DNA of 64,000 bases, from the NCBI GenBank assembly GCA_964535955.1, contig CAZHVK010000002.1, positions 72,122 to 136,121 of the forward strand, written 5' to 3'. A program made the position numbers and the translations under genes. The notes under the pieces are model-generated. The model was given only the letters and a program-made list of their open reading frames with translations, made no database searches and was not told where the DNA came from. This stretch comes from an uncultured Methanosarcinales archaeon (lineage in GTDB: Archaea; Nanobdellota; Nanobdellia; Woesearchaeales; CAXGTL01). This document shows, piece by piece, positions 1 through 64,000 of this stretch. Position 1 is the first letter of the stretch. Each line of letters opens with the position of its first letter.

Positions 1-101
1 AGGAAGTCATGTTATTAAAAGTGTTATTGAGTTCTAATAGATAAAATACAATAAGCAAAATGTTTTTAAACAAACTTAGTTATATCATTAAATAGACTAA
101 A

Positions 102-1133
102 ATGAACCAACTCTCATCATTCCAAATAAAAGAAATAGTAAAAGAATTACAGACTTTGGTAAACAGCAAAATAGACAAAGTATTCATGGACAATGACAAT
201 GAAATGTATTTACAACTTCACACACCTAACCTCGGTAAGAGGTTTTTAAGAATAGAAACAGGTAACACATTACACATAACAGAATTCAAACCAGTATTCC
301 AAAAAGCAAATGACTTTTGTCAAACATTAAGAAAAATAATAAACAATGCAAGAATTAGAAGTATAAAACAGATAGACTTTGAAAGAATTATTAAAATAGA
401 ATTAGAAAAAACAACAACACACTACCTAATAATGGAATTCTTTTCAAAAGGCAACATAATCTTAACAGATGAAAACAATCAGATAATAAACTGTTTATTT
501 AAACAAAAATTCACACAAAGAAAACTTTTGCCAAAAGAACAATATAAACATCCAAAACTCAAATATAATTTATTAGAAATGACAAAACAAGATCTAAAAA
601 ACATGCTGCAAGGAACAAACAAGGATTTATTAGTAAAAGCTTTAGCAATTGAACTAGGTCTTGGCGGCAAATATGCAGAAAAACTATGTGAAATAGCAAG
701 GATATCAAAAACAATGCCACCAATTCAAGTAAAAAACACAGACAAATTATATTCATCAATAAAAGAATTAAAATTAATATTACCAAAAGAATTCAAAACA
801 TTGAATGACTACCTAAACATACAATATCAACAAGAATTATCAGAAATAAAATCAGGAGAAGAATTAGCATATCAAGAACAAATCAAAAAAGTAAACAAAA
901 TGATGTCTATACAAAAACAAGCAATAAAAAATTACACAAAAGGTATTAAGGATAATGAAAAAAAAGCAGAATCCATTTACCAAAATTATCAATTAGTAAA
1001 TAATATTATCAAAGAACTAAAACAAATTCAAAAAAAACATACATGGCAAGAAATAAAAAAGAAATTAAAAAACCACAAAATCATAAAAGAAGTTGATGCT
1101 AAACATAAGGAGATAACCCTAGAACTAAAATGA
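102..1133 (+). CDS. NFACT/Rqc2 (FbpA-like) ribosome quality-control protein, N-terminal part only
   Basis: I.Q..FERII, LIMEFFSKGNIILTD and helix-hairpin-helix LGLGGKYAE motifs followed by coiled coil; 343 aa. Confidence 0.8.
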   Translation: MNQLSSFQIKEIVKELQTLVNSKIDKVFMDNDNEMYLQLHTPNLGKRFLRIETGNTLHITEFKPVFQKANDFCQTLRKIINNARIRSIKQIDFERIIKIELEKTTTHYLIMEFFSKGNIILTDENNQIINCLFKQKFTQRKLLPKEQYKHPKLKYNLLEMTKQDLKNMLQGTNKDLLVKALAIELGLGGKYAEKLCEIARISKTMPPIQVKNTDKLYSSIKELKLILPKEFKTLNDYLNIQYQQELSEIKSGEELAYQEQIKKVNKMMSIQKQAIKNYTKGIKDNEKKAESIYQNYQLVNNIIKELKQIQKKHTWQEIKKKLKNHKIIKEVDAKHKEITLELK

Positions 1134-1939
1134 ACCAATTCTTACAGAGATATAAAGACTTGTATAACAAAGATTTATCTGGCTACAAATCTCTAAATTT
1201 AAACAAATGCATCAGAACAAATTCTCTAAAAATAGGTGAAAATAATCTAAGAAAAAGATTAGAAAAAAAAGGAATTAAACTAAAAAAGTTCCAAGAAAAT
1301 GGTTATGAAGTTATAAGATCAAAAGTACCAGTTGGTGCAACACCAGAATATTTACAAGGATTTTACTATATACAAGAAAAAGCATCACAATATCCAGCAA
1401 CATTATTCAAATTCAAAAAAAATGACATAGTACTTGACATGTGTGCAGCACCAGGTTCAAAAACAACTCAATTATCACAATTAATGAATAACAAAGGCAC
1501 AATCATAGCGCTTGATATTAAAACCAAAAGATTAAATGCACTAAAAAACAATTTACAAAGAATGGGTTGTACAAATGTCATTGCTTATAATAAAGATGGA
1601 AGATATATAGAAGACTTTAAACTAAAGTTTGACAAAGTGTTAATAGATGCACCATGTTCAGGAAACTTTATCACAGACAAAGAATGGCTAAACAAAAGGA
1701 CTTTAGAAGACATCAAGTCTAGACAAAAACTTCAGAAACAATTAATTAGTGCTGGCATTAGTGTGCTCAAAGTAGGTGGAACTTTAGTATATTCAACATG
1801 TAGCATGGAACCAGAAGAAAATGAACAAATTATTGATTATGCATTAAAAGAGTTTAATGTTAAATTAGTAGAACAAAAAAGGTTTTGGCCACCTGAGACA
1901 CAAGGATTTTATGTTGCTAAGTTGAGAAAGATAAAATGA
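1130..1939 (+). CDS. RsmB/NOL1/NOP2 family RNA m5C methyltransferase
   Basis: LDMCAAPGSKT, DAPCSG and VYSTCS motifs. Confidence 0.93.
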   Translation: MNQFLQRYKDLYNKDLSGYKSLNLNKCIRTNSLKIGENNLRKRLEKKGIKLKKFQENGYEVIRSKVPVGATPEYLQGFYYIQEKASQYPATLFKFKKNDIVLDMCAAPGSKTTQLSQLMNNKGTIIALDIKTKRLNALKNNLQRMGCTNVIAYNKDGRYIEDFKLKFDKVLIDAPCSGNFITDKEWLNKRTLEDIKSRQKLQKQLISAGISVLKVGGTLVYSTCSMEPEENEQIIDYALKEFNVKLVEQKRFWPPETQGFYVAKLRKIK

Positions 1940-2652
1940 ACTACAAAACTCTAACAATAATCGGAACTTCGCACATTGCAGCACAAAGTATTAATGAAAT
2001 TAGAAACTCAGTACAAAAACACACACCAAATATAATAGCAATCGAATTAGACAAAAACCGTTACAAAGCACTCATCAGTAAAAAAAAACAAAGGAACAGA
2101 TTACCATTATCAGCAATCAAAGAAATAGGATTCAAAGGCTATTTATTCGCAATCATTGGAAGATATGCACAAAAAAAACTAGGAACAAAAGTAGGAATTG
2201 ACCCAGGATCAGACATGTTAGAAGGAATAATACAAGCAAAAAAACACAAATTAAAACTAGCACTCATAGACCAAGACATGAGAATAACATTAAAAAAATT
2301 CTCAAAAGCATTCAATTACAAAGAAAAATGGCAGCTAGTAAAAGACATCTTTAATGCAATCTTTTTCAGCAAAAGAGAAATAAGAAGATTAGGCCTAACT
2401 AAAATAGACCTAAACAAAGTACCATCAAAAATAATAATAAAAAAATTACTCCACCAATTTAAACAAAAGTACCCAAACACATACAAAGTATTAGTTGAAG
2501 AAAGAAACCATGTCATGGCAAAAAAACTAGCAAAACTCATGCAAAAACATCCTAAAGACAAAATCTTAGCAATAGTTGGGGCAGGTCATGAACAAAGAAT
2601 TCTAGAGATTGTCAAGAAGATCTATGAACATAAAGTTGAGTATTTAAAGTAA
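1936..2652 (+). CDS. TraB/GumN family protein
   Basis: IIGTSHI, IELD..R, ERN..MA and VGAGH motifs. Confidence 0.88.
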   Translation: MNYKTLTIIGTSHIAAQSINEIRNSVQKHTPNIIAIELDKNRYKALISKKKQRNRLPLSAIKEIGFKGYLFAIIGRYAQKKLGTKVGIDPGSDMLEGIIQAKKHKLKLALIDQDMRITLKKFSKAFNYKEKWQLVKDIFNAIFFSKREIRRLGLTKIDLNKVPSKIIIKKLLHQFKQKYPNTYKVLVEERNHVMAKKLAKLMQKHPKDKILAIVGAGHEQRILEIVKKIYEHKVEYLK

Positions 2653-2730
2653 AATTGATATGCCAAGTAAAATATATCTAAACCAAAACATAACAAAATT
2701 TATAAACACCAGAAACATCAACACATTATA

Positions 2731-3474
2731 ATGATAAAAAAATTCATTCCAGCTATTAAAAAACACTTAGATTTCAGTAAAAAAGAATACACAGACATAA
2801 TCTTAGCAACACTAATCCTGAGCTTTATATTTTCTTTATCAAAATGGAATGGAAAAGCCTCCTATCCACTACATTTAATATCAATAATAATCATTGTATT
2901 TATTTCATTTTTATTGCATTTAACAGTGCAAAAGATTTTTGGAATAAAAGAAGGATATGAAGCAGAATTCAAAGTAAGCATAATTAGTTTATTATCTGCT
3001 TTAATGCTTGGAATCTTGACATATGTTCCAATAAATGATATTTTATTAGTATTAGTCATTCCTGGCACAATGACTTATAAGATAATGTCTAAACATAGAA
3101 TTGGTAAATGGCCAAGAGGTCCAAACTTTGGAGAGTTGGGTTTTATAACATCAGCAGGCATTGTATCAAATCTTTTGCTGGCAATAATATTTTATGGTTT
3201 GTATTTAGCAACAAACATGTGGGCATTTTGGTTAATAACAATAATAAATGTATTTTTTGCATTTGGTACAGTCCTCCCTATTCCTAAGAATGATGGACTT
3301 ATAATCTTTTTTAGTTCCAGAGTAGTCTATATTATTATTGCAACATTAACTATAACAACCTCTTACCTTATATTTATGGAGATGAGTTTTTTAGCTTCAT
3401 TATCATTGATTATAATACTAGTATTCACTGTATGGTCTAGTTATTATTTTGCAGTTGAAAAGAAAATCAAATAA
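2731..3474 (+). CDS. Membrane protein, degenerate M50 (site-2 protease) homologue
   Basis: Multiple TM segments; AGIVSNL and LPIPKNDG resemble M50 motifs but HExxH is replaced by HLTVQ. Confidence 0.55.
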   Translation: MIKKFIPAIKKHLDFSKKEYTDIILATLILSFIFSLSKWNGKASYPLHLISIIIIVFISFLLHLTVQKIFGIKEGYEAEFKVSIISLLSALMLGILTYVPINDILLVLVIPGTMTYKIMSKHRIGKWPRGPNFGELGFITSAGIVSNLLLAIIFYGLYLATNMWAFWLITIINVFFAFGTVLPIPKNDGLIIFFSSRVVYIIIATLTITTSYLIFMEMSFLASLSLIIILVFTVWSSYYFAVEKKIK

Positions 3475-3475
3475 T

Positions 3476-3751
3476 TCAGGATGCCAAAGACATTACAGCT
3501 TTTTGAGCCAAGTAAATAATAGCTAAATAAGAAATAACAACATTAGATAAACCAAAAAATAAAAAGATAAAATAAATTCCGACAAGGCCATCGATTAAAC
3601 TAGCAACATCGCCTTTATAAGCATAGGCTTTTATTCCCAGATAAATAAAACAAACAATAATGAATCTCCAGCCTGAATAAAACTCATGCTCAGCTAAAAA
3701 AATCACCAAAGCTGTCAACAAATCAAATAAACCTAATAATTTAATTATCAT
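3476..3751 (-). CDS. Small membrane protein
   Basis: 91-aa hydrophobic ORF fitting between neighbours. Confidence 0.6.
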   Translation of the reverse strand: MIIKLLGLFDLLTALVIFLAEHEFYSGWRFIIVCFIYLGIKAYAYKGDVASLIDGLVGIYFIFLFFGLSNVVISYLAIIYLAQKAVMSLAS

Positions 3752-3783
3752 ATTAGGTAGGGATTAATAAAAGGTATATAAAT

Positions 3784-4107
3784 ATGTTGAAAAAAAAAGC
3801 AGAAATTAATATATATGATTGGTACTTAGAATTTACAGCATTGTTGTTCTTAATCATTGCTATTGTAATGGTACATAGTATTGAAAATACATACCTCAAA
3901 TTTACAAACATATTCATCTCTGGCTTAATCTGTGGATATATTTTATTCAAAAAAAAGTTTAATTTTAGAACAATGTTTATTACCATTGCCTGGATAATAG
4001 GCTTAATAATAGGAAGTGAAATTAATCCATATGAAATAACAGCTGTCTTTTGTATAGGAATTATAATATTATACCAAAGTTTAAAAAGAAAGTGGTTAGA
4101 ATTTTAA
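3784..4107 (+). CDS. Small membrane protein
   Basis: 107 aa, about 4 hydrophobic segments. Confidence 0.6.
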   Translation: MLKKKAEINIYDWYLEFTALLFLIIAIVMVHSIENTYLKFTNIFISGLICGYILFKKKFNFRTMFITIAWIIGLIIGSEINPYEITAVFCIGIIILYQSLKRKWLEF

Positions 4108-4132
4108 ACGAAAAAGAATTATAATTATATAA

Positions 4133-5023
4133 TTAAAAATTTTCATTTTTTTGTAATATCAAAATATCTTCTGTAGTTAATTTCTTGCCTCTTTTCATCT
4201 TTTCTTTTACATCTTTTTCTTTAGTCTTCATCAATTCTTCCTGCTTCTGTTTTTCTTTTCTATATTTTTCTTGTTTATCCCTTCTAAGCTTAGAATTAAT
4301 ATCAGCTACCTTTCTTAATATTTTTTTTAATTCATCATTAATTTCAGTAAACTGTTTTTTAAACTTTAAAAATTCTGCAAATGCTTTTGCTTCTTTTTCT
4401 TTAAGCTCATCTATTTCTTTAGAAGATGCTATAATAGCTTCGTGTTTTTCTTGTCCATGTTTTGCTTGTGTTTGAATATTATTGTGAGTTTGATTCCTAT
4501 CTCTTCTTAATTTCTTAACATCATCAGAAATAGTTTTGACTTGTTCCCAAACTTTAATCAATGATTTGATTTCTTTAAACTTCTTTTTCAAATCCTTTAT
4601 TTGCTTCATAACTTTCTTTTCCTGCTCAATAGAAAGTACTTCTGTTTCAACCTTTTCTTCTAAACTTTCAATCCTGCCCTTTAATTCAAAAGGATCACCT
4701 CTGATATCATACTTTGAAAGAAGATCTCTCTTTTCCTGATTAAGTTTCTTTATTTGATTTACTTTTTGTGAGAGTTCTTTAGTAAGTTCTGTCCTTTTTC
4801 CTTTATCTTCTTTAATTTGTTTTGTAAATTTATTTCTAACATTCCTATTAGATTTTATATCTCTAATAATTGCAGAAATCTTTTTGTTTAAATCATCTTT
4901 CTTTTTAAACCAATTTTCTTTTTGGTCATTTACTTCAGAAAGTTTGGATTTTAATTCAGTAATACTCTTCTTATATTCAGATAATTCTCTTAAAATATTT
5001 TTTTTTTCATCAGGTATTAACAT
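4133..5023 (-). CDS. Archaeal coiled-coil protein (COG1340-like)
   Basis: K/E-rich heptads, T..LS.E.EK motif and C-terminal GKKLTTEDIL. Confidence 0.7.
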   Translation of the reverse strand: MLIPDEKKNILRELSEYKKSITELKSKLSEVNDQKENWFKKKDDLNKKISAIIRDIKSNRNVRNKFTKQIKEDKGKRTELTKELSQKVNQIKKLNQEKRDLLSKYDIRGDPFELKGRIESLEEKVETEVLSIEQEKKVMKQIKDLKKKFKEIKSLIKVWEQVKTISDDVKKLRRDRNQTHNNIQTQAKHGQEKHEAIIASSKEIDELKEKEAKAFAEFLKFKKQFTEINDELKKILRKVADINSKLRRDKQEKYRKEKQKQEELMKTKEKDVKEKMKRGKKLTTEDILILQKNENF

Positions 5024-5091
5024 TGTGTCACGCTCACTAAATTTAGTCGTCGTTAAATGAAAACTTAAAAAAAAATAATAAATAATTAAAT

Positions 5092-5403
5092 TCAGCCAAA
5101 TAAAGCTCCTAACCCAGCAGCAGCTTGTTCTGCAGATTTTTCATCTTTTTTAGGTTTGTCTTCCTTCTTTGCTACAGATTTATCCCCACCAGCTTTAGCA
5201 ACAGGTGCAACAGCAGTTACAGGTGCAACAGCAGCTTTTTTAATAGCTTCATCTATATTAACTCCTTCCAGAGCAGCAATTAATGCTTTTATTCTAGCAT
5301 CATCTGCTTTAACCCCAGCAGATTCTAATACTTTTTTAACATTATCTTCTTTGATTTCTTTTCCAGCTTTGTGCAATAACATTGCAGCATATATGTATTC
5401 CAT
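5092..5403 (-). CDS. rpl12p: 50S ribosomal stalk protein P1 (L12p)
   Basis: [11 protein letters not shown] start and [10 protein letters not shown] end. Confidence 0.97.
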
Positions 5404-5458
5404 TTTTTTACCTCCAAATAAATTAATAGTTTTATTTTTGTTTTAAATGATTATGATT

Positions 5459-6609
5459 TTATTTTTTTAAATCTTTAACTTCTTCCTTCTTCTCTTCCTT
5501 CTTCTCTTCCTTCTTCTCTTCCTTCTTCTCTTCCTNNNNNNNNNNNNNNNNNNNNNNNNNNNNNNNNNNNNNNNNNNNNNNNNNNNNNNNNNNNNNNNNN
5601 NNNNNNNNNNNNNNNNNNNNNNNNNNNNNNNNNNNTCTTCCTTCTTCTCTTCCTTCTTCTCTTCCTTCTTCTCTTCCTTCTTCTCTTCCTTCTTCTCTTC
5701 CTCTTTCTTTTCAGGTTTAGCTTCTTCCTTAACCTCAACCTTTAATTCACCAACTTCTTCTTTCAGTGCATTCATCTGTGCTTCAGCCTTTCCAAGTACA
5801 TCACCAACAGTTTCTGAACACAAAATATCTTGTGCTCTTGCTAATGCCAAAGCATTATTATAAGCTTTAGGTAATAATACTTCAATAGTATCTTTTGTAA
5901 AATAACCAGCCTCAATAGCTAAGTTAAATGATTCTGTACTAGCCAAAGCAATATTGTCAATAAATTGTTGATCATCAACATCTAAAATATCTTTAGTAAA
6001 TATAGTACCTTCTTCATAAACAGCAACTAAATCTAAACCAACCTCCATAGGTAAAATACTTAATCTTGTTAACATACTAGCAACATTTCCTTCTATTACT
6101 TCACCTTCTTTTGTAACAACTTTATCTGAATTAATAGCAACTTTTCCATTTTCAACCTTGGTTTTAAGACCAAGTTCACTTAATTCAGAAATAACAGGCC
6201 CAGGTGCAAAAGGAGTTACACCTGCTTTAATAATAATATCTTTAGGAGCAATTTGTCCAGCTTTTGCAGGAGCTGGTGATTTATTTTTTCTAATAATTTT
6301 TGCCAACTTAAATGGATTTTCTTTAGTAAATAACAAAGCAGGCATCCCTTTCAAATAAGGAATCAATTTTTCAATATTTTTCTTTTTATCCTTTACTTGT
6401 TCAATTACTAATTTAACCAGTCTATGTTTAGTCATTTTAATGATAACATCTTTTCTAAGTTTCTCTCTCATCTTTTGTAATTGTGGTGCTGGCAAATTTT
6501 CCATATTAAGAGCACCAACAATAGGATAATCAGTCATTAATTTAACAAATTCATTAACAATTCTTTTTTTATATTCTGCAACATGTGCTTTTGGTTTTTT
6601 CATTTTCAC
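5459..6609 (-). CDS. rplP0: 50S ribosomal protein uL10/P0; spans the N gap
   Basis: KAHVAEYKK and APAKAGQIAP..I...AG.T.F.PGP; reading the repeat frame beyond the gap gives ...KKEEVKDLKK* with stop at 5459-5461. Confidence 0.93.
5480..5703. repeat. 12-bp tandem repeat (TTCTCTTCCTTC)n encoding (KKEE)n, interrupted by a 100-N scaffold gap
   Basis: Repeat visible on both sides of the N run at 5536-5635. Confidence 0.95.
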
Positions 6610-7259
6610 GTTAGTTTAACTGGTTTTGACATTGTTAATTTTAATATAATATTTTTAAGATTATTTTTTTCACCAGGAAGATTATGAATTAAATTGTTAT
6701 AAACAGCAAGAATATTCTCTGCAATATGATTATCATCCATTTTTTCATCGCCCACTCTTAAATGGATAATAAGTTGTTTTTTAGCACTGATTCTTATTAA
6801 TTTTTGAAGCTTTTCCACTAATGGTTTCAAAGTTGCTTTAGGAGGAACAATACATCCAGCTTTTGGATTAGGCATCTTTTGTCTTACACCTAAAACTTTA
6901 CCAAATGTGGTTGCTACTTTAGCCATAATATTGGCCTGAGCAATAAAAAAATCACATTCTTCTGCTAATTTTTTTATTAATTTTTTATCATCAGCATATT
7001 TAGGAAAATCAGCAACAAGTATTGTTTTATCACAATTATTATTTGCTTCATCTTTTAACTCAGGTCCCACAAAAGCGCAAACCTTTACCTTTTTTCCAAC
7101 ACCATTAGGCAAACCAAGAAAAAAATCAACATGATTATCAGGCTTTTTCAGATCAAGATTCTTAAGATTAATAACTAAGTCATATGTCTGTGAAAAGTTT
7201 CTTTTTTTAGAACCTTCCTTTACTTTCTTTATAACTTCTAATATTTTATTTTTATCCAT
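6606..7259 (-). CDS. rpl1p: 50S ribosomal protein uL1
   Basis: KRNFSQTYDL..NLK and KMPNPKAG; ATG at 7259 is better spaced from the GGAGG SD than 7265. Confidence 0.96.
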   Translation of the reverse strand: MDKNKILEVIKKVKEGSKKRNFSQTYDLVINLKNLDLKKPDNHVDFFLGLPNGVGKKVKVCAFVGPELKDEANNNCDKTILVADFPKYADDKKLIKKLAEECDFFIAQANIMAKVATTFGKVLGVRQKMPNPKAGCIVPPKATLKPLVEKLQKLIRISAKKQLIIHLRVGDEKMDDNHIAENILAVYNNLIHNLPGEKNNLKNIILKLTMSKPVKLT

Positions 7260-7266
7260 TATCATG

Positions 7267-7293
7267 CCCTCCTACTTAGTGTAGTTATGCGGG
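7267..7293 (-). promoter_or_regulatory. Putative L1-binding autoregulatory leader overlapping the SD
   Basis: Sense sequence CCC GC AUAA CUAC acuaa GUAG GA GGG resembles the L1 recognition motif (G-GA-GG opposite CC-GC-NNAA-C). Confidence 0.7.
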
Positions 7294-7413
7294 TTAATAA
7301 GATATAAGAATAATGATCTCTTTATAAATTTAACTAGAGATTAGCTATAAAATTAGGCATGTCCTCAAGATTTAAATATAAACACACATTACTTACAAAT
7401 AAGGTGATTTAAA

Positions 7414-8505
7414 ATAAAAGAAAGAATAATCTGGACTAAAGAAAAAATAGAATTATTAAAAAAATATAAAAAACAAAATTTATCATATGAAGAAATTGGA
7501 AACAATATGGGTATAAGTAAATCTAAAGTAAGAAATGCTTGTTATAAATATAGAATTCTTTTAACACCTGAATCAAGAAAGAATGCACAAAAAAAAGCAG
7601 CTCTAAAAGGTTTAAAAACTAAGACAAAAAAATATAATTTAGTAGAATGGACTAATGTAAAAATAAATAAATTAAAAAAACTAAAAGATAAAGGATATAG
7701 CAATAAAAAAATATCAGAGATATTAAAAGTACCAAAATCATCATTATGTAATGCTTGTTTTAACTATAGAATTCTTCTAGATGAGAAAACAAGAAAACAA
7801 AAGATAAAAGAAGCAGGGATTAAAGGAGGGAATATGTTTAAAGAAAAAAGAAGAAATTTAATTAAATTAAACAGATTTGATGAAGACTTAGGATATATAA
7901 TAGGAGTTTGTTTTGGTGATGGAAGCATAGTCAAAGTAGGGAATAGTAAAGCAATTTGCTTAAGAACAACTAATGAAAGTTTTGCAAAAGCTTTTTTTAA
8001 TGCAGTATTGGACTATACAAAAGTAGAGCCAAAATATCATATAAGAATTTATGATAAATATTTTAAAAAAGAAAATAGATTTTATAAAAATGTTAAATAT
8101 TATGAAGTTTTTTTATATAATATATTTTTTGCAGAGAAATTACAAAATGTATTTGGAAGTACAATAAAATGGAAAATTGATGTTAATAAATATTTAAATT
8201 ATAAAAAATCCTTTATTATAGGGTTCATAAGAGGTTTATTTGATTCAGAAGGGAGCATAAGTGGAAAAAAAACAAGTTTAGGATTTAGTTCTACAAATAA
8301 AGAAGGAATTGAATCCTTTTACAAACTATTATCAACTTTAGGATTTGGATTTAATTTTAATGTCTATAAAAGAAAAAATGGGATTATAGAATATAAGATT
8401 AGGAGTTCTAAAAGATCAGTAATTGAAAAATTTTCCAAAGAAATAGGATTTAATATAGATTACAAACAGAAAATACTCAAAAATTTTATAAAAAAAATTA
8501 ATTAA
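7414..8505 (+). CDS. Free-standing LAGLIDADG endonuclease-family protein with two N-terminal HTH repeats
   Basis: LGYIIGVCFGDG and FIRGLFDSEG motifs; frame open from 7408; SD AAGGTGA at 7401 precedes in-frame ATA at 7414; first ATG at 7507. Confidence 0.85.
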   Translation: MKERIIWTKEKIELLKKYKKQNLSYEEIGNNMGISKSKVRNACYKYRILLTPESRKNAQKKAALKGLKTKTKKYNLVEWTNVKINKLKKLKDKGYSNKKISEILKVPKSSLCNACFNYRILLDEKTRKQKIKEAGIKGGNMFKEKRRNLIKLNRFDEDLGYIIGVCFGDGSIVKVGNSKAICLRTTNESFAKAFFNAVLDYTKVEPKYHIRIYDKYFKKENRFYKNVKYYEVFLYNIFFAEKLQNVFGSTIKWKIDVNKYLNYKKSFIIGFIRGLFDSEGSISGKKTSLGFSSTNKEGIESFYKLLSTLGFGFNFNVYKRKNGIIEYKIRSSKRSVIEKFSKEIGFNIDYKQKILKNFIKKIN

Positions 8506-9169
8506 AATCTACATAAGTTTCAGGTTTGTTTAAACTAGTATAAGGTAATTCACCAAAACCGCATGATTTACAAGTCCAATCAAGATAAATCCATCCTTTA
8601 TTTTTGTATTTCTTTGAAGTATCATCCAATTTAATTCTTACATAAGCATGCCCTGGAATAAATACCATTTGGGTTTTAATCCCAATTGCTGCTTCTAAAT
8701 TTGCTAAAGTAACAGATCCACTTTCACAATCTCCCCCACCTACACTCAAAAATTCTCTTGGGCTTTCAACATATTCTATTCCAATAGGATCTGAAATATA
8801 ATCAAAATTATCCCTTACAAAATAAAACATTGCTTTTGCACTGCATATCTTATTACCAGAACAAGCAGTAGATGATATCTTGTCAGCTGTCTGTTTTACA
8901 ATAGGATCATTTGGTTTAACTAATTTCTTAAAATCATTATAACCAGAAGGTTGAATAGCTTCATCAATAATCTCAATATCTTCAGGTATTACATTTGACA
9001 CAGAAAAACCTATATTAGGCTCAGGATCAAGTTTAACAGAATATTCAGGAAATATCATAAGAACAAGTAATAACACCAAAAAAATAGCTAATATGATCTT
9101 TATTGGTGTTAACCATTTTTTTTCTTCTTCATCCATATGATCTGTAACAGGATCCATAGAATTAAACAA
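8498..9169 (-). CDS. Membrane-anchored transglutaminase-like protein
   Basis: N-terminal TM helix; GDCE, GHAY and LD triad motifs. Confidence 0.85.
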   Translation of the reverse strand: MFNSMDPVTDHMDEEEKKWLTPIKIILAIFLVLLLVLMIFPEYSVKLDPEPNIGFSVSNVIPEDIEIIDEAIQPSGYNDFKKLVKPNDPIVKQTADKISSTACSGNKICSAKAMFYFVRDNFDYISDPIGIEYVESPREFLSVGGGDCESGSVTLANLEAAIGIKTQMVFIPGHAYVRIKLDDTSKKYKNKGWIYLDWTCKSCGFGELPYTSLNKPETYVDFN

Positions 9170-9204
9170 TTAAATCAATCATATATTAAACTATCTAAAA
9201 TTAA

Positions 9205-9915
9205 TTATTGACCAAACCTTCTATCTCTTTCAGAATAATCTTGAATACATTTAACAAAATCCTCTTTTTCAAACTCAGGCCAAAACTTATCAACAAAACA
9301 ATATTCAGCATAAGACCCCTGCCATAACATAAACCCAGAAGTTCTTCTTTCACCAGATGTTCTTATTATTAGGTCTGGCTCAGAAGATATATACAAACTT
9401 TTATCAAAGACATCTTCATTGATCTTATCAATATTAAGTTTGCCGGATTTAATCTGCTGAGCAATCTTTTTAGTTGCATCAATAATCTCAGCTCTTCCAT
9501 CATAAGCCATTGCAAAATTAATTACATAATCAGAATAATCTTTAGACATCTCCATTAAATCTTTCATCTTATTAAAAATATTAGGTGGAAAAAGATTGAT
9601 TCTTCCAATAAAATTAACTTTTATTTTATTCTTATGGATCTTTTCTATAGTACATTGTCTAGAAAAGAATTCTGCAAACAATTTCATAAGATAATCAAAC
9701 TCTTTCTTAGGCCTATCAAAATTCTTTAAAGAAAAAGCATAAAGTGTGACTTCTTTTATTCCAAGCTCTTTACACCAATCAAATAGTTTATCAACCTTAT
9801 CAGCACCCCACTCATGCCCTTTCCAAGGTTTCAACATAAGTCTCTTAGCAAACCTTCTATTACCATCAAGAATTATTCCTACATGTTTTGGTACATTGCT
9901 TATAGTTGGCTGCAT
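9205..9915 (-). CDS. uppS: cis-prenyltransferase (undecaprenyl diphosphate synthase family)
   Basis: HVGIILDGNRR, IIRTSGERRTSGFMLWQ and RRFG motifs. Confidence 0.96.
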   Translation of the reverse strand: MQPTISNVPKHVGIILDGNRRFAKRLMLKPWKGHEWGADKVDKLFDWCKELGIKEVTLYAFSLKNFDRPKKEFDYLMKLFAEFFSRQCTIEKIHKNKIKVNFIGRINLFPPNIFNKMKDLMEMSKDYSDYVINFAMAYDGRAEIIDATKKIAQQIKSGKLNIDKINEDVFDKSLYISSEPDLIIRTSGERRTSGFMLWQGSYAEYCFVDKFWPEFEKEDFVKCIQDYSERDRRFGQ

Positions 9916-9983
9916 TTTTATCCCCTTATTGCATAGAGATTATATTTCTATTTAAAAAACTTATTATTTTCTACAATATAGTT

Positions 9984-11228
9984 TCAGAAAAATCCCCAGC
10001 TCTTTAAATAATGAGCAAGCATTCCAATTAATAATAAAGCCAACAAAAGAAAACTAATCCAAACCCAATACTCTTGAGCTCTTTTCTTATTTTTAAACAA
10101 ACGATTAAGAAGTACTTGCAGCATTCTGCCACCATCAACAATACCTAATGGCAGTAGATTAATAAGGCCTAATGCGAGGTTAAACAAATAAAACCAAATA
10201 AAGAATCCTTTGAACCAATAAAAAATCTGTCCAGAGATATTATGTTCTTGTTTAATTAAACGTTCATTTCTTAAACCAATAACCCCAATATATCCTTTTC
10301 CAGGAATATCAGGATGTTCAATAGTGGTAAAAGTATATTCTTTCTTTCCATCATCATTTTCAGCACCAAGAGTAATTTCATTTCCTGGTTTAACCCCTTG
10401 CATTTTTTTATAAAAATCAAGATAATCTTTTACTACAACACCATTAACAGATTGAATAATCATACCATCCCTCATACTTGCATTATGAGCAGGAAGATGA
10501 GGCATAATATTAACAGAAAAACCATTAGAATCTGAAAAATAATCCTCATAAGGTGCTAAGTTGTCTCCTGCAATATTCATAGGATTAACCCATGGTAATG
10601 CAAAAATAAGCAAAAATGCTATTAATATATTTATCATTGGACCAGAAGCATAAACAGAATATTGAACATAATCAGATTGCTTTTTTAACATCTTGTCGTC
10701 TGGTTCCACAAATGCAGCTGGTAATAATGGTACAAAAATAGAAAAAAAAGCAAAACCACTTGATTTGATTTTTATATTATGAGCCCTTGCCATCACTCCA
10801 TGAGCTCCTTCATGTACTATTGCTAATAAAAAGATAGCAATAATCCAATGCCAAAAAGATAGAATACCAAACCCTGGTAAATTCATGCCAGGCAGTACAA
10901 GGGCCATCCCTGTATCAACCTTTGTTGGTGTAATAAAAAACAAGACCATTGTTTTAACAATAGCATAAGTCCCAAAAATCATAAAAGCAAAGCCAAAACC
11001 AATAAAACAAAATCCTAAGAATCTAATAAATTCTCTATATTTTGTAGCAATTTTATCCATTATCTTTAAACCATACTTGGTTCTATAAAGAATCATATAA
11101 AGAAAAGGGTAAGCAATTTTCCACAAAGAAATTTTTTTTTTATTTTTTAGAACAAAAGCCAATAAAATGATAATAACTAATATGCCTGAAATTATATCAA
11201 CATTTAATAAAAAACCAAAATTTATCAT
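9984..11228 (-). CDS. Site-2 protease (M50) with PDZ domain
   Basis: HEGAH, AFVEPD and NLLPLGIVDGG motifs. Confidence 0.92.
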   Translation of the reverse strand: MINFGFLLNVDIISGILVIIILLAFVLKNKKKISLWKIAYPFLYMILYRTKYGLKIMDKIATKYREFIRFLGFCFIGFGFAFMIFGTYAIVKTMVLFFITPTKVDTGMALVLPGMNLPGFGILSFWHWIIAIFLLAIVHEGAHGVMARAHNIKIKSSGFAFFSIFVPLLPAAFVEPDDKMLKKQSDYVQYSVYASGPMINILIAFLLIFALPWVNPMNIAGDNLAPYEDYFSDSNGFSVNIMPHLPAHNASMRDGMIIQSVNGVVVKDYLDFYKKMQGVKPGNEITLGAENDDGKKEYTFTTIEHPDIPGKGYIGVIGLRNERLIKQEHNISGQIFYWFKGFFIWFYLFNLALGLINLLPLGIVDGGRMLQVLLNRLFKNKKRAQEYWVWISFLLLALLLIGMLAHYLKSWGFF

Positions 11229-11299
11229 TTATCATCTTCCCATTTTTTATGCCAAAATTAAAAATATTAAAAATCTAAAAAAATTAAAAAATATTAAAA

Positions 11300-11461
11300 T
11301 TATTTTTTTCTAACAGGTCTTAGCGATTTTCTTTTGCATTTCCTACATTTAACTTTTCCTTGTATAACTTTCATGTTAGGAGCTCTAATCTTACTTTTAC
11401 AATTTTTACAAATAAATATATTTTTGTACAATCTTGCTTGTGCTTCTTTAAATTTTACCAT
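11300..11461 (-). CDS. rpl40e: 50S ribosomal protein L40e (not in ORF track)
   Basis: Manual translation MVKFKEAQARLYKNIFICKNC...KCRKCKRKSLRPVRKK. Confidence 0.92.
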   Translation of the reverse strand: MVKFKEAQARLYKNIFICKNCKSKIRAPNMKVIQGKVKCRKCKRKSLRPVRKK

Positions 11462-11482
11462 ATTTATTCACCTACTTTACAA

Positions 11483-11884
11483 TCACTTACCACCTGAAAC
11501 TTGTTTCATAACTTTGTCATCAAGTATGACCCAGTACAAAACATTACATCCTTCAACAACTTGATCTTTTAATTCACCTGGAATCTTAAGGTCAAAGGTT
11601 TCATATGTTTCTAAATCCATGACATTTACTGAGTCGCCATGGATACTTAAAACTTGAGCAGTTCTCTTATCAATAATTGGGACATCAATATGATCATGTC
11701 CTGGCATTACAATTTGCCTTTTTCTACCATCAATTATTCCAACAGCTGTTAATCTAACTTTTGCATGACCATGTTTTCCTGGTCTTGAAACTTGAGTATC
11801 TGAAACAACACATGCTGCTCCATCAACAATAACATAATTCCCTTTTTTTAAACTTCCAACACTTACTGGTTTTGTTTCACCCAT
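11483..11884 (-). CDS. eif5a: Translation factor aIF5A
   Basis: PGKHGHAK hypusine motif. Confidence 0.97.
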   Translation of the reverse strand: MGETKPVSVGSLKKGNYVIVDGAACVVSDTQVSRPGKHGHAKVRLTAVGIIDGRKRQIVMPGHDHIDVPIIDKRTAQVLSIHGDSVNVMDLETYETFDLKIPGELKDQVVEGCNVLYWVILDDKVMKQVSGGK

Positions 11885-11902
11885 TTTCTAACACCTCTGA
11901 AA

Positions 11903-12112
11903 TTACTTTGCTGCTAATTTTATATCGCGATCTTTTACTGTTTTTCTTCCAGCATGTTGTGCTAATTTAACTGCTTGAACAGCAATATCTTCACCAATAT
12001 CTTCTAACATGCTTTTTAATGCAACTTTTGCTTTGTCTGAAACTCGTTCAGCACCACCCATTTTAAGTATTTTTTCCATTGCAGCTAAAGGCAATAATTT
12101 TTTTGTTGGCAT
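11903..12112 (-). CDS. Archaeal histone
   Basis: LPLAAMEKI..GAERVS..A..HAGRKTVK..DI. Confidence 0.95.
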   Translation of the reverse strand: MPTKKLLPLAAMEKILKMGGAERVSDKAKVALKSMLEDIGEDIAVQAVKLAQHAGRKTVKDRDIKLAAK

Positions 12113-12198
12113 AAAATCCCCTCCATTTTATTATAAAAATGAAAAAACAAGATAAATATATAAAGATTTCGATTATTAGAACAAGAATCTACTCTCTT

Positions 12199-12903
12199 TT
12201 ATCTAAACAGACCAAATAAAAGCCTCTTTTTTCTTGAGTTTGATGATAATTTACTTAGAAGTTTCTCAAGTTCTTTGGAATTAGGATAAGCTTTTTCAGC
12301 TTTTCTAAACTCAGTACTATGAAAAAGATTCCGATTATTGCTTGACTTAAACTTCAATTTCTTATGCAGCAATTCATGATACATGATATAATCAATCAGT
12401 TCAACATTTTGATTCCTCAAGATCTTAGAAAAAGTAACTGTATCAGTATGGTAATTATAATCTGCAAACTTTCTTTTAGAAAATTCACCCCATACAAGAT
12501 TTGGTATTTCAATCTGTCCATAAAAAAATTTATCATTTATTCTATCAAAAGAACGCTTTAGCTCAGGTTCAATATTATCTTTTGGCACAGACAGATGCAA
12601 TGATCTTATAAAATTATTATAAAGGTCTATGTTCATTGTATCCATAGTATTCATCATCTTAGCTTTTTCATTCTTAACAAACATCTTGATCAATAACATT
12701 TGTATAAGACCTTTAGTAATCTCATTATTAACACCTTTCCATTTCCTGCTCAGACTAATCACCAAATTACCACGAGCTTTACTCAACTTAATATTAGCAT
12801 TATAATCAGAAAACTTTGCAGAATACTTTAACCTGGCATTATAGTCAAAGTTCTTATCAGGAAACAATTCAATGAATATTGGTTTAATTGATTTTGAATT
12901 CAT
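12199..12903 (-). CDS. SprT/YgjP-like zinc metalloprotease-domain protein
   Basis: YIMYHELLH...H..EF motif; start at 12903 preferred to avoid overlap with the divergent gene. Confidence 0.75.
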   Translation of the reverse strand: MNSKSIKPIFIELFPDKNFDYNARLKYSAKFSDYNANIKLSKARGNLVISLSRKWKGVNNEITKGLIQMLLIKMFVKNEKAKMMNTMDTMNIDLYNNFIRSLHLSVPKDNIEPELKRSFDRINDKFFYGQIEIPNLVWGEFSKRKFADYNYHTDTVTFSKILRNQNVELIDYIMYHELLHKKLKFKSSNNRNLFHSTEFRKAEKAYPNSKELEKLLSKLSSNSRKKRLLFGLFR

Positions 12904-13017
12904 ATTTCTATGAAATAAACCAAACAATATAAATCTTATTATAACATACACTTCAGAACCATCCCACAGTAGTAAAAAGCGCAAGCTTTTTAAACCAACA
13001 TCCACCTCTATATATAC

Positions 13018-16000
13018 ATGAGGAAGCAAACACTAACACATGAATTAGTAGAACAAATACAATTAACAAAACAACTAGACAAAGACTTATCAGATATACC
13101 AATAGACAAACAAACCAAACAACAACAACCTCAAAAAAAAGAAAAAGAAAAACAAGAACAAGAATTCTTATTAACTGAAATAATGCAAAAACAAAAAGCA
13201 GCATTCTTAACATTATCAGATGGAAAAGAACAGACCAGTTTTTATATTGATAATTATAAACACAAATTTGCAACAAAATTTTTCAAAGACAATGAAGAAT
13301 TAGAAGAATTTTTATTTGAAAAAGAACATGGATTTTATCATCCAATAATTTATAATGCTCCATTAGTGATTTATGATTCAGAAAAACCAGTTGTTCAAAT
13401 AGAATTACCTACAAGATATGGTTCTTCAAAAAATTATTCATTCCAAGAATTAAAAAATGTATTAAAAACAAACAAGATCATAAAAAAACAAAAATTAGAA
13501 GAGTTGGTTGAGGAAATATTTGATTTCTTAATTACAAGCAAACCAGAAAAAGAACATAAAAAAAATACACATTCAATAGACAGCATAGCAAAACACATAT
13601 GTAAAAATAATAAAGTTACAAACAAAAACCTCAACAATATAAAAACAATATTTGGATTATTAAGGATGGGTCATCCTATTGCATCTGAAGAAATAATAAG
13701 AGATAAAAAAGATAAAACACCAAAGATAACAATACCAAGTCCTTTACCAGACTTATTCATAACAGGGAAATATGATCCGCAGATGCAGCAAAACATTGCA
13801 CCAACAAATTCAATATGTAATGTAGATTGTGAACTAATAAAAATTTTAGAACAAAATAAAAAAATAAACAAACTTATTAAGGATATTGATAAAGACATAA
13901 AACTAAAACTTAAAAAAATAGGATTAACAAACATAAAACAAAATCAAGACAGACTTGATGAGGCATTTGAAGAATATAATGGAGAGAATTATAAAGAGAT
14001 ATTTAACAAAAAGATAAAAGGAACATTTTTAGAAAGAAATTATGATGAAAGCTTTTTTGAAAAAAGAAAAAATTTGCAAGATGAAATTATTGAATTTAAT
14101 AAAACACTGAAACAAACAAATTCATTCTTAAAAATAGAAAGAATAAAAAGTAAAGAAAAAAATAAAGAAAGAAGATCCTTTGTGCATTTTGGTAAAAACA
14201 TTACTTCTGAAAAATATGAATGGATTAAGTACAAAAGAATGTTTAACAGAGAAGATCTAAAGGGAAAAAGATTTGCAATCTTTGATACAGAACAACCATT
14301 CTACAAATATGGAGACAACAGAACAACATCACTTTCAATAATCATATCACAAGATCATGAGATAAAAGAAAAATATGTGATTGCAACAAACAAAAGCAAT
14401 GAACAAGGTTACAAAGGATTCCCCTATATTTTCGAAGCAACATCTGAAAAACTTGTAGAAACAGGGAAGAGCATAATGGAAAATTGTGATATATTTGTTG
14501 CATACAACATAAAACATGACACAACAAAATTAAGAGATGATGGAGACTTTGCAATTGGTGAACGCCTTACAAATCCAGTTTATGAAGTAACAACTAAGTT
14601 CTTAGAAAGAATGAGAGTCAGAGGGAAAATATGTCTTGATCCAATGAGGTGGGCAAAAGTTTACCTAAAATATTTACCAAATCAAAAATTAGTTTCAACA
14701 GCAAAAGCATTAGACTTAGAATTTGGAAAATCAATCAATTATCGCCAGCAAGAAGAGTTATTATTTGTTAATCTAACAAACAATGCAGACCATTTAAGCA
14801 GAGACACAATAGATGTAATCTCAAAATATTTAGGAACAAAAGTTACAAGAAAAAACATACAAAAAATGCAAAGCCTCGACATGATCTGTGGCACAATCTT
14901 ATTAAGATATGTTACAGAAGACACTTTAGTTTTGCCAGAAATAATTGAATCAAAACAGTTTCAAGATTCATTAGATGATTTATTCTTTATGTCAGATCTA
15001 TTTAAAATAGAATTCACAAGATTGATGCATTCAACAAACACAATAAATCAATTTCAAAAAAATTTATTTTTTGAAAATTTAGGAACATATCATGATGAAG
15101 TTTTTCCAACAAACTATGGAGCACAAAAAGATTATTATGAAGATGCAAAACAGTATTTTAAAAGAAAATTAAAAAGCAATTTAAAATCAAGATTAAAACA
15201 AAACAAAATTAAAACAAAAACAAAAGGAAGAATAAGCAAACAAATTTACAAAGTTCACCTGCCAAAAGCAAAACATTTTAGAGAAAAGATAATTGATAGT
15301 TTGATGCAGAATTATAGAGAAGGAAAAGATGAAAAAACAATAAACACATTAGAAAAATTTTTCAATTATATAGAGGAGCATAAAGAAGATAAAAACAGAT
15401 TATTCTTTTTAACACAATATGAAGAATCATTATTTGATTGGATGTTAAAAGATTATGCAGCAGTTATTTTTGAAAAAAAATTATTTGAAAAGCACGTCAA
15501 AGAAACTGAAAAACAAAGAAATGAAGACCTATTAGATAATATGTTAGACTATACAAAAAACACAAACTTCTCTGAAAACACACAACTAAGTTTTGGAATG
15601 AATTATGAACAAGAGAATGAAGAAGAAGAAATATGCAAGTTTGAAATAGATCTGGAAAAAATTGAAAACAGATTCAAAGAATTAAAATCAAAATTAGGAA
15701 TTGGTAAAGACTGGTCATACTTCTATGAACATAATCTAAATAAAAAAATGTTCAAGGAATATAAGACAAAAATAGACACAACATTGATGGCACAGAATGA
15801 ATTAGAGGAAAAAGAATATCTTGACTTATTCAACAGGTGGGCAAAGATTGAAGCAAAGAAAAGAGTTTTAACAGGCTCAAGCAAAACAAATCAATTTGAA
15901 ATAGAAAAAATTTTAAAACAAAGAGATAAAGAAATAATTGAATTCATTACAAAACAAGGATTTAACATTGTACACACACAAGATGATTATCTTTATTTAT

Positions 16001-16797
16001 CAGATGGAGATGAAAACAAATTATTAGAAAAAGATTGTCCATTAATTTATGTCGATAAAATAGACTCAGCCTTTACAGCAAACAATAAAATATTTTATAA
16101 CAAGAATGGATTCATAAAGGGGTTAAAGATGTCAGAAGATCCACAATACCATGTATCAACTTTTGAAAATAAGATCTATTCTGAATTTCTTTTACCAATA
16201 TTAAAAGGAGATTATGAAAAAGCCTTGGTAAATACAAACAAAAATTTAGAAGAGGTAAGAAGTCTGAATCATAGGATAAAAGATTATGAAAAGATTGATC
16301 TTCTACGTTTATCAAAAAGTACAAGAATCTATATAGGATATGAAAGAGATTATTGGGAAAACAAAGCTACAAAAATAAAATTCATGACACCAGACACAGT
16401 CAAGTTTGATAAAAAAGATGAATTAGGAGAATACTTTGAAGTTGAATTACAATACAATAAAAAAGAAGATGGAACAGAAATAGAAAAAGTTTACAAACAA
16501 ATAAATCCTAAAACAAAAAGAGCACACATGATATTTCCATATCTAAAAAGAGGAAGAAGAAAAAATAAAAAAATAAAAACATATGAAAAATATTATATCA
16601 TGAACATAGATGACTTCAACCCAGATCCACTTGAATACAAAAAGAAAATCACAAAAAGACTAAAGGGCCTTTTAACATCATTAACAAACAAGCACATAGC
16701 AAAAACCATGATAGAACAAGGTCTTTCAGAAAATGAGACCTCATGCATTGCAGATTCTTGCAGAGCAGAATATGAACAGACAAGTTTAGAGTTCTAA
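13018..16797 (+). CDS. Divergent family-B DNA polymerase-like protein with DEDDy exonuclease and eroded polymerase motifs
   Basis: ExoI IFDTE, ExoII AYNIKHD, GKICLD..LPNQKL, ExoIII YVTED; GFNIVHTQDD at the YGDTDS position. Confidence 0.7.
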   Translation: MRKQTLTHELVEQIQLTKQLDKDLSDIPIDKQTKQQQPQKKEKEKQEQEFLLTEIMQKQKAAFLTLSDGKEQTSFYIDNYKHKFATKFFKDNEELEEFLFEKEHGFYHPIIYNAPLVIYDSEKPVVQIELPTRYGSSKNYSFQELKNVLKTNKIIKKQKLEELVEEIFDFLITSKPEKEHKKNTHSIDSIAKHICKNNKVTNKNLNNIKTIFGLLRMGHPIASEEIIRDKKDKTPKITIPSPLPDLFITGKYDPQMQQNIAPTNSICNVDCELIKILEQNKKINKLIKDIDKDIKLKLKKIGLTNIKQNQDRLDEAFEEYNGENYKEIFNKKIKGTFLERNYDESFFEKRKNLQDEIIEFNKTLKQTNSFLKIERIKSKEKNKERRSFVHFGKNITSEKYEWIKYKRMFNREDLKGKRFAIFDTEQPFYKYGDNRTTSLSIIISQDHEIKEKYVIATNKSNEQGYKGFPYIFEATSEKLVETGKSIMENCDIFVAYNIKHDTTKLRDDGDFAIGERLTNPVYEVTTKFLERMRVRGKICLDPMRWAKVYLKYLPNQKLVSTAKALDLEFGKSINYRQQEELLFVNLTNNADHLSRDTIDVISKYLGTKVTRKNIQKMQSLDMICGTILLRYVTEDTLVLPEIIESKQFQDSLDDLFFMSDLFKIEFTRLMHSTNTINQFQKNLFFENLGTYHDEVFPTNYGAQKDYYEDAKQYFKRKLKSNLKSRLKQNKIKTKTKGRISKQIYKVHLPKAKHFREKIIDSLMQNYREGKDEKTINTLEKFFNYIEEHKEDKNRLFFLTQYEESLFDWMLKDYAAVIFEKKLFEKHVKETEKQRNEDLLDNMLDYTKNTNFSENTQLSFGMNYEQENEEEEICKFEIDLEKIENRFKELKSKLGIGKDWSYFYEHNLNKKMFKEYKTKIDTTLMAQNELEEKEYLDLFNRWAKIEAKKRVLTGSSKTNQFEIEKILKQRDKEIIEFITKQGFNIVHTQDDYLYLSDGDENKLLEKDCPLIYVDKIDSAFTANNKIFYNKNGFIKGLKMSEDPQYHVSTFENKIYSEFLLPILKGDYEKALVNTNKNLEEVRSLNHRIKDYEKIDLLRLSKSTRIYIGYERDYWENKATKIKFMTPDTVKFDKKDELGEYFEVELQYNKKEDGTEIEKVYKQINPKTKRAHMIFPYLKRGRRKNKKIKTYEKYYIMNIDDFNPDPLEYKKKITKRLKGLLTSLTNKHIAKTMIEQGLSENETSCIADSCRAEYEQTSLEF

Positions 16798-16810
16798 GAA
16801 AATTAAAAAA

Positions 16811-17188
16811 TTAAATCAAAACAGCATTAATAATTCCATCTTGCCCTGGACGAGATGTTATTCTTGCTTTTCCTTTTTCTGTTTCAATTATTGTACCTTT
16901 TGTCATTATATTTCTACGAACATAATGAACATTAGAAGGATTCTCAATAATGTTAGAGATTTTTGCTTTAAAATATTTCTTAGTTTTAGGATCGTAAACA
17001 TTTGCAATTTCACCTGAAACAAGCCGATTTTTTGAACTAGCGCCAAGTGTTCTAATTTTTTTAAACTTAGATTTGCCTAACTTTGTTAAAGAAGGTGTCC
17101 TACCAAATAATGCCTTTATTTTCCTAGGTTTTGTTTTATATCTTCCACCACTTGGTTTTCTCTTTGATCTATGCTGTGTAATTACCAT
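16811..17188 (-). CDS. rps8e: 30S ribosomal protein S8e
   Basis: RSKRKPSGG, RRNIMTKG and ITSRPGQDG motifs. Confidence 0.97.
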   Translation of the reverse strand: MVITQHRSKRKPSGGRYKTKPRKIKALFGRTPSLTKLGKSKFKKIRTLGASSKNRLVSGEIANVYDPKTKKYFKAKISNIIENPSNVHYVRRNIMTKGTIIETEKGKARITSRPGQDGIINAVLI

Positions 17189-17322
17189 ATTAGTATAGAA
17201 TTAAAGTTCTATTTAAAAAACTTACTATTTTTCGCAGAAAGATTCTTCAGTAAACTTTATAAAGAGAACATTGTTATCCACTATTAATTATTTATTTTTG
17301 TTATTTTTGGAGGGATAAAAAA

Positions 17323-17547
17323 ATGGAACAAGCAAAACCTTTTGATACATTAAACAAAGCAAAAAACAATAGGGTCATAGTAGAATTAAAAAATGGTAAA
17401 CAGATGGTAGGAACCCTAAAAGCATTTGATTCATACATCAATCTAGCACTCGAAGATACAGAAGAAAGAGTTGATGGAGAACTTAAAAGACAATTAGGAA
17501 TAGTATTCATCAAAGGAGATAATGTTATCTTTGTGTCACCTGCTTAA
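17323..17547 (+). CDS. Sm-like archaeal protein (SmAP)
   Basis: G.L.AFD..INL.L and IKGDNV motifs; adjacent to L37e. Confidence 0.93.
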   Translation: MEQAKPFDTLNKAKNNRVIVELKNGKQMVGTLKAFDSYINLALEDTEERVDGELKRQLGIVFIKGDNVIFVSPA

Positions 17548-17580
17548 AACAAATTGCATAAAATAAAAGAGATATAAAAA

Positions 17581-17748
17581 ATGACTAAAGGAACACCCTC
17601 AATGGGTAAAAAATCAGGTAAAAAAACACACATTAGATGCAAAAGATGTGGTAAGCATAGTTACCATATTAGAAAAAAAAGATGTAGTAAATGTGGTTAC
17701 GGAAAAAGCAAGAAACTAAGAAGATATAATTGGCAGAAAAAAAGATAA
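17581..17748 (+). CDS. rpl37e: 50S ribosomal protein L37e (not in ORF track)
   Basis: Manual translation [11 protein letters not shown]...[11 protein letters not shown]....CSKCGYG. Confidence 0.96.
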
Positions 17749-17812
17749 AAAGTTTTTTAAATTTTACAATTACAAATAGTAATTTATCAAAAAGAGTGAG
17801 GAGATAACATAA

Positions 17813-19789
17813 ATGAAGATTCCAATTCTAATGTACCATGAAATCAATGATAATCCTAGGAATGAATGGTGTGTTTCAACAGAAGAATTTCAACAACAGA
17901 TGGAGTTCTTAAAAAAACAAAATTATCAAACAATCACATTAGATGAATTCTATGAATTTAGAGAAAACAATGAAACAAACAATACAAAAGACAAAAAAAC
18001 TCTGCCAGAAAAACCAATAATAATAACATTTGATAATGCAAGATTAGGAGTTTATAAACATGCATACCCAATTCTTAAAAAACTAGAACTAAAAGCATGC
18101 TTATTTGTAGTATCAGATTGGATAAGTGATAAGAAAAATATTCCTGAAAATGAAAATTATTCAGATTTTATGAACTGGGAACAAATAAAAGAATTAAGTG
18201 AAAATAATTTTCAAATAGGAAGTCATTCAAAAAATTATGATAATCTTACAAAACTACCTGATAAAGAACTAGAATTAAATTTATTAGAATCAAAAGCAAT
18301 CATTGAACTAAGGATTAACAAAGACATAACAAGTCTATCCTACCCAGGTGGTAAATTAAACAAAGAAACAATAAAAGCAGTAAAAAAATATTATAAAACA
18401 GCAGTATCAACAGACAAAGGAACAAATCTTATAGAAGATAATTTGAATACAAACCAAGAAAAAGAAATAGAAGAAAAAGAAGAAGAAAAACTATTCAAAT
18501 TAAAAAGACATATGATCTTAAACAATGTTTCATTAAAGACATTTAAACAATTATTTACAACACTTAGTTTATGTATGATAACTAAAAATGAAGAAAAATT
18601 TTTACCAGAATGTTTGGTTAGTATTCAAAACATTGTTGATCAAATAATAATTGTAGATACTGGTTCAGAGGATAAAACAAAAAAAATTGCAGAATCATTT
18701 GGAGCAGAAGTTTATGATTTTAAATGGAATAATGATTTTTCAGAAGCGAGAAATCATAGTCTAAAATATGCAAAAAGTGATTGGATTTTGTTTTTAGATG
18801 CAGATGAAACAGTTTCTCAAGAAGAATGTATAAAAATAAAAGAGTTAATAAATAAAAACAAAGAACAAGGAGAAGAAAATCCAACAATTGCATATTCATT
18901 AATAACAAAAACATATACTAATAATGTTTCTCAGGAAAATTTTTATTTTAATAAAGATAATATGATTGAATCTCGTGGATTTTTAGGAGCATCTTTAACA
19001 AAAAAAATTAGATTGTTTAAAAATAATCAAAACATTTATTTTAAAGGGCAAGTGAATGAACTTGTGGAACCTTCTATAAAAGAAAACAAGGAGATAGTTG
19101 AAGAAAAAAGTATATTCATAAACCATTATAGTGAAAAAAAGGATTTAGAATACAAAAAAGCAAAAACTGAAAAATACAGAGAACTTTATGAAAAAAAAGT
19201 ATTAAATGAACCAAAAAATCCAAAAGCTTATTTTGAACTTGCACAAATATACTTATCTCAAGATTTTTTTGAACTTGCAAAACAAAATCTTCTAAAAGCA
19301 TTGGAATTAAAACAAGATTATACAGAAGCTTTCCAAATATTGGGTGTAATTTATAACAAATTAAAAAATTATGACAATGCTTTAGAAGTACTAAAAAGAG
19401 CAGAAACAATTAACAAAGATTATGCTGAAACATATTTTACATTAGGTGTTACATACACAAGACTAAAAAAAATAAAATTAGCTGCAGAATCAATTGAAAA
19501 AGGTCTAAAACTTAATCCCAACAACACAAATGCTTTAACAAACCTTGGCGCTATCTATGAAAAATCAGGTGAATATGATAAAGCAATTAAAACAATCAAA
19601 AAATCATTAATGATCAATCCTTTTAATTCAAGAGCACATTATAATATAGGTCTTGCTTTTATGAAAAAAAATGATACCAACAACACAATAAAAGCTTTTA
19701 GCAATGCTATAGAACTAGGCTACAAAGACAAAGATAAATTAATAAGATTCATTGAAAATATTAAAAACATAAGCAAACTTAATAGATAA
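17813..19789 (+). CDS. Polysaccharide deacetylase-like + GT2 glycosyltransferase + TPR fusion
   Basis: IPILMYH and ITFDN; SLCMITKNEE, VDTGSED and FLDADE; C-terminal TPR repeats. Confidence 0.88.
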   Translation: MKIPILMYHEINDNPRNEWCVSTEEFQQQMEFLKKQNYQTITLDEFYEFRENNETNNTKDKKTLPEKPIIITFDNARLGVYKHAYPILKKLELKACLFVVSDWISDKKNIPENENYSDFMNWEQIKELSENNFQIGSHSKNYDNLTKLPDKELELNLLESKAIIELRINKDITSLSYPGGKLNKETIKAVKKYYKTAVSTDKGTNLIEDNLNTNQEKEIEEKEEEKLFKLKRHMILNNVSLKTFKQLFTTLSLCMITKNEEKFLPECLVSIQNIVDQIIIVDTGSEDKTKKIAESFGAEVYDFKWNNDFSEARNHSLKYAKSDWILFLDADETVSQEECIKIKELINKNKEQGEENPTIAYSLITKTYTNNVSQENFYFNKDNMIESRGFLGASLTKKIRLFKNNQNIYFKGQVNELVEPSIKENKEIVEEKSIFINHYSEKKDLEYKKAKTEKYRELYEKKVLNEPKNPKAYFELAQIYLSQDFFELAKQNLLKALELKQDYTEAFQILGVIYNKLKNYDNALEVLKRAETINKDYAETYFTLGVTYTRLKKIKLAAESIEKGLKLNPNNTNALTNLGAIYEKSGEYDKAIKTIKKSLMINPFNSRAHYNIGLAFMKKNDTNNTIKAFSNAIELGYKDKDKLIRFIENIKNISKLNR

Positions 19790-19841
19790 TTAATAGATAA
19801 GTTTTTAAATAGAATTCTACTTTTTTCTTATTACCCATTAT

Positions 19842-19925
19842 GTGGGGATGCCGGAGCGGCCAAACGGGACAGGCTTAGGACCTGTTGGCTTAGTGCCTAC
19901 GAGGGTTCGAATCCCTTTCCCCACA
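19842..19925 (+). tRNA. tRNA-Leu(TAG)
   Basis: Acceptor GTGGGGA/TCCCCAC, anticodon arm ACAGG-CTTAGGA-CCTGT, long variable arm, GGTTCGAATCC T-arm; CCA not encoded. Confidence 0.96.
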
Positions 19926-19954
19926 TCATATTTTCTTAGCTTATTAGAATCACA

Positions 19955-20170
19955 TCGAGCACTAGTAGGTTCCCGAATGATAGTGAGGTCTACCTACGAG
20001 GGTTCGAATATTATCGCTGGAAGCGATACTGCTTCGAACGATAGTGAGAAAGTCCCTTTCCCCACATTTCTCTTTTCTTTTATTGTACAACTAAGCGAAC
20101 AATAGTGAGCGCAAGTTGTACTTCGGGTTGATAAGGGTGAGACCCTTATGTGGGAATCCCTTTCCCCACA
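19955..20170 (+). repeat. Structured array: three CGAAYRATAGTGAG hairpin caps interleaved with tRNA-Leu 3'-end copies
   Basis: Motif at 19974, 20035 and 20096; tRNA-identical segments at 19993-20009, 20053-20067 and 20154-20170. Confidence 0.85.
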
Positions 20171-20607
20171 CTTTTTTATCTTTTTTTCATATTTTCACAA
20201 CTTACTGCTAAAAACCTTTAATTACTTTCATATACACCTATAATATATATAGAAAACAATGCAAAGATATTAATTAAAACAAAATTAGCTATTCAAGAGT
20301 GATACTAAGCCCAAATGGTCAAATTTAAGTGTTTAAGGTCCTATTACACTTTATTTTTGACAAAAACAAAACAAACTTTCGCAATCTTTTTAAAGTAAAA
20401 TAAAGAAATTATATACTATAGCTAATTATAGCTACATTAAGCTAATTAAAACAAAGCAGACTATAATAAGTGCATAAACAAAAAATATGTATTTGTATAG
20501 AAATCTGTTTTGTTATGTTGTTTTTGTGTTGTATGCAAAAACAAACAATCATGCTTGAAAAAAATAGCCCAAAAACACAAATTAAAAAAACATGAGGTGT
20601 TAGATAA

Positions 20608-23178
20608 ATGGAAGTAAAAAAAGCAATTAAAAAAATAATTGCATTAGGCGCAGGCGCGATTATGGTTAGTGCAACCATAATGGGAGCAATGGCAGCTGAC
20701 CTAAAAGACTACCCATCACCTTTCCTTAATGAGGAAATGAAATTTGATGGACTTTTAGTTGTTGGTAATGTTGCTTCAACACAAGATGTTATTGGTTCAA
20801 TTGACATCACAAACGGTTTGCAAGCTGAAGCAATTATAGAAGTACCTGTTGAAGGATCAGCTTCAACAACAGTAGCAGTTGAAGGAGATGCTTGGCTAGT
20901 TAAATCAGGAGATAAAAAACTAGAATTAAGTAATTCTCAAAGTAGTGCAACTGCAGAAGAAACAATAAGAAACATTACTACATACATTGGTGAAAGTGAA
21001 TTATCAGCATTAGGAGATGGAGAGTTTGCTAGTAAAACATATAAACAGTATTTGTATTTTGATAAAGCTGATTCAGGATTTGTTCAGTTCATTGAAAATA
21101 CTGATACAGATGTACAAGCAGACCATTTCTATGTAGCTAATGGGAAACAAATCGCAAGATATGTATTAGAGTTTACAAGTTCTGCTGAATCAGATGTTGA
21201 TGATAGTGATGGTGCAGCTTTAAGCACAGGAACATATTTAACAGATTTCCAAGACAAAAAATTAATGATGTTTGGAAAAGAATATACAGTTGTAACTGCT
21301 AGAAGAAGTGGTGGAAATACAGCAGCTTCTGTTAAATTGACTCTAATGGGTGGAGCTTCAAAAGGAACTCTAAACCAAGGAGAATCAGCAACATTAACTG
21401 TAGGAGATGTAGAATATGAAGTTGAGCTAACTTATGTAGATTCAAGTGATAAAGCAAGCTTTGTTGTAAATGGTGAAGCAACTAGTAAAATCTCTGTAGG
21501 AGACACATATAAATTAGCAGATGATAACAAGATAGGTGTATCAAGTGTTTATTATCAAGCTCTTGAAACAGGTGTAAAACAAGCAACATTCTTTGTAGGA
21601 GCAAGTGACGTTGTACTTTGGGATACTGATATTACAAATACTGCATCATCTAAAAATCTTTATGTAGATGGTACAACTAATTCAATCTCAGATGCAAATG
21701 TTATAATCACAGGTACAGATGACAACACTACATTTAAGATAGACACTATCGAAGTTAACATGAGTGCAGGAGACAATTACTTTGTTGCAGCAGGTGAAAA
21801 ACTAAGTGAAGCTATTCTTGCTGAAAAAGACGAAGCAGAAGTAATGTTTACACAAAATTGGGACATTGAAAACAAAGGTCTAACAGAAGAAGAAATCGGC
21901 AAAATTGACATTGAAAATAGTGGAGATTCAAAATATGTATTATTCTTCAATGATGGAAATGGCAATAGAGTTGATTTACCAGTTGGAGTAGTAGAAAGTG
22001 ATACTTTCTATTTTGGTGATACATATAACTCTGCAAATGCTTCTGCAAAGTATACTGTTTTAAACGAGTCAAAAGAAATATTTAAAAATGATTATTTCGT
22101 AATAACTGATGAATCAGTATCAGATGGAGATAGAAAATCATTTGTAATGCAGTATAAAGGCTCTGACAAATATAGAACAGATGACACAACACCGCCTATA
22201 AGTTTCACAGATGTAGGAAGTGGTGATAACATTGATGTAACTTACAAAAGAGGAGAATCCATATATCTTAAATATGGTGGTGGATCATTCTTAGTAGAAA
22301 ACGCAAGTGCTGACACATCAAATGATTTCCAAGTAAAAGTAGACTTTGATGCAGATGGAACAATTGGTGATAGTTCATTAGTTGGAATCAACACAAAAGA
22401 AGGTGCTAGTATTGCATTTACAACAGATGGCAGTGGGTTTGATTCAAGAATCAATAGTTTCTCAAATGGTGTTAATGTAACAGTTTCAACACCAGATGCA
22501 GATGATTATGAAAACCTTGCACCAACAGATATTGTATACCAACTTGCTGCTTCAGGAAGTAGTGACCAAGTTACTTTAACTAGGAAAGGTGGATTATACG
22601 TAACTGCACCAACAGGAGATAGTGAAAATTCATATGGTATGAACTCAATGGGAACAAAAGTACATCAATATTCCCCAACAAGTGGAAGACCAAAGTTATA
22701 CATTGAATACCCAGCTAAACAAGCACTACCACAAATCTTTGTAACAGCAGGTGCTGTAGAAAGTACTGAATCTACAAGCGGTGGAGCAGTTAGTCAAAAG
22801 ATTGTTCCAATCAATGTAGGAGCAGCTAAACTGGACTCAGAAGTTATTGACAAAGTTGGCGAAACAAACCTGATTGTAGTAGGTGGACCATGTGCAAACA
22901 CTGTAGCAGCTAAATTAATGGACAACCCAAATCCATGCGGTAAAGACTTCAAAGAAGGAGAGTCATTAATCAAATTATTCGAAAATGGCGACTTTGTATC
23001 CTTACTAGTAGCAGGATGGGAAGCAGAAGATACTGTAAAAGCTTGTCAAGTTGTTGCTAAACACGGAGACTTTGACAACTTCGAAGGTATGGAGCTAAGT
23101 GTTAAAACACTAGATGGCACAGTGACTAAAGTAGAAGCTGGCGCTGAAGGTGAAGCTGAAGGAGAAGGCGAAGCATAA
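20608..23178 (+). CDS. S-layer protein
   Basis: Signal peptide KKIIALGAGA..ATIMGAMAADL..YP, acidic S/T/D-rich body, C-terminal NLIVVGGPCAN; SD GAGGTG. Confidence 0.9.
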   Translation: MEVKKAIKKIIALGAGAIMVSATIMGAMAADLKDYPSPFLNEEMKFDGLLVVGNVASTQDVIGSIDITNGLQAEAIIEVPVEGSASTTVAVEGDAWLVKSGDKKLELSNSQSSATAEETIRNITTYIGESELSALGDGEFASKTYKQYLYFDKADSGFVQFIENTDTDVQADHFYVANGKQIARYVLEFTSSAESDVDDSDGAALSTGTYLTDFQDKKLMMFGKEYTVVTARRSGGNTAASVKLTLMGGASKGTLNQGESATLTVGDVEYEVELTYVDSSDKASFVVNGEATSKISVGDTYKLADDNKIGVSSVYYQALETGVKQATFFVGASDVVLWDTDITNTASSKNLYVDGTTNSISDANVIITGTDDNTTFKIDTIEVNMSAGDNYFVAAGEKLSEAILAEKDEAEVMFTQNWDIENKGLTEEEIGKIDIENSGDSKYVLFFNDGNGNRVDLPVGVVESDTFYFGDTYNSANASAKYTVLNESKEIFKNDYFVITDESVSDGDRKSFVMQYKGSDKYRTDDTTPPISFTDVGSGDNIDVTYKRGESIYLKYGGGSFLVENASADTSNDFQVKVDFDADGTIGDSSLVGINTKEGASIAFTTDGSGFDSRINSFSNGVNVTVSTPDADDYENLAPTDIVYQLAASGSSDQVTLTRKGGLYVTAPTGDSENSYGMNSMGTKVHQYSPTSGRPKLYIEYPAKQALPQIFVTAGAVESTESTSGGAVSQKIVPINVGAAKLDSEVIDKVGETNLIVVGGPCANTVAAKLMDNPNPCGKDFKEGESLIKLFENGDFVSLLVAGWEAEDTVKACQVVAKHGDFDNFEGMELSVKTLDGTVTKVEAGAEGEAEGEGEA

Positions 23179-23188
23179 GTTTAAAACC

Positions 23189-23218
23189 TTTTTTTTTCTT
23201 TTTTTTTTATATTTTTTT
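23189..23218 (+). terminator. Oligo-T archaeal terminator after the S-layer gene
   Basis: Three long T-tracts just after the stop codon. Confidence 0.6.
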
Positions 23219-24437
23219 AAAGAATTATACCAGAAAACACATTATGTTTACTTCTTTTAATCTTAATTTTAATCAATGAGCCAATTTTTGTTTCTTTTTT
23301 AGAATAAATAGTTATATTTCTATTCTCAGAAACAGCTATAAATTCATTCTTATATCTGCCTCTACAAACAACTACAGCCTTAATTATATTATTATTCTTA
23401 AATGGCTTAGGCAAATCCTTGGTTTTTATAATATTAAAATCATCTTCAGTTAAAATCAAATGAGTACTATACTTTTTCTCTAAATTAGACAAAATCTCAA
23501 AGAATTTATCCCAAGAAATCTGTTTACATGGCTTTCTCCCTCTAGAATAAAAGAGATAATTCTGTATACCTAATTTTGCATTTATTGATTTTGCAAAAAC
23601 AACAAGATCTTCAATATCTTTATTATTGATTTTATCTAAGAAAACAGGTGCAATCCTTAGATTAACCTTTTTTGCAGCATACTTTGCAATCTTAATTATA
23701 TGTTCCATATTATAAGAAGTATTAGCAATTTTACTAGCTTTTTTCTTGTCTAATGAATTAACAGACAAGTTTATTTGATTTAATCCAGCTTTTACAAATT
23801 CATCTATGGATTTCTCAGTAAATAAAAGTCCATTTGTATTAATAGAAATTATTTTTACTTGTTTAATTCTTTTAATATCCTTAACAAATTCTAAAAGAGG
23901 TTCATAAAGCAAAGCCTCACCTTGTGTTCCAATATGAATTTCTATATTATCAACATCTTTAAATTTAATCAATTTTTGTAATTCTTCGACCAGATACTCT
24001 TTTTCAACTACAAAATCTCTTTGTTTTTTTGAACTTTTTCCTTCATCAACAGAACAATATATACAATCAAGATTACATCCTGTTATAGGTTTTACTTCAA
24101 TAATTGATGTGTTTCTATCAACAATTCCAAAAACATTAGATCCTATTAAGGGTATTCCTGAATTTTTATGAATATAGACTGCTTGTTTATTATTAAGATT
24201 ATTTTTAAGATCTCCAATATATTTTTGTATTAAAAAATTAAATTTACGTTCAGCACTTCCTTTATTGATTGAAGGAAAATCTAAAGAATGGCTATTTATT
24301 TTAATCTTTGCATCAATCTTTAATAGTTCGGATTTGGGGATTTCAAAATAAAATAATTTATACAAACTTACTTTTACAAAATTCTTATTTTTTGCAAATC
24401 TTAATGATTTAAAGGTTAATTTCGCCATCAAACACAT
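23217..24437 (-). CDS. Radical SAM protein with C-terminal TRAM-like domain
   Basis: CNLDCIYC motif and FGIVDRNT; COG2100-like. Confidence 0.85.
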   Translation of the reverse strand: MCLMAKLTFKSLRFAKNKNFVKVSLYKLFYFEIPKSELLKIDAKIKINSHSLDFPSINKGSAERKFNFLIQKYIGDLKNNLNNKQAVYIHKNSGIPLIGSNVFGIVDRNTSIIEVKPITGCNLDCIYCSVDEGKSSKKQRDFVVEKEYLVEELQKLIKFKDVDNIEIHIGTQGEALLYEPLLEFVKDIKRIKQVKIISINTNGLLFTEKSIDEFVKAGLNQINLSVNSLDKKKASKIANTSYNMEHIIKIAKYAAKKVNLRIAPVFLDKINNKDIEDLVVFAKSINAKLGIQNYLFYSRGRKPCKQISWDKFFEILSNLEKKYSTHLILTEDDFNIIKTKDLPKPFKNNNIIKAVVVCRGRYKNEFIAVSENRNITIYSKKETKIGSLIKIKIKRSKHNVFSGIIL

Positions 24438-24525
24438 GATTATACTAAATTTTATATATACTTTTCCATAATATTACATTCCAGTATACAAAAAGATAAA
24501 AACCCTTAATTATTCTAAAAAAATA

Positions 24526-25200
24526 ATGGAATCAAATAAAGGAAATATAAGAATAACATATGAATCATTATTCGAATTACTAAGAAATGAGAAGAACAGA
24601 GAAGAACTGCAGAAATTAGATCCAAACTTTTTTAAAAACATAACAGAATATTTAAAAGAAAAAAAATCCATACTTAATCAATCAGAAGACAATATGTTTG
24701 TCAAGAGCGAAAAACAAAAAACATTACAACAAATATCAAATATTCAAAGAATTATCAAAGATCTTTATCAAAGAAGAGAGAAAAAAATAATATCTATGGC
24801 ATTGATTAAAAGCAGAGTTCATGCCAAAGTAGATGAATCTACATTATTAAAAGAAGAAAAATTAATTTTTGAAAACTTAATAAATCTATTTGATAATTTC
24901 AGAGACAATGTTCTTAATAACATATTAGAGGGTCAAAAACCTGATACAGAAACAATAAAACAAAATCTTATGGGAAAACCAAAAGAAAAACACGATCAAA
25001 AAGATATAACACAAATACAAAAAGATGAAACAGAAAAACAAGAAATTAATATGATGATAAGATTTACTCAATATGTTCCTAGTTTTTTAGGAACAGACTT
25101 AAACATATATGGGCCTTTTGAACCAGAAGATATTGCTTGTTTACCAAATAAGATCACAAAGCTAATAATCACAAAAAAAGCAGGAGAAGAGATGAAATAA
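24526..25200 (+). CDS. GINS complex subunit (Gins51-like)
   Basis: EK....LQKLD..FF, RE.KII and C-terminal F.G.D...YGPF B-domain; upstream of the L44e cluster. Confidence 0.8.
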   Translation: MESNKGNIRITYESLFELLRNEKNREELQKLDPNFFKNITEYLKEKKSILNQSEDNMFVKSEKQKTLQQISNIQRIIKDLYQRREKKIISMALIKSRVHAKVDESTLLKEEKLIFENLINLFDNFRDNVLNNILEGQKPDTETIKQNLMGKPKEKHDQKDITQIQKDETEKQEINMMIRFTQYVPSFLGTDLNIYGPFEPEDIACLPNKITKLIITKKAGEEMK

Positions 25201-25285
25201 TATCACTGAATTTCTTATATTTTGGAGCATAAATTAATCACTGTACGATAAATTTATAAATACAACATATTTTCTTATATATATT

Positions 25286-25597
25286 ATGAAGCTACCAAAA
25301 ACAAGAAAAAGATATTGTCCTTTTTGTAAAAAACATACAGAGCATAAAACAGCTCAAGCTAAAAAAAGAACTCATGGTACTAAACATCCATTAGCAAAAT
25401 ACGCTAAAAAAAGAGCAAGATATGGTAAAGGAACAGGCAACCTAGGTAAATATGGTTCTAAACCTGCTATTTCTAAATATAAGATGACAGGTAAAAAACT
25501 TAGCAAAAAAACAGACCTAAGATATACATGTAAAAAGTGTAAAAAGACTCATGTCCAAAAAAAAGGCAAAAGAGCTAAAAAAATAGAATTGGTATAA
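25286..25597 (+). CDS. rpl44e: 50S ribosomal protein L44e
   Basis: YCPFCKKHTEH and KK.DLRY.C..C motifs. Confidence 0.96.
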   Translation: MKLPKTRKRYCPFCKKHTEHKTAQAKKRTHGTKHPLAKYAKKRARYGKGTGNLGKYGSKPAISKYKMTGKKLSKKTDLRYTCKKCKKTHVQKKGKRAKKIELV

Positions 25598-25693
25598 ATT
25601 CATAACATTCTTAATATTGCCTATTCTAATATAAACTTTTATAAATAAAGGATTTTTCTCTATATATAAACTTACACAAGGAGGGAATTATAT

Positions 25694-25879
25694 ATGTCAA
25701 AATTAAAAGAACCAACAAGCAAATTTGTCAAGATCAGATGTCCTAAATGCAAAAACGAACAAATCATGTTTGGTAAAGCTTCTAGTAAAGTAAAGTGTCT
25801 TGTCTGTGGAAAGATATTAGCTACATCACAGGGTGGAAAATCTAGAATCAAAGCAAGGATATTAGAGGTTTTGGATTAA
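25694..25879 (+). CDS. rps27e: 30S ribosomal protein S27e
   Basis: SKF..I.CP.C.NEQ..F...C..CG..L...GGK. Confidence 0.96.
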   Translation: MSKLKEPTSKFVKIRCPKCKNEQIMFGKASSKVKCLVCGKILATSQGGKSRIKARILEVLD

Positions 25880-25921
25880 AAGTAAATAAGTAAGACTAAA
25901 AATCTAATAGGATAAAACACA

Positions 25922-26704
25922 ATGCTACTAAAAAGAAAAAGAATGCCTTTGGAAGGAGAACTAGTGCTTTGCACAATCACAAAGATATTTCATCATTCTG
26001 TATTTGTAATCCTTGATGAATTCGGGAAACAAGGTATGATATATATTTCAGAAGTAGCTCCAGGAAGGATAAGAAACCTAAGAGATTATGTTGTTGAAGG
26101 AAAAAAAGTAGTCTGCAAAATATTAAAAATAGATTTAGTAAAAGGCCATATAGATTTATCTTTAAGAAGGGTTAATATAGGTCAAAAAAAAGCAAAATTA
26201 GAGCAAATTAAGCAAGAACAAAAGGCTGAAAAAATAATTGAAGCAATTGCTTCTGAGATAAAGGTTCATGCAACAAAAGTTCATGAAGACATATTTTCAA
26301 AAATAAGCACTAAATATGATTTTCTTTATACATGTTTTTTAGATTATGTTGCAGGTGTTATTGATTTAAAAGATTTTAATATAGATGCAAGATATTTAGA
26401 CAAACTAACAAAATTAGTAAAAGAAAGAGTAAAACTTCCCAAAGTCAATATATCAGGAGATCTTATTCTAACAAGTTATAAATCAAATGGTGCTGAGATA
26501 ATAAAACAAGGAATAAAAAAAGCTTTAGAAAAGGCAGACAAAGATACAATCATAAAATATAAAGGAGCAGGAAAATATTCTTTATCAATAACAGCAGAAA
26601 ATTATAATGAAGCAGAAGCAAGACTATATGACATAACTAGTATTATAATGAACCACATGGAAGAAAATGATAGTACTTATAATTTCAAGAGAAAAGAAAA
26701 ATGA
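25922..26704 (+). CDS. eif2a: Translation initiation factor aIF2 alpha
   Basis: S1 domain with KGHIDLSLRRV; conserved gene order. Confidence 0.95.
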   Translation: MLLKRKRMPLEGELVLCTITKIFHHSVFVILDEFGKQGMIYISEVAPGRIRNLRDYVVEGKKVVCKILKIDLVKGHIDLSLRRVNIGQKKAKLEQIKQEQKAEKIIEAIASEIKVHATKVHEDIFSKISTKYDFLYTCFLDYVAGVIDLKDFNIDARYLDKLTKLVKERVKLPKVNISGDLILTSYKSNGAEIIKQGIKKALEKADKDTIIKYKGAGKYSLSITAENYNEAEARLYDITSIIMNHMEENDSTYNFKRKEK

Positions 26705-26880
26705 GTAAACACATTCTCAGATGTATAAAATGTAACCAATATTCTTTAGATAAAAAATGCCCTAAATGCGGTGCAACTTGTAACGAAGTCAAACCACCCA
26801 AATTCAGCCCAGATGACAAATATGAAGACTTAAGAAGAAAAGCAAAGAAAGAGGATTTAAAAAATAAAGGGTTATTATGA
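26701..26880 (+). CDS. nop10: H/ACA RNP protein Nop10 (not in ORF track)
   Basis: Manual translation ...C..C..YSL...CPKCG....KPPKFSPDDKY. Confidence 0.93.
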   Translation: MSKHILRCIKCNQYSLDKKCPKCGATCNEVKPPKFSPDDKYEDLRRKAKKEDLKNKGLL

Positions 26881-26946
26881 AAATCATGAAAAAAATAATT
26901 ATTACTAGACACAAGCTTTATAAATCATAAAAATATAACTTATTCT

Positions 26947-27741
26947 ATGACATGGAAAACATCACAATTAGAAAAATTACCAAAACTAAAAAATCCTGTA
27001 CTAATTGAAGGTCTGCCAGGAATAGGTAATGTTGGAAAAGTTGCAGTAGATTTTATAATAGATGAGTTAAAAGCAAAAAAATTATTTGATTTTTTTTCAT
27101 ACACATTTCCTCACTCTGTTTTTGTTAATGAAGAAAATCTAATAGAACTTCCAAGTATTTCAATTTATTATAAAAAATTTAATAATAGAAAAAAAAATGA
27201 TTTATTATTTTTGGCAGGTGATGTTCAACCAATTGATGAAGTGAGTTCATATGAATTTTCCGAATTAATCCTTGATATTTGCAAAAAATTAAGATGTAAA
27301 GAAATCATTACTTTAGGAGGCATTGGTCTTCAGACAATTCCTAAAAAACCAAGAGTTTACTGCACTGGAAATAATAAAAAGATTATTAAAAAATATTGTA
27401 AAGATAAAAATTTACAAAATCAACTTTATGGAATAGTTGGGCCAATTGTAGGCATGACAGGTTTATTATTGGGCTTAGCAAAAAAAAGAAATATAGACGC
27501 AATATCTTTATTATCAGAAACATTTGCTCATCCTATGTTTTTAGGTATTAAAGGATCAAAAAAAATATTAAAAATATTAGATAATAGATTCAAATTAAAA
27601 CTTAAATTTAGTAAACTAGAAAAAGAAATTAAAGAAATGGAAACAGAAATACTAAAAAGAACAGATGAATTAGCAAAGGTTTCAAAATCAATTGGTAAAG
27701 CAAGAGGAAAGTTTGGAAAAGATATGAGTTATATTGGTTGA
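26947..27741 (+). CDS. PAC2-family proteasome assembly chaperone
   Basis: IEGLPGIGNVGK and GPIVG..GLLLG; conserved position after nop10. Confidence 0.9.
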   Translation: MTWKTSQLEKLPKLKNPVLIEGLPGIGNVGKVAVDFIIDELKAKKLFDFFSYTFPHSVFVNEENLIELPSISIYYKKFNNRKKNDLLFLAGDVQPIDEVSSYEFSELILDICKKLRCKEIITLGGIGLQTIPKKPRVYCTGNNKKIIKKYCKDKNLQNQLYGIVGPIVGMTGLLLGLAKKRNIDAISLLSETFAHPMFLGIKGSKKILKILDNRFKLKLKFSKLEKEIKEMETEILKRTDELAKVSKSIGKARGKFGKDMSYIG

Positions 27742-27792
27742 GTGAAGAAGTTTTGACAAAATAAGCAGCAAGACATTGTCTTTATCGTCCTT

Positions 27793-27821
27793 GGGTGGGC
27801 GGCGGGGGAGGAGTATGTGGG
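27793..27821 (+). other. G-tract motif copy A (eno leader)
   Basis: GGGTGGGCGGCGGGGGAGGAGTATGTGGG in AT-rich DNA. Confidence 0.7.
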
Positions 27822-27852
27822 CTATTAATAATCACAAAAAAAGAGGCAAACC

Positions 27853-29103
27853 ATGAAAAAAATCACCAAAGTAATTGGTAGAGAAATTCTAGATTCTAGA
27901 GGCAATCCTACTGTTGAAGCAACTGTATTCTGTAAAAACAAATCAGCATCAGCAAAAGTGCCAAGCGGAGCTTCAACAGGTGATTATGAAGCAATTGAGT
28001 TAAGAGATCATAATAAAAAAAGGTATCATGGCAAAGGAACATTAACTGCTGTCAAAAATATAAACCTAATTGGTAAAAAATTAAAAGGATTTCATTTTGA
28101 TGAACAAACAAATATTGATAATTTTATGATATCATATGATTGCACAAAAAACAAATCAAGATTAGGTGCAAACTCGATTTTAGCAATAAGTTTAGCATGT
28201 GCAAAACTTAGATCATTAGTAGAAGGTAGACCATTATACTCATACTTTGGAAATCATAAAACATTACCTATTCCTTTCTTCAATATAATAAATGGCGGCA
28301 AACATGCTGATAACAAACTTAGTTTTCAAGAATTCATGATTGCTCCAATAAAAGCAAAAAACTTTTCACAAGCATTACAAATAGGAAGTGAAATATATCA
28401 CCAACTTAAGAAAGACCTTCATAAAAGATATAGCAAAGGTTCAACAAATATTGGTGATGAAGGAGGTTTTGCACCATACCAATTAAAAAGAACATACCAA
28501 CCTCTTAAAATGATTTGCAAAGCAATAGACGAGCTAGGTTATGAAAAAAAAGTAAAGATTGCAATTGATGCAGCTGCTTCAGAATTCTATCATCATAAGA
28601 TGTACAAAGTAGATGGCTGGTGGCTTAAACCATATAAATTAATAAAATTGTATGAACATTTGGTAGAACAATATCCAATAATATCAATCGAAGATCCATT
28701 TGATCAACAAGATTTCTTGAATTGGAAAGAAATGGTTGACGTATTAGGTAAAAAGATTCAGATTGTTGGTGATGATCTTCTTGTCACAAATGTAGACAGG
28801 ATTAAGTTTTCAAGAAGATATGACTTATGTAATGCACTTTTGCTTAAAGTAAACCAGATAGGTACACTGACAGAATCATTAGAAGCAGCAGAGCAAGCTA
28901 AAAAAGCAGATTGGAATATTATGGTATCACATCGTTCAGGTGAAACAACAGACACATTTATTGCAGACTTAGCAGTTGGCCTAGGCACAGGCCAGATCAA
29001 ATCAGGTGCTCCTTGCAGAGGAGAAAGGATTGCTAAGTATAATAGACTTCTTAAGATTGAGCAAGAGTTAGGTAAAAAGGGAAAGTTTGGTTTAAAACAT
29101 TAA
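27853..29103 (+). CDS. eno: Enolase
   Basis: EILDSRGNPTVE and SHRSGET motifs. Confidence 0.98.
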   Translation: MKKITKVIGREILDSRGNPTVEATVFCKNKSASAKVPSGASTGDYEAIELRDHNKKRYHGKGTLTAVKNINLIGKKLKGFHFDEQTNIDNFMISYDCTKNKSRLGANSILAISLACAKLRSLVEGRPLYSYFGNHKTLPIPFFNIINGGKHADNKLSFQEFMIAPIKAKNFSQALQIGSEIYHQLKKDLHKRYSKGSTNIGDEGGFAPYQLKRTYQPLKMICKAIDELGYEKKVKIAIDAAASEFYHHKMYKVDGWWLKPYKLIKLYEHLVEQYPIISIEDPFDQQDFLNWKEMVDVLGKKIQIVGDDLLVTNVDRIKFSRRYDLCNALLLKVNQIGTLTESLEAAEQAKKADWNIMVSHRSGETTDTFIADLAVGLGTGQIKSGAPCRGERIAKYNRLLKIEQELGKKGKFGLKH

Positions 29104-29167
29104 AAATTACAAAAAACAACAAAAAACCCTAAACATTTAAAAACACTAACCTCATTCTATATAGTAA

Positions 29168-30673
29168 ATGATAGATGAAGTAAAGAAGCCAGTAGTTTTA
29201 ATGATATTAGATGGTTTTGGACTTACATGGAAAAAGAAGGGAAACGCAATAAAACTAGCTAAAACACCAATTCTTGATAAACTTACCAAAACATGCCCAT
29301 ATGCTGTTCTAAAAGCTTCTGGAGAAGCAGTTGGATTACCAAAAGGTATCATGGGTAACTCAGAAGTAGGCCACCTTAATATAGGTGCTGGAAAAGTTGT
29401 TGAACAATATCTTATGAGAATCAATAATTCTATCAAAGATGGAAGTTTTTTTGAGATTCCAGATTTAATAGGAGCATTTGACAAAAATGAATATGTACAT
29501 TTAATGGGTTTAGTAAGTGATGGAGCTGTTCACAGTCACATTGACCATTTATTTGCACTCATAGATATGGCAAAAAAGTATAATTGTAAGATTTATGTTC
29601 ATGCATTCCTAGATGGTCGAGATACAAAACCAATGTGTGCTAAAAAATATATTAAAAAATTACAAAAAAAACTAAAAGGCATTGGTTCAATAGCTACTAT
29701 CTGTGGAAGATATTATGCAATGGACAGAGACAATAGATGGGACAGAACAAAAAAAGCATACAATACAATAGTAAATGCATCTGGTCTTTACAACAAAAAC
29801 ATAAATGATGTATTAAAACAGTCATATAAAAAAAAGATAGGTGATGAATTCATTGTTCCTTTAGTAACAAGTGATTATCATGGTATCAAAGAAAAAGATA
29901 CAATCATATTTTTTAATTATAGAGAAGATAGAGCTAGACAATTAACACAAGCATTTATTGATCCTAATTTCAAAGAATTCGAACGAAAATATAAAGAAGT
30001 AAATTTAATAGCATTCACACAGTATGACGATGATTTTAAGAACATGAAAGTTATATTTTCACCAATTTATCCAAAGAATACTCTTGGAGAAGTTTTAAGT
30101 AATAATGATTTAAGACAATTAAGAATAGCTGAAACAGAAAAATTTGCACATGTTACTTATTTTTTTAATGGTCTTAGAGAAACACCTCTTGAAAAAGAAC
30201 AAAGAATAATGATTCCTAGTCCAAAAATACCTACTTATGACCTTCAGCCTGAGATGAGTGCTGACGAAGTTTGCAACAATGTCCTAGAAAACTTAAAAAA
30301 TTATGATGTGTTAATAATCAATTTCGCAAATGGTGATATGGTTGGCCACACAGGTGTTTTAAAAGCAGCAATAAAAGCAGTTGAAAAAGTTGATGAATGT
30401 GTTGGAAAAATTATTGAAAAAGTCAAATCATTGAATGGAGTAGCACTTATAACAGCAGACCATGGAAATTGTGAACATATGATAGAAGGCTATAATGAAA
30501 CAGACACAGCCCACACAACAAACCCTGTATTTTTCATGATATTTAATCAAAATGTTAAGATTAGATCAAAAGGGGTTTTAGCTGATATTGCTCCAACAAT
30601 TCTAGATTTATTAAAGATTGAAAAACCTGATGAAATGACAGGAGAAAGTATGATTATTAAGTATTTATTGTAA
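29168..30673 (+). CDS. gpmI: 2,3-bisphosphoglycerate-independent phosphoglycerate mutase
   Basis: MGNSEVGH, GRYYAMDRD, DMVGHTG and ADHGN motifs. Confidence 0.97.
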   Translation: MIDEVKKPVVLMILDGFGLTWKKKGNAIKLAKTPILDKLTKTCPYAVLKASGEAVGLPKGIMGNSEVGHLNIGAGKVVEQYLMRINNSIKDGSFFEIPDLIGAFDKNEYVHLMGLVSDGAVHSHIDHLFALIDMAKKYNCKIYVHAFLDGRDTKPMCAKKYIKKLQKKLKGIGSIATICGRYYAMDRDNRWDRTKKAYNTIVNASGLYNKNINDVLKQSYKKKIGDEFIVPLVTSDYHGIKEKDTIIFFNYREDRARQLTQAFIDPNFKEFERKYKEVNLIAFTQYDDDFKNMKVIFSPIYPKNTLGEVLSNNDLRQLRIAETEKFAHVTYFFNGLRETPLEKEQRIMIPSPKIPTYDLQPEMSADEVCNNVLENLKNYDVLIINFANGDMVGHTGVLKAAIKAVEKVDECVGKIIEKVKSLNGVALITADHGNCEHMIEGYNETDTAHTTNPVFFMIFNQNVKIRSKGVLADIAPTILDLLKIEKPDEMTGESMIIKYLL

Positions 30674-30778
30674 ATTTCACTATATACAATTCTTAAATAA
30701 CATATATTATATATTCTAGTTTGGAAATGTTTATAAAGTTGGTTAACTTAAATTATTAAGTATAAATAAGAGAAAAGG

Positions 30779-31027
30779 GTGGAGAAAATATCTTTTACAT
30801 ATCATGCAGAACCAAATTATGACAAGAATGGGAAATATACTAATGAATATGTTCTAAAAAAATCAGGCACAGTTATAGGTGTTTATACAATAAAAAATAA
30901 AAAAGAGATAGATGGCCTAGGTATCAATGATGATGAAATATTAAAAGTATTAAAAGCATGTGTCAAAAAAAATCCACCAAAAAAACAAAAAAGGAGTCTA
31001 CTAGACATATTATTCAGGAGAAAATGA
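30779..31027 (+). CDS. Hypothetical protein
   Basis: 82-aa ORF with GTG start; stop overlaps the queH ATG. Confidence 0.55.
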   Translation: MEKISFTYHAEPNYDKNGKYTNEYVLKKSGTVIGVYTIKNKKEIDGLGINDDEILKVLKACVKKNPPKKQKRSLLDILFRRK

Positions 31028-31608
31028 AGAAACTTCTTTTACACACGTGTTGTGCACCTTGTGCTACACATGTAATTCAATTATTGAAAAAAGATTATGA
31101 AATAACACTCTATTTCTCAAACTCAAATATATATCCTAAACAAGAATATGAAAAAAGACTAGAAAATGCAAAAATAATTGCAAAACAAACACACACAGAA
31201 TTGATTAAAGACCCTTACAACCATAAACAATGGTTAGAATCAGTAAAAGGTTATGAACAAGAACCAGAAAAAGGCAAAAGATGTGAAATATGTTTCAAAC
31301 ACAATCTAGAAAAAACTGCACAATTTGCAAAACAAAACAATTACCAAATATTTGCAACAACTCTTACAATAAGCCCACACAAAGACAATATAATAATAAA
31401 CAAGATAGGAAAACAACTTGAAGAAGAATATAACAAAAAAGAAAACAATACAAACTCAAACAAAATACAATACCTAGAATCCAACTTCAAACAAAAAGAC
31501 GGTTTCAAACACAGCACAGAACTAAGCAAACAAATGAATCTTTATAGGCAAGGTTACTGTGGTTGTGAGTTTTCCTTCACCAACAACATAGCATCACCAA
31601 ATGAATAA
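31024..31608 (+). CDS. queH: Epoxyqueuosine reductase QueH (DUF208)
   Basis: LLLHTCCAPC, RC..CF, TTL.ISPHK and YRQ.YCGC motifs. Confidence 0.93.
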   Translation: MKKLLLHTCCAPCATHVIQLLKKDYEITLYFSNSNIYPKQEYEKRLENAKIIAKQTHTELIKDPYNHKQWLESVKGYEQEPEKGKRCEICFKHNLEKTAQFAKQNNYQIFATTLTISPHKDNIIINKIGKQLEEEYNKKENNTNSNKIQYLESNFKQKDGFKHSTELSKQMNLYRQGYCGCEFSFTNNIASPNE

Positions 31609-32576
31609 AATCTATATTTCTCCTTAACAGCAACATTATAAGCATCAAATATCCTATCCCTACCATAAAACCCACACACCAACAACAATAAAGACGATTT
31701 TGGTAAATGAAAATTAGTAATCATCATCTTGATAGGCATCTTAAACTTATAACCAGGATAAATAAACAAATCAGTTTTTCCACTACCTACTTTAACAAAA
31801 CCAGAGTCACTTGCAGCAGCTTCTAAAGTACGAACAGTAGTTGTACCACAACACACTAACCGACCTTTGCAATTATTAATAATCTTAGCAGCTTCTTCAG
31901 AAACTTCATAATATTCATTATGCATTTTATGCTGAACAAAGTCTTCTACTTTAATAGGTAAGAATGTTCCAAAACTTATATGAAGACAAATCTTAGCAAT
32001 TTTCACACCTTTCTTCCTTATCTTATCTAACAATTCTTTAGTAAAATGTAAAGAAGCAGTTGGTGCAGCAAATGAACCTTTTTGCTTAGCAAACACTGTT
32101 TGATAACGTGATTGTTTATCTACATGATTCTTAACATAAAAAGGGATTGGTAGTTCTGCTATTTGGTCTAGATCAAAATCTTTATTAAATTTTAGATTAC
32201 AGATATTTTCTTTTCTTGTTAAGATCTTTGCTTTTAGGCTATCTTTAAAATTAATAATATTGCCAACTTTAAGTCTTTTACCTCTTAATATACACTTATA
32301 AATATTATCATCTACATCATCTTTTAACTTTTCTTCAATAACTACCCAAACCTTTGTTCCTGTTACCTTTCTACCTACCAACATATTCTTTAGAACTTTT
32401 GTCTCATTTATAACAAGAACATCATCCTTATTTAGATAATTTATGAGGTTATAGAAGTGGCCGTGTTTAATTGTGTTGTTTTTCAAAACCATCAATCTAG
32501 AATTTTCTCTCTTAGAAATAGGTTCTTGCGCAATTAATTCTTTTGGGAGATTATAATCAAAGTCTGAGAGTTTCAT
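31554..32576 (-). CDS. queA: SAM:tRNA ribosyltransferase-isomerase QueA
   Basis: FDYNLPKELIAQ, YQTVFA..GS.AAPTA, TNFHLP.S and YRFYSFGDAM motifs. Confidence 0.96.
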   Translation of the reverse strand: MKLSDFDYNLPKELIAQEPISKRENSRLMVLKNNTIKHGHFYNLINYLNKDDVLVINETKVLKNMLVGRKVTGTKVWVVIEEKLKDDVDDNIYKCILRGKRLKVGNIINFKDSLKAKILTRKENICNLKFNKDFDLDQIAELPIPFYVKNHVDKQSRYQTVFAKQKGSFAAPTASLHFTKELLDKIRKKGVKIAKICLHISFGTFLPIKVEDFVQHKMHNEYYEVSEEAAKIINNCKGRLVCCGTTTVRTLEAAASDSGFVKVGSGKTDLFIYPGYKFKMPIKMMITNFHLPKSSLLLLVCGFYGRDRIFDAYNVAVKEKYRFYSFGDAMLLVKENSQPQ

Positions 32577-32578
32577 GC

Positions 32579-32761
32579 TCATTTCAATTTCTCAATCAAT
32601 TTCTCAACAAAATCTTCATATTTTTCCTCTGCAGCTAAAAAACCAACATCCATATTCAACAATTTTTCTGTTTCATTAACTTCTTCTAGATGCTTCTTAA
32701 GAACAAACGAAATCAGTTTTTTTTCATCATTTGTTAAATTCATTTTATTTCTCCCCAACAT
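32579..32761 (-). CDS. Small hypothetical protein
   Basis: Short ORF tightly packed in a minus-strand operon. Confidence 0.55.
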   Translation of the reverse strand: MLGRNKMNLTNDEKKLISFVLKKHLEEVNETEKLLNMDVGFLAAEEKYEDFVEKLIEKLK

Positions 32762-33875
32762 CGAATTTCTTAATCTCTAAATGATTCTTTTTAGCATGAA
32801 TAACTAAATCCATTTTATCATCAAATTCAGTCATGTCAGTAACAACTTCAGGCAACAATATTCTTTTCCCACGTAAATCTATATTGGTTATTAATTCTTT
32901 TTCACCCTTTTTAACAGCTGTAAAATCAATATCGTCAAGAATTTCTTTTGCACTTACCTTAGGCTTTTTACTTTCCTGAAACTCTTTTGTTTTTCTAAAC
33001 AAGAATCTTGCAATTTCATCTGCAACATTCACCCCTGTTGCTTTTGTAATTCCTTGTAAACTTGGTGACAAATTAAGTTCTATTACTAAAGGGCCCTTTA
33101 CACCTTCTAATATGTCCACACCACATATACCCATACCTAATGCTTTTGCAGCTTCAACAGCTATTTTACAAGTTTGATAATCTGCTGCAAATTTTTCTCC
33201 TGTTCCACCTGCATGAACATTTGATCTTTTCTCTCCTTTAACAGCTTTTCTTTTCATAGAAGCAACAACTTTATCACCAACAACAAATGCTCTTAGGTCA
33301 CAACCTTCAGTTTCAATATATTCCTGAATCAAAAATGGTTGTTTTAATGCTGATAATGTATCAAGCATAGAAGTTGCAGAAGGTAATGAATCAGCAAACA
33401 TCACACCTTTACCATGTGTGCCACTTGGCAATTTCATAATAATTGGATAATTAATTTTTTCTAAAGTTTTTCTTGCAGCTTCTGGTGTTGCAGTTAAATA
33501 AGTTTTAGGAGTAGGAATATTAAATCTATGAAGATCAAGATGTGTCAAGACCTTATCATGACCAACTGTAAAAGCAAAAGGTGATAATGGTAGATAAGTA
33601 TGTTTATTAAGAACAGAAGTAATTGCTCTTAGCAGATTATTATATCTAAATGAACCTTTTGCATATATACAATCATATTTGCTCATTGGTTCACCATTAT
33701 GAAGAATAGGATTATCATCACCAATATTAACCTCGATTTGTTTAATATTTAGATGATCTACATCTTCAAAATATTCTTTCATAGCATCTGCAGTCCATTT
33801 TGATGATTTTGAACCAAGACTTATAACAGCAGCTTTGAATTGTTTTTTATGTTTAGCCATATATCTTTTCACCAA
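32745..33875 (-). CDS. RimK-family ATP-grasp ligase with C-terminal AbrB-like extension
   Basis: G.HGKGV, QEYI, RSNVHAGG, GVDIL and ELN.SP motifs. Confidence 0.9.
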   Translation of the reverse strand: MVKRYMAKHKKQFKAAVISLGSKSSKWTADAMKEYFEDVDHLNIKQIEVNIGDDNPILHNGEPMSKYDCIYAKGSFRYNNLLRAITSVLNKHTYLPLSPFAFTVGHDKVLTHLDLHRFNIPTPKTYLTATPEAARKTLEKINYPIIMKLPSGTHGKGVMFADSLPSATSMLDTLSALKQPFLIQEYIETEGCDLRAFVVGDKVVASMKRKAVKGEKRSNVHAGGTGEKFAADYQTCKIAVEAAKALGMGICGVDILEGVKGPLVIELNLSPSLQGITKATGVNVADEIARFLFRKTKEFQESKKPKVSAKEILDDIDFTAVKKGEKELITNIDLRGKRILLPEVVTDMTEFDDKMDLVIHAKKNHLEIKKFDVGEK

Positions 33876-33881
33876 ATTTAT

Positions 33882-34310
33882 TTATTTTTGTTGTTTATAT
33901 TTTTTGTTTATATTATAATTAGGATCAATAACAAAGTTTTGTTTTAATATATTTCTACCAATCAAAACTTTATACCTTAGCTTTGTCCTATCAGCCAAAT
34001 TAAACAATGTTTTGAACTTCCTATCACCAATCTTTAAAGCAACTTTTATCAAAGGCCTTTCTGATAAACCTTCAGCAGATCTAACCCTTTTAGTTTTAAT
34101 AATTGGGCCAAGTTTTAGTTCAGCTGCTAATTTGACATCTATTGAATTTTTTGCAGCACCAGTATCAATTCTAGCCATAAGCTCTTTTTTCTTATTAGGT
34201 CCATAAATTACTACTTTTTCTGTAAACCCAACTACAGATTTCCTTTTAACAAGTTTCTTTGTTTTTCCTTTTCTGATTGTCCTGATAGTTTTTCTAATCT
34301 TTTTACTCAT
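33882..34310 (-). CDS. RimK-associated putative aspartic protease
   Basis: ARIDTGA, L.DR..L.Y.VLIGR motifs. Confidence 0.85.
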   Translation of the reverse strand: MSKKIRKTIRTIRKGKTKKLVKRKSVVGFTEKVVIYGPNKKKELMARIDTGAAKNSIDVKLAAELKLGPIIKTKRVRSAEGLSERPLIKVALKIGDRKFKTLFNLADRTKLRYKVLIGRNILKQNFVIDPNYNINKKYKQQK

Positions 34311-34373
34311 ATTAATAATAGAAAAAATAGCTATTTATAAGTTTTTCGTAAGTCTATATATAATAGCTCTAAA

Positions 34374-35876
34374 TCACTTCTTTTTTCCTTTTTCAGGCTT
34401 ATCAGACTTTTCAGGCCTCATAGTAGGAAACGGAATAACTTCCCGAATAGAGTCAGCACCTGTTAATAAGATAATCATTCTATCCACACCAAAACCTAAA
34501 CCACCTGCAGGAGGCATCCCTATTTCAATTGCTTGCAAAAAATCTTCATCCATAGGATGTGCTTCTTCATCTCCAGCTCTGCCTAATTCAGCTTGTTTTT
34601 CTAATAATTCTCTTTGTAGTAATGGATCATTTAGCTCAGAATAACCATTACCTATTTCCCAGCCATTTATGTAGAACTCAGTTCTTTCAACTAAATGAGG
34701 ATCATACTTAGTTGGTTTACAAAGTGGAGTGCTTTCAATCGGATGATCAAGTATATGGATTGGTTGTATTAACTTATCTTCAACTAATTCTTCAAAAATA
34801 AGTGACATTGCAACTCCTTTACTAAAGTCACCTTCATACTCAATATTATATCCTTTCATAACATTCTTTATTTCAGTATCACTTAATTTATTAATATCAA
34901 TTTTAGCATATTTTTTAACAGCATCAGCCATTTTCATCTTTTTCCAAGGCCTTTTTAGATCAATACTGGTTTTCCCATGCTTTACTTTGGTTGTTCCATT
35001 AACCTTAAGAGCAACATACTCCCAAAGTTCTTCTGTTAATTCCATAATCATTTCTCTATCAGCATATGCCCAATAATATTCTATCATATAAAATTCAGGA
35101 TTATGAGTTTTATCAACACCTTCGTTTCTAAAATTATAGTTCATATCATATATTTTTTCAAAACCACCAACCATTAATCTTTTCAAAAATATTTCTGGAG
35201 AAATTTTCAAATACATTGGCATATTCCATGCATTAATATTTGTTACAAATGGTCTTGCATTTGCTCCACCATATATTGTCTGAAGAATTGGTGTGCTCAT
35301 TTCAATAAAAGCTTTCTTATCCATAAATTCCCTTATGTGTTTTAGGACCTTAGCTCTCTTAATAATTATATCTTTCACTCCAGGATTCATGATTAAATCC
35401 AGCTCCCTATGCCTAAACCTAATATCATCATCTTTCAAACCATGAAACTTTTCAGGTAAAGGTCTAAGAGATTTACACAACAATTCATATTTTTTAACAT
35501 CAATAGTTAATTCTCCAGTTCTTGTTTTAAATATTAAGCCTTTAATCCCAACAATATCCCCCATATCTAATTTTTTTAAAAGTTTATATTTTTCTTTTCC
35601 AACATTATCTTGAGCAAAATAAACCTGAATCCTTCCTGATTGGTCCTGAATCTGCATAAAAGTAACTTTTCCCATTCGGCGCAACAACATTATTCTTCCT
35701 GCAACAGAAACCTTTGTTTTTGTTTTTTCTTCCTTTTTTAATTTGCTAAACTTTTCTTGTAATTCAAGAGCATTATGTTTTTTATCAAATTTATAAGGAT
35801 AAGCAACAATCCCTTTTTCTCTTATTTCATTCAATTTTCTTATTCTTTCTTGCATTAATTGATCTTCTGGTTTCAT
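34374..35876 (-). CDS. lysS: Lysyl-tRNA synthetase, class II
   Basis: OB-fold, GGANARPF, FRNEG...HNPEF and GMPP..G.G.G.DR motifs. Confidence 0.97.
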   Translation of the reverse strand: MKPEDQLMQERIRKLNEIREKGIVAYPYKFDKKHNALELQEKFSKLKKEEKTKTKVSVAGRIMLLRRMGKVTFMQIQDQSGRIQVYFAQDNVGKEKYKLLKKLDMGDIVGIKGLIFKTRTGELTIDVKKYELLCKSLRPLPEKFHGLKDDDIRFRHRELDLIMNPGVKDIIIKRAKVLKHIREFMDKKAFIEMSTPILQTIYGGANARPFVTNINAWNMPMYLKISPEIFLKRLMVGGFEKIYDMNYNFRNEGVDKTHNPEFYMIEYYWAYADREMIMELTEELWEYVALKVNGTTKVKHGKTSIDLKRPWKKMKMADAVKKYAKIDINKLSDTEIKNVMKGYNIEYEGDFSKGVAMSLIFEELVEDKLIQPIHILDHPIESTPLCKPTKYDPHLVERTEFYINGWEIGNGYSELNDPLLQRELLEKQAELGRAGDEEAHPMDEDFLQAIEIGMPPAGGLGFGVDRMIILLTGADSIREVIPFPTMRPEKSDKPEKGKKK

Positions 35877-35908
35877 ATTATACCACCTATAATATTTTTA
35901 CATAATAT

Positions 35909-36253
35909 TCATAACATTTTAAGTTCGCCTGTAACAGCATCAATATCATCCTCATTATCAGGACCAATACCTAAACAAGTAACAGTTCCAGGAGCAATAA
36001 CAGTTTTACCAGCATCTGTAATTAATGCTGTTATTAAACCATTATCTTTAGCAATTTGATTATGTTTACGAAGTTCTTTTAAATCAGCAACCTTTAAAAC
36101 AACTTTTTTCTGACCAAGCAATCGCCACTTTTTAACTTTATCTTTATCTGAACGTAGTACAGCCTCAACACTAGCATGTGCACACTGTGCACCTAATTTT
36201 CCTTTAGGCAACTTCAAATCCTGCCTAACCAAAATAACTTGTTTATATTCCAT
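35909..36253 (-). CDS. pth2: Peptidyl-tRNA hydrolase Pth2
   Basis: KGKL.AQ.AHA and DAG.T...PGT.T..GIGP motifs. Confidence 0.96.
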   Translation of the reverse strand: MEYKQVILVRQDLKLPKGKLGAQCAHASVEAVLRSDKDKVKKWRLLGQKKVVLKVADLKELRKHNQIAKDNGLITALITDAGKTVIAPGTVTCLGIGPDNEDDIDAVTGELKML

Positions 36254-36315
36254 AATATCATAATAATATTCACAAGAAGTTTATATATGTTTTGTTTAAT
36301 AAGTAGATTCTTTAT

Positions 36316-37302
36316 TTAATAAGTAGCTTCTTTAATAGCTTTCAACAAATCCCTAACAACTAATTTACCCAAATCAGGCCTTTTCATATAATCATAAAAA
36401 AAGAACCCGGGCTTAGAATTCATCTCAATTAACTTGATTTTGTCATCAACATAAACACAATCAATTGTATAAAATCTGGGCTTCAACTCACCTAATTTTT
36501 TATCAATATTTTTCATCACAAAATTAATTAACTTCTTTGGTGTTTTTTTCTTAGTCAGAAATTTAATTCTCCCTCCTCTAGACAAATTACTTACCAAACC
36601 TTTTCTTGGAACACGAATAAAAGAATGAATATATTTTCCATTGATAATAATAGAACGAATATCATGCACACCCTTTACATAACCTTTAATACCATTACTA
36701 GTGTCAATAAACTCCTGTAGAATTGTATTCTTATTAATGTATTTAGGCAACCTATTTTTATTAACAATCTTTAAACCAATGGCGCTTGAACCAAACCTTG
36801 GCTTTATAACAATTTTATCACTTTTAATCTGCTTTAACTTTTGCTTTAATTGTTTTAGATCATGAACAAGAAATGTCTTAGGGGATATTTTTGTAAACAT
36901 TTTATAAGTAGACCACTTATCAGAACACAACCTTTCTAACTCAACAGGATTCAATATACCAACCTTTTTTTCAAAATATTTTTTCCACCTAAGATTTACC
37001 TTACTTAACCTAGTTTTGTCAAATATAAAATCATAACCAAAATCATTAACAACTTTCCATTTACCATCTTTAATCTCCCAACCTTTGTTAAAAAGTTTTG
37101 TTTTCTTATTATACCAAAGAACATTTGCCTTATACCATTTTAAATTATACTTTTTCTCAGCATCTGTAAAAAGCTGTTTATAACAATTACGTAGTTGATT
37201 CTTATTATACTTCTTAATCTTAGAATAAGGCAGTCTACCAAACTCACCATCATCAACCATAACAACTTTTTTTATATTTTTCATGATCAACACCAAATAC
37301 AA
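36316..37302 (-). CDS. Divergent ATP-grasp protein
   Basis: DKW, IKPRFGS, LQEFID, SNLSRGG and IEMNSKPG motifs. Confidence 0.82.
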   Translation of the reverse strand: MYLVLIMKNIKKVVMVDDGEFGRLPYSKIKKYNKNQLRNCYKQLFTDAEKKYNLKWYKANVLWYNKKTKLFNKGWEIKDGKWKVVNDFGYDFIFDKTRLSKVNLRWKKYFEKKVGILNPVELERLCSDKWSTYKMFTKISPKTFLVHDLKQLKQKLKQIKSDKIVIKPRFGSSAIGLKIVNKNRLPKYINKNTILQEFIDTSNGIKGYVKGVHDIRSIIINGKYIHSFIRVPRKGLVSNLSRGGRIKFLTKKKTPKKLINFVMKNIDKKLGELKPRFYTIDCVYVDDKIKLIEMNSKPGFFFYDYMKRPDLGKLVVRDLLKAIKEATY

Positions 37303-37324
37303 TAAACTAAATATAATTCAATAA

Positions 37325-38398
37325 CTAAACATCCAATAATTTATCATCAACATAGATCTTTGGATTTTTAAAAACCTGATCATAATGATTAAGTGCATAT
37401 ATTGTTCCACCAAACCAAGCATTTGAACCAATTGCTACATGCGCAGTACCAAGTGTTTTTTCATCAACAATAGTAATTCCTACAATATTTGCTTTAGGAT
37501 TAATTCCAATACCAAGTTCACCAATTCGTTTCACACCCCAAGAATACTTTGATTTCAATAAAACATGGTTAAGACTTTGTTCAAGAAGCCTAGCTTCTTT
37601 AAAACCAGTAATATTAACAACCTCATCATTTTCAATTGTTAATGTTACAGGATGTTTAGTTAAAAAAGTACCTTGATGGGTTCTTATTGATCCATCTACA
37701 ACAACTTTACCATATATCTTTTTTTTAGACCTTGGAGGAATATAAACTTCACCAGCAGGCATGTTTCCACCAGTTCCAGGCAATAAATAATGTCCATCAT
37801 TAGATACAGCCATTTTTCCTTTTATATTATAATACAAATCAGTGCCTTTTTTTGTAGTAATATGAACCATACTTCCATTATCAAGAATTTTTTTAATTCT
37901 TTGACCATTGTCTCTTAATTTACGATAATCAATATCCATTGAATCAACAATATGTGTTAAAAACTTAGTATCTAAACTGTCTAAGTTTGAAATCGAAGTA
38001 AACCTATGATTAGCTTTTTTTGCAAATGACCTAAAACTTTTCCCAAGAACACCAAGGCCACTTAATTTGCCAGATAAATTTATTGTGATAACACTTTCTT
38101 GCTTAAGATCAGCCAAGCTTTTTACCAAAGCTTCACTATTTCCTCCTAATGGCTGAGAATTCCTAATATGTAACTTAGGCTTAAGATTTAATTCCTTAGC
38201 AGCTAAATAATAACCCATTGTAAATATGGGTGATATTCTTTTATCTTTTGTCCCTAAATCACCTATAATAAGAAACTCTTCATTCTTAACACCTAAACAT
38301 TGTCTTAGTATATTCTTAAAACAATCCTTATAATGTTTAGAAATATCTAAAAACCCATTACTCTTCATCCAATTAATAAACTGTTTTTCATCCATCAA
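37325..38398 (-). CDS. M29-type aminopeptidase
   Basis: NMPAGEVY, IGELGIG.N, DEK..GT.H.A.G and H.D motifs. Confidence 0.88.
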   Translation of the reverse strand: MMDEKQFINWMKSNGFLDISKHYKDCFKNILRQCLGVKNEEFLIIGDLGTKDKRISPIFTMGYYLAAKELNLKPKLHIRNSQPLGGNSEALVKSLADLKQESVITINLSGKLSGLGVLGKSFRSFAKKANHRFTSISNLDSLDTKFLTHIVDSMDIDYRKLRDNGQRIKKILDNGSMVHITTKKGTDLYYNIKGKMAVSNDGHYLLPGTGGNMPAGEVYIPPRSKKKIYGKVVVDGSIRTHQGTFLTKHPVTLTIENDEVVNITGFKEARLLEQSLNHVLLKSKYSWGVKRIGELGIGINPKANIVGITIVDEKTLGTAHVAIGSNAWFGGTIYALNHYDQVFKNPKIYVDDKLLDV

Positions 38399-38499
38399 AA
38401 TAAAGAAATAGAGAATTCCTATTTATAGGTTTTGGAAAAAACAAGAAAAAATACAAAAAAATATACACCAACCAAAATAATCATCACCTGACAAAACAA

Positions 38500-38530
38500 G
38501 GGTGGGAGGTTGGGGGAATTGGATGGTGGG
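38500..38530. other. G-tract motif copy B (C-rich on the minus strand)
   Basis: GGGTGGGAGGTTGGGGGAATTGGATGGTGGG. Confidence 0.7.
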
Positions 38531-38547
38531 AAAACAAAATAAAATAA

Positions 38548-38700
38548 TCAAGAACTCATAAATCCAACTAAGAATCCATGCTCCATTGGAGATATTTCAT
38601 CATTATCCATTCCAAAGTCCAATCCATCTTCATCATAAATATCACCATCAGGCATTTCCATATCAATTATTTTTATCACAACTTTTTGTTCAAATCTCAT
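38548..38700 (-). CDS. Small acidic protein, 50 aa (not in ORF track)
   Basis: MRFEQKVVIKIIDMEMPDGDIYDEDGLDFGMDNDEISPMEHGFLVGFMSS; strong SD GAGGTGA upstream. Confidence 0.75.
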   Translation of the reverse strand: MRFEQKVVIKIIDMEMPDGDIYDEDGLDFGMDNDEISPMEHGFLVGFMSS

Positions 38701-38739
38701 TTTAAATCACCTCTTAATCTTTTTATTTATATTTCTAAA

Positions 38740-38790
38740 TGTCAGAAATGTTCCATTTCTGATCATGCTCAAAAACTAGTGTTTTTGACA
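38740..38790 (-). repeat. Double-hairpin element copy 1
   Basis: + strand: TGTCAGAAATG-TTC-CATTTCTGA-TCATGC-TCAAAAAC-TAGT-GTTTTTGACA. Confidence 0.85.
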
Positions 38791-38903
38791 AACCCATTTA
38801 CATCAAAAACAGATCTTTGAGTAATCATCATTATCTGTTGCTGAAATAAGAGTTCAATTGTCTCATGGCTTATATCATTTGGTTGGATATTATTTTCTTT
38901 CAT
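38769..38903 (-). CDS. Small protein, 44 aa (not in ORF track)
   Basis: MKENNIQPNDISHETIELLFQQQIMMITQRSVFDVNGFVKNTSF; SD AAGGTGA upstream. Confidence 0.55.
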   Translation of the reverse strand: MKENNIQPNDISHETIELLFQQQIMMITQRSVFDVNGFVKNTSF

Positions 38904-38960
38904 TTCTATCACCTTTTAAGATTTTTTTAAATTATTCAGTTTACAAACTAGATAATTATA

Positions 38961-39012
38961 TGTCATAAATCAAAGATTTATGATCATGATCAAGAATCTA
39001 TGATTCTTGACA
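38961..39012 (-). repeat. Double-hairpin element copy 2
   Basis: + strand: TGTCATAAATC-AAA-GATTTATGA-TCATGA-TCAAGAATC-TAT-GATTCTTGACA. Confidence 0.85.
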
Positions 39013-39124
39013 AAAATAATATAGGCAAAGCATTAGGTATAGGGGTGAAGGTGCTTTGCCGAATCAAAAAAAACAAGTTATAGTATACTTACAGTATCTA
39101 TGCTTTATAAGCTTCACACACACA

Positions 39125-39219
39125 TGTCCAGTGACCACTGAGAATGAGAATAGAGCCTATACCTTCTGAAATCAAGCATTTAAGGTCAGTGGACACCCTT
39201 TTTTCAGATGTCCACTGAC
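39125..39219. promoter_or_regulatory. Putative operator array (TGTCCASTGA motifs)
   Basis: TGTCCAGTGACCACTGA at 39125; perfect 11-bp inverted repeat GTCAGTGGACA/TGTCCACTGAC at 39185-39219; next to a TATA-like box at 39104. Confidence 0.55.
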
Positions 39220-39322
39220 AAACTATTAATTATATTTTTTCATATATAAAAAATAATCACAATTAGATATTTTTGCATAAATTATGCTATGATTTTTAAA
39301 TTCATTAAGCTTTCTTTAGTAT

Positions 39323-40000
39323 ATGAAGCAAAAGATTACAAAGGATAATTCTGTGACTTTTTACAGTGATCAATATAAAGAATTTTATCATAGTACAACT
39401 GGTGCTAAGGAAGAAGTGTTAAAGAAATTTGTTGAGCCTTGTAAAGATTTATTTAATAAGCCAAAACTTAATATCCTTGATATTTGTTTTGGTTTAGGAT
39501 ATAATAGTGCTGGTTTGATTGATTCTGTGTTAAAACTTAATCCTGATTGTAAGATCAATATAATTGGACTAGAAAATGATATCAATATTCTTAATAAGAT
39601 TAAAGATGTAAATATAGATTTTAAGAGTTATAGGATTATTAAACAATGTATTATTGATGAAATTGATAAGGTTGTGAAAATTAACAATGTTTCATTAAAG
39701 ATTGTATTAGGTAATGCCTTGAAAACAATTAAAATGATTAATGAAAACTTTGATATTGTATTCTTAGATCCATTTTCACCAAAACAATGCCCTGAACTAT
39801 GGACTTTAGACCTTTTTAAAGAAATTTATTCTAAGATGAATGTTGAAGGAATTTTAACAACCTATTCCTGCGCTAGAACTGTAAGAGATAACTTAACTAA
39901 TGCTGGGTTTGTTGTTAAAGATGGTCCCAAGGTTGAAAGGAGAGGTCCAAGCACGATTGCAATAAAGGGTGTATGCAAACGAACCATGCACATACAATAA
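39323..40000 (+). CDS. mnmD: MnmD (MnmC N-terminal-like) tRNA U34 methyltransferase
   Basis: T.D.S.TF....Y.E.YHS..GA, CFGLGYN, LDPFSP...PELW and TYS motifs. Confidence 0.88.
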   Translation: MKQKITKDNSVTFYSDQYKEFYHSTTGAKEEVLKKFVEPCKDLFNKPKLNILDICFGLGYNSAGLIDSVLKLNPDCKINIIGLENDINILNKIKDVNIDFKSYRIIKQCIIDEIDKVVKINNVSLKIVLGNALKTIKMINENFDIVFLDPFSPKQCPELWTLDLFKEIYSKMNVEGILTTYSCARTVRDNLTNAGFVVKDGPKVERRGPSTIAIKGVCKRTMHIQ

Positions 40001-40004
40001 AAAA

Positions 40005-40514
40005 ATGAAATTAAAAAAATATCTTGAATGTGAAATCTTATTGCAAAAGTTCTTTGAAAAGATAAATTATTGCAAAAACAATTGCACTAACCAGACCACA
40101 AGCAAATTCTCAAAACATGTAAGGGGTAATGTTGGTTGTTGTTTACACAATTTTTATAATTTCACAAAAAAATTAAATCAAAAACAATTATCAATACTTA
40201 ACAAAGCAAGGATCAAGAAATATGGTTTACCAGAAAATAAAGAGCCAAGGATCCAAGGCTTGGAAAAACCATGCGAATACCACACATCAAAAGGATGCAT
40301 ATTAAAAGATCATAAAGGTTTATCCTGTATATCTTTCATTTGTAAACCTTATCAAGATCATCTTAAAGAAAAATACAATATAGATTATGATTATGATGAA
40401 ATAAGGGATTTTCTAGAAGACATACTTCTAGATAAGATTGATGATAATCAATTAATAGAATTCAGGTCAATGGTTAATAATTGGATTGAAAAAATAAATA
40501 TAGAAAACAAATAA
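40005..40514 (+). CDS. Cys-rich hypothetical protein, possibly metal-binding
   Basis: CxxxC...GCC...C..H...GC...C..F.C pattern. Confidence 0.6.
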   Translation: MKLKKYLECEILLQKFFEKINYCKNNCTNQTTSKFSKHVRGNVGCCLHNFYNFTKKLNQKQLSILNKARIKKYGLPENKEPRIQGLEKPCEYHTSKGCILKDHKGLSCISFICKPYQDHLKEKYNIDYDYDEIRDFLEDILLDKIDDNQLIEFRSMVNNWIEKINIENK

Positions 40515-40519
40515 AAAAA

Positions 40520-41170
40520 TCACTCTTTCCTAACCAATCCCCATAACAAATAAAGAATAACAAAAGTAATAACACCAGCTATAAACCAATATCCAGGATA
40601 TTGTATCATAGATTGTGTTATTGTTTCAACAGCACCTGGTGCAGCATCAGCAACTAATTCAGCACTTTTCTGAGCAGCTCCATAACCAGCTTCAACACCA
40701 GCTTCATCAAAAACAGGTGCAGCTCTTTCAGCAGCATTAAATCCAGCCATTCTAACACCAGTGAAAACCTGTATAATACCACCAATCACAACACTTGCTA
40801 ACAAAGCAGGCATCAATCTGCCTAATCTCTTGACTAATTTTTCTCTAACACTTTCAGTTGACTTAGGTGATATAATTATGAATTTATTAGCAAGTTTATA
40901 ATGATTAACTTCTTTTCCTTTTGCAGAATAATGAAATTCTTCTACTTCTACTAAACCACCTTTTTCAAGATGAGTTAGATTATAATGAACAGTTGAAATT
41001 GGTATTTTTAATTCTTTAGAAATTTGTGTTTCAGTAGCATCATCAACACTAGCTAAATAATCAAGTATTTTTCTGCAAGATTCATTACTAATGACTTGAG
41101 CTAATTTCTTTGCTTTTTTCTCTTGCAATGAAACAAGTAAAAATGTTTCTTTTTTAGACTTTTTTGCCAT
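40520..41170 (-). CDS. ArsR-like winged-HTH regulator with two C-terminal TM helices
   Basis: RKILDYL..TETQISKEL.IP.STVHYNL..L...GLV; hydrophobic C-terminal segments. Confidence 0.85.
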   Translation of the reverse strand: MAKKSKKETFLLVSLQEKKAKKLAQVISNESCRKILDYLASVDDATETQISKELKIPISTVHYNLTHLEKGGLVEVEEFHYSAKGKEVNHYKLANKFIIISPKSTESVREKLVKRLGRLMPALLASVVIGGIIQVFTGVRMAGFNAAERAAPVFDEAGVEAGYGAAQKSAELVADAAPGAVETITQSMIQYPGYWFIAGVITFVILYLLWGLVRKE

Positions 41171-41193
41171 AGTAGAGTGTATCTGTTTTAGTA

Positions 41194-41281
41194 TGTCAAA
41201 AATCATTTATAAATAATATGATTTTTGATCATGATCAGAATTCTATTGAATTCTAATACTTAGATTAGTAGAATTCTGACA
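41194..41281 (-). repeat. Double-hairpin element copy 3 (enlarged loops)
   Basis: + strand: TGTCAAAAATCAT-n11-ATGATTTTTGA-TCATGA-TCAGAATTCTA-n23-TAGAATTCTGACA. Confidence 0.85.
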
Positions 41282-41461
41282 TTTAAATAGGTTTTGATGA
41301 TTTCTAATCAAATTAAAGTCATATATAAGAAATATATACAATTTATGTATTTTATATGTATACTAAATGTATATATAGCGATATACACGGAATAATCACA
41401 GTTATATTTATAAAGGAATATTTAATCCCTATATATAATTGTATTTGATTATAATTAAACA

Positions 41462-41515
41462 TGTCAGAAATCTTAGATATCTGAGCATAATCAGGATCAT
41501 TAGATGATTTTGACA
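41462..41515 (+). repeat. Double-hairpin element copy 4
   Basis: TGTCAGAAATC-TTA-GATATCTGA-GCATAA-TCAGGATCAT-TAG-ATGATTTTGACA, just before SD GAGGTG. Confidence 0.8.
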
Positions 41516-41537
41516 TTCTAAATGAGGTGTAAGAAAT

Positions 41538-43349
41538 ATGGAAGATAAGAAAGAACTTGGTGAAGAAAATATGGAACATAAAAAACAAGATACTCATGTA
41601 AAAAGTTTTAGTGTAAACGAACTTTTAGGTGAAAAACAAGAAAAACCTAAAAAACATAAAAAAAAAATAGATTATTGGAAGGTTTCAAGTATTGCTTTTT
41701 TAGTTTTATTGATAATTTCTATTTTTACAAATGGTTTTACAAGTTTTGACTTTACAGGCATGGCTGTAGATGGATCAGACACAACATTTTCAGGTGACAA
41801 AATAAAACTAGATTTCTATGTAATGAGCCAGTGCCCATTTGGAACACAAGTTGAAGATGCTGTCAAACCTGTTTTAGATAAAATGGGTGATGTGATTGAC
41901 TTTAATCTAGAATTTATTGCAAATATTGATGCTAATGGTAATTTTGATTCATTACATGGTGAACCAGAAGTACAAGGTAATATTGTTCAATTATGTGCTG
42001 CTGAACACGAGCCAGAAAAATATATGGACATGGTAATGTGTATGAATAAAAATATGCAAAACATACCTAATAATTGGGAACAATGTGCAACAGACAGTGG
42101 TTTAGATGTTGGAACAATAAAAACTTGTTATGAAGGTGAACAAGGTAAAGTTTTATTAACAGCTTCAATTGAAAAAGCAAATCAAGTAATGGCAACAGGC
42201 TCACCAACAATGTTCATGAATGACAAACCATTTAACAAGAGAAAAACAGACGATATGTTAAGAGCCATATGTTTTGCTCTTGATAATAGTCATGAAGAGT
42301 GTAAAAATATTCCAGAACCAGTTACAGTTGAATTAACAGTAATAAATGATGAACAATGTGAAACTTGTGGCACAGACAACATTTTAGGAGTATTTAATCA
42401 AATGTTTGAAGATCTTGAAGTAAAAGAACTTGACTTTGCAGATAAAGAAGCACAAGACTTAATCAAACAACACAATATAGAACTATTACCTTCATATCTT
42501 TTTGAAAAAAAGGTTGAAGAATCAAGTGGTTGGAAAGACAATGCAAATTTACAAGCTGCATTTAAACAAAATAATAATAAATATGTAGTAATTCCTGAAG
42601 CAGTTGGTGCAGAACACAATCCATCAAAAGAGATATGTGACAATGGAAAAGATGATCGTGACCAAGATGGTTTGATTGATTGTGATGATGATGATTGCAG
42701 TAATCAATGGGTATGTCTTCCAAAATTAGATAAGCCAGAAATAGAATTATTTGTTATGTCACATTGTCCATTTGGGACACAGATTGAAAAAGGTATGCTG
42801 CCAGTAGCAAAATTACTTGGTGACAAAATTGACTTAAAAGTAAAGTTCTGTGACTATGCAATGCATGACAAAACTGAGCTTGATGAACAAGTATTACAAT
42901 ATTGTGTACAAAAAGATTTTAATGACAAATTCATTGAATATCTAGAATGTTTCTTAGAAGACGGCAAATCAGATGAATGTGTAACAAAACTAGAAATTGA
43001 CAAAGCAAAACTAGACAAATGTACTACTGATACTGATAAAGAATTTAAAGTAACAGCAAACTACAATGACAAAACAGAATGGAAAGGAAGGTTTCCTCCG
43101 TTCGCAATTTTCCAAGACGAAGTTGATAAATATGATGTAAGAGGATCACCAACTTTAGTAATCAATGGAGTTGTTGCAGAAGGTGTAGGAAGGTCACCAT
43201 CTTCATTATTAGAAGGAGCATGTCTAGGTTTCAAAAACAAACCAACAGAATGTGATCAAGTATTATCATCAGACACACCATCAGCAGGATTTGGTTTTTC
43301 AGCAATAGCACCAGCAAGTTCTGGAAGTGCTGATGCACAGTGTGGATAA
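41538..43349 (+). CDS. Membrane-anchored multi-thioredoxin-fold (DsbA/GILT-like) protein
   Basis: TM anchor; two VMS.CPFG...GSPT domains; central CETC domain; EICDNGKDD.DQDGLIDC motif. Confidence 0.75.
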   Translation: MEDKKELGEENMEHKKQDTHVKSFSVNELLGEKQEKPKKHKKKIDYWKVSSIAFLVLLIISIFTNGFTSFDFTGMAVDGSDTTFSGDKIKLDFYVMSQCPFGTQVEDAVKPVLDKMGDVIDFNLEFIANIDANGNFDSLHGEPEVQGNIVQLCAAEHEPEKYMDMVMCMNKNMQNIPNNWEQCATDSGLDVGTIKTCYEGEQGKVLLTASIEKANQVMATGSPTMFMNDKPFNKRKTDDMLRAICFALDNSHEECKNIPEPVTVELTVINDEQCETCGTDNILGVFNQMFEDLEVKELDFADKEAQDLIKQHNIELLPSYLFEKKVEESSGWKDNANLQAAFKQNNNKYVVIPEAVGAEHNPSKEICDNGKDDRDQDGLIDCDDDDCSNQWVCLPKLDKPEIELFVMSHCPFGTQIEKGMLPVAKLLGDKIDLKVKFCDYAMHDKTELDEQVLQYCVQKDFNDKFIEYLECFLEDGKSDECVTKLEIDKAKLDKCTTDTDKEFKVTANYNDKTEWKGRFPPFAIFQDEVDKYDVRGSPTLVINGVVAEGVGRSPSSLLEGACLGFKNKPTECDQVLSSDTPSAGFGFSAIAPASSGSADAQCG

Positions 43350-43393
43350 ATAAATTTATTTTTTATTTTTTTTAAATTATTTTTTAAAAAACT

Positions 43394-44104
43394 TTGAAAA
43401 TGCAAATATTGTGTTCACAATTCATAGATCCTGGAAGAGATCATGAAGAAACTTTTAAGAAATATCATAGCTTAGATATGCAACTATCTTTTTTTTATCG
43501 TCATGAATTCTTTGATTTTGATCATGATAAAGTATTAAATATAATTAAAAAAAATAAAATTAATATTAAGAGTGTACATGCTCCTACCACAGAAATTTAT
43601 TCTAAAGATTTTTTTCCAATTTTAGAAACAATCAAAGAAAAATATAAAGTAAAGATCATTACAATTCACCCGCAAAAAGGTGATAAAGAAGAAGTATTAA
43701 AATTATTTAATGAAAACTCAGAAAAGATCAAAAAACTAGAGATAATATTAGCCTATGAAATATTTCCTAAAAAAAGAAAAAAATGGATTAATTTAGCAGG
43801 TGATATGTACAGAATATTTGACAAAGATTTTTTAAAAATAACATATGATACTTCTCATACAAGAACAGAGAATATATTAGAAGAATTAAAATCAGTTGTT
43901 GACAAAGTTGAAGTAATACATTTAAGTTCTTATATAGGTGGTAAGGAACATCAACCAATAAATGATGAATGTATAAAAATAGTTAAATATTTAAAATCCA
44001 TTGACTTTAAAGGGTTTATTGCCTTAGAATATTTAGGTAATCTAAAAGAAAAACAAATCCAAGATTATCATATGTTAAAAAAGATAATAGGAGGAATAAA
44101 ATGA
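43394..44104 (+). CDS. Xylose isomerase-like TIM barrel protein
   Basis: SVHAP, TIHP, YE, YDTSH, IHLS, EH and LEY motifs. Confidence 0.75.
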
Positions 44105-44298
44105 AAACCTGTGTAAATAAAGACACAAACATGGATAGATGTAATTGTTCTTATGAAGGTTGTGAAAGAAAAGGCATATGTTGTGAATGCATAGCTTATC
44201 ACAAGAGAAGAGGAGAATTACCAGCTTGTGTGTTTCCTGATCATATAGAAAAAACTTATGATAGAAGTTTTAGGAAGTTTGTTGAGGTAAATAAGTAA
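44101..44298 (+). CDS. Small Cys-rich protein (DUF6485-like)
   Basis: C.CSY..C..KG.CC.C..YH...ELPAC.F...EKTYDRS. Confidence 0.7.
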
Positions 44299-44676
44299 AT
44301 GGTATATCAAAATCAACCATATACAATAAATCCTAGTGAACCACTTAGAGAAGTATTTGAAAATTCCCCAGAATACAGATTCATAGAACAACTAAAAAAA
44401 ATAAAAGAGAGTGGCAATATATGCGGAGCAGACAGTATATTAAAGACAATGACAGATACAAAACATCTAGACAAGCACAGATTATGCGACCTCATGGAAA
44501 GAGAAAAAGGAGTGCAGATTTTTGTTGACGAAGGAATGGGAAAATACTGCAGCATGGGTGCACAAAGAGCATACACACAATTATTTGAATTTTACAAAAC
44601 ATTGACTAAACAGACACAAAAAAGAATGCAAGCAAACTTGAATGAAATGAGAGGAAAAGCTCATTTTACAGAATAA
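44299..44676 (+). CDS. Hypothetical protein
   Basis: 125-aa ORF abutting the previous gene. Confidence 0.6.
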   Translation: MVYQNQPYTINPSEPLREVFENSPEYRFIEQLKKIKESGNICGADSILKTMTDTKHLDKHRLCDLMEREKGVQIFVDEGMGKYCSMGAQRAYTQLFEFYKTLTKQTQKRMQANLNEMRGKAHFTE

Positions 44677-44682
44677 GTCTGG

Positions 44683-45321
44683 TTAATAAGTAGGTGGAAT
44701 CTGTATTGCTGACAAAAGATCTTGCATAATATTCATATTTGATTTTAACATATACATTAAAACAAAAAAGAATACAATATATAGTATTATAATTACTAAA
44801 ACAGGAATCAGATACATTAATATTGCTTTTAATCTAGACACACTATGAACTTTTTGTGTACCAATTATCAACAATACTAAACCATAGATCCATACAAAAC
44901 TACCTAAAAAAGGTATCCAACCAAGAATAAGGCTTGGTGTTCTTGTGTAAACAAATAATTGATAAGTTTTAGTATAATCTCCTTTACCACCAAATATCAA
45001 TACCCATACATGAAGTATTCCTGCTAACAAAAAACTCAAACCTAATCCCAAAATATAACCAAAAAAACCCCAAAGAATCATTGAACCAAAAGCAACCTGT
45101 GGCTGAGGTATATTAAATCCTATTAATTCTGATATTACCTTAAGAAAATAAGGTTGAAATGCTAAACCCACAATAAAACCTAAAATAGTACCAAACAAAG
45201 ATAAAATCATATAATAAATAAAAGCATCTTTCATACCTTCTTCTTTATCTAGATTTGAAAAAAAATTAGCAGGTCCTACAAAGACATTCTTTATTTTATT
45301 GACTATATCATTTAAATCCAT
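44683..45321 (-). CDS. Yip1-family membrane protein
   Basis: P..FF, H.....FGGKG.Y..T....Y...P and five TM segments; start at 45321 preferred. Confidence 0.82.
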   Translation of the reverse strand: MDLNDIVNKIKNVFVGPANFFSNLDKEEGMKDAFIYYMILSLFGTILGFIVGLAFQPYFLKVISELIGFNIPQPQVAFGSMILWGFFGYILGLGLSFLLAGILHVWVLIFGGKGDYTKTYQLFVYTRTPSLILGWIPFLGSFVWIYGLVLLIIGTQKVHSVSRLKAILMYLIPVLVIIILYIVFFFVLMYMLKSNMNIMQDLLSAIQIPPTY

Positions 45322-45444
45322 ATATAACAATAAAAGAAAAACCATTATATAAATGTAACTAAAATTCCAACTAGTAAAATAACTAGATAAAACATCATAC
45401 ATATAGAAACATATATATATTGATAATACATAAAACAAAACCAT

Positions 45445-46173
45445 ATGGAAAAAATAAGTATAGACATAAAAAATGTAACAACTTCATACAAAAAATTCAA
45501 GATAAAAAGAATATCTTTCAATCTCAAAAATGGAGACATATTAGGGTTAATAGGCAGATCAGGTTCTGGTAAATCAACAATAATTAAAACAATATTGGGT
45601 CTCAAAAAGCAAGATTCAGGAAAAATAAAAACATCCTTGAATGATGAGGAGATTTCCATAAAAAAATTAATAGGATATTCTCCTCAAGAAAATTCTCTAT
45701 ACCCTTTTCTTACAGTAGAAGAAAATATAATGACATTTGGAAAATTACATGGTATAAAAAAAGATATAATAAAGCAAAGGATGAATTCCATTCTAAAAAG
45801 ACTTGATCTTAATTATAGTAAAAAAAAAAAGATAAGCCAACTTTCTGGGGGAATGCAGAAAAGAGCAGATTTAGCAGTAACACTAATTAGTTCACCAAAG
45901 ATTATAATCCTTGATGAACCATTTACAGGTTTGGACATATCATTACAGAAGTTTATATGGGAATTACTCAAAGAATTAAGGAATGAAGGAAATATAATCA
46001 TTATTTCCAGCCATATGCTTCATGAGATACAAAACAATTGTAATCATTTTGGTCTTGTTGAACAAGGATATTATTATAACACTGATCAGATAATTCAAAC
46101 TCTAAAAACATCTAAAAAAAGTCTTGAACACTTTTTAGAAAAATTATTTACAAGAGATTTAAATTCAGGATGA
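45445..46173 (+). CDS. ABC transporter ATP-binding protein
   Basis: GRSGSGKS, LSGGMQKR, LDEP and SSH motifs. Confidence 0.95.
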   Translation: MEKISIDIKNVTTSYKKFKIKRISFNLKNGDILGLIGRSGSGKSTIIKTILGLKKQDSGKIKTSLNDEEISIKKLIGYSPQENSLYPFLTVEENIMTFGKLHGIKKDIIKQRMNSILKRLDLNYSKKKKISQLSGGMQKRADLAVTLISSPKIIILDEPFTGLDISLQKFIWELLKELRNEGNIIIISSHMLHEIQNNCNHFGLVEQGYYYNTDQIIQTLKTSKKSLEHFLEKLFTRDLNSG

Positions 46174-46176
46174 AAA

Positions 46177-47850
46177 ATGTTTAAAACAATTCAATTAATA
46201 AAAGCAAATCTTAAACGTTTTATTAGAGATTGGAAAGCAATCTCATTACTAATTGTATTTCCATTGATTTTAATAGGTGTTGTTTTTGTTTCATTTAACC
46301 CAAGTGGTTTAAGAAAAGTGCCAGTAGGAATTATAAGTGTATCAGAACAAGGATCAGAGGTTGGTATTCAAGATTATGAACACCATCTTTCTTATTTGAA
46401 TCTAAAAAGATTTTCTACACTAAATGAGTGCTTAAATGATTTAAAAAGATATAATTCATATGTATGTATAGAAATAGAAGAATTAACATACAAAGACGAA
46501 GGTGTGATGCTTAAAGTACATTATGATAACACAAGAGAACCAATTATATGGGAGATTATTGAAAGAATTAAATCAACCATAGAATATTTTCAAAAACAAA
46601 TATCAAAAGAAATGGCTACTGACTTTATCACTGTTTTAGATAATACAGGAAACAGGATAGATGATTTTAAAATAAACCTAAGATCAACACACGGAAAAAT
46701 AGATGATTACATTGATGAAACAGACAAATCAGAAAAAAGACTTAGCAGTGCAAAAAAAGATGTAGAATATTCTTTAGACAATATGGACAGAGACCTCTCT
46801 GACATAGAATATACAAATAACAGAATTAAGAATGAAAAAGAAAGATTACATTCAGAGAGCTTTAGTCGTTTATATAAACCAGATGCTAGTGTTGATGAAA
46901 TAATACTTAGAAATCAAATAGAATATTTTAATGATAGATCTGGCAATATGTTTGCAGAAGTTGATGAAAAAATAAAAAGATACAAAGAACTAAGCAAACA
47001 AGGTAGATCACATATTAGTGAAATAGATTTAGGATTAGTAAAATTAAGGCAAGTAAAAAGAGATTTGGATTATTATAAATCAAGATTAAAAGAAACAGAC
47101 AATGAGCTTGGAAGCATTCAACAAAATTTTAAAAGTTTTAGAAATCTAGATCCTGAAACTTTTGTTAACCCAATCGTTATAAACAATTATCCTGTATTTG
47201 TTCCCAACCAAAAAAATAAAGAAAAAGAAGTAATTGAAACATTCAACTTAATGAGTCTAAAAACAATATTTCCAATGATCTTATTATTGATCACTTTATT
47301 TATTTCATTATTAATATCAAGTTTCATGTGTTTAAAAGATATTAATTCACCTGCAAACAAAAGAATTAGATTGATTAAGGGGGTATTTTTCCCAGAAGTG
47401 TTTGCTGTCTATATTTCATCCTTAATAATAATTTTAGTTCCTATATTATGTGTTCTTGCACTTGGAGACTTTGTTTTTAAGATTGCCATATTCTACCATA
47501 TTAATACAGTTGCATTGATTATGTTTCTGCTTATAAGCAGCTTTATATTAATAGGCATGCTGCTTGCTTATCTTGTTAAAAAAGAATCTGTAACTTTATT
47601 AGTTACCACATTTTTATTGGTTTTCTTTATATTTATTTCAGGATTCTTATTACCTATTGAAAGAATGAGTCATTATGCAGCCATAATTGCAAACCATTTT
47701 CCAGGAAAGATAGCATTATCAGCATTTAATAAAGTTGTTTTCTACAATGCTTCACTAAAAACAATAAATAATGATATAATTTCATTAATAGTTTGGATTG
47801 TATTTATTCTTAGCTTTGTTATTTTGTTTAAATGGCTAAGAAATGACTAA
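46177..47850 (+). CDS. ABC-2 type permease with large coiled-coil ectodomain
   Basis: N-terminal TM, long coiled coil, C-terminal TM block with SG..LP.E.M. Confidence 0.85.
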   Translation: MFKTIQLIKANLKRFIRDWKAISLLIVFPLILIGVVFVSFNPSGLRKVPVGIISVSEQGSEVGIQDYEHHLSYLNLKRFSTLNECLNDLKRYNSYVCIEIEELTYKDEGVMLKVHYDNTREPIIWEIIERIKSTIEYFQKQISKEMATDFITVLDNTGNRIDDFKINLRSTHGKIDDYIDETDKSEKRLSSAKKDVEYSLDNMDRDLSDIEYTNNRIKNEKERLHSESFSRLYKPDASVDEIILRNQIEYFNDRSGNMFAEVDEKIKRYKELSKQGRSHISEIDLGLVKLRQVKRDLDYYKSRLKETDNELGSIQQNFKSFRNLDPETFVNPIVINNYPVFVPNQKNKEKEVIETFNLMSLKTIFPMILLLITLFISLLISSFMCLKDINSPANKRIRLIKGVFFPEVFAVYISSLIIILVPILCVLALGDFVFKIAIFYHINTVALIMFLLISSFILIGMLLAYLVKKESVTLLVTTFLLVFFIFISGFLLPIERMSHYAAIIANHFPGKIALSAFNKVVFYNASLKTINNDIISLIVWIVFILSFVILFKWLRND

Positions 47851-47931
47851 GAAGGAGAATTCTTTATATTGTCAATAACAGAAATCCTTATAAACTAATT
47901 TCCTCCTCTAAAGTTAAAATGGTGATAGATT

Positions 47932-49212
47932 ATGAAACTACCTAAAGACTTAACAAAAGATGAGAGAGAAGAAACAACAATAGTTGGAATGGAATTTCCA
48001 GAAAAAAGACATACTATTTCTGAGCTAACAAAAGATGAAAAAATCAGTGAAAAAAAAATAGAAAAACAATTTGCAAAACTAGCAAAGGAATCAACAAAAA
48101 CACACAAAAAGCAAGAAATAAAACTAGGAACCAAAAAGAGAAAAATCAAAATAAATAGAACAATCACACCAATTATAATCATGCTTATTATAATTTCATT
48201 GATTTACTTTTTAGGAGCATTTGATAATAAAGTATCAATAACAGTTATCAAAAACAAAGAATGTGATTTTTGTACAAATGTAAATCCTATTATAAAATCA
48301 ATAAATGAATCAGAAAACATAAAAATAATAGAATTTGAAGAATTAGATTACAGAGAAGATAAAGCAAAAGAGATTATAGAAAAAATACAAATAAGAACAA
48401 CTCCAACAATCATAATTCAAGGTAATGTGTTTACAAAAACATCTTTTTTTAAAAATCTATCATCAGAGAACATTAAAAAACATGGTGAAAAATTTGTATT
48501 AAGCAGTTTTCTTCCACCATTAACAGAAATCATGACAAATCAAATATTAGGCATAGTCAATGTTATATACCTTAAAGATGAAAGCTGTATAGAATGTGCT
48601 GATTTAGATCACGCAATACAAAAATTAAAAAATGCAGGAGTCTATGTCAGCAACATCAAGGAAGTTGAAATAAATAGTGAACAAGGTCAAAAATTAAAAC
48701 ACAAGTATAATATAAAAAAAGTTCCCATACTTCTTTTTGATCAAAACTTGGGATTATACCAGCATATAAGTAAACAATGGAATTTATATGGTTCTATAGA
48801 AGATGATGGAATAATGATTATGAGAAAAACATTACCACCATACAAAAATCTTGAAACAAATAAAATCAAAGGTATTATCAAAGTAACATACTTAACAGAC
48901 AAGACATGCACAGAATGTTATGATCCAAGTATACATAAAAAAGCAATATCAAGAATAATGCCTTATTATAAACAAGAAGAAACAATTGACATTTCACAAA
49001 TAAAAGCCCAAGAATTAATTGTAAGATATAATATAAATGATGTGCCTACAATAATCTTATCAAAAGATATTAATGAATATCCTTTGTTTGAAACATTATT
49101 CAGTAATGTCTATGAAAAACAAACAGATGAAAGTTATGTATTCAAATCAAATCCTAAATTTAAAGATCAGATATATAAAGATTTAAAATCTAATAAAATA
49201 ATAAAGAATTAA
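47932..49212 (+). CDS. Membrane-anchored protein with three thioredoxin-like CxxC repeats
   Basis: CDFC, CIEC and CTEC, each followed by an I..TP/VP.I cis-Pro-like motif. Confidence 0.75.
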   Translation: MKLPKDLTKDEREETTIVGMEFPEKRHTISELTKDEKISEKKIEKQFAKLAKESTKTHKKQEIKLGTKKRKIKINRTITPIIIMLIIISLIYFLGAFDNKVSITVIKNKECDFCTNVNPIIKSINESENIKIIEFEELDYREDKAKEIIEKIQIRTTPTIIIQGNVFTKTSFFKNLSSENIKKHGEKFVLSSFLPPLTEIMTNQILGIVNVIYLKDESCIECADLDHAIQKLKNAGVYVSNIKEVEINSEQGQKLKHKYNIKKVPILLFDQNLGLYQHISKQWNLYGSIEDDGIMIMRKTLPPYKNLETNKIKGIIKVTYLTDKTCTECYDPSIHKKAISRIMPYYKQEETIDISQIKAQELIVRYNINDVPTIILSKDINEYPLFETLFSNVYEKQTDESYVFKSNPKFKDQIYKDLKSNKIIKN

Positions 49213-49230
49213 AAACCAAACAAAAACAAA

Positions 49231-49443
49231 ATGTGTTTATCAATACCAGGCAAAATCATAGAAATAAAACAAGACAACAAAGTAGTAATCGACTATGTCA
49301 GAGAAAAAACAATTGCAGACAATTCTTTAACAAATGCAAAGATAGGTGATTATGTTATTATCAAGTCAAAGTTTGTTATATCAACAGTAGACCAAGACCA
49401 AGCAGAAAAAACAATAAAAGAGTGGAAAGAAAATGACTCCTGA
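49231..49443 (+). CDS. hypC: Hydrogenase maturation chaperone HypC
   Basis: MCLSIPGKI...GDYV. Confidence 0.9.
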   Translation: MCLSIPGKIIEIKQDNKVVIDYVREKTIADNSLTNAKIGDYVIIKSKFVISTVDQDQAEKTIKEWKENDS

Positions 49444-49927
49444 AAAAATATTCCTAAGATATGCTTTTCCTTGCTTAGACACATTATGTTATGAACTAGG
49501 TAAAGTTGATGAAAATATTGTAAAGGATATTAAAGACAAAGTAAAATCAAACACAGATGTTGAAAAAAAAGATCTAGAAAATTTGTTTCCAGCTGCTATT
49601 GCAAGAATAAAAGACTTAGCTATAGAAAAGAATAGAACAGAGTATTGGACAGTTGAAAACATAAGAGATTATTTTATCCACCACCATAACATGATTATTG
49701 ATAATGGAAAAGGAAGTTATGCAATTCTAAGACCAGAGACAAAGTATTGGTGTAAAACAAGAAAAGCAAAAATAAAGAAAATAGATGGTAAACTTATTGA
49801 ACTTATTTATGAAGACCATGATCCAAGATTTGATACAACTAGAAAATTCTATAATCTTTACAATTTAGATTTAAATGAACAAGATATTGTAACAACACAT
49901 TATAGGTTTATCATTGAAAAACTATGA
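49433..49927 (+). CDS. Hypothetical protein linked to hypC (DUF6390-like)
   Basis: FLRYAFPC, HHN, C and C-terminal V..H; overlaps hypC. Confidence 0.55.
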   Translation: MTPEKIFLRYAFPCLDTLCYELGKVDENIVKDIKDKVKSNTDVEKKDLENLFPAAIARIKDLAIEKNRTEYWTVENIRDYFIHHHNMIIDNGKGSYAILRPETKYWCKTRKAKIKKIDGKLIELIYEDHDPRFDTTRKFYNLYNLDLNEQDIVTTHYRFIIEKL

Positions 49928-50007
49928 TTCTCAGTAATCTTTATATATATATAAAAGAAAATAATTATTATTAGTAAATAAATCAGAACTTAGTCCTTAC
50001 CAGCCAA

Positions 50008-50037
50008 GGGTGGGTGGTGGGGATGTGGGTCAGGTGG
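50008..50037 (+). other. G-tract motif copy C (hydrogenase operon leader)
   Basis: GGGTGGGTGGTGGGGATGTGGGTCAGGTGG; canonical four-tract G4 pattern with loops 1, 4 and 4. Confidence 0.7.
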
Positions 50038-50057
50038 AATTAAAAAAAGAGGCCAAA

Positions 50058-50969
50058 ATGCTAAACAACATACAAACATTCTTTTCTGTATTGGTTTTAA
50101 TATTTTCTATTGGAATGTTCTTAACAGTATTTAAAGAAAAAAAAGGATTGATTGATTTGTTTATTGCAACAGTCTTAAGCTTAGTCTTAATCAATCTTAA
50201 TTTTTGGTATTTAACAGGACTTGGTATAACATTAATATTATATCCCTTGATAAACCAAAAAATGGCTCATAATGATATAGTAACATATTCTATGACAGGA
50301 AGTATATTAACATCTTATTTTGTGTTGATATTGTACCAAACATATACTCTTCCTTTATTAAAGATAATAATTGCATTCACATTAATCATAATGTGTTTAT
50401 TAAGTGTGTTAGGTATATTTGAAAAAAATATCAAAAAGTTTTTTATTTATTCAAACCTAATCCAATTCTTATTTGTATTGCTTGATCTAAGCATTGCAAA
50501 ATTAACAGGTAAAATAGGTGCATTAGGAATTATACAAATATTTAATTATACAATTGCAGGAAGTTTATTCTTTTTAACATTATTGATTTTAAATAAAGAT
50601 AAAGTAAACCTGTTTAGTGAAATACAAGGACATTATTATAAAGATCATACTACTGGAATTTTAGCAATAATTGCATGCGTTTCATTAGCAGGTCTGCCTG
50701 GATTAAATATATTTGTAAGTGAATGGTTATTATTTGTCAAAGCATTTACAATTGATCCTGCAATCACAATAATAGGAATATTCATTGCATTGTTATTATT
50801 TATTATGTATTTTAAAGTAATTTATATTCTAATTTCAAAATATCAAACACAAAAATCAAAAACAAATAAAATATCCAGATCTTATGCAATTATTTTAGGT
50901 ATACTTTGTTTATTATTTGGAATATTATTCAACTTACAATTTTATATACTTAACTGGGTATTGCAATGA
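50058..50969 (+). CDS. Antiporter-like (Mrp/NuoLMN/HyfF-type) membrane subunit, short
   Basis: IKKFFIYS and SLAGLPGLNIFVSEW motifs; ATG at 50058 after SD AGAGG. Confidence 0.8.
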   Translation: MLNNIQTFFSVLVLIFSIGMFLTVFKEKKGLIDLFIATVLSLVLINLNFWYLTGLGITLILYPLINQKMAHNDIVTYSMTGSILTSYFVLILYQTYTLPLLKIIIAFTLIIMCLLSVLGIFEKNIKKFFIYSNLIQFLFVLLDLSIAKLTGKIGALGIIQIFNYTIAGSLFFLTLLILNKDKVNLFSEIQGHYYKDHTTGILAIIACVSLAGLPGLNIFVSEWLLFVKAFTIDPAITIIGIFIALLLFIMYFKVIYILISKYQTQKSKTNKISRSYAIILGILCLLFGILFNLQFYILNWVLQ

Positions 50970-50970
50970 T

Positions 50971-51023
50971 TAGAAATCTTCGATTTATAATCAACGAACG
51001 AAACGGAGTGGAGTGATATTGAT
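50971..51023 (+). mobile_element. Candidate 53-bp structured insertion with TGAT duplication
   Basis: TGAT at 50967-50970 and 51020-51023; two hairpins; removal restores ATG ATA GGA AAA. Confidence 0.45.
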
Positions 51024-51168
51024 AGGAAAAAAATCAGTTTATATAGGCGGAGAAAAAGACACACAAGACATAATTATTCCTAAGTATTATGAAGATTTTT
51101 TTAAAGAATCTTTGTTATTTTTTGTAACTGGATTAATATGTTTGTTATTGATATTGTTATTTGTTTAA
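51019..51168 (+). CDS. Small membrane subunit of the hydrogenase complex (NuoA/MbhI-like fragment; not in ORF track)
   Basis: MIGKKSVYIGGEK...YYEDFF followed by one TM helix; K..Y.GGE motif. Confidence 0.6.
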   Translation: MIGKKSVYIGGEKDTQDIIIPKYYEDFFKESLLFFVTGLICLLLILLFV

Positions 51169-51206
51169 ACAGATTCTATGCCCTAGATAGCCTTCCTGAC
51201 TCAACA

Positions 51207-51239
51207 GGGGAGGGTGGTCGGGAGGATGGAACAGGTGGG
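51207..51239 (+). other. G-tract motif copy D (small-subunit leader)
   Basis: GGGGAGGGTGGTCGGGAGGATGGAACAGGTGGG directly before the ATG. Confidence 0.65.
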
Positions 51240-51241
51240 AA

Positions 51242-51679
51242 ATGAAAAAAAACACAATCAAAAAATCACCATGGATAAGTATATTCAATTGCTCTAGTTG
51301 TAATGGCTGTGACTTAGAATGTTTAGCATTGTTAACACCAAAGTATGATATTGAAAGGTTTGGTATGATATGGAAAACATCTCCAAGACATGCAGACATA
51401 CTGGTTGTCACAGGCATTGGAAACAAGACAGCTGAACAAAGACTAAAGACAGTGTCTGATCAAATGGCTCCAATCAAAAAAGTAGTTGCAATTGGATCAT
51501 GTGCTAACACAGGCGGAGTTTTTAGAACAGGATATAATATGGGCAAAGGTATTGATAAAATAATAAAAGTTGACATTTATGTACCAGGATGCCCTCCAAG
51601 ACCAGAAGCAATCATAAATGGAATTGGAAAGGCAATTGGTTTGTTGAAGGTAAGAAATGCAAGAAAAAAAAATAAATAG
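51242..51679 (+). CDS. Group 4 [NiFe]-hydrogenase small subunit (NuoB/EchC-like)
   Basis: SCNGCDLE, SPRHAD, GSCA..GG and PGCPPRPE motifs. Confidence 0.93.
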   Translation: MKKNTIKKSPWISIFNCSSCNGCDLECLALLTPKYDIERFGMIWKTSPRHADILVVTGIGNKTAEQRLKTVSDQMAPIKKVVAIGSCANTGGVFRTGYNMGKGIDKIIKVDIYVPGCPPRPEAIINGIGKAIGLLKVRNARKKNK

Positions 51680-51989
51680 AAAAGAATTTTTAAAAGAAAT
51701 TGAAAAATTAAAAGACAATAGATTAATTTCTATAATCGCAATTGATGAAATAGATTTTTTTAGTGTATTGTATGTTTTTGACATGAATAATGATATTTTT
51801 CAGTTAAGAGTAAAACTAACTAAAAAGAATCCATTACTTCCGTCTATTCATAAATTGTTTCCATCAGCTATTTATTATGAATGCGAAGTGCACGACTTTT
51901 TTGATATTGAATTTGAAGACAATTTTAGGCTCCATGATAAACTATTTTTGCCAGATGACTTTAAAGGCAAACCACCTTTATTAAAGTAA
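51657..51989 (+). CDS. NuoC/EchD-like subunit
   Basis: PSI..LFPSA.YYE.EVHDFF.IEF motif. Confidence 0.88.
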   Translation: MQEKKINRKEFLKEIEKLKDNRLISIIAIDEIDFFSVLYVFDMNNDIFQLRVKLTKKNPLLPSIHKLFPSAIYYECEVHDFFDIEFEDNFRLHDKLFLPDDFKGKPPLLK

Positions 51990-51998
51990 ATAATAATA

Positions 51999-52102
51999 AA
52001 ACTCCTGCCTGTAAGGCCAGTGAGTCCGAGTTCAAATCGTCAGACAATATGGATACCTCATTTGCCAGAAAATCAATATGAGGTAGGCGAACGAAGGAGT
52101 TT
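51999..52102 (+). ncRNA. Candidate structured intergenic RNA
   Basis: Closing stem AAACTCCT/AGGAGTTT, inner stem TACCTCAT/ATGAGGTA, T-loop-like GTTCAAATC. Confidence 0.45.
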
Positions 52103-52124
52103 CATAAAATTCAGTGAAACAAAA

Positions 52125-53279
52125 ATGCATGACTACAAAATCCCAATAGGACCACAAAGTCCAACAATGAAAGAACCGATTTGTATAAGGATTAAGCTAG
52201 ATGGTAATAAGATAAAAGATTCCTGGATAAAATTAGGCTATATTCATAGAGGAATAGAAAAAATCTTAGAAACAAAAAATATTAATCAAGCATTATACAC
52301 TGTTGAACATATTTGTGGAATATGTAGTTATGCGCACTCTGCATGCTTTACATTGGCAATGGAAAAACTAATGGATTTTAAAAAACAACAAAAAGTGAAA
52401 TTAATAAGAATGATAATTGCAGAATTAGAAAGAATTCATTCTCACCTACTATGGTTTGGATTTTCAATGCATGAGATAGGTTTTGAAACATTATTCAATT
52501 ATGCAATGAGAGAAAGAGAATATGTGCTAGAATGCTTTGAAAAACTAACAGGCAATAGAGTTCATCATGGAATAAACAAATTACAAACAGTAAGATATGA
52601 TATTGATCTTAAACACAAAGAATTTGTTATCTCAAGATTAAAAAAGATTGAAAACATGCTAAATTTTTACATAAAAACAACACAAACAAACAAAGTAATT
52701 CTCTCAAGATTGCAAGGAAATGGAATTATAACAAGAAACATGGCAAAACATTTTTCTTTAGTAGGTCCAATGGCGAGAGCATCTAATATTAAAATCGATG
52801 TAAGAAAAGATAATCCATATGAAGCTTATGAACAGATGGATTTTCAAATGATTACAAGAACACAAGGTGATGCATTAGCAAGAACATTGGTAAGGTTAGA
52901 TGAGATTAATGAAAGTATTAAGATAATCAAACAATGCTTTGTAAAGATAACAGACAAACCAATTCCAAAATTTGAAACTAATGTAAAATTAAATAATGGT
53001 GAAACATTTGCAAGAGTCGAAGCACCCCGTGGTGAAAACTTTCATTTTTATAAGATACAAAATAACAAGATAACTAGAGCAAAAGTCAGAACACCAACTT
53101 TTGCATACATCTCAATATTAACACATTTACTTAAAGATAAAGAAATAGGAGATGTTCCTGTAATTGTTTCATCACTTGATCCATGTTTTGGATGTATGGA
53201 ACGTATGATCATTGTTAAAGATAATAAAAAAGAGGTATTAACAGAAGATGATTTTAGATCTAAGTATTGCAAAGATTAG
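52125..53279 (+). CDS. Group 4 [NiFe]-hydrogenase large (catalytic) subunit
   Basis: IPIGPQ, GYIHRGIEK, L1 EHICGICS..H, EAPRGE, L2 DPCFGCMER plus C-terminal extension. Confidence 0.93.
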   Translation: MHDYKIPIGPQSPTMKEPICIRIKLDGNKIKDSWIKLGYIHRGIEKILETKNINQALYTVEHICGICSYAHSACFTLAMEKLMDFKKQQKVKLIRMIIAELERIHSHLLWFGFSMHEIGFETLFNYAMREREYVLECFEKLTGNRVHHGINKLQTVRYDIDLKHKEFVISRLKKIENMLNFYIKTTQTNKVILSRLQGNGIITRNMAKHFSLVGPMARASNIKIDVRKDNPYEAYEQMDFQMITRTQGDALARTLVRLDEINESIKIIKQCFVKITDKPIPKFETNVKLNNGETFARVEAPRGENFHFYKIQNNKITRAKVRTPTFAYISILTHLLKDKEIGDVPVIVSSLDPCFGCMERMIIVKDNKKEVLTEDDFRSKYCKD

Positions 53280-54126
53280 TGTATTTATTTTATTGCCTAT
53301 TTTTGCATTGATTTTTGAAGGAATTAGGCGAAAGAGCTTTGCTAGGATGCAGCACAGGATAGGTCCACCTATACACCAGCCATTCTTAGACATGATCAAA
53401 TTATTTAATAAAAAAAAGAGTAACACTCTTGGTACAGAGAATGTATTCTTTAGAATATCACCTTACCTAGACTTCATAGTATGCTGGATCTTATTCCTAC
53501 CAATTTTAGGTATTCTAAACTTCAATTATGACTTCATACTTTTGATCTACTTATTAGTACTTAGTGGAGGTTTATCAATTTTAGCTGGTTTAAGTTCAAA
53601 TAATCCATTTTCAATTATATCTTCTATCAGAGACATGATCATGATGATTTGTTATGAGATAATATTTGCAATTATCTTAATAATTGTTATGTTATTCACA
53701 AATGTCATAAACCTAAGTAATCTAGGTGGAATATTTTTAGCTTACAGATTACCTTTAGCACTCATAGGATTCTTATACATAATGACAGCAATTGTCAGGA
53801 TCACACCACTTGACACTGTATCAGCACACACAGAAGTATTAGAAGGCGAAGACACAGAATTCAGTGGCAAAGGTCTTGCTTACCTACTGTGGTCTGCTTA
53901 TCTAAAAGACTTGTTCATGGCTTATATGTTATTATTTTTATTCATAGGTTATTTTAATTGGTATTACTTATTTTTACTTTCATTCATTGTAGCATTAATA
54001 ATTGCATTTATCAGAGCCTCAACATGCAGATACAAAGTTACACAAGCATTTAAGAGATTATTATATATTTTAGTTATAGTTTTGATTGAATTTGTTCGTA
54101 TCAGGAAAGGATGGATTTGGTGGTAA
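53248..54126 (+). CDS. NuoH/EchB-like membrane subunit
   Basis: RK..ARMQHRIGPP..QPF.D..KL and E...G..TEFSG motifs. Confidence 0.92.
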   Translation: MILDLSIAKISVFILLPIFALIFEGIRRKSFARMQHRIGPPIHQPFLDMIKLFNKKKSNTLGTENVFFRISPYLDFIVCWILFLPILGILNFNYDFILLIYLLVLSGGLSILAGLSSNNPFSIISSIRDMIMMICYEIIFAIILIIVMLFTNVINLSNLGGIFLAYRLPLALIGFLYIMTAIVRITPLDTVSAHTEVLEGEDTEFSGKGLAYLLWSAYLKDLFMAYMLLFLFIGYFNWYYLFLLSFIVALIIAFIRASTCRYKVTQAFKRLLYILVIVLIEFVRIRKGWIWW

Positions 54127-54127
54127 T

Positions 54128-54448
54128 ATGGGAATAAATTGGGAATGTATAAAACATTTGTTTATGAAACCTTTTACTAGACTTTACCCTTATGAAAAAC
54201 CTATTATTTATCAAAGAACGCGTGGAATTATAAAATTTGATTCAAAAAAATGCATAGGTAGTAAGAAATGTGTTGCAAATTGTCCTGCTTATGCAATCAA
54301 GTATAAAGGTAAAGGCAAACTAGAATTTGATATGAGCAAATGCATATTTTGTGGACTTTGTGTTGATATGTGTCCAACTGGTGCTATTAAGTTTGTAGGG
54401 AAATTTGATTATGCTAATAAGAAAAAAGAAAAATTGGTTGTTAAGTGA
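54128..54448 (+). CDS. NuoI/EchF-like ferredoxin subunit
   Basis: PFT..YPYE, CIGSKKC..NCP and CIFCGLCVDMCP motifs. Confidence 0.9.
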   Translation: MGINWECIKHLFMKPFTRLYPYEKPIIYQRTRGIIKFDSKKCIGSKKCVANCPAYAIKYKGKGKLEFDMSKCIFCGLCVDMCPTGAIKFVGKFDYANKKKEKLVVK

Positions 54449-55054
54449 TTATTTTCCAATAACCTTATACTCCCCACCATCAACAACAATAGCTTGTTCA
54501 TCTGTTAATGTAATTACTTTGTATTTCTTACTCCATTCTTTCAAAAGTTCATCACGTTCAGGTTTATAATGAACAATCATAACAAAATCAACAAAACCTA
54601 AACCATCGTAAGACTTTAAACTAGGAGCTTCATTAGGATCATCAAAACCTTTGACTAATTCAATATTTAAACCAGTTATCAATGAACCAGCACTAGAACC
54701 AATATAATAAACACCTTTATTCAATAGATCTTTTAAAACCTTATCAAAACCACTTTGTTGTATTTTCTCTAGCAAATAAAAAGTATTACCACCACAAACA
54801 AACACAATATCAACATCTTTTAATTCATCTCTTAATTGATCTTCATTCTTATTTCTTAGATCAACATCAATAACATTAAAGCCTAATTCAACTAATTTAG
54901 TCCTATCTTTCTCAATAAACCATTTATCTTCATAATTATCAGCAGCATTTTGAATAAAACCTACTTTAGATTGTTTAGGATCTTTATGATATATTTCCAT
55001 AAATTTATCCATCATATTCCATGCAGCTGAAGTCAAAAATAGTTTCATAATCAC
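54449..55054 (-). CDS. Peptidase E / S51 family
   Basis: GGNTFYL, YIGSSAG and HY motifs. Confidence 0.9.
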   Translation of the reverse strand: MIMKLFLTSAAWNMMDKFMEIYHKDPKQSKVGFIQNAADNYEDKWFIEKDRTKLVELGFNVIDVDLRNKNEDQLRDELKDVDIVFVCGGNTFYLLEKIQQSGFDKVLKDLLNKGVYYIGSSAGSLITGLNIELVKGFDDPNEAPSLKSYDGLGFVDFVMIVHYKPERDELLKEWSKKYKVITLTDEQAIVVDGGEYKVIGK

Positions 55055-55087
55055 TGGTAATAGAGTAAAGAATAAAAAGGTTTTGTT

Positions 55088-55462
55088 TTATTTCTCATAA
55101 AACTTCATCTTACCATTACCTAATTCATGGATCAACTTATCACAGATATCTTCAAGAATATTATCAGACATATTATTAAAATCTTCTTTAGACAATTTAT
55201 ATTTGAATATAAAGATATTACTATGTGAACTAGTATGATAATAAGTAAAACTAAACACAGCACCATTTTTATCAACATTGTGCTTTGCTAGTAAAAAACA
55301 ATATCCATATTCATCTAAAACTTTCAACACACCATACAATGAATCACAATATCTTTTAGGCATAGCACATTTATTTTCATGATTGATATGTAATTCATTG
55401 CATCTTTTTATTCCATATTGTAATTTTTCAATTTTATCATAACTTATTCTAAAATTCTTCAT
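55088..55462 (-). CDS. Hypothetical protein
   Basis: 124-aa ORF overlapping the hycI stop by 4 nt. Confidence 0.55.
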   Translation of the reverse strand: MKNFRISYDKIEKLQYGIKRCNELHINHENKCAMPKRYCDSLYGVLKVLDEYGYCFLLAKHNVDKNGAVFSFTYYHTSSHSNIFIFKYKLSKEDFNNMSDNILEDICDKLIHELGNGKMKFYEK

Positions 55463-55887
55463 TTTATTATTTTCTCAACCTTCCCATAAATCTCCCAAAA
55501 CCTTTCCTTTAGTTCAGGAGAAAGTTCTTCACCAAAATCCATCTTCTTAGGCTGAATACCAATCAATTTAATAACTGCTCCACCAGCAAGCATGGATAGC
55601 ATAGTAACAGACATGTTATGTGTTGTTGTCATTGGTAATTTAACAATGTCATGAAAATCAAACACTTTGACATCACCAATCTTATCAGAAAAAGGCACTG
55701 TATCTATTAGATATATAATGCTAGGATTTAGTTGAGCAATCTTAAAAAAAAAATTCTCAGGACTTATTTCAGCCTTGATAAATACAAAATAGTCTCCAGC
55801 AAGGTCCTTCTTTAGCTTATCAACAACCAAATTACCAATATTATCATCAGACTTAATTGGGTTTCCAAGTGACATAACAACTTTCAT
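55459..55887 (-). CDS. hycI: Hydrogenase maturation endopeptidase (HycI-like)
   Basis: LGN....DD.IG, PEN, ID, TTHNM and IGIQP...FGE.LS motifs. Confidence 0.88.
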   Translation of the reverse strand: MKVVMSLGNPIKSDDNIGNLVVDKLKKDLAGDYFVFIKAEISPENFFFKIAQLNPSIIYLIDTVPFSDKIGDVKVFDFHDIVKLPMTTTHNMSVTMLSMLAGGAVIKLIGIQPKKMDFGEELSPELKERFWEIYGKVEKIIK

Positions 55888-55987
55888 ATTACATAAATAT
55901 ATTGTCTGATTTATATAATTTGTCATAATTAAGTTTTTACTCCTTGACCAAGATTATAAAACTTTAAATAAGATTTGTAAATGGTTT

Positions 55988-56653
55988 TTGAATATGAAAA
56001 TTATACTTTCGGGATATGCATGTGCTGGAAAAACAAGAGTAAGAAAATTAATTCAAACAGGATTAGGTTATACAAATGCTTCTGCAGGTGATATACAAAG
56101 AGATTTAATTTCACAAGAAAATGAAAAAAGAAAATTACAAAGATTGCCACTTTTAAGTCCTTCTGATGAAAATTTATATACATTAATGCCTCAGTTAGAT
56201 CCATTGGTTGATGAAGGTATGCGTAAGCATGGTGAAGAAAATAATAACTTTGTTGCTGATTACAGGTTAGGTAAACTAATGATTCCAGATGCATTTGGAG
56301 TATTTTTATTGGCTACTGAAGAAGAAAGAGCAAGAAGAGGGTTTGAAGATCAGAATAATAGAAAAAGAAGAGGATTAAAAGAGTTTGTTTCATTAGAACA
56401 AGTAAAATCTATTAATTCTATAAGAGACTATGATAATCAGGATAGATGGATAAAAAGATATGATTTTGATTATCTTGATGAATCTCATTATGATTTAGTT
56501 ATTGATACAACAAGTTTAACACCACAAGAAGTTTATTTGGAAATTGCAAAACATATAGTAGTTAATAATATCAATCCTCATCTTATTAAAAAAACTAAAT
56601 TTGATCTAAATAATATAATATCATTAGAAAATATTATTAAAACTCATCTATAA
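55988..56653 (+). CDS. Divergent cytidylate kinase-like P-loop kinase
   Basis: SGYACAGKT, SAGD..R and YDLVIDTT.L motifs. Confidence 0.75.
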   Translation: MNMKIILSGYACAGKTRVRKLIQTGLGYTNASAGDIQRDLISQENEKRKLQRLPLLSPSDENLYTLMPQLDPLVDEGMRKHGEENNNFVADYRLGKLMIPDAFGVFLLATEEERARRGFEDQNNRKRRGLKEFVSLEQVKSINSIRDYDNQDRWIKRYDFDYLDESHYDLVIDTTSLTPQEVYLEIAKHIVVNNINPHLIKKTKFDLNNIISLENIIKTHL

Positions 56654-57181
56654 CTTCTTAACAAACTTAATAATCTTATTAACAACCTGATTTATTGTCA
56701 GATTAGAAGTATTCAAATAAAGATCATAATGCTTTCTTTGATAAGGGTCTAACTTATAATATTTTCTATAACGTTGTTTCTCCAACTTAATCCTTTTTTT
56801 GATGAATTTTTTAGCCTGGTTAACAGATTTATATAATTCAAATTTTCTTTTATGCTTAAAAATACGCCCAGCACCTTTATCCAAACTAACATCTAAAAAA
56901 ATTTTAACTGAGTGTGGTATAAAAAAAGCAGAAGTCCTACCATCCATTACAAAATTATCTTTTTCTTTACCTAACCTTTTCTGTCTATTATCAACATACT
57001 TATCAACAGATGCATGTGTTTTAGCATATTTATTTAATTCAATAAAACCCATTTTCTTTTTCCTAGCTAATTCTCTAAAAAAATCACCACTAGAATAATG
57101 TTTCATCTTAAGCTTTTTTGCTAATCTCTTTGCAACAACTGATTTGCCAGATCCTGCTTTTCCAACAATTGTTATGATCAT
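56648..57181 (-). CDS. cmk: Cytidylate kinase (archaeal type)
   Basis: GKAGSGKS, SSGDFFRE, DGR, RYRKYY and YDL.LNTS motifs. Confidence 0.88.
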   Translation of the reverse strand: MIITIVGKAGSGKSVVAKRLAKKLKMKHYSSGDFFRELARKKKMGFIELNKYAKTHASVDKYVDNRQKRLGKEKDNFVMDGRTSAFFIPHSVKIFLDVSLDKGAGRIFKHKRKFELYKSVNQAKKFIKKRIKLEKQRYRKYYKLDPYQRKHYDLYLNTSNLTINQVVNKIIKFVKKL

Positions 57182-57263
57182 GTATTGATTTATGGTTAAT
57201 TAGTATATTAATCTTACTATATAAACCGAAATATTAATAAACCATCCACCAAAATCTATAATC

Positions 57264-57470
57264 ATGACAAAAATAACAAAAAAAATGAACATAGGAGAAA
57301 TTGTATCAAAATTCCCAAAAACAGTTGAAGTATTCCAAAAACATGGTTTACATTGTGTAGGGTGCTTTGCAGCTCATTTTGAGACATTAGAACAAGGATG
57401 TAAAGCTCATAGTATTGATGTTGATAAGATATTAAAAGACCTAAATAAAATAGCTGAAAACACAAAATAA
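57264..57470 (+). CDS. DUF1858 domain protein
   Basis: M.I.EIV..FP...VF..HG..C.GC.....ETLE.G...H. Confidence 0.85.
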   Translation: MTKITKKMNIGEIVSKFPKTVEVFQKHGLHCVGCFAAHFETLEQGCKAHSIDVDKILKDLNKIAENTK

Positions 57471-57519
57471 CTACTATATACAGATAAATTTATAAATACC
57501 TATTGAAAACCAATATACT

Positions 57520-58113
57520 ATGTTCTATAAAACTGAAATACAAAGCCATATACGAGTACCGCCTGATATGTTTAAATTAGGCAAAGAAGAAGCTGTTAGA
57601 AAGTGCATTAAAGGACAATTCGAAGGTTTTATTTCAAAAGACATTGGCATTGTTATAGATGTTGCAGAAGTAAAACAAGTTAAAGAAGGCATTGTTATAC
57701 CTGGTGATGGAGCAGCATATTATGAAACTTTATTCTCATTATTCACATTTAAACCAGAAATAAAAGAAGTAATGCTAGGAACTGTAAAAGATATTGCTGA
57801 TTTTGGTGTCTTCATGAATATAGGACCAATCGAAGGTATGATTCATGTATCACAAACAATGGATGATTTTGTTTCATTTTCAAAAGAAAAAGTATTAACA
57901 GGTAAAGAAAGTAAAAGAACATTAAAGATTGGCGATAAATGCAAGGCAAGACTAATAGCAGCTAGTTTCAAAGATATTGCAAACCCTAAGATTGGCTTAA
58001 CAATGAGACAAGAAGGTTTAGGCAAGTTTGAATGGCTAGAAGAAGACAAAACAAAGAAAACAGAAAAAAAAGAAGACAAAAAAGAAGAAACCAAAAAAAA
58101 GAAAAAAAAGTAA
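57520..58113 (+). CDS. rpoE1: RNA polymerase subunit Rpo7 (E')
   Basis: IRVPP, GDGAAY, IHVSQ and KIGLTMRQ.GLGK motifs. Confidence 0.96.
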   Translation: MFYKTEIQSHIRVPPDMFKLGKEEAVRKCIKGQFEGFISKDIGIVIDVAEVKQVKEGIVIPGDGAAYYETLFSLFTFKPEIKEVMLGTVKDIADFGVFMNIGPIEGMIHVSQTMDDFVSFSKEKVLTGKESKRTLKIGDKCKARLIAASFKDIANPKIGLTMRQEGLGKFEWLEEDKTKKTEKKEDKKEETKKKKKK

Positions 58114-58128
58114 ACAGGTGAAAAATAA

Positions 58129-58314
58129 ATGCAAAAAAAAATATGTAAAAAATGTGATATTTTTGTTCAAGGTCCAGCATGTCCTATTTGCAAAGGAAAC
58201 CAGTTTACAACATTATGGCGAGGCAGAATTTACATTGTTGATCCTAAAAAATCAGTAATTGCACAGAAGATAGGTAAAACAATAAAAGGAGAATATGCTA
58301 TTAAAAAGAAATAA
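58129..58314 (+). CDS. spt4: Transcription elongation factor Spt4 (RpoE'')
   Basis: CKKC...CPIC...W.G...I.DP..S.IA...G.YAI. Confidence 0.93.
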   Translation: MQKKICKKCDIFVQGPACPICKGNQFTTLWRGRIYIVDPKKSVIAQKIGKTIKGEYAIKKK

Positions 58315-58323
58315 GGTCACAAA

Positions 58324-58704
58324 ATGAATATCAAAATATTAAAACAAAAAGAATCACCATTATTATCAAGAAAAAGGATTTCAGTTGAAGCAACATTCAA
58401 AGGTGCTACTCCTAGTAAATCAACTTTAAAAAAAGAATTAGCAACAAAATTAAAAGCAAAAGAAGATTTAATTGAAATAAGACATGTTTATGGTAAGTTT
58501 GGTGAAGAAAGAGCAAAAGTAATTGCACATGTTTATGATAATGAAAAAGTAATGAAAGCTTTGATTCATAAAAAGAAAGAAAAAGAAGTAAAAAAGAAAG
58601 AAACTGTACCAGTAGCAGAAACAAAACCTGCTGAACCAGCTAAGAAAGAAGAAAAGAAACCTGAAGAGAAAAAAGAAGACAAAAAGAAAGAGGAAAAGAA
58701 ATAA
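58324..58704 (+). CDS. rps24e: 30S ribosomal protein S24e
   Basis: PLLSRK, ATPS and FG....A.VY motifs; K/E-rich tail. Confidence 0.92.
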   Translation: MNIKILKQKESPLLSRKRISVEATFKGATPSKSTLKKELATKLKAKEDLIEIRHVYGKFGEERAKVIAHVYDNEKVMKALIHKKKEKEVKKKETVPVAETKPAEPAKKEEKKPEEKKEDKKKEEKK

Positions 58705-58719
58705 TTGGTGAGATGAAGT

Positions 58720-58938
58720 ATGGGAAAGAAAAGAGCACATAAAGTAGTTAAAAAAAAGGGAAAAATCAAAAGAAAACCTAAAAAGACTAGTTCTAAGTAC
58801 AAGAATTATAAAATAGAAGGCAATAAATTATCAAGAAAAAACTCAACTTGTCCTAAGTGCGGTGCAGGAGTGTTCATGGCAGAGCACAAAGACAGAAAGA
58901 CATGCGGCAAATGTGGATATATGGAAATTAAGAAGTAG
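58720..58938 (+). CDS. rps27ae: 30S ribosomal protein S27ae
   Basis: [23 protein letters not shown]. Confidence 0.96.
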
Positions 58939-59682
58939 TTATTCTTTATCATAATAAGAAAAGAAATCATGTAATTCTTTTTCAGGAATATTTCCTTTTT
59001 TTAATTCATTTATTAGATATTCTTCCAAAGGTAAATGCCTTTTATTAATAAGAGATTTATACTTTGTAGATCTCCCCTTTATTTGCCTAATTAAATTTTC
59101 TATAACTGTATTATCACCTTGTTTTAATTTTTCAATACATTTAATATAATTTCTTAAACCACCAACACACTCAAAATACCAAATATGAAGAGTTTCGTTG
59201 GTTATGTCATCATAAAATGTTATACTTGCTCTTCCAACAAATTTATTTTCTCTTAATTTTATATTAGCTAATAATTCAACAGAAAGTTTAGTTTTCTCAA
59301 AATCAACTCTCTTGTACATTTTAGGTGCCTTTTTATTATGGAATCTATCAATAGTTATAAACTTAAAATAATCCGGAACTAATTTTAACATAGAAGCATG
59401 ATAAATTTGTTCAATAGGAAAAAAATAATGAACTGTATGAAAACAAGGATAAAGATAACCTCGGTTACTTATAAAATAAGGATCAAACGCTTTTTTTAAT
59501 TTCCTTTTGAAAATGTGGGCCCTGAATATAGGCTTATCTTTAAACTGAAAAACCTTTCCAATAAAAGAAATTCCAGAATGAACATTATAATTAGTTTCAG
59601 GTTTATATTTTTGATTAAATGATGTCCATTCATTGTAATATGATTCAATTTCTTCCTGTGATATTATATCGCTAAGTTCCAT
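58939..59682 (-). CDS. Hypothetical protein
   Basis: 247-aa ORF with no recognised motif. Confidence 0.65.
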   Translation of the reverse strand: MELSDIISQEEIESYYNEWTSFNQKYKPETNYNVHSGISFIGKVFQFKDKPIFRAHIFKRKLKKAFDPYFISNRGYLYPCFHTVHYFFPIEQIYHASMLKLVPDYFKFITIDRFHNKKAPKMYKRVDFEKTKLSVELLANIKLRENKFVGRASITFYDDITNETLHIWYFECVGGLRNYIKCIEKLKQGDNTVIENLIRQIKGRSTKYKSLINKRHLPLEEYLINELKKGNIPEKELHDFFSYYDKE

Positions 59683-59730
59683 TTTTATTACTGAAGAAAG
59701 GGTATAGAATAGGATATAATTATTTTTTAG

Positions 59731-59742
59731 CGATATATATCG
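59731..59742. promoter_or_regulatory. Palindromic operator candidate CGATATATATCG
   Basis: Identical 12-mer also at 60404-60415. Confidence 0.6.
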
Positions 59743-59745
59743 TAT

Positions 59746-60396
59746 CTAATAAATTTTTTTAAATAAAAAAGGTAACAATTTCTTCTCAGCTTTCCTTAAA
59801 TGAACTTGGAAAGTAGAATAACTTAATTTAGCAATTTTTGCTAATTTTTTTACACTTATTTTTCTTGGTGAGTTATAATAACCATTTTTAGTTGCTAATT
59901 CTATTGCCTGTTTTTGTTTTTTAGTTAAATGAGGTTGTAAGCTTAGAACTGAGAAATCTTTTATTTTTTCTTTTTTTATACTAAGTAATTTTCCATTGAA
60001 CTTTATTTTAACTAATTTTATAAAATCAATCAAGTGTTTTTTATTCCAACTACCTATACACCAGAGATTAAAACCTTGTTCGTCAATAAGTATGGGTTTA
60101 AGTATAATTAATTTATGAGAATACATAGGCAATAAATCTAATGGTTCCACTATTTTTGCAATTACAAAATTATCAGTTGTTTCCAAATGTAATACTTTCT
60201 TATCTTTTTTCCAGTCATTGAGAAATCTCTTTTTGTTTATTTTATCTCCGAAAATAAAACCAACTAAATGAATAAAAATTTTATTTTTCTTAATATGAAA
60301 AGAAATAGGATAACCAGAGATAGAAACATTATATTTCTTTGTTCTACTTCCAATAGATCCAGATTTGCCATCTATTTTAACTTTAGCAATCCACAT
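59746..60396 (-). CDS. HTH-10 (bacterio-opsin activator-type) regulator
   Basis: LTKKQ..A..LA...GYY..PRK.....LA......STF..HLRKAE.K. Confidence 0.9.
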   Translation of the reverse strand: MWIAKVKIDGKSGSIGSRTKKYNVSISGYPISFHIKKNKIFIHLVGFIFGDKINKKRFLNDWKKDKKVLHLETTDNFVIAKIVEPLDLLPMYSHKLIILKPILIDEQGFNLWCIGSWNKKHLIDFIKLVKIKFNGKLLSIKKEKIKDFSVLSLQPHLTKKQKQAIELATKNGYYNSPRKISVKKLAKIAKLSYSTFQVHLRKAEKKLLPFLFKKIY

Positions 60397-60401
60397 AATA
60401 T

Positions 60402-60417
60402 AACGATATATATCGTT
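60402..60417. promoter_or_regulatory. 16-bp perfect palindrome AACGATATATATCGTT, operator candidate
   Basis: 5 bp upstream of the HTH-10 start codon. Confidence 0.65.
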
Positions 60418-60480
60418 TGTATATAAAGTTAACTAAAGAATACAAATCTTTATATAAAATAAACTAATAGTAAATTTAAA

Positions 60481-60825
60481 ATGATATGTAAGTTACCTGG
60501 AAAATACGTAAGTCAAGAAAAAACATTAAGAATAGATGTAAAATTTCTATATCCATCAAAAAAAACAGAGTATCCACCAACAAGAGCAGCAGTAGGAGTT
60601 TTTGATGAAACCCAAGGAAATTATTCTGTTCATGTTATTAAATTAAGTTCAATAAGAGGAAGTACTGGTTTAATATATAGAGTTTTCAGAACAAAAAACA
60701 AAAAAGAAGCATTGACACAACAACAGAAAGTAAAAGATTTATTAGAATCTGGAAAAAATGTTATTATTACTGATTTAGGTGAAGCAACCATCGAATCTTT
60801 AGAAGAAAAAGTTGATTCTAAGTAA
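60481..60825 (+). CDS. Hypothetical protein
   Basis: 114-aa ORF preceded by a TATA-like box. Confidence 0.55.
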   Translation: MICKLPGKYVSQEKTLRIDVKFLYPSKKTEYPPTRAAVGVFDETQGNYSVHVIKLSSIRGSTGLIYRVFRTKNKKEALTQQQKVKDLLESGKNVIITDLGEATIESLEEKVDSK

Positions 60826-60874
60826 TATTATATAAAACAACAATCTATATAAACACCTAAATTCTCACAAAACC

Positions 60875-63088
60875 ATGCTCAATAACTTCACACCAAGATT
60901 ATACCAAGAAACAATATTCTCAACATGCACAACACACAACACATTAGTTGTACTACCAACAGGCTTAGGTAAGACAGCAATAGCAATGATGTTAACAGAC
61001 TTCAGACTAAACCAACACCCTGATAAAAAGATCCTAATGTTAGCTCCAACAAAACCTTTAGTTGAGCAACATTTCCAAACATTCCAGCAACACCTAAACA
61101 TAGAACAAGAACAATTAGTAATGTTTACAGGCTTTGTAAAGCCAGAAAAAAGACAAGAACTTTGGCAAAATACAAAAATAATAATCTCAACACCACAAGG
61201 CTTAGAAAATGACATAATAAACAAGAAAATAGATCTTAAAGATGTTTCATTATTGATCATAGATGAAGCTCATAGGGCAACAGGTGATTATTCATATGTT
61301 TGGATTGCAAAGCAATATGATAAAACAGCAAGATTCGCAAGAATACTAGCCCTAACAGCGTCACCAGGTTCAAAATTAGAAAAAATAACAGAAGTTTGTG
61401 ATAATCTATTGATAGAAGAACTAGAAATAAGAACAGATGATGATCCAGATGTCAAACCTTATGTACAAAAATCAGAAGTAAAATGGGTAACAGTGCAACT
61501 TCCAGAAGAATTCAAAATAATAAAAAAATTCTTAGAAAGCTGTTTAAAAGATAAACTAAAACAAGTAAAAGAGCATGGTTATATTGATTCTTCACAAATC
61601 AATATTTCAAGAAGAGATTTATTAAAACTTCAAGCAATACTTCAAGGCCAGGTAAGAACTGAAAAAACATATGAAATATTCCAATCAATATCATTATTAG
61701 CACAAGCAATGAAGATACACCATGCATTAGAATTAATTGAATCTCAAGGGATAACAGCTTTATATCTTTACATGCAGGATCTAATGTCCAAAGCACAAAA
61801 AACAAAAACAAAAGCAACAAAAAACCTAGTCAGAGACATCAACTTTAGATCAGCTTTTATTAAGACACAAAAATTATATGACAAAGGAATTGAGCATCCA
61901 AAACTAAATGAGTTAATGAATATTCTAAGAAAACAAGTAGAAAAACATAAAGATATCAAGATAATTGTATTTAACCAGTTTAGAGACTGCGCATCAAAGA
62001 TAGTTGAACAACTAGATGAGATAAAAATAAAATCAAGATTATTTGTAGGCCAGGCAAAAAAACGAAACAAAGGACTAACACAAAAAAAACAGATAGAGAT
62101 CTTAGATTCTTTTAGAAGAAATGAGTTCAATGTTTTAGTTTCTTCAAGTGTAGGTGAAGAAGGTCTTGACATACCAAAGGTAGATTTTGTAATATTTTAT
62201 GAACCAGTACCAAGTGCCATTAGGAGTATTCAAAGAAGAGGCAGAACAGCCAGGCACAAAGAAGGTGAAATTTTAATATTAATAACAGAAGGAACTAGAG
62301 ATGTATCCTATAGGTGGAGTGCATTTCATAAAGAAAGAAAGATGTTTAGGTCTTTAAAAGAATTAAAACAAAAATTCAAATTAATGAAACGTGAAACCAC
62401 TTTAAATAAGTTTATTGAGAAAAAAAAGAAAAAAACTCAAAAAATAAAAATATTTGCAGATTACAGAGAAAAAGGTTCAGGTGTTATCAAAGAACTCATT
62501 GAGAATGATGTAGACATTAGTTTAGACAAATTAAATAGTGGAGATTTTGTATTATCATCTAGAGTTGGAGTTGAATATAAAACATCAGATGATTTTGTGA
62601 CATCAATCATAGATGGCAGATTATTGCAGCAATTAAAAGAATTAAAAAGAAACTTTGAACTACCGATCATAATAATAGAAGGTGACCAAGATATTTATTC
62701 TGTAAGAAATATTAATCCAAATGCAATAAGAGGAATGCTTGCAACAATAAATATTAGTTATGGAATCCCAATCTTATACACAAAAAATTACAAAGACACA
62801 TCTGAATTAATGAAAATAATTGCAAAAAGGGAACAAGACAAAACAACTAAAGAATTTTCTTTACATGGTGATAAAAAACCATTAAACTTGAAAGAACAAC
62901 AAGAATACTTGATTAGTGCTTTGCCTGGGATTGGTGCAACATTAGCAAAACCTTTGCTCACTAAATTTAAGACAGTGAAGAACATAATCAATGCAAAACA
63001 AGATGAATTAAAACAAGTAGAATTGATTGGTGATAAAAAAGCAAAAAAGATTAAAGATGTTGTTGAAAATGAGTATGAAGAACAATAA
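60875..63088 (+). CDS. hef: Hef helicase-nuclease (FANCM/XPF-ERCC4)
   Basis: LPTGLGKT, DEAH, TASPG, QRRGRT; ERCC4 GDF..VEYKT..DF; HhH tail. Confidence 0.94.
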   Translation: MLNNFTPRLYQETIFSTCTTHNTLVVLPTGLGKTAIAMMLTDFRLNQHPDKKILMLAPTKPLVEQHFQTFQQHLNIEQEQLVMFTGFVKPEKRQELWQNTKIIISTPQGLENDIINKKIDLKDVSLLIIDEAHRATGDYSYVWIAKQYDKTARFARILALTASPGSKLEKITEVCDNLLIEELEIRTDDDPDVKPYVQKSEVKWVTVQLPEEFKIIKKFLESCLKDKLKQVKEHGYIDSSQINISRRDLLKLQAILQGQVRTEKTYEIFQSISLLAQAMKIHHALELIESQGITALYLYMQDLMSKAQKTKTKATKNLVRDINFRSAFIKTQKLYDKGIEHPKLNELMNILRKQVEKHKDIKIIVFNQFRDCASKIVEQLDEIKIKSRLFVGQAKKRNKGLTQKKQIEILDSFRRNEFNVLVSSSVGEEGLDIPKVDFVIFYEPVPSAIRSIQRRGRTARHKEGEILILITEGTRDVSYRWSAFHKERKMFRSLKELKQKFKLMKRETTLNKFIEKKKKKTQKIKIFADYREKGSGVIKELIENDVDISLDKLNSGDFVLSSRVGVEYKTSDDFVTSIIDGRLLQQLKELKRNFELPIIIIEGDQDIYSVRNINPNAIRGMLATINISYGIPILYTKNYKDTSELMKIIAKREQDKTTKEFSLHGDKKPLNLKEQQEYLISALPGIGATLAKPLLTKFKTVKNIINAKQDELKQVELIGDKKAKKIKDVVENEYEEQ

Positions 63089-63587
63089 TATTTATATAAT
63101 CAAAATCAATCCCAACACTTTGGTGAATCAAATGGAACTAGAAAAAGAAAGACAAGAAATACTAGAAAAAGGATTATACTTTAGATTAAATTTAACTGGT
63201 AAGGAATTAAGTAATTCAGAAGAAAGACAAGCACTTTCTAATAAACATAAGCCAAAAGATGATGAAATGGCTTCTGAAATATTAAAAATAATCTATGAAG
63301 AAAAAAAGGAAAAAACACCATGTTTAAGAAGTTTAGACAAAGGTTGGCAAATAAGATATGACTATGGTGGTTGGAGTTCTCATCCTCACCTTGATATTAG
63401 AGCTCCTGATGAAATAAATAAATTAGTTGAAGAATCAATTGAACTTGAAGAAATAAAAGATTTAGCAAGAGATGCATTATATGATATAATCAGAGAAAAT
63501 ATAGTATTAATAGATAGATATCTTCTTCCAGTAGATCAAAAGGTTCCAAGCGGGATAATACAGAAAAGCATAAAAGATTGGTATTAA
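63027..63587 (+). CDS. Hypothetical protein (true start probably downstream of the hef stop)
   Basis: Open frame with no recognised motif. Confidence 0.5.
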   Translation: MVIKKQKRLKMLLKMSMKNNNIYIIKINPNTLVNQMELEKERQEILEKGLYFRLNLTGKELSNSEERQALSNKHKPKDDEMASEILKIIYEEKKEKTPCLRSLDKGWQIRYDYGGWSSHPHLDIRAPDEINKLVEESIELEEIKDLARDALYDIIRENIVLIDRYLLPVDQKVPSGIIQKSIKDWY

Positions 63588-63588
63588 T

Positions 63589-64000
63589 TCAAAAGTTCAT
63601 ACTTCTTAACTTATCCACACGACTTTTAGTACTAGGATGTGTACTAAAAAAAGCAAACAAACCTTTTGCAGTAAATGGATTCAATATAAACAATGAAGCT
63701 GTTGTTTTATTACCAAACCTCATAGGGTGATGTTTAACATTTTGTTCTAACTTTTCCAAAGCAGAAGCCAAGCCAAAAGGATTATGCAAGACTTTAGCAG
63801 CACTTTCATCAGCTAAATATTCACGAGACCTAGAGATACCTAATTGTATCAACATAGCAATAAACGGTGTTAATATTGCCAAAACCAATATCTCCAAACC
63901 ATTATTATCCCTATCACCAAAACCAAATATAGCACTCCACCTAGCAATCATTGCAATATAACTGATGACAGAAGCAATCGTGGCAGCAATTGTAGCTATT
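63589..64000 (-). CDS. htpX: HtpX (M48) protease, C-terminal part; runs off the window
   Basis: ISRSREYLADE, LASALEKL and FSTHP....R motifs. Confidence 0.92.
   Translation of the reverse strand, partial: IATIAATIASVISYIAMIARWSAIFGFGDRDNNGLEILVLAILTPFIAMLIQLGISRSREYLADESAAKVLHNPFGLASALEKLEQNVKHHPMRFGNKTTASLFILNPFTAKGLFAFFSTHPSTKSRVDKLRSMNF

Follow-up and report, generated by a model that had tools for sequence, protein, structure and literature searches.

A recurrent G-rich intergenic element, a candidate RNA leader signal, before enolase and hydrogenase genes of an uncultivated archaeon

The window, by which we mean the whole 64-kb stretch of DNA analysed here, has a GC content of 28% (G = 13.9%), bearing out the AT-rich surroundings described in the first-pass annotation. 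Within it lie four G-rich islands, at 27793, 38500, 50008 and 51207, all of them intergenic, on the + strand and composed of four tracts of at least G3, as that annotation had reported; we call them copies A to D (Table 1). Copy A occupies the 111-nt spacer between a PAC2-family gene (26947-27741) and the enolase gene on the same strand (27853-29103, correctly called). Copy C precedes the gene for an antiporter-like hydrogenase membrane subunit, whose ATG at 50058 is also the right call, and copy D sits in the 73 nt that separate a 51-aa membrane ORF (51013-51168) from the same-strand gene for a NuoB-like hydrogenase small subunit (51242-51679, again correctly called). Nickel-site motifs (CGIC and DPCFGC) are present in the hydrogenase large subunit; judged by sequence, C and D precede cistrons of one group-4 [NiFe]-hydrogenase operon. 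Copy B is flanked by two minus-strand genes, an M29-like peptidase gene (37325-38398) and a conserved 50-aa acidic ORF (38548-38700). The islands had been described as leaders of energy-metabolism genes, which holds for three of the four window copies (A, C and D) but fails for B, which leads into no + strand gene, runs antisense to the genes on either side and has no counterpart in L001, the only close relative available.

Table 1. Coordinates of the G-rich element copies and associated features (window positions unless stated otherwise).
Feature	Position	Strand	Remarks
Copy A core	27776..27823	+	covariance-model score 46 bits
Copy A helix arms	27777-27787 / 27800-27810	+	
Copy A G tracts	27793, 27797, 27804, 27819	+	
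Enolase Shine-Dalgarno core GAGG	27843..27846	+	within AAAAAAAGAGGC, 6 nt before ATG 27853
L001 ortholog of copy A	L001 9927-9976		56.5 bits; same position before enolase
Copy B core	38483..38531	+	covariance-model score 53.4 bits
Copy B helix arms	38484-38494 / 38507-38517	+	3 of 11 pairs broken
86-nt stretch with copy B	38460..38545		absent from syntenic L001 spacer, junction near L001 20335
Hydrogenase-operon TATA box	49940..49949	+	canonical, TTTATATATA; 9.4 bits
Copy C core	49991..50038	+	covariance-model score 51.4 bits
Copy C helix arms	49992-50002 / 50015-50025	+	
Membrane-subunit Shine-Dalgarno core GAGG	50049..50052	+	5 nt before ATG 50058
Copy D core	51189..51240	+	covariance-model score 49.4 bits
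Copy D helix arms	51192-51202 / 51215-51225	+	

At a G4Hunter threshold of at least 1.5 (window 25), exactly these four islands were flagged in the 64-kb stretch, with scores of 1.80-1.92 (copy C, 1.92), whereas 200 first-order Markov simulations of the window gave a mean of 0.245 regions and a maximum of 3. A sliding count in the window reached at least 18 G per 30 nt at the four islands only, and no C-rich mirror at the same threshold was found on the other strand. The heptamer GGGTGGG occurs three times in the window, against 0.54 expected.

The islands are copies of one shared element rather than a coincidence, as had been supposed; 16 of 52 columns are invariant when the four window copies are aligned with the L001 ortholog of A, and profile and covariance-model searches return nothing else. 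An nhmmer profile matched only the four sites in the window and, among 80 fetched loci, L001 alone. With filters off, the covariance model scored 46-53 bits for the four copies and 8.7 bits for the next best site in the window. The family, known from five sequences of which two are orthologs, has a core of ~50 nt in which a pyrimidine arm is followed by GGGWGGG, then by the GG(Y)YGGG arm and last by a distal G tract. Paralogous copies are 46-65% identical, compared with 79% for the ortholog pair (A and L001), and so are old copies rather than recent duplicates. Searches of Rfam 15 gave tRNA-Leu as the sole match in the window at the gathering threshold, and no family overlapped the G-rich cores at E-values up to 10. 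The element was not found with the S-layer gene, the four ribosomal-protein genes or the aIF5A gene of the same window.

Conservation in the enolase leaders of relatives had been put forward as a check, and in L001 the enolase copy is kept at the same position. Its 5' half is almost unchanged, in contrast to the diverged spacer just upstream. Both differences in the pyrimidine arm between copy A and L001 are T/C changes that preserve pairing with G, and an A·C mismatch in the window copy is an A-U pair in L001. The L001 copy has a G4Hunter score of 1.76 and one 11-nt quadruplex loop. Both A and its ortholog lie between same-strand genes without a strong TATA box of their own, and no canonical TATA box was found on the + strand of the window from 27700 to 27853; this missing match is the one ground for supposing that enolase may be co-transcribed with the PAC2 gene. 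The phosphoglycerate mutase gene adjoining enolase lacks the element and is served by a separate, leaderless promoter.

Most genes in the window appear leaderless, with the TATA box ending 19-24 nt before the ATG. Applied to the canonical TATA box of the hydrogenase operon, this spacing predicts a transcription start at ~49971 and hence an 87-nt leader. The box lies 58 nt upstream of the first G of copy C, which places C inside the predicted leader, ~37 nt downstream of the predicted start. Near copy D, which holds an internal 12-nt tandem (51208-51217 / 51220-51229), there is a weak TATA-like box (51162-51171, 6.3 bits). The islands themselves gave no TATA match in the archaeal core promoter test. 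Their same-strand neighbours suggest that A and D are transcribed within longer transcripts.

Copies A and C are both followed by the 12-mer AAAAAAAGAGGC (27836-27847 and 50042-50053), as first noted. By count this 12-mer is not significant (three matches with at most one mismatch, 1.93 expected); it holds the GAGG Shine-Dalgarno (SD) core, 5-6 nt before the ATG in both cases. In copy D, the last G tract (AGGTGGG, 51233-51239) occupies the expected SD position of the small-subunit gene. The element is found 0-21 nt upstream of the ribosome-binding site, which is a weak GAGG in A and C, and its own last tract in D. The islands contain the strongest predicted anti-SD matches in their neighbourhoods, at -10 to -11 kcal/mol, compared with just -5.8 kcal/mol for the actual SD sites of the enolase and membrane-subunit genes, the anti-SD string being derived from SD sites in the window and not from the host 16S rRNA. 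In bacteria, STAB-SD leader stabilisers and ribosome standby sites also have a strong SD-like leader sequence, well upstream of a weaker true SD. The predicted pairing of the element, strong upstream of a weaker SD, resembles this arrangement, although such sites lack the conserved partner arm and the four-tract pattern.

The pyrimidine arm had been proposed to pair with the first G runs; it does pair with the G-rich part, but its best partner is the third G block, GGYYGGG. The RNAalifold consensus helix (11 bp, G·U-rich, columns 4-14 with 27-37) is identical to the one derived by hand, which came from the same five sequences. Across these sequences, 83.6% of the consensus-helix cells are paired, compared with 44-60% for slid partner columns, 4 of the 11 helix pairs are changed on both sides, and 7 of 500 shuffles attained the covariation score of 0.436. 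Minimum-energy folding gives this helix in four of the five copies. Folding energy beats dinucleotide shuffles in one of the five, copy C, for which minimum-energy folding returns the consensus hairpin (-19.8 kcal/mol, z = -3.2; the others -0.8, -1.2, +0.3 and +0.2). Only weak folds form on the opposite strand (-2.8 to -10.3 kcal/mol), and the helix is confined to the + strand. Since any pyrimidine tract pairs with any G tract, the helix register is weakly constrained, and alternative pairings of the arm exist with the distal G tract or the true SD. With five sequences, and one fold that beats its shuffles, structural support for the helix is modest.

The helix overlaps G tracts 2-3, so that, as modelled, the hairpin and a four-tract quadruplex would be mutually exclusive; to this extent the hairpin-quadruplex alternative raised by the first-pass annotation is upheld. 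In all five copies the first loop between the four G3+ tracts is fixed at 1 nt, and the third ranges from 4 to 14 nt. Canonical loops (all 1-7 nt) occur among the window copies in C only, loops reaching up to 12 nt in A and B and 14 nt in D. The quadruplex option of ViennaRNA gave mixed results, which rested on two-layer quadruplexes.

Copy B differs from the other copies in its surroundings. The 86-nt difference between the window and L001 is a clean indel in an otherwise conserved spacer; going by this comparison, it would be either an insertion in the window genome or a deletion in L001, and copy B appears dispensable in L001. Between 38400 and 38560 the + strand showed no TATA box scoring 6 bits or more, the 86-nt stretch yielded no inverted repeats, and blastn against phage and plasmid collections gave no match. 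An imperfect A/T-rich direct repeat (38467-38495 / 38534-38562, 72%, 29 nt) spans the junction. B nevertheless keeps all four G tracts and has the highest covariance-model score of the four window copies.

The element is probably a new candidate RNA signal for gene expression. We tentatively read the islands as copies of a cis-acting RNA leader element, specific to this lineage, that would influence translation or stability, one of the copies being an orphan; we place this reading somewhat short of an even chance. The element would be transcribed in sense RNA before enolase and twice within the group-4 [NiFe]-hydrogenase operon. There, the 5' pyrimidine arm and GG(Y)YGGG would form the 11-bp G·U-rich helix, enclosing the conserved GGGWGGG loop, with one more G tract behind it. 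A quadruplex may form from the same tracts instead, giving the element at least two exclusive folds. All functional effects we infer: the element would work post-transcriptionally, its leader structure being bulky or attracting ribosomes, and may enhance or adjust how strongly the downstream cistron is translated, or alternatively protect the 5' end of that cistron once a longer transcript has been processed. Copy B, lacking a downstream gene, would be orphaned or in decay, although this model leaves its existence and its four kept G tracts unexplained.

There is experimental precedent for such an effect. In the part of the work drawn on here, translation rose, both in E. coli and in vitro, when the 5'-UTR carried an RNA quadruplex, and more so with an upstream hairpin (PMC11087576). 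These engineered enhancers resemble the element in having a quadruplex-capable block by a hairpin segment, upstream of the ribosome-binding site and on the sense strand. However, as described in that part, they are synthetic and bacterial, whereas the element is natural and archaeal and is known here from sequence alone; hairpin and quadruplex also lie side by side in the constructs but share G tracts in the element. A survey of archaeal quadruplexes reports, in the portion used here, genome-wide densities and an enrichment in non-coding RNA genes (PMC7565180). The element's sites qualify under its G4Hunter criteria (window 25, at least 1.2), and a recurrent leader family of this kind is not described in that portion of the survey.

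The element might instead be a short dispersed repeat, spreading or decaying as DNA in the manner of REP or MITE sequences, whose position in front of genes is incidental or secondarily co-opted and which has no dedicated regulatory role. We regard this as unlikely, though it deserves some weight. The clean presence or absence of B in a conserved spacer, antisense to both neighbours, speaks for it, as do the occurrence of the same module at unrelated loci, the single strand shared by all four window copies, and the imperfect A/T-rich direct repeats that flank both B and A (76%, 21 nt at A). Like REP/BIME and MITE-like repeats, the element is a short intergenic module, often between same-strand genes, with one presence/absence polymorphism. 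However, the flanking direct repeats are of a low-complexity kind often due to chance, and target-site duplications were not found beyond these imperfect repeats at A and B. No copy has terminal inverted repeats; A and B have no inverted repeats at all, those near C and D lie only in A/T-rich flanks outside the cores, and because the helix needs G·U pairs, the element is not a DNA palindrome. The copies are also diverged rather than near-identical and number four per 64 kb, no transposase domain was found among the 63 window ORFs scanned, the B stretch has no phage or plasmid match, and L001 has kept the enolase copy in conserved form.

Somewhat less likely again is a signal acting at the DNA level, either as a non-template quadruplex or as a protein-binding site near promoters, on transcription of enolase and hydrogenase; at B its targets would be the minus-strand neighbours, where it could serve, for instance, to block the template strand or to insulate. 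An asymmetric 45-nt site is unlike the typical sites of archaeal regulators. The four G3+ tracts, the 1-nt first loop in all five copies and the G4Hunter scores of 1.76-1.92 would suit a DNA quadruplex, and B makes sense only if the element works outside a sense transcript. Non-template quadruplexes have also enhanced transcription, according to the part of the earlier work used here (PMC11087576). Yet a quadruplex requires neither the conserved pyrimidine arm nor the GG that is invariant in the second loop, and changes between T and C that leave pairing with G intact speak for RNA. The positions of C, downstream of its predicted start rather than at the promoter, and of D, inside an operon, also count against a DNA-level signal.

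The model of the first-pass annotation, a cation-sensitive hairpin-versus-quadruplex riboswitch coordinating lower glycolysis with H2 metabolism, is improbable in our view. Hairpin and quadruplex do exclude each other through common G tracts, three of the four copies precede enolase or hydrogenase cistrons, and the element is missing from other highly expressed genes of the window. However, two transcription units in 64 kb are all that the proposed regulon comprises, phosphoglycerate mutase next to enolase lacks a copy, there is no target gene for B, canonical loop lengths occur in C only, no Rfam family matches at E-values up to 10, and ligand or ion dependence cannot be read from a sequence. 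A broader version, in which the 50-nt module is a natural RNA switch passing between G·U-rich hairpin and quadruplex under the influence of cations, temperature or a factor, setting the translation of enolase and the membrane-bound hydrogenase in a small, AT-rich archaeon whose genes are mostly leaderless, and copyable to new loci as at 38500, is similarly a long shot. Least credible by far is that the element is a strand-polar DNA motif with a part in replication or recombination, comparable to Chi or KOPS: polar motifs are G/T-rich like the element, D contains GGGGAGGG and all four copies are on the + strand, but such motifs are short oligomers scattered through genes instead of 50-nt intergenic modules with a pyrimidine arm, one shared strand has a chance of 0.125, and the GC skew of the window tracks gene orientation with no single trend. 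As B illustrates, the orientation of the element does not strictly follow gene sense.

To our knowledge, regulatory RNA in uncultivated AT-rich archaea is almost unknown. If the element were only a dispersed repeat, it would still be a useful marker for the lineage, albeit of modest interest. If the alternative between hairpin and quadruplex is real, it would provide a natural prokaryotic case of a principle shown mainly with engineered constructs, in an element that is short, sharply defined and readily testable in vitro. A structured leader on two core energy-metabolism units would, if true, offer a rare handle on post-transcriptional control in these organisms.

The four G-rich islands (A to D) reported by the first-pass annotation are all present with the quoted sequences, and each has the four tracts of at least G3 attributed to it. 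The window is 28% GC and 13.9% G, and stretches of 30 nt with 18 or more G occur exclusively at these four places; by the same 30-nt count, no C-rich counterpart was found on the other strand of the window. The G4Hunter scan that had been suggested, applied to the window (width 25, score at least 1.5), flagged exactly A-D, with scores of 1.80-1.92, while 200 Markov simulations of the window gave a mean of 0.245 regions and a maximum of 3. Quadruplex loops of no more than 7 nt suffice in C alone; allowing loops of up to 12 nt brings in A and B as well, and D requires 14 nt. The sequence AAAAAAAGAGGC, said to be common to the 3' side of A and C, is real, and contains the GAGG ribosome-binding core, 5-6 nt ahead of each ATG.

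The islands form one sequence family, alignable across approximately 50 nt. The pyrimidine arm (consensus near YCYTKAY) comes first and is separated by 4-6 variable bases from GGGWGGG; NGG(Y)YGGG follows and then, 4-14 nt further on, a last G tract. An nhmmer profile built on the four sites matched only A-D in the window, and a covariance model run there with filters off scored them at 46-53 bits, against 8.7 bits for the runner-up. Rfam scans at gathering and permissive thresholds (E-values up to 10) returned no family for the elements, and no such leader family was described in the full-text literature searched. The element is real, non-random and locally conserved, and lies outside Rfam families and any found in that literature. 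Copy D also contains an internal 12-nt tandem (GGGAGGGTGG followed by GGGAGGATGG), which suggests that short duplications may have enlarged the family's G-rich part.

Relatives were gathered by one genome scan anchored on enolase. This yielded a single close relative (locus L001; 86% protein identity, 30% GC), followed by six archaeal MAG loci at 53-57% identity, the remainder being bacteria. The conservation in enolase leaders that had been proposed as a check is borne out in L001, which has one copy at the same place 5' of enolase (56.5 bits). Its 5' half is almost unchanged relative to A, while the spacer immediately upstream has diverged. Where B would be expected, L001 is syntenic and lacks it, with 86 nt missing between well-conserved flanks. 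A phage or plasmid origin of this 86-nt stretch was considered and dropped, with no blastn match in phages or plasmids. The six archaeal loci at greater distance all lack a copy, indicating that the family is narrow. With filters off, the covariance model found no copies beyond those known in the window, L001-L005 or L007; L006, a larger locus, was covered by the nhmmer profile, likewise with no copy. A weak match in L002 (E = 0.89) was dropped as it lies within a minus-strand ORF, and a C-rich site 3' of enolase in L001 belongs to a neighbouring promoter, not to the family.

Positions of the G-rich copies and of other features of the window (copies A-D by the coordinate of the quoted sequence)
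Feature	Window position	L001 position	Strand	Description
Copy A	27793		+	111-nt spacer between PAC2-family gene and enolase gene
Copy B	38500		+	between M29-like peptidase gene (-) and 50-aa acidic ORF (-) conserved in relative
Copy C	50008		+	5' of antiporter-like membrane subunit gene, ATG 50058
Copy D	51207		+	abuts ATG of NuoB-like small subunit gene
Canonical TATA box of C	49940-49949		+	
Tandem in D	51208-51229			12-nt unit
Stretch with B	38460-38545			missing in L001
Candidate small RNA	39125-39195	20786-20856	+	about 72 nt
Its upstream box	39102-39111			TATA-like (canonical)
Hairpin	39024-39060	20681-20717	+	10 bp, 17-nt G-rich loop
Small ORF	38769-38912		-	47 aa
Small ORF	38548-38700		-	50 aa
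QueH gene	30958-31608		+	epoxyqueuosine reductase
QueA-like gene	31554-32582		-	
LAGLIDADG-domain gene	7507-8505		+	free gene between ribosomal protein L1 gene and unknown ORF
Long ORF	13018-16797		+	1259 aa
Assembly gap	5536-5635			100 N, within ORF region 5467-6609

The islands had been described as leaders on energy-metabolism genes. This holds for A, C and D (enolase and hydrogenase), and fails for B, which has no + strand gene 3' of it. Downstream of the small subunit gene at D lie NuoC-, NuoD-, NuoH- and NuoI-like genes; CGIC and DPCFGC motifs are present in the hydrogenase large subunit, and the cluster, flanked by hypC and a HycI-like protease gene, encodes a group-4 [NiFe]-hydrogenase. 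The element is no general leader of highly expressed genes: in the same window it is missing from the S-layer gene, four ribosomal-protein genes and aIF5A. The markers of the window are archaeal (aIF2-alpha, PAC2, PTH2, aIF5A and ribosomal proteins S8e, L44e and S24e). Queuosine genes of the QueH and QueA-like types are usually bacterial; here they lie among clearly archaeal genes, and horizontal acquisition is possible. The two small ORFs near B have GGTGAT-type Shine-Dalgarno (SD) sites, and at the DNA level both are conserved in L001; Pfam gave no match for the acidic one, nor, up to E = 1e-5, for the 1259-aa ORF.

Most genes of the window appear to lack a leader: their TATA box (consensus TTTATAAACA) lies close to the gene, its end 19-24 nt from the ATG (examples at 2731, 26947, 29168, 57520 and 60875). 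A minority have a GAGGTG-type SD. From the canonical box of C, transcription is predicted to start near 49971, so that the element would lie in a leader of 87 nt. By a TATA matrix built from the leaderless genes, no + strand match of at least 6 bits was found at A, its ortholog or B, and D has a weak match only. An AAAATAA-like box 5' of A, B and C was rejected as an own promoter, scoring below 6 bits. Given the lack of a TATA match at A, enolase probably shares a transcript with the PAC2 gene, and A would then be intercistronic, as D is. The strongest predicted binding to the anti-SD, itself inferred from SD sites of the window, is at the islands (-10 to -11 kcal/mol), compared with -5.8 kcal/mol for the actual SD of enolase and for that of the membrane subunit; in D, the last G tract is the SD. 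An upstream ORF was also rejected as a conserved feature: four of the five copies (A-D and the L001 ortholog) have an ATG in the distal G-rich part, but L001 has ATT, and the ORFs vary in frame, in length and in their distance from the SD (0-3 nt in three copies).

The pyrimidine tract was previously proposed to pair with the first G runs. It does pair with the G-rich part, although its partner is the block 3' of GGGWGGG, giving a predicted helix of 11 bp in which G·U pairs are frequent. RNAalifold returned the identical helix plus two inner pairs, and it is the minimum-energy fold in 4/5 copies; the complementary strand folds weakly. Paired cells amount to 83.6%, falling to 44-60% after a shift of 1-3 in the partner columns, and 4/11 pairs are changed on both sides. 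The covariation score was equalled or exceeded in 7/500 shuffles, for five sequences and a structure derived from those same five. Between A and L001, the pyrimidine arm has two differences, both T/C with pairing to G kept, and an A·C mismatch of the window copy is an A-U pair in L001. Compared with dinucleotide shuffles, C has the more stable fold (z = -3.2), unlike the other four copies, and the pyrimidine and G tracts could pair in many registers. The helix occupies G tracts 2-3 and so could not coexist with a quadruplex of four tracts. The predicted helix would explain the invariant GG and the pyrimidine arm, while a quadruplex or bound factor may explain the GGGWGGG loop and the retained distal tract. 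Overall, the structure is plausible but weakly supported.

Two further candidate structures lie in this region. The candidate small RNA has a long terminal stem (GTCCAGTGACC with GGTCAGTGGAC), conserved ends, a variable apical part and a T run past 39200; Rfam gave no match to it, the nearest weak one being IS128 (39178-39266, E = 1.5). The hairpin, in a gene-free stretch, is near-identical in L001. Pairing of the elements with either candidate was rejected, at -25 to -34 kcal/mol vs -36 to -41 kcal/mol for the best unrelated tiles.

Could the family instead be a dispersed repeat with no dedicated function? This reading draws mainly on B, through its antisense position and its indel, as does that of a quadruplex or protein site acting at the DNA level. 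A selfish repeat fits poorly with the divergence of the paralogous copies (46-65% identity, compared with 79% for the ortholog pair), the conserved ortholog at enolase, the lack of inverted repeats and a constant placement ahead of start codons. Further rivals are the K+ switch regulon of the first-pass annotation, which would comprise two transcription units, and a polar DNA motif.

The reading best supported by the sequence, which we hold tentatively and at somewhat less than even odds, is a lineage-specific cis-acting RNA element. Engineered E. coli constructs described in PMC11087576, where 5'-UTR RNA quadruplexes with an upstream hairpin raise translation, offer, as far as that description goes, a precedent for a leader quadruplex aided by such a hairpin. 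At enolase and in the hydrogenase operon, the element would sit in leaders or in spacers between cistrons, with B as an orphan copy, and may affect the translation or stability of the downstream cistron.

Follow-up and report, generated by a model that had tools for sequence, protein, structure and literature searches.

A dispersed double-hairpin repeat of DPANN archaea, probably a non-autonomous mobile element with affinities to REP doublets and to the small mobile repeats of Haloquadratum

The small mobile repeats (SMR-A and SMR-B) of Haloquadratum walsbyi have been described as sequences of about 80-110 bp with over 95% identity within a type, which insert preferentially into PATEs or IS605 palindromes and whose mobilisation was termed 'enigmatic' (PMC3119063). 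PATEs themselves are portrayed there as polar derivatives of IS605 ends, reported without terminal inverted repeats and including terminal-only forms of 52 bp (PMC3119063). According to the accounts of the relevant nucleases, the cleavage sites of IS200/IS605 elements are set by pairing with a guide located 5' of the hairpin foot, and the bulge of REPs is required for cleavage (PMC6006769, PMC8266576). Among bacterial repeats, CGTC-type REPs are characterized by an unpaired tag, a CCA tail, loops of 4-5 nt and a location mostly at gene 3' ends (PMC3733652), REPINs by a single long hairpin that travels with a RAYT (PMC3116915), and the palindromic elements of Rickettsia by a length of 105-146 bp and a different architecture (PMC3184786, PMC3733652). 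As general background, integron attC sites carry GTTRRRY/RYYYAAC cores in a cassette array together with IntI, and Rickettsia palindromic elements insert into RNA genes as well.

Within the window (the whole stretch of 64,000 nucleotides that was analysed), an initial annotation had recorded four double hairpins, each shortly upstream of a gene. All four are present with the recorded coordinates, junctions and stems, and the distances to the start codons (39, 57, about 23 and 22 nt for copies 1-4) are correct. The features are as follows.

38740..38790, no strand assigned: copy 1 (51 nt); hairpin 1 at 38740-38765 with bulged base 38763, hairpin 2 at 38766-38790 with bulged base 38768
38961..39012, no strand assigned: copy 2 (52 nt); canonical 15+15 form with palindromic linker, member of alignment A2
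41194..41281, no strand assigned: copy 3 (88 nt); long-loop form between a TATA-like box and the start of the HTH gene
41462..41515, no strand assigned: copy 4 (54 nt); decayed, with stem mismatches and linker GCATAA
38548..38700, minus strand: short acidic ORF, conserved, located downstream of copy 1; a neighbour outside the element
38769..38903, minus strand: small conserved ORF, target of copy 1; C-termini before the stop GFLEI, RFLEV, SFLNA and QFLKI in relatives, GFVKNTSF in the window
40520..41170, minus strand: gene for a winged-HTH (HTH_20/ArsR-like) membrane protein, adjoining copy 3; orthologs lack the element
41538..43349, plus strand: gene for a GILT/thioredoxin-fold protein, adjoining copy 4; orthologs lack the element

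Neither small ORF (38548..38700 or 38769..38903, both minus strand) has a Pfam match. Copy 1 does not merely precede a gene: it is inserted into the 3' end of the latter ORF, where it occupies the last codons and supplies the stop codon. The TATA-like box beside copy 3, at about 41282-41299, is kept in relatives. RNA folding z-scores on the two strands are -5.0/-3.6 for copy 1, -4.3/-4.3 for copy 2 and -6.4/-4.7 for copy 3, and -3.0/-1.5 for the degenerate copy 4.

All four copies are members of a dispersed family with the consensus TGTCA-hairpin-TGA-N6-TCA-hairpin-TGACA. A structural scan, whose stem filter excludes copy 4, recovered 39 copies in the 1.49-Mb source genome versus none in each of two order-4 Markov simulations. 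In all, this genome has at least 43 copies, and members, patchily distributed, occur in 42 of the 301 genomes of the order. Elements measure 45-90 nt (mode 54) with loops of 3 to over 20 nt; mean column identity across genomes is 77% in alignment A2, in which TGTC-A...T is invariant, and stems differ within the source genome. A search for a second variant class yielded only 5 matches in 401 genomes. The viral contigs scanned for the element gave no match. Among sequencing runs, 8 DNA data sets from 2 studies were listed as carrying the sequence, and no RNA data set was. The half-sites lie mostly within listed doublets (66/72), with three more in nested or long doublets and three at the level of chance (controls 0, 6 and 4); those outside canonical doublets mostly proved to be chance matches or extended chains of hairpin units, not ends of an autonomous element. 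An Rfam search with the element and the other repeat families gave nothing at gathering score, the best overlap being with a snoRNA model (E 1.2). Box C/D sRNA, hammerhead, HDV-like, twister-sister and bulge-helix-bulge elements were considered and set aside, as neither their motifs nor Rfam support was present. No description of the family is among the literature matches listed, and related sequences may be contained in the supplements of PMC3119063 or in MITE catalogues such as PMC11602168.

The element is built from two copies of one hairpin unit, NN-TCA-stem-loop-stem'-TGA-bulge-N'N', set in inverted orientation and directly abutting. Its six-base linker, far from being a spacer, is itself paired, positions 2-3 with the first two bases of the element and positions 4-5 with the last two; each hairpin has a single conserved bulged base. 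In the four window copies this pairing involves the terminal TG and CA, a relation overlooked at the initial annotation. In a blind test, whose search placed no constraint on the terminal dinucleotide, linker bases 4-5 were complementary to it in 112 of 116 unique variants (CT/AG 67/68, CA/TG 17/18, CC/GG 16/18, CG/CG 12/12). Because the linker pairs with both ends, either strand folds as two stacked hairpins with the ends meeting; each strand is accordingly modelled as two abutting hairpins with one extrahelical base apiece and juxtaposed ends, i.e., a nicked dumbbell, and in circular DNA folding the dumbbell was the minimum-energy structure for both strands of copies 1-3. Across 21 equal-length elements, 98.7% of cells pair under the two-hairpin model, with 12 compensated pairs, and a single long end-to-end hairpin stays at shuffle level (294/500). 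The covariation score of 0.485, against a shuffled mean of 0.186 and reached by 0/500 shuffles, bears out the earlier proposal that structure is conserved over sequence. In 119 oriented elements the stem pairs comprise 1402 Watson-Crick (98%), 7 G-T, 14 A-C and 11 other combinations; the scans demanded paired stems, which raises the Watson-Crick share and leaves the comparison of G-T with A-C unaffected. The stems are thus free of G-T strand bias, which speaks for DNA rather than RNA.

The four stretches are, in our judgement almost certainly, copies of a mobile DNA insert and not gene switches. Copies 1 and 2 are missing at 4/4 orthologous loci of same-genus genomes (G001:C102, G001:C16, G002 and G003), and copies 3 and 4 at 3/3, so that none of the four window copies has a counterpart at the orthologous loci of these relatives; together with the lack of an Rfam family, this upholds the notion of a REP/MITE-like single-stranded element that the annotation had entertained. 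The gaps relative to G001:C102 have the exact lengths of copy 1 (51 nt) and copy 2 (52 nt), and G001:C16 carries another repeat, of family B, at the site of copy 3. Elsewhere, RNase P RNA harbours one copy, seen as a 52-column gap in G001 and G003 (the two genomes on which this comparison rests, the G002 row being left aside), and FtsY contains a clean nested insertion of 54 nt. Insertion is blunt and leaves no target duplication, unlike that of a MITE of a DDE-type IS, for which such a duplication is expected: gaps at four empty sites are of exact length, and direct repeats of 3-9 nt occur at shuffle level in 126 elements, whereas two-base direct repeats exceed it (24 vs 14).

Preferred targets are sequences like the element's own end (TTYTGAYA) and other folded repeats. 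The best-end match to TTYTGAYA, a motif derived from the same data, averages 5.05/8 at the junction versus 3.4-3.8 at nine offsets; position -1 is A in 146/252 ends, and the motif scores of the two ends are not anticorrelated (rho -0.08), both ends being enriched. Repeat families B/B', which cover about 3% of the DNA outside long ORFs, contain 17/40 copies, a count that includes some copies at a common site in family B, which possibly travelled as composites and inflate it. In proteins the reading frame is kept, as with the in-frame copies in uL15 and FtsY. RNase P RNA and flexible protein regions tolerate the element because its folding is self-contained.

How does the family relate to the systems described above? 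Compared by description only, it resembles the Haloquadratum SMRs in being archaeal and non-coding, in its terminal inverted repeats, in the lack of target duplication and in what seems to be a strong tendency to enter other palindromic mobile repeats, with no mobiliser found for either; it differs in its length of about 54 nt, in stems that vary freely with pairing kept, and in the pairing between linker and terminus. With CGTC/TGTC-tagged REPs, as they are portrayed in PMC3733652, it shares the outer TGTC, an A-T pair opening the stem after the tag, an inverted doublet unit (head-to-head dimers with the tags outside, 69/72 half-sites), compensatory stem changes, and the ability to insert into other palindromes and, within genes, in frame. 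In contrast to such REPs, the tag is not unpaired but pairs with TGA and the linker, and the loops run from 3 to over 20 nt instead of 4-5 nt. Further departures from REPs and REPINs are the abutting halves, a long-hairpin fold unsupported by covariation, the rarity of convergent sites and the lack of a linked RAYT or Y1 gene, none of the 30 Y1 loci examined presenting such a gene flanked by the repeat. IS200/IS605 ends and PATEs likewise have hairpins close to both ends, a short preferred target, no target duplication and a terminus that pairs with bases lying 5' of a hairpin foot; unlike PATEs, the present element is symmetric, with TGTCA...TGACA ends, and a parent IS was not found at the same 30 loci. 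Rickettsia palindromic elements offer a parallel for palindromic inserts tolerated in frame in protein genes. Integron attC sites likewise conserve, in their folded single strand, the pairing and the extrahelical bases and not the stem sequence, and have variable terminal loops, whereas the present element lacks GTTRRRY/RYYYAAC cores and cassette arrays, has two hairpins instead of one, is dispersed and moves alone. Overall, we favour, with a probability of roughly 0.55, a non-autonomous single-stranded-DNA mobile repeat of DPANN archaea that is kin to REP doublets and to the Haloquadratum small mobile repeats. Single-stranded DNA is probably the active form.

A regulatory role, as proposed by the initial annotation in the form of a cis-regulatory RNA, is scarcely credible any longer. 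A leader RNA or transcription-factor site serving the neighbouring genes would fit the 16/40 copies that end less than 100 nt from a start codon, the enrichment between divergent genes (16/32 intergenic copies vs 28% of intergenic bases, p=0.0075, with only 3/32 between convergent genes), and the central TGA-N6-TCA palindrome, a possible site for a dimeric protein. The regulatory interpretation is nonetheless already largely refuted: the insertions are recent and orthologous leaders lack them, the KCATRA linker read in the sense of the gene holds in only 2/10 informative element-gene pairs genome-wide (two of the four window linkers are TCATGA, palindromic and hence uninformative), and copies lie within coding sequences, an RNA gene and other repeats, beside functionally unrelated genes. 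Moreover, pairing is maintained while hairpin lengths vary, a feature for which a double-stranded binding site would have no use, and the stems show no G-U bias (7 G-T vs 14 A-C). Any influence on neighbouring genes would be secondary. The same lack of G-U bias weighs against an RNA-level element, excised or circularised from a transcript and re-inserted by reverse transcription or reverse splicing. The tolerance of RNase P RNA and an internal pairing that brings the ends together would suit such a route, which nonetheless appears very unlikely, given that a credible reverse transcriptase was not found in the source genome, that copies in protein genes keep a frame that splicing would make needless, and that the geometry differs from a bulge-helix-bulge.

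Which enzyme might then mobilise the DNA? Y1_Tnp was found neither in the source genome, where the annotation had proposed looking for an HUH/Y1 transposase, nor in three same-genus genomes, and a profile derived from 29 ORFs at Y1 loci within the order had no match in the source genome either (best E 0.19). Searches of that genome for GIY-YIG, IS110 and TnpB were likewise negative; those for reverse transcriptase and resolvase each turned up a single weak match, which we take, by their sequence, to be a tRNA methyltransferase and a TrmB regulator, and which were rejected as mobilisers because they resemble ordinary housekeeping proteins. The only recombinases found were five tyrosine recombinases. 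These searches covered seven families. Across the order, Y1 does not co-occur with the element (16/42 element-positive vs 87/259 element-negative genomes by hand tally), and the element core is present at 0/30 Y1 loci examined, a further 180 Y1 matches being set aside. Genes with repeats on both sides are housekeeping or unknown. No recurring mobile gene accompanies the element at 80 collection loci or at 127 metagenome loci with 300-nt flanks, and no parent IS605-type transposon is seen at the 30 Y1 loci or at 50 half-site loci (ORFs listed for 20; TnpB loci of other genomes left aside).

We envision that the element travels as single-stranded DNA and that a nicking-closing enzyme supplied in trans would recognise the TCA/TGA hairpin feet and bulges, cleave after the paired terminal dinucleotide and join the ends into a circle of roughly 50 nt, followed by the exchange of one strand at a target resembling the circle junction. 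The likeliest enzyme, by analogy with IS200/IS605 and REP processing, is an HUH (Y1-like) nuclease, and such peel-and-paste mobilisation might apply at slightly less than even odds; against it, the element is strand-symmetric where IS200/IS605 ends are polar, and its terminal pairing comprises 2 bp instead of a tetranucleotide guide. A bolder version, which we consider doubtful, is a minimal self-splinting DNA transposon: the linker would act as a splint that joins the ends of a strand of roughly 50 nt, giving a dumbbell circle in which two bases are extrahelical. Its insertion at junction-mimicking sites would fall to an enzyme that belongs to none of the known Y1, DDE, IS110 and reverse-transcriptase classes, and this enzyme would serve other folded repeat families of these genomes as well and would build chains of hairpin units by repeated junction insertion.

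Alternatively, a Xer-like tyrosine recombinase could use the folded single strand as its substrate and integrate the same mobile insert, one strand exchange followed by replication yielding a blunt insertion. The closed dumbbell would present two inverted TTYTGA/TCARAA arms and two extrahelical bases, comparable to those of integron attC sites and of the CTX phage site when folded; a 6-bp spacer separates the arms of the central inverted repeat, both flanks resemble the junction palindrome, each hairpin conserves its single bulged base, and no other type of recombinase was found in the source genome. We nevertheless judge this rather unlikely, since the element boundary is the centre of the junction dyad, whereas tyrosine recombinases cut at the spacer edge, attC core motifs and gene-cassette arrays are absent, and such recombinases are near-universal in contrast to the patchy element. 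Moreover, the five proteins lack the integron-integrase insertion by our own reading of the alignment, and none lies within 3 kb of an element. It is unlikely, too, that the element spreads without any transposase, through an enzyme of the host or one so far unrecognised (a hairpin nuclease with a ligase, a topoisomerase, or cruciform repair), in the manner of the 'enigmatic' Haloquadratum repeats. In favour of this, the source genome, with a completeness score of 100%, contains no fewer than six structured repeat families with well over 100 copies, recent insertions among them, yet shows no Y1, IS110, TnpB or GIY-YIG match, and two different repeat families occupy the same site in two genomes. 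However, transposases are often missing from assemblies or are transient visitors, the search did not extend beyond its seven families to DDE, IS91/Y2 and Rep, and the fixed junction bases suggest a dedicated protein.

For the preferred reading of a non-autonomous single-stranded-DNA repeat, the family provides a sharp substrate rule, with required pairs (112/116), places of the bulges, ends and target, and a 52-mer oligonucleotide could serve as bait for the enzyme. A self-splinting transposon, if true, would represent a new transposition route and a candidate answer for archaeal small mobile repeats that lack target duplication. In genome annotation, calling such stretches leaders, promoters or new RNAs should be avoided. 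Tiny inserts of this kind edit the streamlined genomes of DPANN archaea: uL15, FtsY and other proteins gain about 15-18 residues from them, and RNase P RNA gains 52 nt.

The four double-hairpin elements that the initial annotation placed in the window were all borne out at their positions, and copies 1-3 fold far better than shuffled sequences, the decayed copy 4 being the exception.

Features of the window
38740-38790, double-hairpin element, copy 1
38961-39012, double-hairpin element, copy 2
41194-41281, double-hairpin element, copy 3
41462-41515, double-hairpin element, copy 4 (decayed)
38548-38700 and 38769-38903, minus strand, two small conserved proteins (~45-50 aa), kept in same-genus genomes
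39024-39060, hairpin with a 9-bp stem and a variable purine-rich loop, conserved at all four relative loci
39099-39221, family C repeat
39971-39996, family B remnant

Further copies do exist: a scan of the source genome (1.49 Mb in 31 contigs, including the window) for TGA-N6-TCA between a pair of base-paired stems, bounded by TGTCA/TGACA, returned 39, against none in each of two simulated genomes, and copy 4 together with three nested or long-loop copies raises the total to at least 43. Of the 301 genomes that represent the order, 42 carry the pattern, all three same-genus genomes among them, mostly with 1-12 copies each (the reversed-pattern control was zero throughout); viral contigs gave no match to it. 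Scanning one genome per species yielded at least 112 loci, and the 80 titled loci among the matches listed are, as labelled, without exception archaeal (42 Woesearchaeota, 4 Pacearchaeota, 4 Nanoarchaeota, 3 Micrarchaeota and 27 'uncultured Methanosarcinales'). An Rfam search found no match, and we found no description in the literature; supplements and MITE catalogues might still hold related sequences. The element is a real family, apparently undescribed.

What is conserved is structure rather than sequence, as had been proposed: across 21 equal-length elements, a two-hairpin model pairs 98.7% of cells with 12 compensated pairs, a score reached by none of 500 shuffles, kin among the elements not being independent. 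A single long end-to-end hairpin covaries at shuffle level only. The six-base linker, initially treated as unpaired, instead pairs with the element termini. Changes in the terminal TG or CA of variants in the source genome are accompanied by matching linker changes, and a blind metagenome scan, requiring a non-T at linker position 4 and leaving the terminal dinucleotide free, returned at least 127 loci. From the matches listed we obtained 131 parses; in 126 of them each stem has 4 bp or more, and 116 remain when elements with the same flanks are counted once. Linker bases 4-5 are reverse-complementary to the terminus in 112 of these 116, and four different dinucleotides are represented. Because position 4 was C in all 116, a shuffle test of this set is uninformative, and the signal resides in position 5 and in the switch away from canonical TG/CA. 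Linker-terminus pairing and covariation together imply that the element is two units of the form NN-TCA-stem-loop-stem'-TGA-bulge-N'N', set back to back without a spacer. Circular folding with DNA parameters gives a dumbbell on both strands of copies 1-3, and for copies 1-2 folded as linear strands the two-hairpin model lies no more than 0.4 kcal/mol from the minimum; the hairpins would stack, and the element may form a circle. Watson-Crick pairs make up 98% of the stems, and 119 oriented variants contain 7 G-T and 14 A-C pairs, figures that suit a DNA able to fold on either strand better than they suit an RNA. Other genomes carry the same units, in the same grammar, as chains of three or four with the extra units at the central junction (loci L365, L388, L389, L391, L398, L216 and L222), and the loops of three further loci (L124, L129 and L397) carry GC-rich hairpins that we take to be typical of IS605/IS1341 ends.

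The element is a recent mobile insert. Comparison of orthologous loci, proposed in the initial annotation as a check, revealed empty sites: copies 1-2 are absent at 4/4 and copies 3-4 at 3/3 such loci of same-genus genomes. The closest, contig C102 of relative G001, has gaps of exactly 51 and 52 nt; because of one or two substitutions next to each junction, the boundary is uncertain by at most 3 nt. Another copy lies within the RNase P RNA gene (RF00373, E 3.5e-21), where G001 and G003 show a 52-column gap. In FtsY, a 54-nt element is nested inside an older one, the flanks being identical on each side; this shows that the ends are blunt and that the terminal dinucleotide is part of the element. 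In 126 unique elements, direct repeats of 3-9 nt are about as frequent as in shuffled sequences, and 2-nt repeats number 24 against 14 in shuffles. Copy 1 took the place of the final codons of a small conserved ORF; other copies sit in frame in uL15, FtsY, a HIT protein, an RlaP-type protein and an unnamed acidic protein, and, in another genome, inside a DUF371 protein. Every in-frame length is divisible by three, which is modest evidence because the same holds for 73 of all 126 copies.

Separately, G001 holds two versions of the window locus (C102, L161; C16, L160) that differ in gene order, one ~90% and the other ~70-80% identical to the window, and is possibly a mixed bin. The RNase P RNA of genome G012 has an unrelated ~46-nt hairpin insertion near its 5' end (L326:1530-1580).

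The flanking DNA shows an excess of A at positions -1 and -3, of G at -4 and of T/Y from -5 to -8, a pattern that equals the element's own end. The better end scores 5.05 of 8 against TTYTGAYA at the junction and 3.4-3.8 at nine control offsets, the motif having been derived from the same data; both ends are enriched and their scores are not anticorrelated. Seventeen of 40 copies lie inside family B or B', at several different positions; these repeats cover 7.3 kb of the 251 kb outside long ORFs. Some of the copies have a site in common and may have spread as composites. At G001:C16, precisely where copy 3 sits in the window, there is a family B element.

Family B, the main host, is a ~112-nt branched, covarying repeat (60 matches, ~55 loci, for example L013-L017) with fixed junction motifs AGTGA and CGAACG, in a single orientation per contig in most contigs; an Rfam search found no match to it. 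Smaller families B', C, D and E accompany it in the source genome, to whose contigs the coordinates given for them refer. Family E permutes the order of the B motifs (C6:1-249, C16:32616-32676 and ~11 other loci), often ends at a start codon and forms a 63-nt tandem array at two contig ends. Family D is an AT-rich 65-85-nt repeat starting with a TATA-like word (15 loci, for example C13:32233-34536); at C10:32780-32918, a double hairpin is nested in one of its copies. Family C has eight loci (besides that in the window, C25:5017-5138, C7:1479-1601 and five more), one 19 nt upstream of a 275-aa Xer-like tyrosine recombinase and another 1.1 kb from its paralog, both adjoining mutL-like genes with variable small cargo genes. 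Around the window copy, gene order and content vary among relatives, and the locus is a possible gene-capture site. Three repeat modules, the double hairpin among them, make up a ~210-nt composite that is amplified in one Woesearchaeota genome, with 85-97% identity between many copies, and occurs in two others (L039, L041, L051, L068, L084, L088, L105, L108, L121, L123, L075, L040).

Might the element instead act as a cis-regulatory RNA, as initially suggested? Its KCATRA linker was said to follow gene sense; within 100 nt of a start there are 18 element-gene pairs, in 8 of which the linker is palindromic, and only 2 of the 10 informative ones fit. The commonest linker across genomes, GCATGC (74/126), fits in neither sense, and the adjoining genes share no common function, all of which argues against this reading. 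In its favor, divergent genes border 16 of the 32 intergenic copies (28% expected, p=0.0075) and convergent genes border 3. Tolerance might account for this, as might open, AT-rich DNA close to promoters. Copy 3 lies between a conserved TATA-like box and the gene to which that box belongs, so that a local effect is possible. The hairpin at 39024-39060, 5' of the two small minus-strand ORFs (for whose products no Pfam match was found), is a candidate conserved leader, rather than the element.

How might the element move? We envision that it would be processed as a single strand by an HUH-type nuclease, a reading to which we assign a probability of roughly 0.45. Several features parallel single-strand processing by HUH nucleases: blunt ends, absence of duplication, bulged hairpins, a short target preference, and pairing between the terminus and bases 5' of the hairpin foot. 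In IS200/IS605, a guide located 5' of the hairpin determines where the cut falls, and E. coli REPs need their bulge (PMC6006769, PMC8266576). The source genome yielded no Y1 transposase, which had been suggested as a thing to look for, nor GIY-YIG, IS110, TnpB or credible reverse transcriptase genes; by hand tally, Y1 genes are not commoner with the element (16/42 positive against 87/259 negative genomes), and none of 30 Y1 loci holds its core. Given the five tyrosine recombinases that the genome encodes, single-strand exchange by such an enzyme is a live but less likely alternative, and an unrecognised or host enzyme is about equally likely.

Among known repeats, the element behaves like the Haloquadratum SMRs, which have inverted ends, cause no duplication, target other palindromic elements and have an unknown mobiliser (PMC3119063); it shares the inverted ends, the lack of duplication and an enzyme that was not found, its frequent position inside families B and B' may parallel the targeting, and it differs in size and sequence plasticity. 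In appearance it resembles a REP dimer with TGTC tags (PMC3733652), yet the unpaired tag, long-hairpin fold and RAYT link described for REPs and REPINs (PMC3733652, PMC3116915) are all absent. Unlike PATEs, it has inverted ends, and unlike MITEs it makes no target duplication. The strongest new fact about the element is its built-in splint.
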